The notes beneath the pieces were generated by a model. That model was not told the DNA's origin. It was given only the letters and a program-made list of their open reading frames with translations, and made no database searches. The translations under genes were made by a program, and so were the position numbers. From Leucoraja erinacea (taxonomy: Eukaryota): 64,000 nt of DNA. The stretch is taken from NCBI RefSeq assembly GCF_028641065.1, contig NC_073390.1, positions 37,200,001-37,264,000 on the forward strand, in the 5' to 3' direction. This document shows, piece by piece, positions 1-64,000 of this stretch (its first letter is position 1; every line of letters starts with the position of its first letter).

Positions 1-121
1 GTCAATCTATGTTTAATTTATTGGAAAGTGAAAGATGCCAAGGAATATCTCAGAGTTCAAGTAGCACCGTGTTAATTGCCACCTCTGTGTATTTCAAAAA
101 TGGGAGCGAATGAAAAATAAA
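1..121 (+). other. Distal 3' UTR and poly(A) signal of an upstream CCL20-like paralog (coding exons outside window)
   Basis: Position 1 onward is nearly identical to 9562 onward and 16584 onward, the 3' UTR ends of copies A and B. AATAAA at 116-121 matches 9677-9682. Confidence 0.85.
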
Positions 122-529
122 GATATTTATTTCAGATTGCTTCTTCGGTAATTTATTTTGCCTCACTAACGGAAAGCTAGCCAATGGTAAACCACTTACA
201 GCATTGTCAGCAGAAGGGTAAACTAAAGCTCATCAAAAACATCTTTCCAACTTCATCAGACACGAGATGGAATAAAATAAAGAGCAGGGGGATTGTTCCT
301 ATTGTTCGGAATCCCAGGAAAACCAACTTGAGGGATTCCAAAAATTCAATGTGAGGCTTCTAGTATTGAATGCCTAACTGAATTATGACTTTTGAAATCC
401 AGAATGGAACTTTAATAAACTTTGTAAAATTCCTGCGTCAGCTTCTTCAGGTGTCTACATTTAAACTGGTTTCTTGTTTTACCCTGGCACCTGGTCTTTA
501 TTAAAGCAAATGTTTTGACCAAAAGTAAC

Positions 530-1313
530 AGATTATTATCTAAATGATCAGATTATTATCTAAATGGTGTCAAGTTGGGAAAAGGGGAAGTACAACGGGA
601 TCTGGGGGTCCTTGTTCATCAGTCACTGAAAGTAAGCATGCAGGTACGGAAGGCAGTGAAGAAAGCGAATGGCATGTTGGCCTTCATAACAAGAGGCGTT
701 GAGTATAGGAACAAAGAGGTCCTCCTGCAGTTGTACAGGGCCCTAGTGAGACCACACCTGGAGTATTGTGTGTAGTTTTGGTCACCAAACTTGAGGAAGA
801 TCATTCTTGCTATTGAGGGAGTGCACATAGGTTCACAAGGTTAAATCCCGGGATGTCGGGCCTGTCATTAGATTGGAAAGGCCGGGCTTGTATACTCTGG
901 AATTTAGAAGAATGAGAGCGGATCTTATTGAAATATATAAAACTATTAAAGGTTTGGACATGCTAGAGGCAGGAAACATGGTACCGATGTTGGGGCAGTC
1001 CAGAACCAGGGGCTATAGTTTAAGAATAAGTGGTAAGCCATTTAGAACGTAGATGAGAAAAAACATTCACACAGAATGTTGCGAGTGTGTGGAATTCTCT
1101 GCCTCAGAGGGCGGTGGAGGCTGGTTCTCTGGATGCTTTCAAGAGAGAGTTACATAGAGCTCTTAGGGATAGCGGAGTTAAGGGATATTGAGAGAGGGCA
1201 GGAACGGGGTACTGATCGTGGATGATCAGCCATGATCACATTGAATGGTGGTGCTGGCTCGAAGGGTCGAATGGCCTACTATTGCTCCTATTGTCTATGT
1301 CTATTGTCTATTG
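530..1313 (+). mobile_element. CR1-type LINE, 5'-truncated 3' fragment (decayed)
   Basis: ORF 575-775 (QRDLGVLVHQSLK...[14 protein letters not shown]) is the CR1 ORF2 C-terminus, followed by a (TTGTCTA)n tail. The empty site is visible in the paralogous unit near 17108. Confidence 0.9.
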
Positions 1314-1829
1314 AACAATGAAACTAAGTAATTAAATTGCCTCTGACATTTGCTGAAGTTAGCTTCAGTTTTCTAACTAATCTCAGAAATAGGCATATCA
1401 TTATTCTCAATGCAGTAAATATTGAAATATCGTATGTTCTGCTAATTTCTGCTTGGATTGAGGTGCCTGAAAGTTCAGAGTCTTAGAGTCATTGAGCACA
1501 GAAACCTGCCTTTGGACCTATCCTGGTCATCAAGTACCAATCTATCCTAATCCAGTTTCCCACCATTTTGACCATAACCTTCTACGCCATGGCATTTAAA
1601 GGATTCATTCAGATACATATTTAATATTGTGAGAGCACCTGTCTCTACTACCCCACAGGCAGTGTAGTCCAGATTTCACCCACTCTCTCAGCAATAAATA
1701 AAAATCCACAAATACTCACTAAATCACTTACCCTTAACCTCTGCTCTGGTTAAGGACACTTCTGCTGAAGAGAAATGTTATCACCATCTTCCCAATCTAG
1801 TCTTCTCTTTCAACAGAGTGCACTCCCAT

Positions 1830-2150
1830 TTCCCCCACTAGCCCACCCCCATTTCTAGTCTAACCCACCATCCCCTTCTACTCATATCCCTCCCTCTGGC
1901 CTCATATTTCTCCCATGTTCTCTCCTTATCCTACACCTTTTGGCCTTTGCATCTCCAGCCTTTGTCAAATCATCCGCCCCCTTGCCTGTATCCACCTATT
2001 ACTTGCCAGACTTTGTCCTGCCCCACTTCTGTTCTACCTTTCCCTCCACCTCAACAGAAGAGATCCGACCTGAAATGTTGCCTATCCATGTCTTGCAGAA
2101 ATATTGGCAAAGATCCTGCTGAGTTTCTTCAGCACTTTGTGTTTTTATTC
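1830..2150 (+). mobile_element. Penelope-like element terminal-repeat remnant (degenerate hammerhead region near 2055-2080)
   Basis: A pyrimidine-rich tract is followed by ...GACCTGAAATGTTGCCTATCC...CTGCTGAGTTTCTTCAGCACTTTGTGT, the same repeat family seen at 44296-44385. Confidence 0.55.
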
Positions 2151-3285
2151 TCCTCTTTTTTTTCGTAAACTTCACTTGGGTAATCCCCTTCGCCCTTTCC
2201 ACTCTATTGAAAACAAACCCGATCTATTCAACCACCTGCCCTGTTCCATTGCCTGAAATGGAAAATGACCAAATTGGGAACAACTCATATCGACCTGCAT
2301 TCTATATTAGAACAGCATGTTTCTCAACAACTTAATTGAATTATTTTTTTATATACATGGACTGCATTCATTTTTCATGCCGTTTTCATCTCCTGCACAC
2401 TTTTAATCCATTCAAAATCTAGATTTGCATCAAATTTCATTGATGAGTTGAGGAGCTTAAATGTGCACGCAGTGTTTGATTTGACCCGACAACATAAATG
2501 GCAAGGTAGAGATATTGTTTGAGCTGAAAGGTGCGACAAGTTGCTGGATGATTCAAGTTGCTCTGCTGTTATGCTCCATGAACGTAACAGCCTCCCTACA
2601 GCCTCTCTAATTTCCAACAGATTTCTGGTGACAAAGGAGGCCTTTGGGCCTTGCAGGTCAATGCCAGCTCTCGGTGCAATCCCAGCAGTTCAACAATCTT
2701 TAATTGCTCGTGTAACGCATTGTCTCTTACATGCCCATCAGCTCCACCTTGATTCTCATGCCACACACGTACACCAGAAGCTATCTGTAGTCAGCAATTA
2801 ACCCTAGCAGCATGTCATCAACATGTGGAATGAATCCACAGCAACCAGGAAAAATCCATATGGGTGCAAGCAGAATGTTTGCTCTGCACAACAACAGCCC
2901 TCAAGTCCACCTCCAGTCAAAGAAGAATAGCATCAGCTTCCCCACTGTTTTAACATCACTGCAACATTTCAGTCCTGCAATTGTTCCAGCTCAATCCATC
3001 CAACACTCTTTTTCAGGCCTTCGCATCCTTCCAACGGTCTGGTAGTTAGAATTTGCAATTACCCTCGTGAGCTCAAATCATGATTTGGAAGTTGGGTTAA
3101 ATAGAGCAATATTTTTATGCATCTTGCTATTTGTTTTTGATTGTCATATATATTGTAAAGGGAAGATGTTCTGTGACGTTCACCGAGGCAGTGATTAGCC
3201 TTCCCTGTCATCCCAACATCCAACATGCTATTGTGCAGTGGAACTTGTGCAGTGGAACTCGGCTTGTGCAGTGACACTTAAAGGC

Positions 3286-4800
3286 CTTCTCTCTGATAGG
3301 CTCCAGTACAAACTGCTCTAAGAATCCATCACGGAGGCACTCCACAAACTTCCTTTCTTGGGCTCCAGTACCAACCTGATTTTCCCAGTGTCCCTGCATG
3401 TTCAAATCTCCTATAACAACCGTGGCATTACCTTTACTAAATGTCAATTTTAACTCTTGATTCAACTTGCACCCTATATCCAGGCTACTGTTTGGGGGCC
3501 TGTAGATAATTCCCATTAGGGTCTTTTTACCCTTACAATTCCTTAGTTCAATCCATACTGACTCCACATCTCCTATTTCAATGTCACCCCTTGCAAGGGA
3601 CTGAATTTCATTCCTCATCAACAGAGTTTCCCCACCCCCTCTGCCCACCTGTCTGTCTTTTCGATAGGAGGTATACCCTTGAATATTCAGTTCCCAGCCC
3701 TGGCCCTCTTGCAGCCATGTCTCTGTAATTCCAACAACATTATACTTGCCAATTTCTAACTGAGCCTCAAGCTCGTCCAATTTATTTCTTATACTTCGCG
3801 CATTCATATACAACACTTTGACTTCAGAATTCACCTCCCATCTCACACCGCTCACAATTGGCTCTGATTGTACTCTCTTATCCCTTCTCGAACTTTCATT
3901 CCCATTAATTTGGGAGTCTTGTGTAACTTTTCTTATACTCACTTCCCCTTTAACTCCATCTTTATACTCCCAATTTGTCAATCCCTCCCCTAGCAAACCT
4001 GCCTGCCAGAAAGTCGCCCCCCCTCCAGTTAAGGTGTAACCCATCCCTTTTGTACAGGTCACCCCTACCCCAGAAGAGATCCCAGTGTCGATAAAACTAA
4101 ATCCTTGCATCCTGCACCAGACCCTCAGCCACACATTAAGACCTCCTATCTCCCTGTTCCTGTTGTCACTAGCACGAGGTACTGGAAGCAATCCAGAAAT
4201 AACCACCCTAGAAGTCCTGTTTTTCAGTCTTCTTCCTAACTCTGTAAACTCTCGTTGCAGAATTGCTTTCTCTTCGTCCCGATGTCGTTTGTGCCGACGT
4301 GCACAACTACTGCCGACTGTTCACCTTCCCTCGCGAGGATGTTCTGAATTTGGTTTGTGATATCTTGAACCCTGGCACCAAAGATGCAACAGACCATTCT
4401 CAAGTCTCGCCTGCCTCCACAGAATCTCCAGTCCGCACCTCGGACAATGGTGTCACCCACCACTATGGCTCTGCCCGACGTCGATCTCGCCGGGCGAGTC
4501 TCATCTCTAGGATTGGAGCCGCTGACCTGTCCACTGCTCGGACGGGAAGCGCCATCTGCCTGGACAGCTCCCACGAGGGTGTAACTGCTTTCATTTGGCA
4601 CAGCAGCCTGGGTCTCCTACACTCCACGGTTACTCCCCTTTCTCTCAGTCATTCACCTTTGTTCTTCCTGTATCCTTTGCAAGACAACCTCCTGCAGGTC
4701 CTGTCCAGGTAACTTTCGTTATCTCGGATGGCCCTGAGGTCATCCAGCTGCTTCTCCAGTGCCCGAACACGGTCCTTCAGGAGCAGGACCAGCAGCCAGT
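3286..4800 (-). mobile_element. CR1-type LINE 5' portion: ORF1 SGNH/GDSL-esterase region and start of ORF2 APE endonuclease (frameshifted)
   Basis: ORF1 motifs RAIVVGDTIVRG...VVVHVGTNDIG and VISGLLPVPRA. Endonuclease motifs VLYMNARSIRNK...GITETWL...YRKDR...IYRPPN...VIGDLN. Confidence 0.9.
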
Positions 4801-5573
4801 AGCTCCATCTGTGTCCCTGGCCACCCACTTAACATCTTTTCACCTATTTATCAATGTTTCGGCTATTGGAACAACTTTCACTTCATAGCAACATGATATA
4901 TTTATTCCTTTATGTTTATGAAAATCCTCTCCATATTTTCATAATATATTTCATATTTTCATATGAGGGAGGAGGCCATTGAGCCTTTGAAGCCTACGTC
5001 AGCTTTCAGTGCAATCCCATCAGTAAACCTTTAATTTTCTTGTGCAACGTATTCTCTCTGAGCTGCCCATTGACTCCACCCCGATTTGCATGCCACACAC
5101 CTACTCCGGAAGCTACAGTATCTGCAGTCATTAATTAAACCGAGCAGCATGTCATCAGGATGTGGGTGGAATCTGGAGCTACCAGGAAAAATCCATATGG
5201 GTGCAAGCAGAATGTTCGCACTGCACAAAGACAGCACTCAAGGCCATTTCCAGTCAAAGAAGACCAATATCATGAACTAAGTGTACACAAATTAAAATCA
5301 CATAATGCCATTTAGGTTGACGTAACTTGCCTTTGGAAGCACATCATGACTGCGACCTTTCATTCCTGGAATAGTGTCAGCTGAACCCTTCAGCACTCTT
5401 ATTCAGATTTTAGCATTCTTTCAAAAGTCTGGTACTTAGAATTTGTTGCTTCACCCCTGGGCAGATCCTGTGCTTTGTATAAGGTCTCGACGACTTTAAC
5501 TTTAGTGTGTCAAAGTTGGATTAAATAGACCAATATTTTTTGCACTGTACTGTTTGATTTGTGTGTGATATCT

Positions 5574-6953
5574 CATAATCACAATCAATCACAATAATAC
5601 TTTATTAGCCGAGTAAGTTTTGCAACATATGAGGAATTTCATTTGCCAAGTCAGTGATACAAATAAAAAGCAACGGAACACACAAAATACATGTTAAAAT
5701 AAGCATCCACCACAGTGACTCCTCCACATTCCTCACTGTAATAAATATAGATATAGATATGCCATTTATTGTCACTATACATGTACAATGAGATTAAAAG
5801 CAGCTCGTACTCAGTGCATACATATAATTTAGGACAAAAAACAAGAAACTGAAAACAAAAACAAAAGGTAGAGGGGGGGGATAGGTGCACAATTCTGCGG
5901 CGCTATATACATATCTATAAAGGCAAAATGGTGAAGGATGAATAGGTAGTATTCTTAGGCAGATGTTTAAAGATTATATTAAATATTAAAAATGTTTTTA
6001 AAAAATATGAAAATTACAGTTACAATACACATTACAGTTCCAAATTTCAATACTTTGAATGGATGGAAGTCCGGGTGTTGGGCTGTGAAGTCAGTGCATG
6101 TGTGAATTAAGAGTAGTTATGACTTTCGGAAAACAACTATTCCTGAGTCTGTTTGTCCTAGATTTGATGCACCTATAGCGCCTTCCAGAGGGCAGCAGGT
6201 CGAACAGTCCAAACGCAGGATGGGAGCTGTCCTTGATGATATTCTTTACCCTGCTAAGGCAGCGGGAGGTGTAAATATCCATCAGGGAGGGGAGAGGGCA
6301 ACCAATGATCTTCTGTGCTGTCCTAGTTACCCTCTGAAGCCTCTCCCTGTCATAATAGAAGGCGAAAGAAAAATTCAAATCTCTTCCCTTCTTTGTTCTC
6401 CAGCAGTCGGGGACGTCGAGCCCTCCGTTGACGGGATGATCTTGACTCCCGTAGCTGAAAATGTTTTGGGCCACTGTATCGGGGTGATCAGCTCCTGCAT
6501 CGGGGGGATGTCAGCTCCCCCGCGCCAGGCGATCGAATCCCGCGTCGGGGCTGGTCGAGCCTCTGCGTCGTTGGAGCTCCCAACTAGCCTCTCCCGAGAC
6601 TGCGAGATCTCGATGTAAAGTCTGCAGGCTGTGGTTGGAGTGATCCGAGGCAAGGGATCGGCTTTAATGGTAAGTCCACGCCCCGCGGTGGGGCTCAAAG
6701 TCAGTCCGAGGAGGCCTCCAGCTCCATAGATTGTAGGCCGCAGAGCAACCGGAGAAGCAACCTGGAAAACAATCGCATCTCCAGCAAGGTAAGAAACTAA
6801 AAAAAAGTTTCCCCCGACCTCATCCCCATCCCCCCACATAAAACAAACCAGAGAACATTTACACAGACTTTTAAAACACACTAAAAATGCAAAAATAGAC
6901 AAAAAAACATTGAGACTGTTGGCGGGGCTGCAATCGTGCGGCACCCCTGGTGG
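5574..6953 (-). mobile_element. Non-coding GC-rich interspersed retroposon with simple-repeat tail, split by a nested Rex1/Babar insertion
   Basis: An uninterrupted paralog lies at 13194-13965 and related family members at 25062-25470 and 50783-51525. The - strand ends in AATAAA plus a (GATTGT)n tail. Confidence 0.7.
5744..6352 (-). mobile_element. Rex1/Babar-type LINE 3' fragment nested in the previous repeat
   Basis: Encodes RERLQRVTRTAQKIIGCPLPSL...DSSHP...LLPSGRRYR. Flanked by a TAATA duplication (5739-5743 and 6353-6357). Absent at the paralogous site near 13365. Confidence 0.85.
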
Positions 6954-7534
6954 TACAAAGCAAAGGTGTATGATATCTTCCACCAAGTCTGTGATTTGCC
7001 TCTAGGGTTTTCCCAGCATCTGGTCTGGTATCGTGCAGGGGAACCTTGGCTTGTGGCACCCAAACGTAGGTTATGCCAATCTAAATGGCTGATGTATGAT
7101 TTTCATTGATGTGCTTAGTTCATGGATAGCACCAGCCAGAAATATGAATGCACAGCCATTGTGAAGTCTGCTTATGTTTTAACTAAAATAGTACAGCTTG
7201 GAAGATTCCAGCCCATGGTCCCGTGAGTGACTTTCCTGACTTTAGTCCTGAGTTGCACATGGAGGATTAGTTGAAGTAATGTACGAAGATGTGGGAGGGA
7301 GGGATAAGATAAGGGGCTTTAGGAAGATTCACTGTCAGGAAATATTTTAATATAACTATATATGAGACAGGTTCCAAATGTAGTATTACTTCACAGGCGC
7401 GGACCTGGACATGATTTTGCTTTTAAAGGAGGGTGGGTCACTGTGGACCTTAGAGGTCCTGCAGAGGCCTATTCCTTCATGAGTGACCCATGAATCCACA
7501 GACCAAGATGCAAGGACCAAGATCATGACATTGA

Positions 7535-7665
7535 AACAACAAACTGCAGAAAGTGATTTACACAAAACGACACAAAGTGCTGGAGTAACACATCGGGTCA
7601 GGCAGCATCCCTGGCAAACATGGATAGGTGAAGTTTCAGGTCGGGACCCTTCTTCAGACTGATTG
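7535..7665 (-). mobile_element. Penelope-like terminal repeat with minimal hammerhead ribozyme motif
   Basis: The - strand of 7626-7660 reads AGT-CTGAAGA-A-GGGTC-CC-GACCT-GAAA-CTTC-ACCT. Paralog at 14640-14674. Confidence 0.7.
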
Positions 7666-8359
7666 TAGAGGAGGAGGTGGGTGTAGGGAGTAGGGAGGCA
7701 AGACAAAATGTTACAAGGAATAGGAGCACCAGACGAGGGAAGTATTTGATAGACAGATACATGGAAGACAGGACAGACGGGACACTACAGACTCCAGAAG
7801 TACTGCAGAGGTCTGTTACTTCATGAGACATCATTGAATCCACAGACCAAGCTGCAAGGACCAAGATCATGAAATTCCACTCAAGCACGTGGGAAAGAAA
7901 AATCTGTCACTCACTTTGCGGGATTTGAACCATTTTACTATTCCCCTTTTTTAAACATGAAATGAATTACACATTGCACACAATATGCTTTATGATTTAA
8001 TTTCTAAGCTGATTTCTCTGAATTCAAATTATTGTTTCATTGTGCTTAAAAACTGACTGCAGATATATATTTTTCTAATTCTCTTTTTGATTGATCCATT
8101 TTGTGCAGTAATTTTGCTTTTAATACCCAATTTGAACTACAGAGCTGGTCAACTTCGAAAGGCTGTTCTCTTTAGATTTATACTGTGCTGTGTTACATTT
8201 TGAATCTAAATGGAAATAACATAAGAAATAAATACTACCTGCTTCAATTGATCGTGGATAGTGAAACAAAGGTATTGGGAAGTACGTAGATGACGATATT
8301 ATCAGGCTGCCAAGATATATTTACAAACAGTGTGGTGTAATCAGGTGAGGTAATATCGT

Positions 8360-8426
8360 GGAAAATCCAGAGGTCATGTGTTGCATTTCCTTGTTTCAAA
8401 ATATTTCCCAATCAAAGTGTATATAA
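8360..8426 (+). promoter_or_regulatory. Proximal promoter of CCL20-like copy A: NF-kB-like, ETS-like, TATA
   Basis: GGAAAATCC at 8360-8368, CATTTCCTTG at 8384-8393 (AGGAA on - strand), TATATAA at 8420-8426. The same order is kept in all four copies. Confidence 0.75.
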
Positions 8427-8517
8427 GCAGTTGACAGAATCAAAAAAGCACATCAGATCACCGTTACCAACTCAACGTACTCCACAGCAAAATTATCTTA
8501 TAAACCAGTGATCAACA

Positions 8518-9288
8518 ATGAACACTCTCAAGAGACTTCTCCCAGCAGCTATGCTCTCATTGATTGTACTGAACATGTTTGGCAATACACTATCAGGTAA
8601 GCCTTAGTGATGCCTTTTAACACATTCCCACAAATTAGATTTTAAAGAAAGTTATTTACTTGTGCTACATGCATGACTATATTTTTCATTCTTTCAGCTG
8701 CAGCATACAGAGACTGCTGTCTCGCATATTCGAGGAAGAGACTGCCACAAAAATTGATCTCTGGTTACATGGAGCAAAAATCCAATGAAATATGTGAGAT
8801 AGATGCAATTATGTAAGTACAATTCAATAATATATTCCTTATGATTGTAGAATAATATTTATTAGAATTTTAAATTAATAGAACCACCAATTTAAATATT
8901 TTATAGATTCTACACCGTCAGAGGAAGAGCAGTGTGTGCAGATCCTGAACACCATTGGGTGAAGAAAACACTGAATTTTTTGAGGTAAGCAACATAATAA
9001 ATGACTGATAACATTGAGAAAGCTACAGCAGTGATCTGAAATGTATAAAGTGTTGCCAATCAAGAGTAGATGAGGGTTGCATCCACAATCAAACTTCTGA
9101 ATATAAATCTGAAAATTTTCATTTTCTTTGCAAAGCTGCTGTAAAATGTAAACTACTTAGCAATATTTGATATTTAGATATTATTGACAGCATTTTTATT
9201 GATTTCTTTCATTATAATATTTGATTATTTGAAACATTGATCTCTTTGTCTTCACAGCAAAAAGCTGAGAAAAATGTCACAAGATTGA
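8518..9288 (+). CDS. CCL20: C-C motif chemokine 20-like, copy A (4 exons, 100 aa)
   Basis: Exons 8518-8596, 8698-8812, 8907-8984 and 9258-9288, all GT-AG with phases 1, 2, 2. Protein MNTLKRLLPAAMLSLIVLNMFGNTLSAAAYRDCCLAYSRKRLPQKLISGYMEQKSNEICEIDAIIFYTVRGRAVCADPEHHWVKKTLNFLSKKLRKMSQD. It has a signal peptide, four Cys, the DCCL motif and the 4-exon layout of vertebrate CCL20. Confidence 0.93.
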
Positions 9289-9682
9289 GCCATGTCTCGA
9301 GGAAAGAAGTTGGCTGCATTTAGCTGGATTTATTTCAAGAATCCATCCTGCATAGTATCTATGCCCAGACAATGAAAGTTTATTAAAACTTATGTAATTT
9401 GTATCAATCACAATTGATGTGTAAGCCCCTTTATTTATAGTATGTTCTACTGAACTTAATGAAGTAACTTAACTGTATATTCTTATTTAATTTTTTGCTA
9501 CATCATTTTGGTTGTGAATTAAATGACGATGAATGTAATATTATCACCTGGATATGTGTCAGTCAATCTATATTTAATTTATTGGAAAGTGAAAGATGCC
9601 AAGGAATATCTCAGAGTTCAAGTAGCACCGTATTAATTGCCACCTCTGTGTATTTCAAAAATGGGAGCGATTGAAAAATAAA
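9289..9682 (+). promoter_or_regulatory. AU-rich 3' UTR and poly(A) signal of copy A
   Basis: Several ATTTA/TTATTTAT motifs. AATAAA at 9677-9682 is followed by a U-rich tract. Equivalent signals at 16699-16704, 24066-24071 and 31453-31458. Confidence 0.75.
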
Positions 9683-10089
9683 GATATTTATTTCAGATTT
9701 CTTCTTCGGTAATTTATTTTGCCTCACTAACGGAAACCTAGCCAATGGTAAACCACTTACAGCATTGTCAGCAGAAGGGTAAACTAAAGCTCATCACAAA
9801 CATCTTTCCAACTTCATCAGACACGAGATGGAATAAAATAAAGAGCAGGGGGATTGATCCTATTGTTCGGAATCCCAGGAAAACCAACTTGAGGGATTCC
9901 AAACATTCAATGTGAGGCTTCTAGTATTGAATTCCTAACTGAATTATGACTTTTGAAATCCAGAATGGAACTTTAATAAACTTTGTAAAATTCCTGCGTC
10001 AGCTGCTTCAGGTGTCAACATTTAAACTGGTTTGTTGTTTTACCCTGGCACCTGGTCTTTATTAAAGCAAATGTTTTGACCAAAAGTAA

Positions 10090-10877
10090 CAGATTATTAT
10101 CTAAATGGTCAGATTATTATCTAAATGGTGTCAAGTTGGGAAAAGGGGAAGTACAACGGGATCTGGGGGTCCTTGTTCATCAGTCACTGAAAGTAAGCAT
10201 GCAGGTACGGAAGGCAGTGAAGAAAGCGAATGGCATGTTGGCCTTCTAAACAAGAGGAGTTGAGTATAGGAACAAAGAGGTCCTCCTACAGTTGTACAGG
10301 GCCCTAGTGAGACCACACCTGGAGTATTGTGTGCCGTTTTAGTCTCCAAACTTGAGGAAGATCATTCTTGCTATTGAGGGAGTGCACATAGGTTCACAAG
10401 GTTAAATCCCGGGATGTCGGGCCTGTCATTAGATTGGAACGGCCGGGCTTGTATACTCTGGAATTTAGAAGGATGAGAGCGGATCTTATTGAAATAGATA
10501 AGATTATTAAAGGTTTGGACATGCTAGAGGCAGGAAACATGGTCCCGATGTTGGGGGAGTCCAGAACCAGGGGCCATAGTTTAAGAATAAGTGGTAAGCC
10601 ATTTAGAACGGAGATGAGAATAAAAAAATTCACACAGAATGTTGTGAGTGTGTAGAATTCTCTGCCTCAGAGGGCGGTTGAGGGTAGTTCTCTGGATGCT
10701 TTCAAGAGAGAGTTACATAGAGCTCTTAGGGATAGCGGAGTTAAGGTATATGGAGAGAAGGCAGGAATGGGGTACTGATTGTGGATGATCAGCCATGATC
10801 ACATTGAATGGCGGTGCTGGCTCGAAGTGCCGAATGGCCTACAACTGCACCTATTGTCTATTGTCTATTGTCTATTG
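10090..10877 (+). mobile_element. CR1-type LINE 3' fragment, duplicated with the unit (paralog of 530-1313)
   Basis: Same 5' junction including the doubled CAGATTATTATCTAAATG, and the same tail. ORF 10434-10655 reads GLYTLEFRRMRADLIE...RTRGHSLRI. Confidence 0.9.
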
Positions 10878-11301
10878 AACAATGAAACTAAGTAATTAAA
10901 TTGCTTATGACATTTGCTGAAGTTAGCTTCAGTTTTCTAACTAATCTCAGAAATAGGCATATCATTATTCTCAATGCAGTAAATATTGAAATATCGTATG
11001 TTCTGCTAATTTCTGCTTGGATTGAGGTGCCTGAAAGTTCAGAGTCTTAGAGTCATTGAGGACAGAAACCTGCCTTTGGACCTATCCTGGTCATCAAGTA
11101 CCCATCTATCCTAATCCACTTTCCCACCATTTTGACCATAACCTTCTACGCCATGGCATTTAAAGGATTCATTCAGATACATCTTTAATATTGTGAGAGC
11201 ACCTGTCTCTACTACCCCACAGGCAGTTCATTCCAGATTTCACCCACTCTCTCAGCAATAAAAAAATTCCTCCCAACACCAACCTCTCTGTTGCGTTGAA
11301 G

Positions 11302-11975
11302 CAGCCACACATTAAGACCTCCTATCTCCCTGTTCCTGTTGTCACTAGCACGAGGTACTGGAAGCAATCCAGAGATAACCACCCTAGAAGTCCTGCTTTT
11401 CAGTCTCTTCTTCCTAACTCTGTAAACTCTTGTTGCAGAACTGCTTTCTTTTCTTCCCGATGTCGTTTGTGCCGACGTGCGCAACTACTGCCGACTGTTC
11501 ACCTTCCCTCTCGAGGATGTTCTGAATTTGGATTGTGATATCTTGAACCCTGGCACCAAGGATGCAACAGACCATTCTCAAGTCTCGCCTGCCTCCACAG
11601 AATCTCCAGTCCGCACCTCGGACAATGGTGTCACCCACCACTATGGCTCTGCCCGACGTCGATCTCGCCGGTCGAGTCTCATCTCTAGGATTGGAGCCGC
11701 TGACCTGTCCACTGCTCGGACTGGAAGCGCCGTCTGCCCGGACAGCTCCCACGAGGGTGTAACTGTTTTCATTTGGCACGGCCGCCCGGGTCTCCTGCAC
11801 TCCACGGTTACTCCCCTTTCTCTCAATCATGCACCTTTGTTCTTCCTGTATCCTTTGCGAGACAACCTCCTGCAGGTCTTGTCCAGGTAACTTTCGTTAT
11901 CTCGGATGGCCCTGAGGTCATCCAGCTGCTTCTCCAGTGCCCCAACACGGTCCTTCAGGAGCAGGACCAGCAGCC
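11302..11975 (-). mobile_element. CR1 ORF1 esterase fragment (paralog of 4126-4800)
   Basis: RAIVVGDTIVRGADWRFCGG...HVGTNDIG, near-identical to the unit-1 copy but cut by a deletion on the left. Confidence 0.88.
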
Positions 11976-12057
11976 AGAAGCTCCATTGGTGTCACTGGCC
12001 ACCCACTTAACATCTTTTCACCTATTTATCAATATTTCGGCTATTGGAACAACTTTC

Positions 12058-12543
12058 CTAGAAACATAGAAACATAGAAAATAGGTGCAGGAGTAGGCCA
12101 TTCGGCCCTTCGAGCCTGCACCGCCATTCAATATGATCATGGCTGATCATCCAACTCAGTATCCTGTACCTGCCTTCTCTCCATACCCCCTGATCCCTTT
12201 AGTCACAAGGGCCACATCTAACTCCCTCGTAAATATAGCCAATGAACTGGCCCCAACTACCTTCTGTGGCAGATAATTCCACAGATTCACCACTCTCTGT
12301 GTGAAAAATGTTTTCCTCATCTCTGTCCTAAAAGATTTCCCCCTTATCCTTAAGCTGTGACCCCTTGTTCTGGACTTCCCCAACATCGGGAACAATCTTC
12401 CTGCATCTAGCCTGTCCAACCCCTTAAGAATTTTGTAAGTTTCTATAAGATCCCCCCTCAATCTTCTAAATTCTAGCGAGTATAAACTGAGTCTATCCAG
12501 TCTTTCTTCATATGAAAGTCCTGACATCCCAGGAATCAGTCAG
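12058..12543 (-). mobile_element. Young CR1-type LINE 3' end, present only in this unit
   Basis: ORF 12156-12527 reads MSGLSYEERLDRLSLYSLEFRRLRGDLIETYKIL...; the tail is (TTTCTATG)n. It replaces about 45 bp found at 4880-4924. Confidence 0.92.
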
Positions 12544-13193
12544 TCCTCTCCATATTTTCATAATATATTTCATATTTTCATATGAGGGAGGAGGCCATTG
12601 GGCCTTTGAAGCCTACGTCAGCTTACAGTGCAATCCCATCAATAAACCTTTTATTTTCTTGTGCAACATATTCTCTCTGAGCTGCCCATTGACTCCACCC
12701 CGATTTGCATGCCACACACCTACACCAGAAGCTACAGTATCTGCAATCATTAAGTAAACCGAGCAGCATGTCATCAAGATGTGGGTGGAATCTGGAGCTA
12801 CCAGGGAAAATCCATATGGGTGCAAGCAGAAAGTTCGCACTGCACAAAGACAGCACTCAAGGCCATCTGCAGCCAAAGAAGACCAATATCATGAACTAAG
12901 TCCACATGAATGAAAATCACATAATGTCATTTAGGTTGACGTAATTCGCCTTTGGAAGCACATCATCACTGCAGCCTTTCATTCCTGGAATCATTTCAGC
13001 TGAATTCCTTCAGTACTCTTAATCAGATTTTTGCATTATTTCAAAAGTCTTGCACTTTAAATTTGTTGCTTCACCCCTGGGCAGATCCTGTGCTTTGTAT
13101 AAGGTCTCGACGACTTTAACTTTAGTGTGTCGAAGTTGGATTAAATAGAGCAATATTTTTTGCACTGCACTGTTTGATTTGTGTGTGATATCT

Positions 13194-13965
13194 CACAATC
13201 ACAATCAATCACAATAATACTTTATTAGCCGAGTTTGTTTTGCAACATATGAGGAATTTCATTTGCCAAGTCAGTGATACAAATAAAAAGCAACGGAACA
13301 CACAAAATACATGTTAAAATAAGCATCCACCACAGGACGGCGACTCCTCCACATTCCTCACTGTAATGGAAGGCGAAAGAAAAGTTCAAATCTCTTCCCT
13401 TCTTTGTTCTTCTGCAGTCGGGCACGTCGAGCCCTCCGTTGACGGGATGATCTTGACTCCCGTAGCTGACAATGTTTTGGGCCTCTGCATCAGGGCGATC
13501 AGCTCCTGCATCGGGGGGGATGTCAGCTCCCCCACGCCAGGCGATCGAATCCTGCGTCGGGGCTGTTCGAGCCTCTGCGTCGTTGGAGCTCCCAACTAGC
13601 CTCTCCCGACACTGCGAGATCTCGATGTAAAGTCCGCAGGCTGTGGTTGGAGTGATCCGAGGCAAAGGATCGGCTCTAATGGTAAGTCCACGCCCCGCAG
13701 TGGGGCTCAAAGTCAGTCCGAGGAGGCCTCCAGCTCCATAGATTGTAGGCCGCAGAGCAACCGGAGAAGCGACCTGGAAAACAATCGCATCTCCAGCAAG
13801 GTAAGAAACTAAAAAAAAGTTTCACCCGACCTCCTCCCCATCCCCCCACATAAAACAAACCAGAGAACATTTACACAGACTTTTAAAACACACTAAAAAT
13901 GCAAAAATAGACAAAAAAACATTGAGACTGTTGGCGGGGCTGCAATCGTGCGGCACCCCTGGTGG
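13194..13965 (-). mobile_element. Non-coding GC-rich interspersed retroposon (uninterrupted paralog of 5574-6953)
   Basis: Colinear with 5574-5743 plus 6353-6953. Confidence 0.7.
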
Positions 13966-15389
13966 TACAAAGGAAAGGTGTACGATATCTTCCACCAAGT
14001 TTGTGATTTGCCTCTAGGGTTTTCCCAGCATCTGGTCTGGTATCCTGCAGGGGAACATGGGCTTGTGGCACCCAAACGTACGTTATGCCAATCTAAATGG
14101 TTGTTGTATGATTTTCATTGATGTGCTTAGTTCATGGATAGCACCAGCCAGAAATATGAATGCACAGCCAATGTGAAGTCTGCTTATGTTTTAACTAAAA
14201 TAGTACAGCTTGGAAGATTCCAGCCCATGGTCCCGTGAGTGACTTTCCTGACTTTAATCCTGAGTTGCACATGGAGGATTAGTTGAAGTAATGTACAAAT
14301 ACGTGGGAGAGAGGGATAAGATAAGGGGCTTTAGGAAGATTTACTGTCATAAGAAGTATTTTAATATAACTATATCTGAGACAGGTTCCAAATGTAGTAT
14401 TACTTCAAAGGGTCGGACCTGGACATGATTTTGCTTTTAACGGAGGGTGGGTCATTGTGGACCTTAGAGGTGCAGCAGAGGCCTATTCCTTCATGAGTGA
14501 CCCATGAATCCACAGACCAAGATGCAATGACTAAGATCATGAAATAGAAACAACAAACTGCAGAAAGTGATTTACACAAAACGACACAAATTGCTGGAGT
14601 AACACATCGGGTCAGGCAGCATCCCTGGCAAACATGGATAGGTGAAGTTTCAGGTCGGGACCCTTCTTCAGATTGATTGTAGAGGAGGAGGTGGTGGGAA
14701 GAATGCTGGGAAGGAGGGAGGCAAGACAAAGTGTTACATGGAATAGGTGCACCAGACGAGGGAGGTATTTGATAGGTATTTGATAGGCAGATACATGGAA
14801 CACTACAGACACCAGAAGTACTGCAGAGGTCTGTTCTGCCATGAATCACCCTTAAATCCACAGACCAAGCTGCAAGGACCAAGAAGATCATGAAGTTCCA
14901 CTCTATCACGTGGGAAAGAGAAATCTGTCACTCACTTTGCGGGATTTGATAAATTTTACTATTCCCCTTTTTTAAACCTAAAATGAATTACACAATGCAC
15001 ACAATATGCCTTATGATTTAATTTCTAAGCTGATTTCTCTGAATTAGCTCTGATTCAAATTATTGTTTCATTGTGCTTAAAAAATGACTGCAGATATTTT
15101 TTTTTAATTGACTTTTTAGATTCATCTATTTTGTTCAGTAATTTTGCAATTAATAGCCAATTTGTACTGCAGAGCTGGCCAAGTTTGAAAGGCTGTTCTC
15201 TTTAGCTGTGTTGTGTTGTGCTGTGTTACATTTTGAATCTAAATGGAAATAACATAAGAAGTAAATACTACCTGCTTCAATTGATCGTGGGTAGTGAAAC
15301 AAAGGTATTAGGAAGTACGTAGATAATGAAATCAGGCTGCCAAGATATATTTATAAATAGCGTGGTGTAATCAGGTGAGGTAACATCGT

Positions 15390-15456
15390 GGAAAATCCAG
15401 AGGTCATGTGTTGCATTTCCTTGTTTCAAAAAATGTCCCAATCAAAGTGTATATAA
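15390..15456 (+). promoter_or_regulatory. Proximal promoter of copy B
   Basis: GGAAAATCC at 15390-15398, then CATTTCCTTG, then TATATAA at 15450-15456. Confidence 0.75.
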
Positions 15457-15547
15457 GCAGTTGCCAGAATCAAAAAAGCACATCAGATCACCATTACCAA
15501 CTCAACGTAATCCACAGCAAAGTTATCTTATAAACCAGTGATCAACA

Positions 15548-16313
15548 ATGAACACTCTCAAGAGACTTCTCCCAGCAGCTATGCTCTCTTTGATTGTACT
15601 GAACATGTTTGACAATACACTATCAGGTAAGTCTTAGAGATGCCTTTTCACACATTCCCACTAATTAGATTTTAAAGTTATTTACTTGTGCTACATGCAT
15701 GACTATATTTTTCATTCTTCCAGCTGCAACATACGGCGACTGCTGCCTCGCTTATTCAAAGAAGCGACTGCCACAAAAATTGATCTCTGGTTACATGGAG
15801 CAAAAATCCAATGAAATATGTGAGATAGATGCAATTATGTAAGTACAAATCGATAATATATAGCTTATGATCATAGAATTATATTTATTAGGTTTTTCAA
15901 TTAATAGAACAACAACTTAAATATTTTATAGATTCTACACCGTCAGAGGAAGAGCAGTGTGTGCAGATCCTGAGCACCATTGGGTGAAGAAAGCACTGAA
16001 TTTTTTGAGGTAAGCAACATAATAAATGATTGATAACATTGAGAAGGCCACAGCAGTGATCTGAAATGTATAAAGTGTTGCCAATCAAGAGTAGATGAGG
16101 GTTGCATCCACAATCAAACTTCTGAATATAAATCTTTAAAAAATCATTTTCTTTGCAAAGCTGCTGTAAAATGTAGACTACTCAGCAATATTTGATATTT
16201 AGATATTATTGACAGCATTTTTATTGATTTCTTTCATTATAATATTTGATTATTTGAAACATTGATCTCTTTGTCTTCACAGCAAAAAGCTGAGAAAAAT
16301 GTCACAAGATTGA
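15548..16313 (+). CDS. CCL20: C-C motif chemokine 20-like, copy B (4 exons, 100 aa)
   Basis: Exons 15548-15626, 15724-15838, 15932-16009 and 16283-16313, all GT-AG. Protein MNTLKRLLPAAMLSLIVLNMFDNTLSAATYGDCCLAYSKKRLPQKLISGYMEQKSNEICEIDAIIFYTVRGRAVCADPEHHWVKKALNFLSKKLRKMSQD. Confidence 0.93.
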
Positions 16314-17706
16314 GCCATGTCTCGAGGAAAGAAGTTGGCTGCATTTAGCTGGATTTATTTCAAGAATCCATCCTGCATAGTATCTATGCCCAGACAATGA
16401 AAGTTTATTAAAACTTCCGTAATTTGTATCAGTCACAATTGATGTGTAAGCCACTTTATTTTTAGTATGTTCTGCTGAACTTAATGAAGAATAACTGTAT
16501 ATTCTTATTTAATTTTTTGCTACATCATGCTGGTTGTGAATTAAATGACGATGAATGTAATATTATCACCTGCATATGTGTCAGTCAATCTATGTTTAAT
16601 TTATTGGAAAGTGAATGATGCCAAGGAATATCTCAGAGTTCAAGTAGCACCGTGTTAATTGCCACCTCTGTGTATTTCAAAAATGTGAGCGAATGAAAAA
16701 TAAAGATATTTATTTCAGATTTCTTCTTCGGTAATTTATTTTGCCTCACTAACGGAAACCTAGCCAATGGTAAACCACTTACAGCATTGTCAGCAGAAGG
16801 GTAAACTAAAGCTCATCACAAACATCTTTCCAACTTCATCAGACACGAGATGGAATAAAACAAAGAGCAAGGGGATTGATCCTAAAGTTCAGAATCTCAG
16901 GAAAGCCAACTTGAGGGATTCCAAACATTCAATGTGAGGCTTCTAGTATTGAATGCCGAATAGAATTATGACTTTTGAAATCCAGAATGGAACTTTAATA
17001 AACCTTTTAAAATTCCTGCGTCAGCTGCTTCAGGTGTCAACATTTAAACTGGTTTCTTGTTTTACCCTGGCACCTGTTCTTCATTAAAGCAGGTGCTTTG
17101 ACCAAAAGGAACTATGAAACTGAGTAATTAAATTGTTTATGACTCATTTGCTAAAGTTGGCTCCAGTTTTCTAACTAATATCAGAAACAGGCATATCATT
17201 ATTCTCAATGCAGTAAATATTGAAATATCAGATGTTCTGCTGATTTCTGCTTGTATTGAGGTGCCTTAAAGTTCAGAGTCTTAGAGTCATTCAGCACAGA
17301 AACCTGCCTTTGTTACTCTCCTGGTCATCAAGTACCCATCTATCCTTATCCAGTTTCCCACTATTCAGACCATAACCTTCTACGCCAGGCAGTTAAAGGA
17401 TTCATTCAGATACATCTTTAATATTGTGAGAGCACCTGTCTCTACTACCCCACAGGCAGTGTATTCCAGATTCCTCCCACTCTATCAGCAATAAAAAAAA
17501 ATCCCCAAGTACTCACTAAATCACTTACCACTAATCTTTGCTCTCTGGTTATGGACACTTCAGCTGAAGGGAAATTTTAGCAATATCCACCCAATCTATT
17601 CTTCCCTTTACAACTGGGTGCACTCCCACATCTCCCCAGCCCCCCCCCCCCCCCCCCCCCCCCCCCTTTCTATTCTCCCCACCCCTTCTACTCATATACC
17701 CTCCCC

Positions 17707-20073
17707 AGTACAAGCCGAGTCTATCCAGTCTTTCTTCATATGAAAGTCCTGACATCCCAGAAATCAGTCTGGTGAACCTTCTCTGTACTCCCTCTATGGC
17801 AAGAATGTCCTTCCTCAGATTAGGAGACCAAAACTGTACGTAATACTCCAGGTGTGGTCTCACCAAGACCCTGTACAACTGCAGTAAAACCACCCTGCTC
17901 CTATACTCAAATCCTTTTGCTATGAATGCTAACATACCATTCGTTTTCTTCACTGCCTGCTGCACCTGCATGCCTACTTTCAATGACTGGTGTACCATGA
18001 CACCCAGGTCTCGTTGCATCTCCCATTTTCCTAATCGGCCACCATTCAGGTAATAGTCTACTTTCCTGTTTTTGCCACCAAAGTGGATAACCTCACATTT
18101 ATCCACATTATACTGCATCTGCCATGCATTTGCCCACTCACCCAGCCTATCCAAATCATTTACAGGGGTCGGAGAGGAATTTCCCGGTTTTTTTTCCCGA
18201 ATTGGACCTGGGTTTTTATCCGGTTTTTTGCCTCCCCCAGGAGATCACGAGGTTCTTGGGGTGGAGAGGGGTGATAGCGGTATAAAGGGGAGGGTAGTGT
18301 CTTGTGTTCTGTGTCTTGTGTCTACTGTTTGTGGGTAAGTGTGTCTGTTTAGTGTTCAGCCATGAGCGAATGGCGGTGCGGGCTCGATGGACCTGGTGGT
18401 CTGCTCTCGCACCTACTTTCTATGTTTCTATGTTTCTATTTTGCCGCCTCCTAACATCCTCCTCACAGCTAACACTGCCCCCCAGCTTCTTGTCATCCGC
18501 AAACTTGGAGATGTTGCATTCAATTCCCTCGCAATTAATATATATTGTAAATAGCTGGGGTCCCAGCACTGAGCCTTGCGGTACCCCACTAGTCACTGCC
18601 TGCCATTCTGTAAAGGACCCGTTAACTCCTACTCTTTGTTTCCTGTCTGTCAGCCAGTTCTCTATCCACATCAATACTGAACCCCTAATACCGTATGCTT
18701 TAAGTTTGTATACTAATCTCTTATGTGGGACCATGTTGAAAGTCTTCTGAAAGTCCAGATATAACACATCCACTGATTCTCCCTTATCCACTCTACTAGT
18801 TACATCCTCGAAAAATTCTATAAGATTCGTCAGACATGATTTACCTTTCATAAATCCATGCTGACTTTGTCCAATGATTTCACCACTTTCCAAATATGCT
18901 GCTATCCCATCTTTAATAACTGACTCTAGCAGTTTCCCCACTACCAATGTTAGACTAACTGGTCTGTAATTCCCCATTTTCTCTCTCCCTCCCTTTTTAA
19001 AAAGTGGGGTTACATTAGCTACCTTCCAATCCTCAGGAACTACTCCAGGATCTAAAGAGTTTTGAAAAATTATCACATGCATCCACTATTTATAGGGCTA
19101 TTTCCTTAAGTACTCTGAGATACAGCCTATCTGGCCCTGGGGATTTGTCGGCCTTTAATCCAGTCAATTTACCTAACATCACTTCCCGGCTAACCTGGAT
19201 TTCACTCAGTTCCTCCATCTCATTTGACCCCCGATCCCTTGATATTTCCGGCAGATTAATTAAGTCTTCCTTAGTGAAGACAGAACCAAAGTAGTTATTC
19301 AATTGGTCTGCCATCTCCTTGTTCCCCATGATCAATTCACCCGTTTCTGACTGCAATGGACCTACATTTATTTTAACTAATCCTTTCTCTTCACATATCT
19401 ATAAACACTTTTCCAGTCAGTTTATATAGTCCCTGCCAGTTTTCTTTCATAATCTATTTTCCCTTTCCTAATTAAGCCCTTTGTCCTCCTCTGCTTGTCT
19501 TTGAATTTCTCCCAGTCCTCCGGTAGGCTGCTTTTTCTGGCTAATTTGTATGCTTCATCTTTTGTTTTGATACTATCCCTGAATTCCCTAGTTATCCACG
19601 GATGCACTACCTTCCCTGATTTATTCTTTTGCCAACCTGGATGAACAATTGTTGTTGTTCATCCATGCAGCCTTTAAATGCCTTCCATTGCATATCCACC
19701 GTCAACCTTTTAAAATTCAATTGCCAGTCTATCTTGGCCAATTCACATCTCATATCCTCAAAGTTACCTTTCTTTAAGTTCAGAACCCTTGTTTCTGAAT
19801 TAATTATGTCACTCTCCATCTTAATGAAGAACTCAACCATATTATGGTCACTCTTGCCCAAGGGGCCACGCACAACAAGACTGCTAACTAACCCTTCCTC
19901 ATTACTCAATACCCAGTCTAGAATAGCCTGCTCTCTCATTGGTTCCTCTACATGTTGGATTAGAAAACTATCCCGCGTACATTCCAAGAAATCCTCTTCC
20001 TCAGCACTCCTGCCAATTTGATTCACCCTATCTATATGTAGATTGAAGTCACCCATTATAACTGTTTTACCTT
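17707..20073 (-). mobile_element. CR1-type LINE ORF2 (endonuclease end plus RT), truncated at both ends and frameshifted
   Basis: Consecutive ORFs carry MGDFNLH...[21 protein letters not shown]...QHGF...YLDFQK...[10 protein letters not shown]...FADD and VRPHLEY. Confidence 0.93.
18159..18440 (+). mobile_element. Short LINE-derived 3' end nested antisense in the CR1
   Basis: It interrupts the host RT reading frame, which is continuous in the related copy near 53730, and ends in a (TTTCTATG)n tail. Confidence 0.65.
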
Positions 20074-21102
20074 AGAGGAGCTTAAATGTGCATGCAGAGT
20101 TTGATTTGACCCGACAACATCAATGGTAAAGTAGAGATATTGTTTAAGCAGAAAGGTGCGACAAGTTGCTGGATGATTCAAGTTGCTCTGCTGTTATGCT
20201 CCTTGAACGTAACAGCCTCCCTTCACCCTCTCTAATTTCCAACAGATTTCTGGTGACAAAGGAGACCTTGGGCCTTGCAGGTCAATGCCAGCTCTCGGTG
20301 CAATCCCAGCAGTTCAACAATCTTTAATTTCTCATGTAACGTATTGTCTCTCACATGCCCATCAGCTCCACCCTGATTCTCATGCCAAACACCTACACCA
20401 GAAGCTATGCCTGAAGAAGGGTCTCAACCCAAAACGTCACCTATTCTTTCGCTCCATAGATGCTGCCTCACCCGTTGAGATTCCCCAGCATTTTTTATCT
20501 ACCTACCCCAGAAGATATCTGCAATCATCAATTAACCCTAGCAGCATGACATCAGCATGTGGAAGGAATCCAGAACAACCAGGGAAATTCCAAATGGGTG
20601 CAAGCAGAATGTTTGCACTGCCCTCAAGGCCACCTCCAGTCAAAGAAGAATAACATCAGCTTCCCCACTGATTTTACATCACTGCAGCATTTCAGTCCTG
20701 GAATTGTTCCAGCTCAATCCATCCAACACTCTTTTTCAGGCCTCCGCATCCTTCCAAAGGTCTGGTTGTTAGAATTTTCAATTACCCTTGTGAGCTCAAA
20801 TCATGCTTTGCATAACGACAATGGAAGTTTACCTTTGGTGCCTGGAAGTTGGGTTAAATAGAGCAATATTTTTATGCATCTTGCTATTTGATTTTGATGT
20901 CATATTTAATGTAAAGGGTAGATGTTCTGTGACTTTCACCGAGGCTGTGATTAACCTTCCCTGTCATCCTGACATCCAACATGCTATTGTGCAGTGGAAC
21001 CTCAGCCTGTGCAGTGACACTTAAAGGCAAGTTACGCCAGTGATTTCCATTCATGTGTATTTAGTTAATGGATGGAACCAAGCCAGAAACATGAAAGCAC
21101 AA

Positions 21103-21641
21103 CCAATAAAAAAGCACCATCCTGACCAGTTCTCAGCCTGTGGGGTACAACTCCACTTGGAACCTGTCTGAGGTATAGCTTTTAAATCAAATACTTCCCA
21201 CTACAGTGAATGTTCATCAAGCTCTTTATCCTACCCATCCCTCCCATATCCTACATATGCTCTTCATTCTTCCAACTAATCTCCCATGTTTAACTCAGGC
21301 TACAGTCAGGAAAGTCTGTTCCAGGACAAACTGAGACTGATTCCCAGCTTCTCAGCCATACCCCATTTNNNNNNNNNNNNNNNNNNNNNNNNNNNNNNNN
21401 NNNNNNNNNNNNNNNNNNNNNNNNNNNNNNNNNNNNNNNNNNNNNNNNNNNNNNNNNNNNNNNNNNNNNNNNNNNNNNNNNNNNNNNNNNNNNNNNNNNN
21501 NNNNNNNNNNNNNNNNNNNNNNNNNNNNNNNNNNNNNNNNNNNNNNNNNNNNNNNNNNNNNNNNNNNNNNNNNNNNNNNNNNNNNNNAGTGGAGTTGTAC
21601 TCCACAGGCTGAGAACTGGTCAGGATATTGCTTTTTTATGG
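21103..21641. repeat. Long inverted repeat spanning an assembly gap
   Basis: 21588-21641 is the reverse complement of about 21103-21157. The rest of the left arm is the inverse of the sequence at 24340-24590. Confidence 0.75.
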
Positions 21642-22193
21642 AGGGGCACTGCAGATCTCAGAAGTACTGCAGAGGCCTGTTCCTTCATGAGTGACCTTCA
21701 ATCCACAGTCCACACTGCAAAGCCCAAGATCATGAGGTTCCACTCACGCGTGCAGGAAAGAAAAATCGGTGACTTTGCAGAATTTGAACGATTTTCCTTT
21801 TCCATTTTTTCAACCTGAAGTGAATTACATGATGCACACAATGTGCTTCATGATTTAATTTCGAAGCTGGATCCTGATTCATAATCTCTGCCTCATATTA
21901 TTGTTTACAGCAGTTAATTAGAACAAAATATTCACTTTAAAATCGATCTGTTTTGTGCATTGCTGACCCAATTTGTATTACAGAGCTGACCAATCTTGAA
22001 AGGCTGTTCTCCAGAGATTTTCAATATGTTGTATTACTAATTTTGAATCTAAATGAAAATAGCATAAGAAATACAAGCTTCAATTGCTCTTGGGCCATAA
22101 AACAAAGGTATTAATAAGTACTTAGGTTATAAAGTCAGGCTGCCAAGATCTATTTATAAACACCCTGATGTAAACAAGTAATGTGACAATAGA

Positions 22194-22259
22194 GGAAATT
22201 CCAAGCGTCACTTGTTGCATTTCCTTGTTACAAAAATTCCCAACCAAAGAGTATATAAA
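22194..22259 (+). promoter_or_regulatory. Proximal promoter of copy C
   Basis: GGAAATTCC at 22194-22202, then CATTTCCTTG, then TATATAAA at 22252-22259. Confidence 0.75.
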
Positions 22260-22349
22260 CAGTTGACAGAATCCCAAAAGCACACCAGTTCTTCATTATC
22301 ATCACAACATATTCCGCAGCAAAGTTATCTTATAAACCAGTGATCAGCA

Positions 22350-23687
22350 ATGAACACTCTCAAGAGACTTCTCCCAGTAGCTTTGCTATCATTGATAGTA
22401 CTGAGCATGTTTGGTAATTCGCTTTCAGCAGGTAAGTCCTAGAGATGCCTTTTAATTCATTCCTACTAATCAGATTTGAAGAAAGATATTTACTTGTACT
22501 GTATGCATAACTATATTTTTCATTCTTCCAGCTATGACATACGGAGACTGCTGTCTCGCTTATTCAAAGAAGCGACTGCCACGAAAATTAATCTCTGGCT
22601 ATGTAGAGCAAAAATCCAATGAAATATGTGAGAAAGATGCAATTATGTAAGTACAAATAAACAATATATTACTGATGAGCATAGAACAACACTTATTACA
22701 ATGTTCAATGAATGGATCAATAATTTAAATGTTTGATAGATTCTACACCATCAGAGGAAGAGCAGTGTGTGCAGCTCCTGAGCAGCAATGGGTGAAGAAA
22801 GCATTGTATTTTTTGAGGTAAGACCAAGCAACATAATAATTAACTGAGAACATTGAGAAAGCTGCAGCAGTGATCTGAAATGTATGAAGTGTTGCCAACA
22901 TTTGGGGCCCATGGTGGTGCAGCGGTAGAGTTGCTGCCTAATGCCCCTGTCCCACTTAAGAAACCTGAAAGGAAACTTCTGGCGACTTTGCGCCCCACCC
23001 AAGGTTTCCTTGCGGTTCCCAGAGGTTGCAGTTGGTTGCTGGAGGTTGCAGGTAGTGGAAGCAGGTAGGGAGACTGACAAAAACCTCTGGGAACTGCACG
23101 GGTGGGGCACAAAGTCTCCAGAGGTTTCTGTTCAGGTTTCCTAAGTGGGACAGCGGCATTATTGCGCCAGAGACCCAGGTTCGATCCTGACCATGGGTGC
23201 TATCTGTACGGTGTTTGTCCATTCTCCCCGTGACCTGCGCGAGTTTTCACCGGGTGCTCCAGTTTCTGCCCACACTCCAAAGGCATGCAGCTTTGTAGGT
23301 TAATTGGCTTGGTATAAATGTAAATTGTCCCTAGTGTGTGTAGGATAGTGTTAGTGTGCGGGGATCGTTGGTCGGCACGGACTTGGTGGGCCGAAGGGCC
23401 TGTTTCCGTGCTGTATCCTCAAACAAAACTAAACTAAACAATCAAGAGTAAATGAGGGTTGCATCCACAATCACACTTCTGAATGTAAATCTCAAAAATA
23501 TTATTTTCTTTGCCAAGTTGCTGTAAAATGCAAACAACTACTCAGTAATATTTGATATATAGAAGAAATTATTGACAGGACGTTTTCATTGATTTTTTTT
23601 CTTGTTATAATATTTGATTACCGTATTTGAAACTTATTAATCTGCTTGTCTTCCAGCAAAAAGCTGAAAAAAATGTCACAAGATTGA
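22350..23687 (+). CDS. CCL20: C-C motif chemokine 20-like, copy C (4 exons, 101 aa; most divergent)
   Basis: Exons 22350-22431, 22532-22646, 22740-22817 and 23657-23687, all GT-AG. Protein MNTLKRLLPVALLSLIVLSMFGNSLSAAMTYGDCCLAYSKKRLPRKLISGYVEQKSNEICEKDAIIFYTIRGRAVCAAPEQQWVKKALYFLSKKLKKMSQD. Confidence 0.92.
22899..23441 (+). mobile_element. tRNA-derived V-SINE (HE1-like) in intron 3 of copy C
   Basis: A-box-like TGGTGCAGCGGT, B-box GGTTCGATCC, V-domain TTCTCCCCGTGACCTGCG...GGGTGCTCCAGTTTC, a CR1-like 3' end and an (AAACT)n tail. Other copies show the empty site TTGCCAATCAAGAG. Confidence 0.9.
22942..23158. mobile_element. MITE (PIF/Harbinger-like) nested in the SINE
   Basis: Long TIRs TGCCCCTGTCCCACTTA.../...TAAGTGGGACAGCGGCA with 3-bp flanks TAA/TTA. 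Same family as 57176-57400. Confidence 0.8.
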
Positions 23688-24764
23688 GCCGCGTCTCGAG
23701 GAAAGAAGTTGGCTGCATTTAGCTGGATTTATTTCACGAAACCTTTCTGCACAGTATCTGTGCCCAGACAATAGAAGTTTGTTAAAACTTCCATAATTTG
23801 TATCACTCACATTTGATGTGTAAGCCACTTTATTTTTAGTATGTTCTACTGAACTTAATGAAGTATATTCTTATTTATTTTTTGCTACATCGTTCTGGTT
23901 GTGAATTAAATGACAGTGATTGTAATATAATCACCTGTATGTGTGTTCAGTCAATCTAAGCTTGACTTATTGGAAAGTGAAACGTAAAGAGGAATATCTC
24001 CGAGTTTAAATGTCACCATGTTGCTTGCCACCATTGTTGTTATACTCAAATGTCAGTGAATGAAAAATAAAGATAATTATTTCAGTTTTGTTCTTCAGTA
24101 ATTTATTTTATGAGATCTTGTTTGCCTCACTAACGGAAACCCAAATAATGATAAAACACTTACAGCATTGCCACAAGAGCTCAACACATACACCTTTCCA
24201 AGTCATGAGATCTGTCATTACGCCAACCTAAATGAATCTTCAGAGATTTTCATTCATGTGGACTTCGTTCTTAGATGGCACCAGCCAGAAACATGAATGC
24301 ACAGCCCTTGTGAAGTCTAATTAAGCTTCAACAAATAGGCTTCAGCTGAGAATCTATCTCAGATTGTCCTGGAAGTGACTTTCCAGACTGCCGCTCTGAG
24401 TTGCACATGGGATATTAGTTGAAGGAATGAAGAGTGTATGTGAGATGTGGGAGGGATGGGTAGGATGAGGAGCTACAGGAAGATTCACTGCAGTGGGAAG
24501 TGCTTGACTGTAACTACAGTATTTCTGAGACATTTACAAGTGTAGTACTAACCCACAGGCTGAGACCTGGTCAGGATGTTGCTTTCTTTATGGAGGGGAC
24601 TCCACAGACCTTAGAATTACTGCAGGGGCCAGTTCCTTCATGAGTGACCTTCAATCCACAGACCACACGGCAAGGATCAAGATCATGAAGTAGAAACAAC
24701 CAACTACACATGCTGGATACACACAAGGACACAAAGTGCTCAGCAGGTCAGGCAGCATCCCTTG

Positions 24765-24870
24765 TATGGGCGGACATCGCTTTTAAACCATGGGGGGGGG
24801 ACACAATTTCCTGATGGTACAATTACATGTGCATGACAACTAACAATATTATCTCCTCCCACTCCCTCCC

Positions 24871-24938
<68 letters not shown>

Positions 24939-25562
24939 ATCTTACACACATCTTACACACATCTTACTATAATGATCCTGGGACCTGGGGAAGATTTGAG
25001 AAACAGTGAAAGAAGGCCAAAAGTGGTGTAATTTAAAATAGATATATATTTGCACTGAGGCCTAACATCTAGGAGCTGGTGGCCTCCAACTGCAATCGTC
25101 CTTGAGGGCTCCGGTCGCTGAGCCTGTGGACTTAGCATCACGGAGCTGGCTGACTTCGGAGGCTGTGGTGGAGTTGCGGATGCGACTCAACTTTGGAGGC
25201 TTCAGCCGCGGGCCCTGTGGACTGTAATAACGGGCGCTCGCAGATCCCTGGTTGGTGACTGACTTTTGGGAGATCCAGCAACAACAGCAGCTTCTTCCAC
25301 CCCGAATCGTGGGGCTTGAATTGGCCCAATCGCGGGGCCTTTCATCGCCCGGCACGGCTTAAAATTGGCCGCGGGATCTACCATCGCCCGGCGGGGGCTT
25401 CAACATCGAGAGCCTCGATCGCCTCGACGCAGCAGTTTGACTGCCTGACCGAGGGAGATATAGCAAGGGGTAGATAACATGGGGTGGATTGTCTCACACC
25501 TCTCAAAACATTGGGGGGGACACGCACTCCCCCCCCCATCTCCCCAGGGATTTCCACCTATA
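24765..25562. mobile_element. Putative non-autonomous DNA transposon with imperfect TIRs, containing poly-C/(CA)n and a retroposon fragment
   Basis: Ends TATGGGCGGACATCGC and GGGATTTCCACCTATA are imperfect inverted repeats. It splits a Penelope remnant that is contiguous at 7600-7635. Confidence 0.5.
24872..24962. repeat. Poly-C tract plus (CA)n microsatellite
   Basis: Directly visible. Confidence 0.95.
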
Positions 25563-26775
25563 TGGATAGATGAGGTTTCTAACTAGACAAAGTGGGACCC
25601 TTTGGGTCCCTGTCACACAGGAGGCTTGGTCCCCCAACGCAATATTCCACCATTCACCTAGAGCCCCCAAATGCACAGGCGCAGCTCATTTCCCCTCATC
25701 CCTAGCACTTTTGCCCCCTCCTCCACCCTCCCTCTTCTTTCCCCTCTCCTCCTCTCCTCCCCAAATCTATCCCTCACCTCTCCCTCCCTCTCCTTTCCCC
25801 TACCCGCAGTCATCCATCCCTCCCTCCCTCCCTCCATAACTCTGTTCCCCTCCCTACTCCCCTCCTCTCCCACTATCCACTCTCCTCCCCCACCCCAGGA
25901 TCTCGAGGCTGCCGCTCCACTGCCTTCTTGCATACCCCGGAGGAGCATCAGCCATCAGCGCCCTCAGAGCCAGGCCTTGGTTCGGCCCGGAAGCACCAGC
26001 AGCTACAGCCGCGCCGGCGTGTGGGCGGGGGAGGGGGGAGAGCTCGCAGAAAAGATGGGGGAAGAGCCATGGGGGAGAAGGGGGCTACCACGGGGGAGAG
26101 GGCAGGAGCCAGCGAGGGGTCCAGAGGGGAAAGGGGTTCAGCTGTTGTGCGTCGCGATGGCAGTGCGTTTGGGATTTATAGCGGGTGCTGGATTCTCTCC
26201 TCCGTCGGGATCAGACTCTCCGTTTTCCGTTTGGTGACATTGCCGCGCTGCTTGGCTGCTTCGGATCCCCCCCGCTCTTCTGGTCGCTCCACTTTCCTCT
26301 GCTCCAGTAAAGACGCGATGGCGTAGGAAGGGGAAGACCATCCTGGGGAGTTACAGGGGAAGAGACTATTCCGCGCGGCGCTGGAAGGCAGGAGAAGAGA
26401 TTGAAATCTGATGAACTTTGATGACATTCAACCGATCGGAACGAAACTTGGTGGACTCACAGCACAAGAGAACGGTGAGTGAACTGGTGAAAAATCGTAG
26501 CGCTATCGCGAATCATTTTTGCGCAAATAGAATGACCGCCAAACCGGAAGATAAGATCAGAGTTTTAGTTATGTATTAGACTAAGTGGGACCCGTTGGGT
26601 CCCATGTTCACATGGGAGGGCTGGTCCCCTATGCAATATTCTACCTCTCCACCAATTCCAATATTGATGGCCACTGGGGGGGGGGGGCTTTCTGTAGTGC
26701 TAGTATGGATGTTGTGGGCCAAAGGGACTGGTTTCCAGAGGGCTAGTATGGACATTGTGTACCGAATGGATTATT

Positions 26776-26880
26776 GGGCTGGCAGCTCAGTCACTCTGGC
26801 TTGGTGGGCTGGCAGCTCAGTCACTCAGGCCTGGTGGGCTAGCAGCTCAGTCTCTCAGGACTGGTGGGCTGGCAGCTCAG
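26776..26880 (+). repeat. 30-bp minisatellite, about 3.5 copies
   Basis: Unit GGGCTGGCAGCTCAGTCACTC(T/A)GGC(T/C)TGGT. Confidence 0.9.
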
Positions 26881-27332
26881 AAACTGCCAGAAATTCTGCC
26901 CAAAACAGGTGAGAGACTCCGTGAGAGAGAAGGGGGAGAGTTTGGAGAATCAATTTTAGACATTTTTCATCTTTTCCACAGATCACACCAATGAACAAGG
27001 AAAGTCTTTCCTGGCTTGGATCTCACAGGGAGCCAATCAAGGGAGGGAGAAAAATACTGGGGTGAGGTTTAATACTTACAGGGGGAATACTTACTAATGG
27101 GCCCATAGGGACTCCTCCTGGGCTTGTACAGGCCTGAGGGGCCGAAGGGAGATAAAAATAATCTGAGTGAATTCTCAGTGAAATGCACTTTTTGTGGACT
27201 TTTCCAGGCCTAGCACGGGCCTTTTGGGCCATAATTCTCCTCCTGGGCTAATATGGGCATTTGGGGCAATAGAGACTGGTTTCTGGGCTAATAGGGGCCT
27301 TGTGGGCCGAAATGAGTTTCAGGAAAGCCAAA

Positions 27333-27578
27333 GGTGGGCTGGCAGTTCACTCACTCATTCACGATTGGTAGGTTGACATTTCCCTCACTCACTCACTCAC
27401 TCACGGCTGGTAGGCTGGCAGTTCACTCACTCATGGCTGGTGGGCTGGCAGTTCATTCACTCATGGCTGGTGGGCTGGCAGTTCATTCACTCACGGCTGT
27501 TGAGCTTGCAGTTGACTCACGGCTGGTGGGCTGGCAGTTGATTGACTCACAGTTGGTGGGCTGGCAGTTCACTCACGG
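27333..27578 (+). repeat. Degenerate ~30-bp minisatellite
   Basis: Unit GGCTGGTGGGCTGGCAGTTCACTCACTCA(T/C), related to the 26776 array. Confidence 0.9.
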
Positions 27579-27600
27579 CTATTCCTTGAAATTCCATTTA

Positions 27601-27773
27601 AAGCAGAGTGCAGGCCACCAAATTCATTTCATACCATTTTAAGCAGAGTGCAGGCCACCAAATTCAATTTCATACAATTTCAAGCAAAGTGCAGGCCACC
27701 AAATTCAAATGCAATTTTGTACCATTTCAAGCAGAGTGCTGGCCACCAAATTCAAATGCAATTTCATACCATT
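27601..27773 (+). repeat. 40-48-bp minisatellite, 4 copies
   Basis: Unit AAGCAGAGTGCAGGCCACCAAATTCA...ATACCATTT. Confidence 0.9.
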
Positions 27774-28420
27774 TGGGCTTTATACTGCAGGCCCCTGGGA
27801 AGGGAAGTCTTCATTGTGGCGATTGACAGGCGAGAGGACCAATCAGCTGATCTCAAGATTTTTTAAATATTCATAACTTTTTTATTTTTCATCGATCGGA
27901 AAAATCCTCAGGACTGTGAGTAAGATGGCCAAAATCATAGTGATATATGGTAGCATTTTTTCTAAAATCAATANNNNNNNNNNNNNNNNNNNNNNNNNNN
28001 NNNNNNNNNNNNNNNNNNNNNNNNNNNNNNNNNNNNNNNNNNNNNNNNNNNNNNNNNNNNNNNNNNNNNNNNNNNNNNNNNNNNNNNNNNNNNNNNNNNN
28101 NNNNNNNNNNNNNNNNNNNNNNNNNNNNNNNNNNNNNNNNNNNNNNNNNNNNNNNNNNNNNNNNNNNNNNNNNNNNNNNNNNNNNATTGGCAAAATAATG
28201 ACAGAAGCATTAATTGTTTTGTACTTTCATGTACGTCTTGTAAGAGGTGACTATTGTCACACACAACAATGAATCAGAGGCACTGCATTTGATGTGCGCT
28301 TATTATTTTAGAAGTGTTTGCACTGAACAAATGCAGAATGCTTTGTGTGCTTTCTTGTTTGTATTGTGCCTGCTGCTCAGCTTTTACAATAAAACAAAAG
28401 TGACGTGAAAAAAAAAAAAA

Positions 28421-29550
28421 GAGAGAGACTCCAAACACTAGCAACAGTAATTAAAGATTATCAAAACCCTCTTGATTCCCCAATTACCTTGGAAGAACTG
28501 ACCATAAAAATAAAATCTCTCCACTCAAAGAAAGCCTGTGGTCCAGACAGCATCAAAAATGAAATGCTCAAGTACAGCACTCCGGAGATGCAGGACATAG
28601 TGCTGTTCAACATCATACTACGATCAGGTTACTTCCCTGATATTTGGTGCCAAGGTCTTATTTCACCCATTTATAAGAATGGAAACAAATTAGACCCAAA
28701 TAATTATCATGGCATCTGTGTCAGTAGCTGCATAGGGAAGTTATTCTGCAGTGTCATAAACAACAGAATGCAGGATTTCCTTAACAAACACAACATTCTC
28801 AGTAAAAACCAAATTGGCTTCCTCCCAAAACACCGTACCACTGACCACATTTATACCCTCCACACCCTCATTGAAAAACATGTACACCAAACGAAAAATG
28901 GGAAAATATTTGCCCATTTTATTGACTTTGAGAAAGCATTTGACTCTATTTTGCATGAAGGGCTCTATTACAAACTCGTCGGGTGTGGTATAGGAGGAAA
29001 GGTATATGACCTTATCAAATCAATGTATCTGAATAATAAATGTGGCGTTAAAATTGGGGACAAACGCACTGATCTCTTCGCCCAGAGAAGAGGTGTCCAG
29101 CAAGGCTGCAATCTGAGCCCGACACTGTTTAATGTATATATCAACGATTTGGCAGTAAAGTTGGACCAGAGCACAGCGCCGAGCCTCTGTCTTCTGGACG
29201 GAGAGGTAAAATCCCTGTTTTATGCGGATGACTTAGTTCTGCTGTCCCCCACAGAACAGGGACTGCAGCAACAGTTGGACCTACTTGGTGAGTACTGCCA
29301 AAATTGGGCCCTGGCAGTAAATCTAAAGAAAACCAACATCATGATTTTTCAGAAAAGACCCAGATGCCAGGAAGATAAATACAAATTTACTCTCAATGGT
29401 AATGTTATCGAACACACTATGAGCTATACTTACCTTGGTCTAACTATTTCAACATCAGGGAGCTTCAATATGGCAGTGAATGCACTAAAAGAGAAAGCTC
29501 GAAGAGCTCTGTATGCAATAAAAAGAAGATTCTACAACATCCAAATCCCA
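28421..29550 (+). mobile_element. Non-LTR retrotransposon RT fragment, RTEX-like, open frame but truncated at both ends
   Basis: ORF 28405-29610 carries KACGPDSIKNEMLK, DPNNYHGICVSSCIGKLF, QIGF...TTDHIYTL, FIDFEKAFDS, GVQQGCNLSPTLFN, YADD and YTYLG. Host unit sequence resumes at 29551. Confidence 0.85.
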
Positions 29551-30120
29551 GAGGGGGACATTACAGACTTCATAAGTACGTCAGAGGCCCACCTGTTTCT
29601 TCATGAGTGACCCGTGAACCCACAGACCAAGCTGCAAGGACTAAGATTATGATGTTCCACTCAAGCACGCAGGAAAGCAAAAGTCAGTGACTTTGCGGAA
29701 GTTGAACCATTTCCCTTTTTCTTTTTTTTTTTAAACCTGAAGTAAATTACATAATGCACAAGGTGTGCTGAATGATTACATTTCTAAGCTGATTTCTGAT
29801 TAATGATCTCTGCCCCAAATTATTGTTTCATTTTGCACAAAATTTTACAAAGGATAATTGGAATAAAATATTCACTTTTTTGATCAATTTTTTCAGCAGT
29901 GCTGACCCAATTTGTATTACTGGCCAAAATTGAAAGACTGTTCTCCTTAGATTTTCAATATGTTGTGTTACTAATTTTAAATCTAAATGGAAACAACATA
30001 GGAAATAAACAAAACATGCTTTCAATCGATCTTGGACAGTGAAACAAAAGTGTATGGAAATAATTGTAAACTTAGACTACTAAGATCTATTTAGAAACAC
30101 CCTGATGTAATCAGGTGAAG

Positions 30121-30199
30121 TGACGTAGAGGAAAACCCAAAGATGTCACGGAAGGCATTTCCTTGCTTCATAAAACTTCCCAATCAAAGTGTATATAAA
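30121..30199 (+). promoter_or_regulatory. Proximal promoter of copy D
   Basis: TGACGT at 30121-30126, GGAAAACCC at 30130-30138, then CATTTCCTTG, then TATATAAA at 30192-30199. Confidence 0.75.
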
Positions 30200-30289
30200 C
30201 AGTTGACAGAATCCCCAAAACACATCAGATCTCAGTTGCAACCTCAACATTCTCTACGGCAAAGTTATCTTATAAACCAGTGATCAGCA

Positions 30290-31059
30290 ATGAACACTCT
30301 CAAGAGACTTCTCCCAGCAGCTATGCTCTCATTGATTGTACTGAACATGTTTTGTAATACACCATCAGCAGGTAAGTCCGAGATATGCCTTTTAACTCAT
30401 TCCTACGAATCAGATTTGAAAATATATATTTGATTGTGCTACATGCATGACAATATTTTTCACTTTTCCAGCTGCAACATACGGCGACTGCTGTCTCGCT
30501 TATTCAAAGAAGCGACTGCCACAAAAATTGATCTCTGGTTATGTGGAGCAAAAATCCAATGAAATATGTGAGAAAGATGCAATTATGTAAGTACAAATAA
30601 ACAATACATTGCTTTTGAAAATAGAACAAAACTTATTACAATGTTCGGTTAATGGATCAACAATTTAAATATTTTATAGATTCTTCACCGTCAGAGGAAG
30701 AGCAGTGTGTGCAGATCCTGAGCACCATTGGGTGAAGAAAGCACTGAATTTTTTGAGGTAAGCAACATAATAATTTGACAAAGCTACAGCAGTGAAATGA
30801 AATGTATAAAGTGTCGCCAATCAAGAGTAGATGAGGGTTGCGTCCACAATCAAACTTTTGAATATAAATCTCAAAAATATAATTTCTTTTGCAAAGTTGC
30901 TGTAAAATGTAAACAACTCAGTAATATTCCGATATTTAGAAGAAGTCTTTGACAGCATGTTTTCATTGATTTTTTTCTTGTTACAACATTTGATCACTTG
31001 AAATTTATTGATCTCTTTGTCTTCACAGCAAAAAGCTGAGAAAAATGTCACAGAATTGA
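30290..31059 (+). CDS. CCL20: C-C motif chemokine 20-like, copy D (4 exons, 101 aa)
   Basis: Exons 30290-30371, 30472-30586, 30680-30757 and 31029-31059, all GT-AG. Protein MNTLKRLLPAAMLSLIVLNMFCNTPSAAATYGDCCLAYSKKRLPQKLISGYVEQKSNEICEKDAIIFFTVRGRAVCADPEHHWVKKALNFLSKKLRKMSQN. Confidence 0.93.
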
Positions 31060-32127
31060 GCCGCGTCTCAAGCCGGGTCGAGGGAAGAAATTGGCTGCAT
31101 TTAGCTGGATTCATTTAAAAAAAAACCTTCCTGCATAGTATCTATGATAATAGAAGTTTAGTAAAATTTCTGTAATTTGTATCACTCACAATTGAGCCAC
31201 TTTATTGTTAGTATGTTCTACTGAACATGAAGAAGTAACTTAAATGTATATTCTTATTTATATTTTGCTACATTGCTACAACAAACTGATTGTGAATTAA
31301 ATGAAGGTAATTGTAATATAATCACCTGTATGTGTATCAGTCAATCTAAGCTTGATTTATTGGAAAGTGAAAGATGACGAGGAATATCTCTGAGTTTAAG
31401 TAGCACCGTGTTAATTGCCACCTTTGGTCATTTTAAATGGCTGCGAATGAAAAATAAAGATAATTACTTCAGTTTTCTTCTTCGGTGATTTATTTTATGA
31501 GATCTCGTTTGCCTCACTAACGGAAACCTAGTCAATGATAAACCACTTGCAGCATTGCCAGCTCATTACATACACCATTCCAACTTCATCAGCCATGAGG
31601 CGGATTGTTCCCATTGTTCAAAATCCCAGGAAAGCCAACAAGGGATTCCAGAGGTCCGACCTTTAACCGTTGCCCTCTGGTTATGGACATCTCAGGGGAA
31701 ATGTTGTCAACATCTACCCGGTGTAGTTTCCTTTTTCACCTGTGTTTTTTCTTGGGCTTCATACAGTTTTCATTTCCTTTTTTCAACTCCCTTCCACTTT
31801 TAATGCATTCAAAATCTAGGTTTATGTCAAATTTCATTGGTGAGCTTAAATGTGCATGAAGTTTTTGGTTTGACAACAATTTATATGGCAATGCAGAGAT
31901 ACTCTGTGGACTGCCAACAAAGTGTCACAAATTGCTGGATAATTCATTGATTGTCCCTCCGGTGGCTGATTATCACACAGCAAAAGCCTTTCACTGTACG
32001 TCTGTACATGTGACAATAAACTCAAAGTCAAAGCTCTGCTGGTCTGCTCTGTGAATGTGACTGCTTCCCTTCTGCCTTTGTAATTTCCAATGAATTTCTG
32101 GAGTCCCTCACTAAGTCTTGTGGTTAG

Positions 32128-32407
32128 AGGGCAGCGCAGTGACATAATGGTAGCGTTTCTACCTTACAGCTCTCTGTACAGAGTTTGCACTGTGACCATG
32201 GGATATTCTCCGGGTGCTCCAATTTCCTCCTACACTCCAAAGACATGCAGGTTTGTAGGTCAATAGACTTTGGTAAAATTGTGACTTGTCCCGAGTGTGT
32301 AGGATATTGCTAGTGTATAGGATGATCACTGGTCAGTGCAGACTCGATTGGCCGAAGGGCCTTATTCTGGATTATATGTCTAAAGTCTCTAAAGTGTAAA
32401 GTATAAA
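32128..32407 (+). mobile_element. HE1-like V-SINE (decayed)
   Basis: CCGGGTGCTCC..TTTCCTCC core and GGCCGAAGGGCC 3' end as at 22899-23441. Confidence 0.75.
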
Positions 32408-32810
32408 GAACATAGAACATAGAAAAGTGCAGCACACGAACAGGCCCTTCAGCCCATAGGGTCTGTGCAAACATGATGCCAGAAGGAACTAATCTCCTCA
32501 GCCTTCTCTGATCCATATCCATCCATTCCCCACATATCCATGCGCTATCTATATGCCTCTTAAACACATTTCATGCTCACATAACCCATCCAACCGCTCA
32601 GCACCGATAAACAGTAAATCGCAGATTTTCATTCATGCAGCTAAGAATTTTTATTAGGACTTTCATTGTAAATTTATTTTCTTCCTTTTTATTTCCCATC
32701 TCAACCCCCTCTCTCTCTCTCTCTCTCTCTCTCTTTTCTTAAAAAAAAATTCTCAGTATCTATTTGACTTTTATTTACCCATTTCCATTTGAGTCTATGT
32801 TAACCCATCA

Positions 32811-33432
32811 CAAGGTCATAAGGTCATAAGTAATAGGAGCAGAATTAGACCATTTGGCCCATCAAGTCTACTCTGCCATTCAATCATGGCTGATCTACCT
32901 CTCCCTCCTAATCCCATTCTCCTGCCTTCTTCCCATAACCCCTGACACACGTACCAATCAAGAATCTATCTATCCCTGCCTTAAAAATATCCATTGAAGG
33001 CCTCCACGGCCTACTGTGGTAAATAATTCCACAGATTCTGCCTAAATAATTTCCTCCTCATCTCCTTCCTAAAGGAACGTCCTTAATTCTGCGTATATGG
33101 CCTCTAGTGCTGGACTCTCCCAAATTGAGACATCCACATCCAGTCTATCCAAGCCTTTCACTATTCGGTAGGTTTCAATGAGGTGCCCCCTCATCCTTCT
33201 AAACTCCAGCAAGTACAGGTCCAGTGCCGTCAAACGCTCATCAAATGTTAACCCACTCTTTCCTGGGATCATTCTTGTAAACCTTCTCTGGCCCTCTCGA
33301 GAGCCAGCACATCCTTCCTCAGATATGGTGCACATAATTGCTCACAATACTCCAAATGCGGCCTGACCAGCGCCTTATAAAGCCTCGGCATTACATCCCT
33401 GTTTTTGCATTCTAGCCCTCTTGAAATAAATG
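32811..33432 (-). mobile_element. CR1-type LINE 3' fragment
   Basis: QRRFTRMIPG...LEFRRMRGHLIETYRIVKGLDRLD with a (TTATGACC)n tail. Confidence 0.88.
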
Positions 33433-33859
33433 GTATGTCATCCAGACAGTCCCATTTGCCTGCTCATTTTTCACAACTTCCTATTTTTTTTAATCCTCTT
33501 CCCTTTTGAAAAATGCAATTGAATCTGTCTCATCTACCCTTCGAGGTAGATCATTTCAGATAACAATGACTAACTGTTCCAACAAGTTTTAATTTCTCTG
33601 CACCTTTGCTTGAACTTTTGACAGTCACTTTCAATCTCTGTATTCAAGGCATTGATATCTTTTGTCTTTTGTTCTTAACTTCAATTGATTATGACTGGCC
33701 CTGGATTCACTAATGTCCTACACCCTTTGGCGTTTTGTAACTTAATCTTGTAAAAAAACTTTGAGCCAAGCTCAAAGACCCAACAGTAAATTCCAGGACA
33801 TTGCTCCTTTGTAGCCTCCTTTCCCTAGATCAACCATATCACGTACACTTTACTCAAAG

Positions 33860-34160
33860 ATAGGTACAAGCGTGGAAATAAGACCTTCGGCCCACCGAGT
33901 CCACACAGACCAGCGATCCCCGCACATTAACAGTACCCTACACATTAGCAACAATTTACATTTATACCAAGCCAATTAACCTACAAACCTGTATAACTTG
34001 ATTGTGGGAGGAAACGAAGATCTCGGAGAAAGCCCACGTGGTCACGGGAAGATCGTAAAAACTCCGTACCGACAGCACCCGTAGTCGGGATCAAACCCGC
34101 GTCTCTGGCGCTGAAAGCGCTGCAAGGCAGCAACTCAACCGCTGCACCATCGTGCCGCCC
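33860..34160 (-). mobile_element. HE1-like V-SINE
   Basis: Reverse complement of the SINE at 22899-23441, without the MITE. Confidence 0.8.
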
Positions 34161-34221
34161 TTGCTATTTTGCTTTCTGTCAAAGCTGTCCTGGACATATT
34201 TACCAAAGACAAGAGCATCGC

Positions 34222-34545
34222 GGGATAGCACAGTGGCACAGCTGGTAGAGCTGCTGCCTCACAGCGCCAGAAAATTAGGTTCAATCCTGTCCTCGGGCGC
34301 TGTCTGTGTGGAGTTTGCACGTTCTCCTTGTGACCATATGGGTTTCCTCCTGGTGCTCTGATTTCCTCCCACATCCTAAAGATGTGTGGGCTTTGTAGTT
34401 TAATTGGCATCTGTAAATTGCCCCTAGTGTATAGGGAGTGGATACGAAAGTGGAATGACATAGAATTAGTGTGAACAGGTAATCAATGGTCAGTGGGGTG
34501 AAGGCATGTTTCCATGCTGCATCTTTCAATCAATAAATCAATCAC
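34222..34545 (+). mobile_element. HE1-like V-SINE
   Basis: A and B boxes, GTTTGCACGTTCTCC V-domain and a (CAAT)n tail. Confidence 0.8.
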
Positions 34546-35380
34546 GGAAACTACTCTGTATCAGTCAGGTAGAAAAAATATCTAAAGCGTGTGATGGAGT
34601 CAACTGTAAGAACTAGATTGGTCACATCAATGGGAACCAAGCAGATCACTATTTCTCAACCCAACATTCTAATTTGAGCAACATACGGGAGCTTTCATCA
34701 GAAAACCCAATAGTTGGGATTTCCCCAGAAAAAGGCATATTAATTTGCCCTTATTCCCACGCAAAACCCACCTGATTAATAGGTTTGGTTCTCCGTCAGA
34801 AGTGGTCAATAGAAATGAATGTGTGGTTCATATTCCAGAGGTCATTTTGCTATACCAATCAAATAAAAATTCCTACCCCAATATTTTCCATTGAGCTTTA
34901 TCCTTTCAACCAAGCGATCGCAGCGTATGTTACTATAAATGACCTTTCAAACGCATAATGGAAGCTATGTTTTCACAACGGAACTATCTGTTTGAGGGTG
35001 GAACCGATGACAAGTGAATAGAATCTAGGTTATTTGATCGTTTACTCATCACAGTTCTGACAAGGTAACTGCCAAATCCATTGCTACAAGTTACAAATTA
35101 ATCCATCCTTTATTTGACCTACATGTTCAAACAAATTGCTAAAGATGCCTCATTAACTACCTTGGGTTTTCATGTTCAGTGAACAACTACAGATATCAAA
35201 CCACAAAAGTCAATGAAAAGCTACACTAGCTGGTGGCTAATCCAGGGCGTGTAAAGCTGTGCTATAATATTCATTGGTGATATGCCAAACAGCAAGGCTT
35301 TTTAGTTCCGAGACACAGCATGAAAACAGGCCCTTTGTCCCACTGACTCCATGCCAACCATTTATCACTTGCTCACACTA

Positions 35381-36007
35381 ATTCAGATTCAGATTCAGAT
35401 TCAACTTTAATTGTCATTGTCAGTGTACAGTACAGAGACAACGAAATGCATTTAGCATCTCCCTGGAAGAGCGACATAGCATATGATTTGAATAAATATT
35501 TACATTACCATATACAGACATAGTGTTTTTCCTGTGGGAGGAGTGTCCAGGGGGGGGGGGGGTGATTGGCAGTCACCGAGGTACGTTGTTGACTATAGTG
35601 ACAGCCGCTGGGAAGAAGCTGTTCCTGGACCTGCTGGTCCGGCAACGGAGAGACCTGTAGCGCCTCCCGGATGGTAGGAGGGTAAACAGTCCATGGTTGG
35701 GGTGAGAGCAGTCCTTGGCGATGCTGAGCGCCTTCCGCAGACAGCGCTTGCTTTGGACAGACTCAATGGAGGGGAGCGAGGAACCGGTGATGCGTTGGGC
35801 AATTTTCACCACCCTCTGCAATGCCTTCCGGTCGGAGACAGAGCAGTTGCCATACCGTACTGTGATACAGTTGGTAAGGATGCTCTCGATGGTGCAGCGG
35901 TAGAAGTTCACCAGGATCTGAGGAGACAGATGGACCTTCTTCAGTCTCCTCAGGAAGAAGAGACGCTGGTGAGCCTTCTTGATCAGAGTTGAGGTATTAT
36001 GGGTCCA
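35381..36007 (-). mobile_element. Rex1/Babar-type LINE 3' fragment inserted in a SINE (SINE halves about 35300-35380 and 36008-36253)
   Basis: NFYRCTIESILTNCITV.YGNCS..DRKALQRVVK.AQ.I.G...HP...LLPSGRRYR with a (CTGAAT)n tail. Confidence 0.9.
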
Positions 36008-36310
36008 TATTCTATGTTATCCCACTTTCTCATCCACTTCCCATACACTGGGGCCAATTTACAGCAGCTAATAAATCTACAAACCCGCATGTCTTCGGGA
36101 TGAGAGAGGAAACTGGAGCACCTGAAGGAAACCCACACGGTCAAAGGGAGAGCATACAAACTCCACACAGACAGCTCCCAAGGTCAGGATCAAACCTAGG
36201 TCTCCGGCAGCATGAAGCAGTATCTCTACCAGCTGTGCCATTGTGCTGCCCCACATAGTTCACCAAGAACACACACACTCTTGAACTTATACGGCATGTT
36301 CTCAACCTCA

Positions 36311-36504
36311 AGGGCCTGTCCCACTTGGGCGTTATTTGCACGTCATTTACACAACATCATATTTTACGCATCAAGACGCAAGCGTGCATTACGCACGCAT
36401 GAAGTGTGCATGGTGCGTGGTGAGATGTATTGTCGTAGGCAGTGACGCGCAGTAGTGCGCAGCACCCCATGACGCGCAAATGAGGCCCAAGTGGAACAGG
36501 CCCT
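36311..36504. mobile_element. MITE (PIF/Harbinger-like)
   Basis: TIRs AGGGCCTGTCCCACTTGGGC and GCCCAAGTGGAACAGGCCCT with a 3-bp TSD TCA (36308-36310 and 36505-36507). Confidence 0.85.
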
Positions 36505-37644
36505 TCAGTGTTCAAAATGCTTTAAAGCCAAGAACCGGCACCTTGTATTTTATGCGTTTTTTAATGGGTTTTTTTGTGATTTACGTGTTTTTGAAATAAC
36601 ATTTCAAATAACATTGAATAACTTTCCTTTAATATTAACATTTGATTTACATGTTGGAAATAATGTGCCCAAATTTACCGCTGACTGTGTAGTCACGTAT
36701 ATGTTTAATTTACATGTTCTTTTTAATTACGTGATGCTTTTCAGCACGTATCCCTCATGTAAAATGTGAGGAGTGTACTTTCTGAAATTTAGTTCTAACA
36801 TAAGGAACTCAATACTTTGAAAAACAGGTTTCAGATTCCCCTTGTATATGATGCATGCACATTTTCACTCCTATTCACACACACGCACCACTGATAGATG
36901 TGCAGTGAAAGCTAATGGCTTACAGTTCATTTCATAATATAACATGTAAAATATGTATTCATATATCTAAGGGACAGAATGGCATAGGACGCTCACACAG
37001 TAGCAGGTCTTAACGGAGTGTTGCGTCTTGCTTTTGCGTGTCTAGATTTACCAGATTTATGGTCCAAGACCATTTTCCCATGTTGATCCTCTTTAACAAT
37101 GTTCAATACGATATCATTCACAAATATACAATGTTGCTCTTCTCCCTATCAGTTCTGTAACGCTGACCAGACACCACACCAAGCATGCCTTTATACGACA
37201 ATATTTCTTCCTCACTGTGGAAACACAGAGTCTGCACTGACCAGCGATCACCCGTACACAGGTTCTGGGTCCAGGAAGAGACCCAAACCTTAAGAATGTC
37301 CTATCTTTGCTATCCATCGATACACACTCCCAGCTCATCCCCAGCTGCCTTACATCCTCCCAACCCTTGACCTAAGCATCAAGGGTATAAATGTACAATA
37401 CAAATCTTTGCTTCTTATCCTTCACTGAGGTAGAAAATGGTAGAAATAGAAGGGAGGCATTATGAGGAGAGAGGCCTGTCACGTACAGGTTCTCACTGGG
37501 CTGAAGACAAGGGCCCCCCTTCTTATGGCCAGAGAGACCACTGAGCCCATTAAATGACTTCCTCGGTAATAAAATTCCCCAAGAAGGAACGAGCTGCTAG
37601 GGAGGGGTGTTTGCAGTCTCCAATGAGCGTCACAGCTTCCTTAT

Positions 37645-37866
37645 GAAGAGTTCTGTTGTGAGCCAAGGGGCTTTTTAAATGGTGTCCAATTTTCCCGAAG
37701 CTAGCCTTCAACATAGTCGAAGGAGGTCAAAGGAGGTCTTCTACATAGTTGAAGGAGGGCGAAGGAGGTCTTCTACATAGTTGAAGGTCTTCAACATGAC
37801 ATTTTTTCAAACTCTCCTAAACTCTTCTAAACTCGCCAATTAGGTTGCCGCAGTGGGACAGCCCCT
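37645..37866. mobile_element. Partial MITE of the same TIR superfamily
   Basis: Right end AGTGGGACAGCCCCT and internal repeats of GAAGGAGGTCTTCTACATAGTT. The left TIR was not found. Confidence 0.5.
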
Positions 37867-38019
37867 CTAGTTTAGTTTAGTTTTAGAGATACATATACTG
37901 TACATTGATGTTGCTCTGCTTCTTCAACTGTCCCTACTACTGTACTAACAAAATAATTTTGCACAGTTTAGGGAATTACACATTTTAATAGTATTTCTCA
38001 AACCATTTGGCTTAGGTTC

Positions 38020-38510
38020 ATTTAGAAATACAGCGTGTAAACACAGAGTCTGCACCGACCAGTGATCACCTGTGCACAGGTTCTATCCTACACACTAGGG
38101 GCAATTCATTCAGTGTGTAGGATAGAATTACTGTAGTGTTTCTATCTTTCCTCCCATGTTGCAAAGACAATGTGGGAGGAAAGATAGAGCCACAACAGTA
38201 GTTCTATGCCACATACTGTGAATTGCCCCTGGTGTGTTGGATAGAACTAAGGTACCGGAGCACCTGGAGGAAACCCGCATGGTCACAAGGAGCATCCGAG
38301 GTCAGGATTGAACCCAGGTCTCTGGTGCTCTCAGACAGTGGATCTACCAGCGATCCGCAGAATTCACACAATTCACCAAAGTCATTTAAACTACAAACCT
38401 GCATGTCTTTGCAATGTGGGAGGAAACTGGAGCACCCAGAGAAAACCCACGTTGTCACAGGGAGCACCCAAGATGAATTAAACTCGGATCTCTGGCACTG
38501 TAAGGTAAGC
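38020..38510. mobile_element. Cluster of rearranged HE1-like SINE fragments
   Basis: GGAGCACCTGGAGGAAACCC and GGAGCACCCAGAGAAAACCC cores on the - strand, with short inverted pieces. Confidence 0.6.
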
Positions 38511-38589
38511 AACCAGGAGAATTCTATCCTTGTTCTGCCTGACAGAGAGGGAGTGAGAGCAGAACCACAGGACACAGAGGAGACACGGG

Positions 38590-38880
38590 TGAGGAATCCA
38601 TCTATGACAGCAAAGGGGAAACCACATGTACTAAAAAAAGAGGACTTCTTTGATGTCCAAGAATGGAAAGCATCAACCTGGGAGCAGAGGTGGCAGAAAC
38701 AGAAATTGGGAGAAGGGGGATAGTGTCTTTGCTGGAGGTAGGATGGGAGAAGTTGTAGTCCAGATAACTGGGGGAATGGATATGTTTGCAGTAGAAGTCA
38801 GTCAACAGTCTGTGATGGAGACAGAGAAATCAAGAAAAGTGAGAGAGGTATCAGATAGTTCAAGTGAATTGGAATGCATA
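38590..38880 (-). mobile_element. Penelope-like element RT C-terminal fragment (decayed)
   Basis: YCKHIHSPSYLDYNFSHPTSSKDTIP matches the PLE pattern Y.KPT....YL...S.HP...K..IP. Confidence 0.7.
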
Positions 38881-40894
38881 GTGGAAGTTATCCCTTTCCC
38901 AGTTTTGATGAAGGCTCCTTGAATCAAAATTGTAACTGTTCCTCATTCCACAGATACCGCCTGACTTGCTGAATATTCAACTTTTGTGATCAATTCCCTT
39001 AATCCTTGCCCAGATATGCTCTTAAATCACACCATGATTTCTGGAGTCAGATGAAGGGGAAGGGGGCAGGAAACAATGTCTAAATCTCTGAGGGGTGCTG
39101 TTATGAGCTATTCCTTCTGTTGATTCCTGCACCCAGTTAACATGTTATGCAATGTGTCAAAAGGAGACCAAAAATTGTATGACATGAGGCACCGTTATTT
39201 ACTGTGTTGCCTGGGTTCAATGCCACACAAACTCACAGATCAAATACCAAACCAAACCAGGAAGAAGTCTATAAAGAGAATTTGATATTGATCTTGTTTT
39301 CAATCATTCCAAACAGTACACAAGGTAAGAACTCAATTATATTTAGTTAAAAGCAGAAAAAAAGATATGTGATACAATCCATTAGTAAGGTTTCATGGTC
39401 AGTTTATTGTCACATATACCAATTAAGGTACAGCGAAATTCGAAGTACCAGTAATATGTGATTGCTCCAAAACCACTGTTTATTTTCCGTATCAATGTGT
39501 TTAGTCAAGTAGGGATATCATTTGCAATGACCCACTGTGTAATTTGTCATCTGAAATGAACCATTTGTAATAGCAAAGTATGAGCAGAAATAACAGCTAC
39601 AAAACATTAACATTTATATAATTAAGTTTGCCAAATCAGATTAATGTCTGACCATATAAAAGGAGCATTGTGACATTGATACAATCACTTGAAAAATATA
39701 GTTCAAATATTAATTGGTCTTTCTGCGTGGGTCCTTTGCCAAACATATTTGTATGCAATTTTAAATATCTCACTATGCACCCTTCCTGTAAAGTTAACTA
39801 GAACTTTTTTTGTGCACTGTCTGCTTTTCAAAGCTGATTGTCGCTGTCAATATACAAGAACCATACAATTGTGGCATGCTTTGCACATAAGAAACAATGT
39901 ACATTAGTTAGCCATTAAACACTGGATTAATAACACACAGAGGGAAATACAATTATACAAAATACATGTTTCCTGGGAACAGGTGGTCTTCAAATTCCAG
40001 GCATATCTGATTAAACACAGACAGTCCTACATGCAAGGTTAGTTACTCTGACATGAACAAACACTGATAATTGCAACTAATTCCATTACAGAGAAATTTA
40101 AGCTCAAAATGATGTCTCCACTAGACATTATACTACTGAATAAAGAACTGTTCTTGATTACACAATTACCAAACAATTGCTGCAAAGGGATTTAAACAGA
40201 AAATACACCCTCTCATCTTGACAAAATAAAACAAAGCAAAAACAGGATGAAAAGATTGTCAAGAAAATTGCATTTCATTGTGGGACAAGTGAATTCATTT
40301 TTGCGAAGGGCACTCCATCAGGACAGTTAAAGTCATCTTGGCCTGGCCCCCTACAAACAATGCAGCAGCCAATTTGTGCTTCGAAAAAGCTTCCACACCT
40401 ACCACTGCCTACCACTTTCTAACCAGGCAACGGAGACCACAGCAGCGACCTGCCCCCGCTTTCATGGAAAATAGCCTACATTTCTTGGAAATCCTAACCT
40501 CTCAAAAATAAAGATTCAAATCCAGGTTAAATTTCCATTCTTTTTCACAAAGGTAATGTGGTGTGATGATTCTCTAACTGGTTCTGTTGCATCAAGGCAA
40601 AATTGACACAAACAGTTTGATGGAGGATGTAGAAGAGTAATTAAAGCCTGCAGCTCACTGCATGTGGGTTTTCACATCTCAATTTGTAGCAAGCACCCAT
40701 AACAGAATTGAGCCCTTAAAGTCAACATAATATTTAATGGGTAATTAAGAAGAACTGTAATTGTTTTCTATCATTTCTAATCAGTGGGATGTACATTTTC
40801 AAGATACTTATTAGAGAAATTAACATGCAAATCTCCAATAGAAACAAAAGCAGGCCATTGGCCTCAAGCTAACTACCTCTGTAATGTAAAAACA

Positions 40895-41105
40895 AAGAAC
40901 TGCAGATGCTGTTTAATACCAAAGATAAACACTAAGTGCTGGAGTAACTCAGCGCGCCAGACAACATCTTTGGAGGAATAGGATAGCTGATGTTTCAGGT
41001 TGGGTCCCTTCTTCAGACAGTCTGAAGAAGGAGCCCGACCCAAAACATCATCTATCCTTTTCCCCAGAGTTGCTGCCTGACCCACGGAGTTACCCCAGCA
41101 CTTTA
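40895..41105. mobile_element. Inverted pair of Penelope-like terminal repeats with back-to-back degenerate hammerhead motifs
   Basis: ...CCCTTCTTCAGAC-A-GTCTGAAGAAGG... forms the symmetry centre near 41019. Confidence 0.7.
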
Positions 41106-41595
41106 GGTCTACCAGTGTAATGTTTCTCATTGTGCCCCTTCCCACAATGCCAAGATAGTCCTTAATATCCTTAAATTAAACAGGTTTATTAAAATTCTTC
41201 CATGCATTTAGAAGCAGGTTGGAGGTTTGCTTCATTTAGTGATGAGTATTTAGTTTTGCAAGGTACCTTGGGCAAGGTCTTAGGTAAGGCCCAAAAAGCT
41301 GGAAGGTTGGTTTGCTCTCTTCCCACAACCTAACACCCACCTCCACCCCTTCCTCCATCTCTCTGCCCCCACCTGATATCCACCTCCCACCCCACCCAGT
41401 GTCATGCCTTAATTTTCTATTCAATAAATTCCCTACACGGTAAGAAGCCTGACTACCAGAGAGCAATTTACAGAACAACACAAGTATGTCCAGTCTAAAT
41501 GACGGTGAGAAATGTCTGATCTCTAAACGTTAACCCTGATTCCAAAGTGGGTTTTAAACCCTAGGGAGGAGGAGAGATTGCAGTAATCCATATGT

Positions 41596-42016
41596 CATAG
41601 AAACATAGAAACATAGAAATTAGGTGCAGGTGTAGGCCATTTGGCTCTTCAAGCCAACACCAACCAGCATTCAATATGATCATGGCTGATCATCTAAAAT
41701 CTGTACCCCGTTCTTGCTTTCTCCCCATATCTCTTGATTCCTATGGCCATAAAAGCTATATCTAACTCTCTCTTGAAAACATCCATTGAATTGGCCTCCA
41801 CTGCCTTCTGTGGCAGAGAATTCTACAGATTCACAACTCTCTGGATGAAAATGTTTTTCTTCATCTCAGTCCTAAATGGCCTACTCCTCATTCTAAAACT
41901 GTGACCCCTGGTTCTGGACCCCCAACATCTGGAACATTTTTCCTGCATCCAGCCTGTCCAATCCCTTAAGAATTTTATATTTCTATAAGAATTCCCTCTC
42001 ATCCTTCTAAATTCCA
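41596..42016 (-). mobile_element. CR1-type LINE 3' end
   Basis: LEFRRMRG...RTRGHS...QRVVNL with a (TTTCTATG)n tail. Confidence 0.88.
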
Positions 42017-44199
42017 AATCCAACAGATCCAGAATGCTCTAGAACAGGGAATGGGAAAGCGATTTTCAATTATGAGGTAAACTGTGCCTTCGGGTAAGCA
42101 GAAATGGTGTAAAGATACTTACTTTGGTCCCGTAGCTGTACTAAATTTACTTCAGCTGCCTAGATTGCCAAGGCCTGGAAACGTTGGTGACCAACAATAA
42201 AACCTGCAAAGCAGGTTGAGTCAGAGGCTTCCTGCTTCTTGAACCTATTTCAAACGGCAGCTCACTTCCTGGGAGTGAGAGTTGGCCACTCGCCCATCAC
42301 CTCACCTCAATACAATCCACAAGTCAGCTGCTTCCTCAAATTAGTGTCTCCTTTAGTCCCTCCCTGCATTCAAACTGACGCCTCACCTATGTTAAAATTC
42401 CCAAATATATCCATCAGATACGTTCTCAACACATCTCTAGATGAGGCATATAGATCATGTGCAGGGTGGGGAAATTAAATTTAACTTGGTATCATGTTTG
42501 GCACTGACACTGTGAGCAGAAGAGTTTGTTCCTGGGCTGCACTGTTCCAAGTCTACGTAGTATTGAGCTGTGCTATTAATGAGATGGTCCTAATACCATG
42601 CAACTTAACAAGGGTAGGAAACGTCACAAAGTTAAATAGAGATAACATTTGAATTTTTTGCTAAATGAGCATAAGTTTCACAAAAAACACCCAACTAATC
42701 CAATATTTGTTACAAAGCATTTTGTGCAATAGCATAAATCATGTTTAAATTCCTCAGGTGCAATTGTATAATGGAATGCTACTTCTGCATTATTTTTTTA
42801 TAATGACCACAGTGATGTAAATGGAAATGTAAACACCTTTTTTAAGGAGGCATTGTGTGGAGTCATTTATCAAATTGTCTTTCTGCCTTCCACCCATTAG
42901 CACTTTNNNNNNNNNNNNNNNNNNNNNNNNNNNNNNNNNNNNNNNNNNNNNNNNNNNNNNNNNNNNNNNNNNNNNNNNNNNNNNNNNNNNNNNNNNNNNN
43001 NNNNNNNNNNNNNNNNNNNNNNNNNNNNNNNNNNNNNNNNNNNNNNNNNNNNNNNNNNNNNNNNNNNNNNNNNNNNNNNNNNNNNNNNNNNTATTTATAT
43101 TTAGCTGTATAAAAGTCTTGAAATTAATCCAGAAATTAAACGTGGCACGTAATTATTCATGCACACTCATCGCCTTCATCAATTGGTCTATTGCCAGAAT
43201 AAAGAAGTTTTAAAAACAAGAGAACCACTGTGTCTTTCAGTCCAACCACGTGAAGGTGGAAATTTACCTGGTTATTCTGTCTGAAGTCACATGAATCTCT
43301 AGCAGCATCAATGCAATCAACTCCTTTGGCAATGGTATTGATAAAAATGAAATTCATTTTTTAATGTAACAACCTTGATATCAATAGTTTCTCATATGTT
43401 GTAAATTGTAAATATCTTTTGATTCAGGTAGTAGTATTTATGTCTCAAAGATAGGAAGTTATGAATGTGCATTCTCTAGAATTTAATAGTACAAATTTTG
43501 ACCCTTCGTGGGTTTTTGGCAGGCTTTGGGTTCAAATTAATGTATTTTAACCCATTTATATAATCTCCTTTTCATGAGTCAGATACCAATTTAAACAAGG
43601 TAAAAGCACGGCTTCCAAAGGGCTGTGATGGAACTCAGGCAGAGACTGATGGCCACCACTAGTGTGAACACTGACTATCAAGATAATGATGCACTGTGGG
43701 AGATGCAGTGAGAGGGTGTGGATGCCTGCCAAGTTCATTTCATTTCCATACAACGTCAATAATTACAGAACTTCGTCCATTGCAACAACCAATTCAGCCT
43801 CAGGCCTGTTCTGCGTCTCAATAATATCACAGCTAAACTCAAGTTCAAGTTCAAGTGAGTTTATTGTCATGTGTCTCAGATAGGACAATGAAATTCTTGC
43901 TTTGCTTCAGCACACAGAACATAGTAGGCATTTACTACAAAACAGATCAATGTGTCCATATACCATTATATAAATATAAACACATGAATAAATAGACTGA
44001 TAAAGTGCAAATAACAGATAATGGGTTATTAATGATCAGGGTTTTGTATCCTCCATCTGTATCCTAACACTATTTACCCATCATTATACCATCATTATCC
44101 CACCATTATCCCACAATTATCCCACCATTATCCCACATGCTTTTTACTGCACAGCAAAAAAACATTAATCAGTTAGGAATAAAAGTAACTTAGTTCTTG

Positions 44200-44420
44200 G
44201 GTAGACACAAAATGCTGGAGTAACTCAGCGGGTGAGGCAGCATCTATGGAGAGAAGGAATGGGCGACATTTCGGGTCGAGACCCTTCTTAGCCTGAAGAA
44301 GGGTCTCGACCCGAAACATCGCCCATTCCTTCTCTCCATAGATGCTGCCTCACCCGCTGAGTTACTCCAGCATTTTGTGTCTACCTTTGATTTTACCAGC
44401 ATCTGCAGTTCTTTCTTACA
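44200..44420. mobile_element. Near-perfect inverted pair of Penelope-like terminal repeats
   Basis: 90-bp arms at 44200-44289 and 44296-44385 with a 6-nt spacer. They differ only at the decayed ACGT CpG. Confidence 0.8.
44291..44324 (+). ncRNA. Minimal type I hammerhead ribozyme motif (Penelope-associated; activity unproven)
   Basis: CTGAAGA (44293-44299), A, stem II GGGTC-TC-GACCC, GAAA, then CATC with predicted cleavage after 44320. Confidence 0.6.
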
Positions 44421-45801
44421 ACTTAAAGTTCTTACCGTGTGGTCTTTTTGTCAGCTTTATCGATTTACCCCATGGGTACAGATTGCATCAACCACTATCA
44501 TAGTGGGATGTTAATTCTGACCTGTTTTCCCCACTGCCTAGACTTAACTGATTCAGTTCACAAAAAGCACAGAAATGCAAAGAGATCTGTGTACACACAT
44601 TGCATCAAAAATAGCATGGGTTGTGCTTGAGGATTAACACTGCACCAGTTAATTTAGCACTGCATTACAATCACATGATTCCTTAATTTAATTTCTTCAA
44701 TCAGTAATCAACTTTGTAAAATTCAGTTTACATGTTAAACCTTGAACCTGTTAAAGTTCATGAAATATTGCTTCCATTGCATTGCAAATCAAATTTTAAT
44801 AAATTATTTAGGTTTTTTTAAGGCGTCTTTTATTGCATGTTGATGCAGGATAGCTTGACCTACATAAGATGCAACCCAAACCTATATATCCTGTTGAATC
44901 TTTGAAGACATTGGCGATAATAATTGTTATTTGTCACTCATGACACTTGAAATACTTCTTTGTATGTTTTCATCTCTACTGCAAGTATTTTTAAACATTA
45001 AATCTTAACAATTTGTATTTTGTTTAGGGATTTGTGGAGTGAGTTTCAGGATTTGAGGGCAAAGTCTTTTACACAGAGAGGGGTTGATATCTGGAACATG
45101 CTGCCAGAGGAGGTGGTGAAAGGAGTTACCATCACTCTTCTAAGAGACATTTAGACAGTAATTTGAATAGTTCAGTACAGCTCAGTATACAGACCTAATG
45201 CAAGCAGATTGGATTCGAAAAGATGGGCATGGCTGTAGACACAAAATGCTGGAGTAACTCAGCGGAACAGGCAGCATCTCTGGAGAGAAGGCATGGGTGA
45301 CGTTTTGGGTTGAGAAACATGGCTGTGCTGGGCACAAGGACCCAATTCTGTGCTATCAAACTGTATCTGTGATCTGGAAAAATAACCTAAAATTAAACAA
45401 GCCATGTCCTTACAAAAGTGAACAGTTTAAAACATCTTTAAATTTAAAACAAATTTAAAACATCTGTGACATAGAATCTTAATACAATTTTTCTATTTAT
45501 TAAAATCTGAAAACCTTTGGAAATGCAGGTTTGTGAGTGCTACTTGGGAGGGCTTAAACTTGCGTGGCAGGGAGTGAGGGTGGGAACCGAGGCAGTAGAT
45601 CAGCAGGTGGAGTGCTTGAGGGGAAGGTGGAAGATAAATCAATTAAGTCTAAATAATTGTAGAGCCAAGATGATGAACACAACATGAGAGATGGTCTGAA
45701 CTGTCTTGTTTTAATGGAAGGAGTATAAAAGGTAAAGTTGATAACCTTAGAGCCTAGATTAGTACATTAAACTATGATATTATAGCTATTATAGCATATT
45801 A

Positions 45802-46354
45802 TAGCAAGTGTTATTTTCTAAGCGCAGTGTTATTTTCTACGCTGTTGTCTGCTGGGGCAACAGCATTAGTGAAAAAAACAACAAGAAGCTGGAAGCTGGT
45901 TAAATGAACTAGCTCAGTGCTGGAGGTGAGAGTAGACTCTGGGATGGATGTGCTTGAGAGGCGTATGAGGCACAAAGTGCAGGTCATCCTGAAAAACCCC
46001 GGGCATCCCCTCCATGTAATTCTGGAGAGTCAAAAGAGCACTCGGAACAGCAACCGGCTCCTTTCCCTGCGCTGTAGAACGGAGCGGTTCAGGAGATCCT
46101 TCACCCCTGCAGCCATTAGATTTTATAATTCGGATTGCTATGCTGTAGGGGGATGCATTTTTGATTTTTTTTAAATTTTAATTATTAATTATTGGTCTTT
46201 TTAAGTATTTATTGCTCTCAGGTAGTGTCCACAGTGTAGTCTATGTATTTTCTGTCTGCGTTCATTTTGAATCTGTGGGTTTGTTGGTTGGGGGCTTCTG
46301 GACATCTGAATTTCCCTGAGGGGATCAATAAAGTATCTATTATTATTATTATTA

Positions 46355-46392
<38 letters not shown>
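45802..46392 (+). mobile_element. Rex1/Babar-type LINE 3' fragment with (TTA)n tail
   Basis: SVIFYAVVCWG, then ILKNPGHPLH...RLLSLRCRTERFRRSF.PAAIRFYN, then AATAAA and (TTA)n. Confidence 0.85.
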
Positions 46393-46494
46393 TCAGTAAC
46401 TTAGTTGAGAGAAGGGCAGGACTGGCACATCAAAGTTGCAGGCTATGAATGTTTTGTCATGACAGAGAGGGATGAAAAAGAAATGAAGGAATTT

Positions 46495-46795
46495 TAGTTT
46501 TAGAGATACAGCACAGAAATAGGCCCTTCGGCCCATTGAGCCCATGCCGACCATTGAGCATCCGCTCACGCATGTTCTATATTATCCCAACTTCTCACCC
46601 ATTCCCTACACATCAGAGGCAATTTTACATATGCCAATTAACCTACAAATTCACCCGTCTTGGGGATAAGCAAGGAAACCAGAGCACCCAAAGGAAACCT
46701 ATGTGGTCACAAGGAGAATGTGAAAACTCCACACAGATGGCACCCAATGTCAGAATCGTGAGAGGCAGTGGCTCCACCTGCTGAGCCACTGCGTC
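46495..46795 (-). mobile_element. HE1-like V-SINE
   Basis: AGGCCCTTCGGCCC end and AAACC.GAGCACCC core on the - strand. Confidence 0.75.
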
Positions 46796-47179
46796 GACCA
46801 TTACTGAGTAGTATTACAAACTACCGCTACACTTAGAGAGGACATTTATGGGGGCTCATCCAGTGAGACTATGTGGGTAGAACTCAGTAATCAGCCAGTT
46901 GTAATCATTAAGATGGGTTTAAATTGTAAGCCCCCCAATAACTGCAGGAGTTAAAGAAACAAATATGCAGGCAGATCATGGAAAGACTTCAAAGTAGGGT
47001 TAATGCAGTGATTTATACTGCCAGTATTGACTAAGACTGTGCCAGGGACTCAAATGGAGCAGAATATGAAGATAGTTTAACTAGGGATAGGGCCATACTA
47101 GAATTTATGTTGGAAAATTAGCCTGACCGAGTGATCAAAATTTACATGGGGGGTGTTTAGGGAATAGTCACTGTATTTG

Positions 47180-49402
47180 GGGGAGATGGGGGAGATATTG
47201 AACAATTTATTTTCTTCGGTATTCACCAAGGAGAAAGATATTGAATTATGTGAGGTAAGGGAAACTAGTAGAGTAGCTATGGATACTATGAGTTTCAAAG
47301 TAAAAGAAGTACTGACACTTTTGAAAAATATAAAAGTGGATAAGTCTCCAGGTCCTGACAGGATATTCCCTTGGACATTTAGGGATGTTAGTGTAGAAAT
47401 AGCCGGGGCTATGACAGAAATATTTCAAATGTCATTAGAAACGGGAATAGTCCCCGAGGATTGGCGTACTGCGCATGTTGTTCCATTGTTTAAAAAGGGT
47501 TCTAAGAGTAAACCTAGCAAGTATAGGCCTGTTAGTTTGACTTCAGTGGTGGGAAAATTAATGGAAAAGATACTTAGAGATAATATATATAAGCATCTGG
47601 ATAAACAGGGTCTGATTAGGAACAGTCAGCATGGATTTGTGCCTGGAAGGTCATGTTTGACTAATCTTCTTGAATTTTTTGAAGAGGTTACTAGGGAAAT
47701 TGACAAGGGTAAAGCAGTGGATGTTGTCTATATGGACTTTAGTAAGGCCTTTGACAAGGTTCCTCATGGAAGGTTGGTTAAGAAGGTTCAACTGTTGGGT
47801 ATAAATGCAGGAGTAGCAAAATGGATTCAACAGTGGCTGAATGGGAGAAGCCAGAGGGTAATGGTGGACGGTTGTTTGTCGGGTTGGAGGCAGGTGACTA
47901 GTGGGGTGCCTCAGGGATCGGTGTTGGGTCTTTCGTTGTTTGTCATGTACATCAATGATCTGGATGAAGGTGTGGTAAATTGGATTAGTAAGTATGCAGA
48001 TGATACCAAGATAGGGGGTGTCGTGGATAATGAAGAGGATTTCCAAAGTCTACAGAGTGATTTAGGTCATTTGGAAGAATGGGCTGAAAGATGGCAGATG
48101 GAGTTTAATGCTGATAAATGTGAGGTGCTACATCTTGGCAGGACAAATCAAAATAGGACGTACATGGTAAATGGTAGGGAATTGAAGAATACAGTTGAAC
48201 AGTGGGATCTGGGAATAACCGTGCATAGTTCCTTGAAGGTGGAATCTCATATAGATAGGGTGGTAAAGAAAGCTTTTGGTATGCTAGCCTTTATAAATCA
48301 GAGCATTGAGTATAGAAGCTGGGATGTAATGTTAAAATTGTGTATATGGTAGTGCTCTTTCCATCGGGCGTTAATGGACTCATTCTCCTTCAGCAGTTCT
48401 TTTGTGTGCAGGGGGTTTAAGCCACGGTAGCTTGGACCATAGAATGCCTTAGTAGCGCTGAAGAAGCCTCTGGTGTCACCCAAGTCTTCCAGTCTCTGGA
48501 TTTCCAGAGCCTTATCTGTCCACCAAGAGTTCTTCAGCTCCTTCACCTGGCTTTTAGCGTCCGCCTTGGCTCTGGAGTGAGCCGCTCTTTTGGCCTTTCA
48601 CGTTACTTCATTTTGCCAGACAAGAAAGGCTTTCCTTTTCTGCTTCATTTGAATCCTCCTCTTTCTCGTGCTTTTGATGGACATCATGGAGCAGATGAGG
48701 CGATGATCTGTCCAGCAGTCATCTGTATCGATCATGGCCCTTGTGATGTTCACGTCCGCGGTCCCTAGTTTGTACAATGACATAGTGTACAATGAGTATA
48801 GAAGTTGGGATGTAATGTTAAAATTGTACAAGACATTGGTGAGGCCAATTCTGGAGTATGGTGTACAATTTTGGTCGCCTAATTATAGGAAGGATGTCAA
48901 CAAAATAGAGAGAGTACAGAGGAGATTTACTAGAATGTTGCCTGGGTTTCAACAACTAAGTTACAGAGAAAGATTGAATAGGTTAGGTCTTTATTCTCTG
49001 GAGCGCAGAAGGTTAAGGGGGACTTGATAGAGGTCTTTAAAATGATGAGAGGAATAGACAGAGTTGATGTGGATCAGCTTTTCCCTTTGAGAATAGGGAA
49101 GATTCAAACAAGAGGACATGACTTCAGAATTAAGGGACAGAAGTTTAGGGGTAACATGAGGGGGAACTTCTTTACTCAGAGAGTGATAGCGGTGTGGAAT
49201 GAGCTGCCAGTGGAAGTGGTGGAGGCAGGTTCGTTGGTATTATTTAAAATTAAATTGGATAGGCATATGGATGAGAAGGGAATGGAGGGTTATGGTATGA
49301 GTGCAGGCAGGTGGGACTAAGAGAAAAAAGATGTTCGGCATGGACTTGTAGGGCCGAGATGGCCTGTTTCCGTGCTGTAATTGTTATATGGTTATATGGT
49401 TA
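47180..49402 (+). mobile_element. Young CR1-type LINE ORF2 RT region to 3' end, interrupted at 48342-48792
   Basis: A 391-aa ORF with [35 protein letters not shown] and YADD continues as LVRPILEY...TRGHD. The tail is (GTTATATG)n. Confidence 0.95.
48342..48792 (-). mobile_element. Internal RTE-clade LINE fragment captured inside the CR1
   Basis: DVNITRAM..DDCWTDHRLI (end of the endonuclease) and NSWWTDKALEIQ...FFSATKAFYGP...INARWKEH. No 3' tail. Flanked by a 35-bp host duplication. Confidence 0.8.
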
Positions 49403-50782
49403 TTTGAGTAAGTTTTAATATAGTCATAGATAAGGATAAAACTGGATCTCAGGTGAAAACGCTACATTGGCAGAAGTGTCATTGCAACAGTATTCGGCAG
49501 GGACTGACAATAAATTAGATTGGGGGTGGCTGAAGGAAAATCCACTTTTGACATTTGATTTTTTTTTACAAGATTTCAGTTCACGACCAGCATGTTCCTG
49601 GAAGGATGAAAGAAAAGATAATACGAGATATTGTAAGTTTAGTCAAAAAGCATATGTAAAATAAACACAGAATGCTGGAGTAACTTAGCAGGACAGGCAG
49701 CATTTCCTGAGTGGGAACGTTTCAGGACGAGACCCTCCTTCAGACCGTTGCCCATTCCTTCTCTCCAGAGATGTTGCCTGTCATACTGACTAACATTTTA
49801 TGTCTCTCTTCTGTGTAAACCAGCATCTGCAGTTCCTTCCTACACATGAAAAATAAAATCAGCCAAGCCCTTTAAAGAATAACAAGGACAGAAAAAACCC
49901 AAATAAAAATTTAAGCGAGCTGAAAGGGGCCATGAGATGTCTTTGGCAAGTAGTATTATGGAGAATCCCAAGGCATTTTGAACAAGACGGTGGCTAGAGA
50001 AAGGGTAGTCCACTTTGGAACAAATCTATGCGTGGAGCCACAGGAGCTTCTTAATGGGAACTTTGCATTTGTAATCACCAATGAGAAGGACATGGTTAAT
50101 GGTGAGCTTTGTGAGGGGTATTTGTTATTCTAATTTGATATTAGGAAAGAGTACGTTTTGGTGTATTCAAAATCATTAAGGTAGATAAGTGCCCAGGGCC
50201 TGATGGAATCGACCACAGCATATTGCAGCAGGTAAGGGAGGAGTCTGCTGGGGCTGTGACAGAAATCTTGCAACACCTTTCCAGCCACAGGCAAGGTAAC
50301 AGAATACTGAAGAATAGTCAATGCTGTTGCTTTGTTGAAGAAGGGAACGGAGAAATTGGGAAATTATAGGCTGCTGAGATTTAAATCAGTGGTTGCGAAA
50401 TTATTTATAAGATTCTTAGGGGCAGGGTTACTTGCATTTGGTGAAGAGTGAGCATATTAGGAAGAGTCAGCATGACTTGTCAAGTTGATTGAGTTTTTTG
50501 AGAAAGTGATGATGTTGATTTATGAGGGTAGGACAGTGCATGGAGTCTACATGAACTTTAATAAATTTAGAAATAAAGTCTCTCTCATTACAGGAATAAT
50601 AAGAAGGCTTTGGAGAGGATGCAGCAGACATTTACCAGAATGACAAACTTAGATTGTTTTCCCTGGAGCTTCAGAGATATACTTTATGTAGTAAAGTAGA
50701 TAGATGTACATAAATGGACATAACATTTTGAGAAGCATTGATAGGATAGACAATCACAACCTTTGTATGAGTGTGGAATTTT

Positions 50783-51525
50783 CACCACCGGGTGGCGCCC
50801 GTAATGGCTGTCTCGCCAGCAGCCTGTTGCGTCCCTTCACTGTTTTTATTAGTTTAAGTATGTCTTTAATGTATGTTTCAATGTTTCTTGACTAGTTTAT
50901 GTGGGGAGGGGGTGGGGGGGAGGAAGGAGGAAAATGTTTTCCAGTCACTTACCTGGACGGAGATGCGATTTTCTACGTTTCGCATCTCCGTCCCACCTTG
51001 CGGCCTAACAACTTGGATTGGTGCTGCCTTTCCCGGAGACCGGCCTGGAGCTTCAAGCCGCTGGCGCGGCACGGACTTACCATCGCAGAGCCGGGGATCC
51101 TTTGCCAAGGGTCGCCAGAAGAAGAGCTCTGACCGCGGGGCCTGTAGACTTTAACACCGTGAAGCCCGCGGTCTCCGGTAAGAAGTGGCTGATTCGGGAG
51201 CTCCATGCCGCGTGGAGTGTTGCAATCTGTCCCGACACTGGGTTTTGATCATCCCGACGAGAGGGCCTGAACATCGGACCGTCGACAGCAGCGAACTGCG
51301 GAGGGTTCAAGGCCCTGACCACGGTGAACAAAGAGGAAGATGACAGAACTTTATTGCTTTCCATTACAGTGAGAAATGTTGATTTCACTGTGGTGGATGT
51401 TTATGTTAAATTTTATTTTATATGTGTATTATGTTCTTCTCACTTACTATGGCTGTATGGTAACTCAAATTTCACTGTACCTTAGTCGGTTAAATGACAA
51501 TAAACGCTAACTTGAACTTGAACTT
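50783..51525 (+). mobile_element. GC-rich non-coding retroposon with (AACTTG)n tail
   Basis: The 5' end CCACCGGGTGGCGCCC...CTCGCCAGCAG resembles the 13194-13965 family. It ends in AATAAA plus a simple-repeat tail. Confidence 0.65.
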
Positions 51526-52889
51526 AACTAGGCGACTTTAAGGTGAGCGGCAAGTTTTATTTTACACAGAGGGCGATAGCTGCCTGAAATGTATTGCCAG
51601 GGAATGTGGTGAAAGCAGGTTTGATAGAAGTATTGAATATAATGAATGGAGGGATATGGGTCATGTGCAGGCAAAAGGATTAGTTTAATGTGGTATCATA
51701 GTTAGCACAGTCATGGTGCGCAAAAGGGCCCATTCCTGTGCCGTCTTATTCCAAGCTCTATTTAACGAATATGTTCCTTCAGAGAGTTCTGTTATATCCA
51801 GAAGCTCCACATCCAAAACTTCCTGGCAGCCTTAGATAGCTCACCCATATCAAAGGCTTTTTGGAAGTAGTGCTTCCATTTTAATGTCTGTAATAGACAT
51901 ATAAAAACTCTTTATATAAATTCAATTATTTGAATAAATAAAAGCTATTATTCAGCAAAATTATTTAAATTATGCTATAAATGGTAAAAGAACATGGAAC
52001 AATACAGCACAAGAACAAGCCCTTTTGCTCAGTATTTGTGCCAAACATGATGCCAATACTCACTCTTATCTCCCTGCATATACTCCATATCCCTCCATTC
52101 CCTGCATAGCCATATGAATATCCAAAAGTCTCATAAATGTCACTATAACATCTGCCTCAACATCCATCGCCTCAAGAACTTGTCCGGACTTGTCTATTCC
52201 CACACGGTCATTGCCCCATTCAAATAAATGACATGAATTCAGCCTGACATCAAGTTGAATCGCAAGATTGTCACTGAACCCACTCTCCATTTTGCCAGTG
52301 CTCTGCCATGAGGCTCAGTCATGATACCCATGGCAAAGTGGAAAGTCAGGCAGGCAACTTGTTTCCTGTTCATCTGTTTGGCTAAAGATGTGTAGCCAGC
52401 TGAGATGACCAGAAACCCAAATAGTCCATAACCAGTTACTTGCTTCATAGCTGCCAGTTGTCGGCCTGTTTAGCCCCATGCATTACACAGATAGCACAGA
52501 TAGCTTGAATCATTATAGCATGATGACATGGGCATAAACAGATTATTATTCAAATGCAATAAAGAGCAAATAAGTAATTCTATCTCTTCTATTACATTTG
52601 TGTTTAAGAAGTAAAGTCAATAATTAATATTATTCTTCAAACAGGTTAGTTTTTATTATTGTTTTCTTCTAATTTCAGGCACATCATATATTCACAGATA
52701 AGGTGTGAAAGGAAGATGAAGGCATTGACAGAGCTGTCAATACTCACCCATTTGTAGTTTGGCAAACTCAGTAATCTGCATATATTCAATTTGCATTAAA
52801 GATATTTAAAACATCTGATTTTACATTTGCTGCTTCAGTTGAGCGACTCCTCGGCACAATACTCAATCCTGACTGAGTGAGATATGGAC

Positions 52890-54230
52890 CATAGAAATAT
52901 AGAAACATAGAAAATAGGTGCAGGAGTAGAGTAGGCCATTCGGCCCTTCGAGCCTGATGGCTGATCATCCAACTCAGTATTCTGTACCTGCCTTCTCTCC
53001 ATACCCCCTGATCCCTTTAGCCACAAGGGTCACATCTAACTCCCTCTTAAATATAGCCAATGAACTGGCCTCAACTACCTTCTGTGGCAGAGAATTCCAC
53101 AGATTCACCACTCTCTGTGTGTGAAAAATGTTTTCCTCATCTCAGTCCTAAAAGATTTCCCCCTTATCCTTAAACTGTGACCCCTTGTTCTGGACTTCCC
53201 CAACATCGGGAACAATCTTCCTGCATCTAGCTTGTCCAATCCCTTAAGAATTTTGTAAGTTTCTATAAGATCCTCCCTCAATCTTCTAAACTCTAGCGAG
53301 TACAAACCGAGTCGATCCAGTCTTTCTTCATATGACATCCCAGGAATCAGTCTGGTGAACCTTCTCTGTACTCCCTCTATGGCAAGAATGTCCTTCCTCA
53401 GATTAGGAGACCAAAACTGTACGCAATACTCCAGGTGTGGTCTCACCAAGACCCTGTACAGCTGCAGTAGAACCTCCCTGCTCCTATACTCAAATCCTTT
53501 TGCTATGAATGCTAACATACCATTCGCCTTTTTCACTGCCTGCTGCACCTGCATGCCTACTTTTAATGACTGGTGTACCATGACACCCAGGTCTCGTTGC
53601 ATCTCCCCCTTTCCTAATCGGCCACCATTCAGATAATAGTCTACTTTCCTGTTTTTGCCACCAAAGTGGATAACCTCACATTTATCCACATTATACATGC
53701 ATTTTCCCACTCACCCAGCCTATCCAAGTCACCTAGCATCCTCCTAGCATCCTCCACACAGCTAACACTGCCCCCCAGCTTCGTGTCATCCGCAAATCTG
53801 GAAATGTTGCATTCAATTCCCTCGTCCAAATCATTAATATATATCGTAAATAGCTGGGGTCCCAGCACTGAGCCAAGCGGTACCCCACTAGTCACTGCCT
53901 GCCATTGTGAAAAGGACCCGCTTACTCCTACTATTTGCTTCCTGTCTGCCAGCCAGTTCTCTATCCACATCAATATTGAACCCCCAATACCGTGTGCCTT
54001 ATGTTTGTATACTAATCTCTTATGTGGGACCTTGTCGAAAGCCTTCTGAAAGTCCCGATATAACACATCCACTGGTTCTCCCTTATCCACCTTACTAATT
54101 ACATCCTCGAAAAATTCTATAAGATTCGTCAGACATGATTTACCTTTCATAAATCCATGCTGACTTTGTCCAATGATTTCACCACTTTCCAAATGTGCTG
54201 CTATCCCATCTTTAATAGCTGATTCTAGCA
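52890..54230 (-). mobile_element. Young CR1-type LINE 3' half (same subfamily as 12058-12543 and 17707-20073)
   Basis: ORFs 53641-54192 (QHGF...FADD) and 53105-53710 (VRPHLEYC...TRGHSL) with a (TTTCTATG)n tail. Confidence 0.93.
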
Positions 54231-54365
54231 GGCAGATGAGAACAGTTTATTTTGGCATCATGTTCGACACAAACAATGTGGGCCGAAGGGCCCGTTCCCA
54301 TGCTGTACCGTTCTATGTTCTAATTCCAGCAAGGTCAACCAATTTTTCATAACCTGTGGGACCCT

Positions 54366-54381
54366 TGCCCTCTGGTGGTCA
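54366..54381 (-). promoter_or_regulatory. Candidate CTCF site
   Basis: The - strand reads TGACCACCAGAGGGCA, close to the core consensus, in non-repetitive sequence. Confidence 0.45.
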
Positions 54382-55624
54382 GCCCTTTACATTACAGGTC
54401 ATCAAACCACGCAATGAATACACAAGCAATGAGAAAAAAATAACTCAAGTTAAGGGGTTCCCAAAACCTATTTCTGTTGCAGATTGTTTGTTAAAGTAAC
54501 TTGGTATACTTGTTATTTAGCTGACTGATTGATGAACTTTACTGAATTATATTCAGTTACTGGCCGCTCATATCTATCAAGCTGCTATGTTTAACCACAA
54601 AGATCTGGAGGTTGTAGCACGCCACAACTGGCACATTAAAGGAATATTATAATGCTGCCATGGTCTTTTGGTGCTAATGTTTGGGGCACCACATGCATAC
54701 CAGTATTCCCTTCAAGTATTGTGGAGCATGCAAAGGAACATGTGATGTGCCGCACTGAAGCTGGTTGAAGAGGGTTCGATGGTTGGCGGACTTGTTAAGA
54801 GAGGTGTTAAGTTCCTTGTAAGAGTATCAGCGTTTAGGAGTAATGCTGGTTATCATCAGCGGGTTCTTGTGTGGGCAATGGGGTTACTTTAAGACTGGAT
54901 GTGAGGGTGCTTCAAATCAACCATTAGAGACTAGAGATCAAACCTCATCCTGAGGCATCATAGGGTCAAACGATTGGGACCATCAGGAAAAATTGGGATT
55001 GGGCGGTGGGGATCAGTAAATTGGAGATTCAAGCCAGAAATGATGGTCCCTCAGACTAACCATGAAGAAAACCACATGACAACCTTTAGTTACAGAGCTT
55101 CCAACTCTCACAGAATTTCTCACGCTCTGTGGGGGGACACCCCCCCCTCGGTCGCTGGGCTCCCTCGGCCTTAGTCTCTCACAATTTCTCACTCCCAACT
55201 CTCACTAAATTTTGGCAGCCCTGTAATTATATGTTTCCATTGTAATGCAGATTTCTGGATCAGATTTTATTTCTAATCTCAACCTGTGCCAAAATACAAT
55301 TAACATCTAACTGACCAGTTAGCAAAACAAACAGATTTACACTTTCAAAGAATATCACATCTTTCAGTATTTGCCTTATATGGTATCTACCTCACGATAT
55401 GTTTTACCTTTTTAAACAAAATACCATTGGTAGTATCACCAGAAGATTCTCATTGTATTTATGCAGAAGGAAAATATTGAACTTATCTAAAAAGTGAGAT
55501 CAACCAATAATGTTATTCTAATTAAATACAAACAGTACCTCTGGATGTTGAATATTAAAGTTACACACAATTTTATATTGGGACAAATTATCCAAGCCCA
55601 AATTATCAAGCCCAACACCAAGTT

Positions 55625-55960
55625 ACAAGAAGGGTTTCGGCCTGAAACGTTACCTATTTCCTTCGCTGCATAGATGCTGCTGCACCCGCTGAGTTTCTCC
55701 AGCAATTTTGTGTACCAAGTTACAATGTTGAAGCAAGGAACTGCAGATGGTAGCTTATACCAAAGATAGACACAAGGTCCTGGAAGAACACAGCAGGTCA
55801 GGCAGCATCTCTGGAGAAAAAGGATGGGTGACATTTCGGTTCAGGACCCTTCTTCTTTCAGTTTGCAGAAGGGTCTCGACACAAAACTCCGCTCATCCTT
55901 TCTCTCCAGAGATGCTACCCAACCCGTGGAGTTACTCCAGCTCTTTGTGTCTATCTACCG
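55625..55960. mobile_element. Three alternating-orientation Penelope-like terminal repeat remnants
   Basis: AGAAGGG...GAAACGTTACCT...GATGCTGC...GCTGAGTT.CTCCAGC units in +, - and + orientation. Confidence 0.65.
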
Positions 55961-57175
55961 AGTTACAATTGTATCCTTACTTTTCAATAAAACCACAAAT
56001 ATTTGAAGTTAACAAAGTTCAGCAAAAAAATCATTGCATAGAATTGAATAAGTAAAAACTGGAGATAACAAAGAGCTTTTGTTTGCAGCATAATTAGGAG
56101 GTGTGGAACATATCTCAGTGTCTACCTTGTGGCTACCACTCCTACGAACAAGAACAGCACCTAGTCTGTTTATGTGGGTGTCTGGTGTTACTTAATTTTC
56201 AGTGACAAGTAGCTAATTTGAGAAGAACTATGTCTGTACGTTTACATCACTGAAATTTGGTTTGTAGGCAGAATTCCAGCGAAAAACAGATCTGCCTGCA
56301 GGCTGATTAGGTGTTTCCTGATGACTGAGTATGCAATATTAAAAAGACAGTATCAAGCATCAACATCAATAATACACAAATAATACACTGGTGGTTTACT
56401 GAGGAACTGTTTGTCAAAGACTTGCCTATAGTTAGTTTTACCTATAAAAACATGAGAAAACACATTATTGAAGTGAAATCAGTGACCATTCCACTTAATG
56501 GGCATTCTGTAAATGGAACTATTCATTTAATTAATTCGCCAAATATTCCCCAACCTGAGCTCCACAGGAAGATCTGATGGAGTGAGCACTTTATCACCAG
56601 GTAGGAGGGATTTTCATATAGACAAGGTCTCACTGTAAGGGGAGCCATGTGTAATTAATTAAGCTATTAATTTAAACTGTTGCATGTAAATTGAAATGGA
56701 ACTACATTCAAATATAAAATTTCATTTAAATGTAAAGCATATATATTTTTTGAAAAGCAATGTGTGTGTTGATATGATTTAGCTAGGATAATGAATGGCA
56801 GTAAATTGTGGCAACTTACTGTGCCAACATTCTCGTGAGATTAAGAACATCTAATAATATAAAAAATTAATGAATCTTTATTGTAGAATGAATGTACATG
56901 CACAGATACGGACTCCAAATGCTGGCAAATGTAAAGTATTGCTCTCGCACCTGGACTCAGCTATTAAAATATTCAGTATCAATATTCATATAAAAACAAA
57001 AAATGTTGGCGATACTCATTAGCTTCTGTTGTAGGGTCCCAGTATAATCAGTTAACGGCTTAAATATAACAATGGGGGCAAGGCAGCAGAATGGTGCAAA
57101 ATTGCAGTGCAATCCCAAGTAGTACGAAAAAAAAAGCAGTAACGTAATAACCGAATAGGGTAGAGTTAAGGGTTA

Positions 57176-57400
57176 TGCCCCTGTCCCACTTAGGAAACCT
57201 AAATGGAAACCTCTGGAGACTTTGCGCCCCATCCAAGGTTTCCGTGCGGTTCCCGGAGGTTTTTGTCAGTCTCCCTATCTGCTTCCACTACCTGCAATCT
57301 CTGGCAACCACCGGCAACCTCCGTCAACCACCTGCAACCTCTGGGAACCGCATGGAAACCTTGGGTGGGGCACAAAGTCTCCAGCGGTTTCCGTTCAGGT
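57176..57400. mobile_element. MITE, same family as 22942-23158, opposite orientation, right TIR truncated
   Basis: Starts TTA|TGCCCCTGTCCCACTTAGGAAACCT with a palindromic body. Confidence 0.8.
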
Positions 57401-57439
57401 AGCATCTCTGGGAAGGGGTGTGAAAGAAGTGATTGGTTA

Positions 57440-58335
57440 AGAGTCCGATAGCAACAGGGAAGAAGCTGTTCCTAAGTCTGGACATCCAAGCTTTCAATCT
57501 CCTGTCTCTTCTCCCAGAAGGTCAAATGGAATGGCTAGGCTGGTTTAATGATATCCCCAGTCTTTCTGATGTAATGCACCAAGATGGACTGGATGGACGG
57601 AAGTGACGAGCCTGTGATGCATCCACCACTCTGCGCAGGGTCAGGCCATCACAGCAGAGTGTACCAGGCGGGACTGCATCCCATCACAATACTTTCCACA
57701 ATAGATATGTCGATATGTGGAAATTTGAGGCAATTCCGGTGTTTGTGCCAAATCTTCAAATGCTTAAGACAGTGAAAACACCAATGCTTTTTTTTGATGG
57801 CTGCATCCATGTGAAGGCTCCAGGTAGGTGATATGGATGTTTGGGAACATGAAATTCTTCCAATCTGAACAGCATTTCCATTGATAAAGACAAGTGTTCA
57901 CCCTCTTGTTTCTTTCGGTCGACACCAATTCTTTCACCTTGCTGATATTAGGGGGTGGGTTGTTGTCCTAACATCAGGCCACAACATTCTCTATCTCTTT
58001 CCGGTAATTCATCCCATTGCTGCCATTGATCTGGCCACAACTGGTACAATTGGTAATTTTAGAAATAGAATTGGCATTGTACTTGGCCATGCAGTCATGG
58101 GTATATAGGGAGTAGAGTAAAGGGACTTAGCGCACAACCCAGAGGAACAATAGTGTCGAAGGGCAGGGTGTAGGAAATGCCATGACCAAGTCTATCCATC
58201 TGAGGTCTGCCAGTCAGAAAATCCAGAAGCCAACTGCAAATAGATGCCCTAAGACCAAGGTCCAGAAAATTAGGGATGAGTTTATTCAGCGCTATGGTGC
58301 TGAAGGCTCCAATGTGGTCAATGAATAGCATCTTT
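57440..58335 (-). mobile_element. Old Rex1/Babar-type LINE RT remnant
   Basis: LFID..AFSTI...KL...LGL..SIC.WLLDFLTGRPQ...P.GC.LSP. Confidence 0.75.
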
Positions 58336-61300
58336 ACTATGAATGCAAGCTTCTTTCAGTCCGATGAGTCACTTTCAGCTGGCATGTGTCCAAAAGAAAC
58401 CAAAAATATATAGATAATTTGACTGACCAAAGCATCATATTTTCTGCATAAAATTAGTTTTGCTACACAGGAGAGCTCCTGAAATTACTTTTACATTTTT
58501 GTTGTTGTAAAGATACTCCAGACATGGATGTGCTTGAATCTAAAACAACAGGATTGCCAAAAAAAATCCCATTAACCAGAAACAATTTTAAAGCTATTAG
58601 CTCCAACTGTTTGCACTTCATCATATAACAGCTAGATATGTAGGTGGCCTGGGCTGTCTGAAGCTTTATAATCCCATCTGTTTTGTGGTTAGCAATGTAA
58701 ATGAACAGCAGTGGACATGCAAAGGCTGAGTGAATTGTTTCCGAATTGTAGAATTTTGCTTAGGATGCCCTAATTAATTAAAGTTTTAACAAAGTATTAA
58801 CAAAATCACAGCTGGGAGCATAAGAAACAACTAGGATCCCTGGTTTATGCTCACGTATACAGGACATCATTTACGTAACTTCTTTACAGTGGATCTGTGT
58901 CCAGAAGATGAAAAGGAGGAGTCATTCACCATCTTCTTTTGATGACCCTTGCTTCTATAATTAGCAGGAAGCATGCCTGGAATTATCTTCTGCATTGGAT
59001 GAAGACGAAACATCTGACAGAGTAAAATCGAAACTCGATCTTGTAATGCTCAAGGTCCTGCTCAGAGGGATCTATTCAGTCCATCAAAGAACCACAAAGT
59101 AAAAAGGTATGGAAAGAAGCAAATTGGTTTATTGTTTTTTTTGTGCAAGCTCTTTTAAAGAGCCATTCTCTGTTCTTCTACCACAATCATTTGTAAATAT
59201 TTCCATTTCAGACATTCACCCATTTCCTTCAAAAGATTCTTAGTAATTCTGGTGATTTCAACTGGAACTATTTAATCAATTTCCTTAACATTCCCTTCCA
59301 TTTTTTAATGTTTTTTTATTTTCTAAATATTGTTTTCAAATGGCCTCCAACGGAGGTTATTGTTCCTATCATAAAAGGCATCTGTACTAATAATAACTAA
59401 TAATAATGTACTCCCTGTAATGAAAAGTCATCTCATTTTACCCTCCTTTAATCTTTGAAGAAATGACCAGACAATAGCGGGGGGGGGGAAGACCCTCTCA
59501 ACATCTTCCATGACCTTTAAAACGTTTACTTGATACTTCCCATAAATCTTCAGGAATTGATGTTCCCAATTTTTTTTTTTTAATGTTACATTTTCTGTTC
59601 AGTAATTTGAATCTGATGCTTTCACAATGAAGGCATTTACTGTAGTCAAAATGTTGAGCAAAATTTTATCAATTGACATTTTTAAGCAAAAAACATTATT
59701 GTATCAACTCCAGTGGTAAAAGGTTAGGAAAATTGATTATCTCCATTGGTGGACGAATGAATATGAAGTGGAGGCACCAAATGAGAAAAATAAACACTTT
59801 ATAATTTTAAACGCTGTAGAATTTTAAGCTCTTCCTCCTGCTACAACCCCCTCTCCACCCTCATCCCTTGCATATACGCTGCACATTCTTATCATTTTAA
59901 GATCCCAGAGTTGGATGGGTTTGGGTCAAGGTCTTAAATGTTTGATGCAGTAATCCAACTGTTTTATTCCTCTGGTTTTAGCAGAGATGGATGAAGATGC
60001 AAATGACCAAATCCAGTCACAGAATGTAGCTCAGTTGTTGAGAATTCTTTAGAAGCAGATTGCATCTATTTTTAGAATGATTCTTTTTATTCCATACAAA
60101 TCAGATTTTCTGAGTCTCCCTATTGGGTTAAAGGGAGGTAAGGAGGGCTGAATCCATCATTGAGTGGAAATGCAGAACTGTCCAGATGTTTGCCGAAATG
60201 CTATCTCCCCCAGCCATCTCTGCTCCCATTGACCAAATAGACTTAGCCCACCCAACTAAAATCAGTCTGTTCCTCCCATGAGGTATTCGTGTGCTGTAGG
60301 CTTTCCTGCATGGGCAGTCAGATTACTAGACAATCTGGCTACTTTGTGGAAAGCCCAGGCAAAATAATATCTATTGTTCATTGAGGACAATCTTAAATCT
60401 GAGATTCCCTTCCAATTACCCACACTGAAGATACAGCCCAGAGACATAGATTTGGATTAATTGATAGATGGGTTAGAGGGGTGGTGAACAAGATAGTCCA
60501 AAGAGAAACAAAAGAAAAATGACATGTGCTGCTTCGTGGAAAGAGATGTATTGAGTATCAATGACTGCCCTCACCAAAGACAGAATGAAGATTAAAATCA
60601 TGTACAAGAATCCTAATGGTTATTCAATGGTCCTTATTGGAAAGTACAGATGTGAATGTTGAATGTTAAGGATGTGTTTGGCTCTGATACACCTTAATCC
60701 CATGTTGATATTCACAGTTTGGCCCCGACCATGAAAATTGACTGTCTGCATACTGGTGGAATGCATCCTTGTAAGTGTACCATAACACGAATAAAAGTCA
60801 TCAGGAAAAAAGGCAGCAAAGCAAAATTGTTTTCAGATCCCCCACACCAACATATAACTGAATGCAAAGACATAAATCTCTGATTAGCAGCCCTTTAGTG
60901 CCAAATATCCGCTGAGTTGCAAGATTTGCCCGGCCACTTGGGTTGGTTGTTTTTGTTTTCTGCTAACTTATAACAATGTGTCATTGCATAAAACTGAGAC
61001 AAACCTTCAATTTAATAGCAAGGAGAGCTGCTCTAATTATCAAAAATTAGTGAAGAATTCGGAACCATTCTTCTACGTTTAGGGTCGGAAACCTTCTCCT
61101 AGGTTCTGAGCTGAAACATGGAAGAAGTGTTCCGACCCAAAACATCCCCCATACCTTTTCTCCCAAGATGCTGCCTGACCCGCAGAGTTACCCAGCACTT
61201 TATGTCTATCTTCGGTATAAACCAGCGTCTGCAGTTCCTTTCCACACAAAGAATGTAGTCATTCACTTGACACGCTGTGAATTCAATGCACTTAAATATA

Positions 61301-61679
61301 TTACAGGTATGTGTATGTAATGAATAGTGCAATAAAAGTTTAATGCCAATTTCATAGGTGTTGCCTCGTATTAGTATTATCTACTGCTGCTATTGACTTT
61401 GGCAACATCTTCACGCCCTCCAACTAACACTTTAATGAGCATTACACTGACAATTTACATCAAGGCAAAGGAATGCAATGATTCTGCTGGTAGACGAGAT
61501 GCCTACTGTATGATGTACTCCAGTCTTAAGTTTATCATTGTCACATTCACTGAGGCACAGAGAAAAGTTCCAGTATTACAGAAGGTGTTCAACCTCCTAC
61601 CAAGCCAGATTTAGACACTGCTTTATGTTTTTAAAAAGATACCATGTAAATAAAAATTTATCATCAGTATAAAATGCGT

Positions 61680-62191
61680 TCCTCCCCGTTGGATTGCAAC
61701 CTTGTCGTGGTCGGGGAGCTTGTGTGTCTCAGTGACCCCTAGAGCTATGCCAGCGGGAGATTAGTCTCCTGTTCGGATCTCCCATGCTGGACAGGTCAAA
61801 GGGTAGAGGCGAGATGAAGAGCGATCCACTGGTCCTCCAGATTGGGGGTTGAGCACAGGGCTAACAACCCTGTCCGTAAAACAAATATGTTACGGAAACA
61901 GCAACTGAAGGAATCAACACTATTGGGCATGATGGACTTCCAGGGCTATCAACAGATGCTAGGATGAATGTCAATGGTGAAAGAAGAGAACCAGACAGCA
62001 TCCCAAGAATAGCCCTGCACTGGACACCGGAAGGGAAAAGGGAAAGAGGGAGACCCAAAACCACCTGGCGTTGAACTGTAGAGGAGGAAATGAAAACAAT
62101 GGACCTGACCTGGGGTAGTGTCCAGAACGGACAGAAGTGGAGGACCTTCGTTGCTGCCCTACATGCCAGGAGGCATAAGTAAGTAAGTAAG
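61680..62191 (+). mobile_element. Internally deleted (bipartite) non-autonomous RTE element
   Basis: An RTE-type 5' UTR (CCTTGTCGTGG...GAGCTATGCC...GGGTTGAGCACAGGGCTAACAACCC) is joined to the ORF end (ALHWTPEGKRERGRPKTTWR). It has a (TAAG)n tail and a TSD TAAAATG(C/T)GT at 61670-61679 and 62192-62201. Confidence 0.85.
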
Positions 62192-62400
62192 TAAAATGTG
62201 TGTAATTGATACATTGCCATGAAACGTAACTAATCCAGCAAAGGAAACCTTCCATTTAATTTGGTGTGTTGTGACTAAAAGCCCGCATCTACCTGGTTGG
62301 CTCACGACTGAAGTGATATAAAACCGCAAAAGGTTAGAAAAGTAGAATTATTGAATCAAAACACTAAATTCTGTTCATTTTGTCAGTAATACCATTCAAT

Positions 62401-62495
62401 TCTGAGGAAGTGTTCCGACCCGAAATGTCACCTATTCCTTGTCTCCAGATATGCTGCCTGACCCCCTGAGTTACTCCAGCATTATGGGTCTATCT
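62401..62495 (+). mobile_element. Penelope-like terminal repeat with hammerhead core
   Basis: CTGAGGA-A-GTGTTCCGACCC-GAAA-TGTC-ACC at 62402-62432. Confidence 0.65.
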
Positions 62496-63347
62496 TAGGA
62501 TGGGGATAAGCTGTAGACAGCATAGCGAGTGAGGGCATAGACTATAAAACATAGACAAAAGAATGAAGAAGTTGTGAAATGTAAAGCAGGGAGACACATC
62601 TAGCTGGTCAAGTTGGGCATGTCCTCCTCTCCCAGAGGGAACGAAAAAACAAACAAGCTGAGCCAAATTCAGAAGCATTTTATCAGAGGTTCAATGTTAC
62701 AGTCTTTGCATAAATTCGGCCAGGCTAGCCATACTAATGAAAAGTGTTCCGATTTAGAATGAATGAGTTTAAATAACAGAAGTGATTATACGCAGTTCGT
62801 TGGCTGAAAACCAGATGAAATGGCCATGAACAAGTACGAGAGGAGAGGGGATGGCGCCATGAATACTACAAACACTGATAAAGACTTGCCAGCTTTGGAA
62901 AGCTTAAGCCCAAGCAAGGAACATTGAATTTATGTGCTAGGCCATGGCAGGAAAATAGTTTATTAACAGAGAGAGAATATGAAGGATAGCAAGTTACTTG
63001 GTTTGATAAGAGGACTGCAAAATGCTCGACTTACTTGCTAAGAGTTTGAAACAAAAACAGGGATCGTGCTTGGAATGGTGGCTTGGTATCAAAAAATGTA
63101 TTAAAAATAATTAAAAATAAAGGAAGAAGGATTATTTACCCCACTCATGTCCTGAAGGCAAGGTCCAATGTGCAGGGAATATAAATACTTGTGAGATTTG
63201 TTACACTCTTGCATCTGACATTTAGCGTATGTTATTACATTCTGTAGATTTGAACCAACATCGACATTTGGTTTCCAGACAAAACAAGTAATTATCAGCA
63301 TGCTCCAACATACAAAAGGACTGTGAGACCAAAAACAATGACTGCCT

Positions 63348-63728
63348 TAGAGAGAGTTAGAGAGATGGAGAGGGAGAAGGAGAAGGAGAAGGAGAGGGAG
63401 AGGGCGAGGGAGAGGGAGAGGGAGAGGGAGAGGAGAGGAGAAGGAGAGGGGAGGGGGGAGAGGGGGGGAGGGAGAGAGTGGGAAGGGGTGGGGGAGAGAG
63501 GGAGGGAGAGAGAGAGAGAGAGGGAGGGAGAGAGGAGAGAGAGAGAGAGGGGGAGAGAGAGAGAGGGAGAGAGAGAGAGAGGGGGAGTTCGTTTTGTGTA
63601 TGACTTGATCTGTTGTATTATTTGATGTGGAGAGGGAGAGAGAGAGAGAGAAGAGAGGAGAGAGAGAGAGAGAGAAACAGAGAGAGAGGCGAGACAGAGC
63701 GGGTGCGGGAGAGAGAGAGAGAGAGAGC
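63348..63728. repeat. GA-rich microsatellite / polypurine tracts
   Basis: (GA)n, (GAGAAG)n and (GAGAGG)n are directly visible. Confidence 0.95.
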
Positions 63729-64000
63729 AGCAAGGTTAGTTTATTGAACTACGAAATCATTTCTTCCACGTGAGGTGTGGAGTGGGCAGAGGTAGGGAAT
63801 CCTTCTCACATATCCTCTCCTACCATTGGGGAAGAGCTGTCCATCTGACATCAGAGAGCACTCTTCATTTCCCAGATGGCCCACACATTGTGGTCATTGT
63901 TTAAAAAATAAGTTTTGAATTAAACTTTATCAAAGCGGTTATCATTCATGTTTCACCAGGAAATATTTTTCTGGTTCTTTCTCCAAAAATCCTTGACCTG

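What the first reader, a model, noticed from the sequence alone, without database searches (positions are those of the whole stretch)
1..31460. Tandem array of at least five CCL20-like chemokine genes invisible to the ORF track
Seen: four intact 4-exon genes with canonical splice sites, promoters and poly(A) signals, plus the 3' UTR of a fifth. They sit in head-to-tail units starting at 1, 9562, 16584, 23950 and 31340. Known: mammalian CCL20 is a single-copy gene whose product is the chemokine ligand of CCR6 and is also a cationic antimicrobial protein. Inference: a recent lineage-specific expansion of the mucosal CCL20-CCR6 axis in a skate or ray. All visible copies remain intact while the spacers decay, which suggests selection for dosage or diversification. 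I cannot tell whether this array is already described.
Basis: partly seen in the sequence, partly recalled or inferred. Interest (0 to 1): 0.75.

Follow-up and report, generated by a model that had tools for sequence, protein, structure and literature searches.

The report
Skate CCL20 chemokine tandem gene array
This is a real head-to-tail cluster of four intact, spliced immune-signal genes (plus the tail of a fifth) whose proteins match skate CCL20-like chemokines already in public annotation, and it is most likely an ordinary, long-lived duplicated gene family of sharks and rays rather than a new or recent invention.

Summary
Four 4-exon CC-chemokine genes lie head to tail (ATG at 8518, 15548, 22350, 30290), and the 3' UTR end of a fifth lies at 1-140. 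All four products are identical to RefSeq little-skate 'CCL20-like' proteins, so the genes are already annotated. CCL20 is the best sequence and fold match. Public transcript contigs confirm the three introns and show more than one copy type expressed.

The array is not a recent one-species expansion. Copies C and D each pair with their own Amblyraja orthologue, and a Leucoraja-only clade is rejected (p-AU 3e-6). Two or more CCL20-like genes were found in most sharks and rays retrieved, and published tables give zebrafish five and Xenopus three. dN/dS of 0.24-0.46 points to purifying selection, not diversification.

Small additions I did not find in print: copy B appears to have taken its receptor-activating N-terminus from copy D by gene conversion; and elasmobranch CCL20 splits into a neutral, conserved class and a class that is cationic and amplified in rays and skates, with only the latter found in skates. 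Synteny, receptor binding and antimicrobial action were not tested. Ordinary; low interest.

The parts
1..140 (+). 3' end of the 3' UTR of a fifth, upstream copy (AATAAA at 116); its coding exons lie outside the window
   Evidence: 96.4% identity to A's UTR and flank over 1710 nt; AATAAA at the matching place; the matching region of copy C is inside a transcript contig by its length
8360..8426 (+). Proximal promoter of copy A: kappaB-like site 8360-8368, Ets-like core, TATA box at 8420
   Evidence: a transcript contig begins at 8450; binding not tested
8450..9700 (+). Gene A: coding exons 8518-8596, 8698-8812, 8907-8984, 9258-9288; AATAAA at 9677; product identical to XP_055502147.1
15390..16720 (+). 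Gene B with promoter (kappaB-like 15390, TATA 15450): coding exons 15548-15626, 15724-15838, 15932-16009, 16283-16313; AATAAA at 16699; product identical to XP_055502146.1
15720..15765 (+). Probable gene-conversion tract in B (acceptor of intron 1 and start of exon 2: mature N-terminus, CC motif, N-loop), D-like inside an A-like gene
   Evidence: B=D at 53 of 55 sites and B=A at 46 of 55 here, against B=A 413/434 and 957/996 on either side; run of 8 informative sites, permutation p 8e-5
22194..24090 (+). Gene C with promoter (kappaB-like 22194, TATA 22252): coding exons 22350-22431, 22532-22646, 22740-22817, 23657-23687; AATAAA at 24066; product identical to XP_055502143.1; most divergent copy
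22898..23438 (+). High-copy repeat insertion (SINE-like, label inferred) in intron 3 of C
   Evidence: intron 839 nt against 271-273 in the other copies; thousands of contigs pile on it in 4 of 4 runs
30130..31475 (+). Gene D with promoter (kappaB-like 30130, TATA 30192): coding exons 30290-30371, 30472-30586, 30680-30757, 31029-31059; AATAAA at 31453; product identical to XP_055502145.1; last chemokine gene in the window
21369..21587 (.). Assembly gap (219 N) between B and C
27974..28185 (.). Assembly gap (212 N) between C and D; C therefore sits on a 6.4-kb piece between two gaps
28393..29610 (+). LINE reverse-transcriptase fragment in the C-D spacer
   Evidence: Pfam RVT_1, E 5e-35

Best explanation
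The window holds the downstream end of a skate tandem array of spliced CCL20-type chemokine genes, likely built by repeated unequal crossing-over from one of the two or three CCL20 genes of the shark-ray ancestor and kept by purifying selection. Shown: the gene anatomy, splicing, identity to annotated CCL20-like proteins, dN<dS, and copies of different ages (C oldest, then D, with A, B and the upstream unit youngest). Inferred: each copy makes a secreted, cationic chemokine of about 73 residues, probably induced through its conserved kappaB/Ets promoter, that would attract CCR6-bearing leukocytes, since the acidic CCR6-contact positions and the short N-terminus are kept. The copies are probably largely redundant, giving more or differently timed product, and turn over by birth, death and occasional gene conversion.
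For: Anatomy. Identity to RefSeq proteins, 4 of 4 with 0 differences. Best solved-structure match is CCL20 (mouse 70.9 and human 60.8 bits, against 48.0 CCL3, 46.6 CCL21, 46.4 CCL17, 44.6 CCL19 for A; CCL20 also first for C). AlphaFold model (mean pLDDT 84.5) has CCL20 chains as its top 4 Foldseek hits, rmsd 1.0-1.4. Human D5, E30 and D33, named as CCR6 contacts in PMC7295996 (passages), align to D32, E57 and E60 of A and are the same in B-D. Four exons are described as a CCL20 trait (PMC13523247, passage); NF-kappaB and Ets sites as conserved promoter features (PMC3827052, passages). Age: D pairs with Amblyraja XP_032887285 (99/97), C with XP_032887286 (91/72); Rhinoraja copies fall inside the A/B/D group to the exclusion of C (99/99); Leucoraja monophyly rejected, p-AU 2.9e-6. 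dN/dS 0.24-0.46 in 6 of 6 pairs, one-sided Fisher p<0.05 in 5 of 6 (pairs not independent). Spliced contigs across all three introns; contigs matching C at 133/134, 112/112 and 252/254 alongside contigs of another copy type.
Against: The deep tree is weak: the branch joining these genes with tetrapod and teleost CCL20 has 81/86 support, and AU tests did not reject grouping the chondrichthyan genes with CCL19/21-like outgroups (p 0.22 and 0.19). No flanking gene was recognised in the window, so synteny is untested. No contig could be assigned uniquely to A, B or D: one matches A and B alike over 73 nt, others are a type absent from the window. The runs' organisms are coded and may be related skates. 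The one raw-read RNA run laid gave 0 reads from about 6% of the run, which the tool calls no test. No binding, chemotaxis or induction data exist here.
Confidence: 0.82

Rival explanations
1. A recent, species-specific burst of duplication created the array.
For: The upstream unit, A and B are 93-96% identical over kilobases including inserted repeats. Rhinoraja and stingray copies each form their own shallow clades, so young bursts do occur.
Against: C and D have orthologues in another genus; a Leucoraja-only clade is rejected. C and D flanks are only about 72-85% identical to A/B. Sharks and rays generally carry two or more CCL20-like genes.
Confidence: 0.05
2. The copies are kept because they have diverged in function (different receptor, tissue or antimicrobial target), with gene conversion shuffling the receptor-activating N-terminus.
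For: N-termini differ among copies (AAYRD, ATYGD, MTYGD before the CC) and C and D carry an extra codon there. B's N-terminal tract is D-like. Net charge ranges +5 to +8. C and D lineages persist across genera. Xenopus ccl20a and b differ in tissue pattern (PMC8811506, passage).
Against: dN/dS is well below 1 in all 6 pairs. PMC7295996 reports that residues 1-4 of CCL20 tolerate substitution, so the N-terminal differences may be neutral. Promoter elements are the same in all four copies.
Confidence: 0.25
3. Part of the array is an assembly artefact: haplotypes or misplaced pieces joined in tandem.
For: Two gaps flank copy C. The upstream unit and A are 96.4% identical where they can be compared.
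Against: A-B, and the upstream unit-A join, are gap-free. A and B differ at 24 of 395 intron sites and by kilobase insertions. C and D have separate orthologues in an independent assembly, which lists 7 accessions; a third skate lists 8.
Confidence: 0.05
4. The genes are not CCL20 orthologues but another DCCL-type CC chemokine (CCL19, CCL21 or CCL25 group).
For: Exon 2 alone scores about equally on CCL20 and CCL21 (27.9 against 26.9 bits). AU tests do not reject the grouping.
Against: Full-length scores favour CCL20 by 14-24 bits over CCL21. The profile search returned, after chondrichthyan genes, tetrapod and teleost proteins that are CCL20 wherever the name gives a family; none of the 47 is named CCL19, 21 or 25. 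There is no long C-terminal tail. Best trees group them with CCL20.
Confidence: 0.05

Closest known systems
RefSeq Leucoraja erinacea 'C-C motif chemokine 20-like' XP_055502143/145/146/147 (and 142)
   Same: Letter-for-letter identical to the products of C, D, B and A; 142 is a fifth protein not encoded in the window.
   Different: None; this is automatic annotation without functional study as far as the searches show.
Mammalian CCL20 (MIP-3alpha, LARC), ligand of CCR6
   Same: Four exons, short N-terminus ending in Asp before CC, acidic residues at the D5, E30 and D33 positions, same fold, cationic C-terminal helix, kappaB and Ets-like promoter sites.
   Different: Single copy in human, mouse, cow, elephant, opossum and wallaby (PMC3568907 supplement table); about 46% identity over the domain; receptor use not shown in skates.
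Multi-copy CCL20 of zebrafish (5), Xenopus tropicalis (3), platypus (2), medaka (2), Tetraodon (2) and rainbow trout (10 CCL20-like)
   Same: Duplicated CCL20 genes, some adjacent on one chromosome; the trout count and 'local gene duplication' come from a reference title only.
   Different: Independent duplications; teleost copies are far more divergent from each other than the 83-95% identical skate copies.
Shark and ray CCL20-like clusters (Triakis MIP-3alpha BAD51710 and BAD51713; Heptranchias, Pristis, Hemitrygon, Mobula and others)
   Same: Same gene family; the skate array groups with the ray genes of the more variable class.
   Different: Those species also carry a neutral, highly conserved class (90% against 76% core identity across 8 sharks), of which no skate member was retrieved.

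Membership tests
CC chemokines (Pfam IL8) | Signal peptide, adjacent first two cysteines, four-cysteine pattern, three strands plus C-terminal helix | tested here: met
   Cysteine pattern in 4 of 4; Pfam IL8 above cut-off for both core exons of A; predicted fold. The signal peptide is judged by eye and by the predicted N-terminal helix; no signal-peptide program was run.
CCL20 group | Closest sequence and structure among human and mouse chemokines is CCL20 | tested here: met
   A and C tested; A modelled
CCL20 group | Four-exon gene | tested here: met
   trait stated in PMC13523247. From recall, CCL19 and CCL21 also have four exons, so this is not exclusive.
CCL20 group | Short N-terminus ending in Asp before CC; acidic residues at the CCR6-contact positions | tested here: met
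   the cleavage site is inferred, giving 5-6 residues before CC
CCL20 group | Forms a clade with tetrapod CCL20 to the exclusion of CCL19/21/25 | tested here: inconclusive
   Best tree does so at 81/86, but AU tests do not reject the alternatives. Outgroups were unnamed proteins labelled by best solved-structure hit; no verified CCL25, 27 or 28 was included.
CCL20 group | Conserved synteny (SLC19A3, DAW1 neighbourhood) | not testable with these tools
CCL20 group | Binds and activates CCR6; direct antimicrobial activity | not testable with these tools
   Needs bench assays; net charge +5 to +8 is only compatible with antimicrobial action
Birth-and-death tandem gene family | Copies of different ages, cross-species orthologues mixed with species-specific clades, purifying selection | tested here: met
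   No pseudogene was seen in the window, so 'death' is inferred from copy lineages missing between species.

The most novel reading that the evidence does not exclude
Elasmobranchs split CCL20 into a neutral, strongly conserved single-copy chemokine and a second class that is cationic and repeatedly amplified in rays and skates. Skates lost the conserved class and rely on an array of the cationic one as an inducible mucosal antimicrobial and chemoattractant, with gene conversion swapping the CCR6-activating N-terminus between copies to make new ligands such as copy B.
Probability: 0.15. Interest if true: 0.5.

Novelty: already known. Interest (0 to 1): 0.2.

Why it matters
Little as it stands: the genes are annotated and duplicated CCL20 is known in other non-mammalian vertebrates. 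It is a tidy example of birth-and-death evolution of an immune gene in cartilaginous fish, and it corrects the impression from the one-copy elephant-shark entry in the 2013 table that the group has a single CCL20. If the neutral-versus-cationic split proves functional, sharks and skates would offer a natural test of whether CCL20's chemotactic and antimicrobial roles can be separated.

Tried and rejected
Whole-genome search for synteny, CCR6 copy number and upstream copies: no genome is held. Search for neighbouring genes in 31.5-64 kb with a crude splice-site scan: 37 candidates in the whole window; it recovered exon 2 of all four copies and exon 3 of two, and no other candidate looked like a gene by eye; those candidates were not scanned against Pfam. 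Four long non-repeat ORFs (25665-26323, 38202-38797) had no Pfam hit. The run search listed no holder on record as RNA; the one raw-read RNA run gave 0 reads and is no test. The second lay was swamped by the intron-3 repeat, so its joint table shows no splice joints for C. Conversion between C and D: no significant run (p 0.25-0.58), although both have Lys where the Amblyraja C orthologue has Ile. Positive selection: not seen in pairwise ratios; site models were not run. The kappaB motif is common on its own (17 matches against 10 expected), so only its conserved position counts, and that is shared by descent. Literature: searches listed no paper on the skate array or on elasmobranch CCL20 classes; the library lacks most subscription journals, and the trout paper (PMID 31568810) was not held. 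Earlier findings of this scan: nothing. No complex prediction was sent: no skate CCR6 sequence was in hand.
Full report
OBSERVATION. Aligning them and splicing at the shared boundaries gives four complete genes on the + strand: A (coding 8518-9288), B (15548-16313), C (22350-23687) and D (30290-31059). Each has four coding exons, GT..AG introns of phases 1,2,2 and an open product of 100 or 101 residues with the CC pattern. All four have TATATAA 98 nt before the ATG, a kappaB-like site at -156 to -160 and an Ets-like core between them. AATAAA lies at matching places in five units: 116, 9677, 16699, 24066 and 31453. The window therefore opens in the last 140 or so bases of a fifth copy's 3' UTR. 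No other chemokine exon is in the window, so D is the last copy for at least 33 kb downstream. Two assembly gaps flank C.

EXPRESSION. The run search gave 17 rows, none of the holders on record as RNA; I laid 8 of them. On gene A, one 612-nt contig of run X1 skips exactly the three predicted introns, X2 shows two of the three joints and X7 one; such contigs can only come from spliced RNA. An X2 contig begins at 8450, 30 nt after the TATA box, with what I recall to be a template-switch adapter. X17, the only raw-read run, gave 0 reads from about 6% of the run (no test). The X1 contig and one X2 contig share variants found in none of A-D, so at least one further copy type is expressed; another X2 contig matches A and B alike with 0 differences over 73 nt. 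On gene C, X3 and X4 have contigs matching its exon 1 at 133/134 and 112/112 and its 3' UTR at 252/254, next to contigs of another type; by its length the X3 UTR contig ends near 24090, just after the AATAAA at 24066. The listed pieces of X5 and X8 were of the other type only. The organisms are coded and may be related skates. 'Only one copy is transcribed' is thus unlikely, but A, B and D were not resolved singly.

IDENTITY. Both core exons of A hit Pfam IL8. The four products are identical to RefSeq Leucoraja erinacea 'CCL20-like' proteins XP_055502147 (A), 146 (B), 143 (C) and 145 (D); a fifth, XP_055502142, is not in the window. Against solved structures the best natural hits are mouse and human CCL20 (70.9 and 60.8 bits), ahead of CCL3 (48.0), CCL21 (46.6), CCL17 (46.4) and CCL19 (44.6) (CCL20 also first for C). 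The AlphaFold model has human CCL20 chains as its top four matches. Human D5, E30 and D33, CCR6 contacts in PMC7295996 (passages read), align to D32, E57 and E60. The deep tree is weaker: the genes group with tetrapod and teleost CCL20 at 81/86 support, and AU tests did not reject grouping them with CCL19/21-like outgroups (p 0.22, 0.19; 76 columns, unnamed outgroups labelled). Synteny could not be tested. I file them as CCL20 on sequence, fold, gene structure and contact residues, with the tree inconclusive.

AGE AND SPREAD. By accession, related proteins number 5 in Leucoraja, 7 in Amblyraja and 8 in Rhinoraja; some accessions share one sequence and I did not check that each is a separate gene. 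D pairs with Amblyraja 285 (99/97) and C with Amblyraja 286 (91/72); Rhinoraja, a different family, falls inside the A/B/D group to the exclusion of C (99/99); a Leucoraja-only clade is rejected at p-AU 2.9e-6 (24 of the retrieved proteins used). So the array predates the Leucoraja-Amblyraja split and probably the split of the two skate families. Turnover continues: the upstream unit, A and B are 93-96% identical over kilobases, while C and D flanks are about 72-85% identical to them. Beyond skates, two or more CCL20-like proteins were retrieved for most sharks and rays seen, e.g. Heptranchias 5, Pristis 3, Pristiophorus 3, Hemitrygon 5 plus 1 gene, and two Triakis MIP-3alpha records; Narcine gave one. 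Their tandem layout is inferred from shared contig lengths and neighbouring accessions, not from coordinates. The supplement tables of PMC3568907 list CCL20 copies as zebrafish 5, Xenopus 3, platypus 2, medaka 2, Tetraodon 2, elephant shark 1 and six mammals 1. PMC8811506 describes clustered Xenopus ccl20a and b (passages). A reference title reports 10 trout CCL20-like genes from genome and local duplication (paper not held).

SELECTION AND CONVERSION. Pairwise dN/dS is 0.24-0.46, with dN below dS at p<0.05 in 5 of 6 non-independent pairs. This is purifying selection; nothing here indicates diversifying selection. B is A-like throughout (413/434 and 957/996) except for a tract at 15720-15765, where it matches D at 53 of 55 sites and A at 46 of 55; eight consecutive informative sites side with D (permutation p 8e-5, uncorrected for choosing this trio). 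The A-type N-terminus is shared with Amblyraja and all Rhinoraja proteins, so the simplest reading is conversion of B by D. The rival is a burst of changes in A; outgroup evidence is at protein level only. The tract covers the mature N-terminus and N-loop, but PMC7295996 reports tolerance of changes at residues 1-4, so the swap may be neutral.

TWO CLASSES. Trees separate a conserved class present in sharks and rays from a more variable set; joining skate genes with the ray members of the conserved class is rejected (p-AU 2.5e-4). The variable set was not recovered as one clade across sharks and batoids. The conserved class has net charge 0 to +1 (19 of 19 proteins) and 90% core identity across 8 sharks against 76% for the other class; skate proteins are +5 to +8 (15 of 15), other ray members +2 to +7, shark members 0 to +7 (median +1), tetrapod CCL20 +3 to +10 (class labels and cleavage sites assigned by me). 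Cationic charge therefore looks ancestral rather than a skate invention. No skate member of the conserved class appeared among the 47 hits or in the clusters listed; that search is word-limited, so loss is only a lead.

MECHANISM. Shown: intact spliced genes, several types transcribed, copies of different ages, purifying selection. Inferred from mammalian CCL20: inflammatory induction through the kappaB site (PMC3827052 passages; PMC13523247 passage for gene structure), secretion, attraction of CCR6-bearing leukocytes, and possibly direct killing of bacteria by the cationic helix (mammalian activity recalled; only a reference title seen). Inferred from repeat-rich head-to-tail units: growth by unequal crossing-over. 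The most likely reason for retention is redundancy or dosage with birth-and-death turnover; functional divergence is the main rival.

WHAT IS KNOWN. The genes are annotated under the right name, and local CCL20 duplication is published for frogs and teleosts. Searches listed no paper on this array or on elasmobranch CCL20 classes; most were seen as listings only, and subscription journals are largely missing. Passages of PMC4690017, PMC2416438, PMC6238376 and PMC9138301 did not describe it. One supplement of PMC3568907 (a .doc file) could not be read. Earlier scan notes held nothing.

VERDICT. Interest 0.2.

Noticed in passing
window 22775: Copy C has Ala where A, B, D and its Amblyraja orthologue have Asp (residue 78); every contig laid there in 4 of 4 runs reads the Asp base, so this may be an allele or an assembly error.
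   Followed up: partly
window 30290-30371: Copy D has an extra Cys and a Pro in its signal peptide, shared with Amblyraja XP_032887285.
   Followed up: no
window 8698-8706: Copy A has a second possible acceptor 6 nt into exon 2 that would drop two N-terminal residues; human CCL20 has a 3-nt alternative acceptor at the same intron. Contigs laid used the first acceptor.
   Followed up: partly
window 8950-8984 (loose end in run X2): A transcript end encodes His at residue 88, as in Rhinoraja copies and in none of the five RefSeq Leucoraja proteins: an unannotated further copy, or the run is from another skate.
   Followed up: no
window 25100-27780: GC- and CpG-rich block in the C-D spacer with a repeated motif near 25583 and 26579 and 30-nt and 41/47-nt tandem arrays; two long ORFs there have no Pfam hit. 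Probably a repeat element.
   Followed up: partly
window 28393-29610: A 405-codon open LINE reverse-transcriptase fragment with no match to the other reverse-transcriptase pieces of the window in the self-comparison; family and origin not examined.
   Followed up: no
window 31500-64000: 33 kb of repeats (reverse-transcriptase fragments, short interspersed repeats, a GA-rich array at 63350-63730) with no recognisable gene.
   Followed up: partly
P0085-P0233: Many unnamed database proteins hold 2-8 chemokine domains in one chain, likely gene predictions fusing tandem chemokine genes in other species.
   Followed up: no
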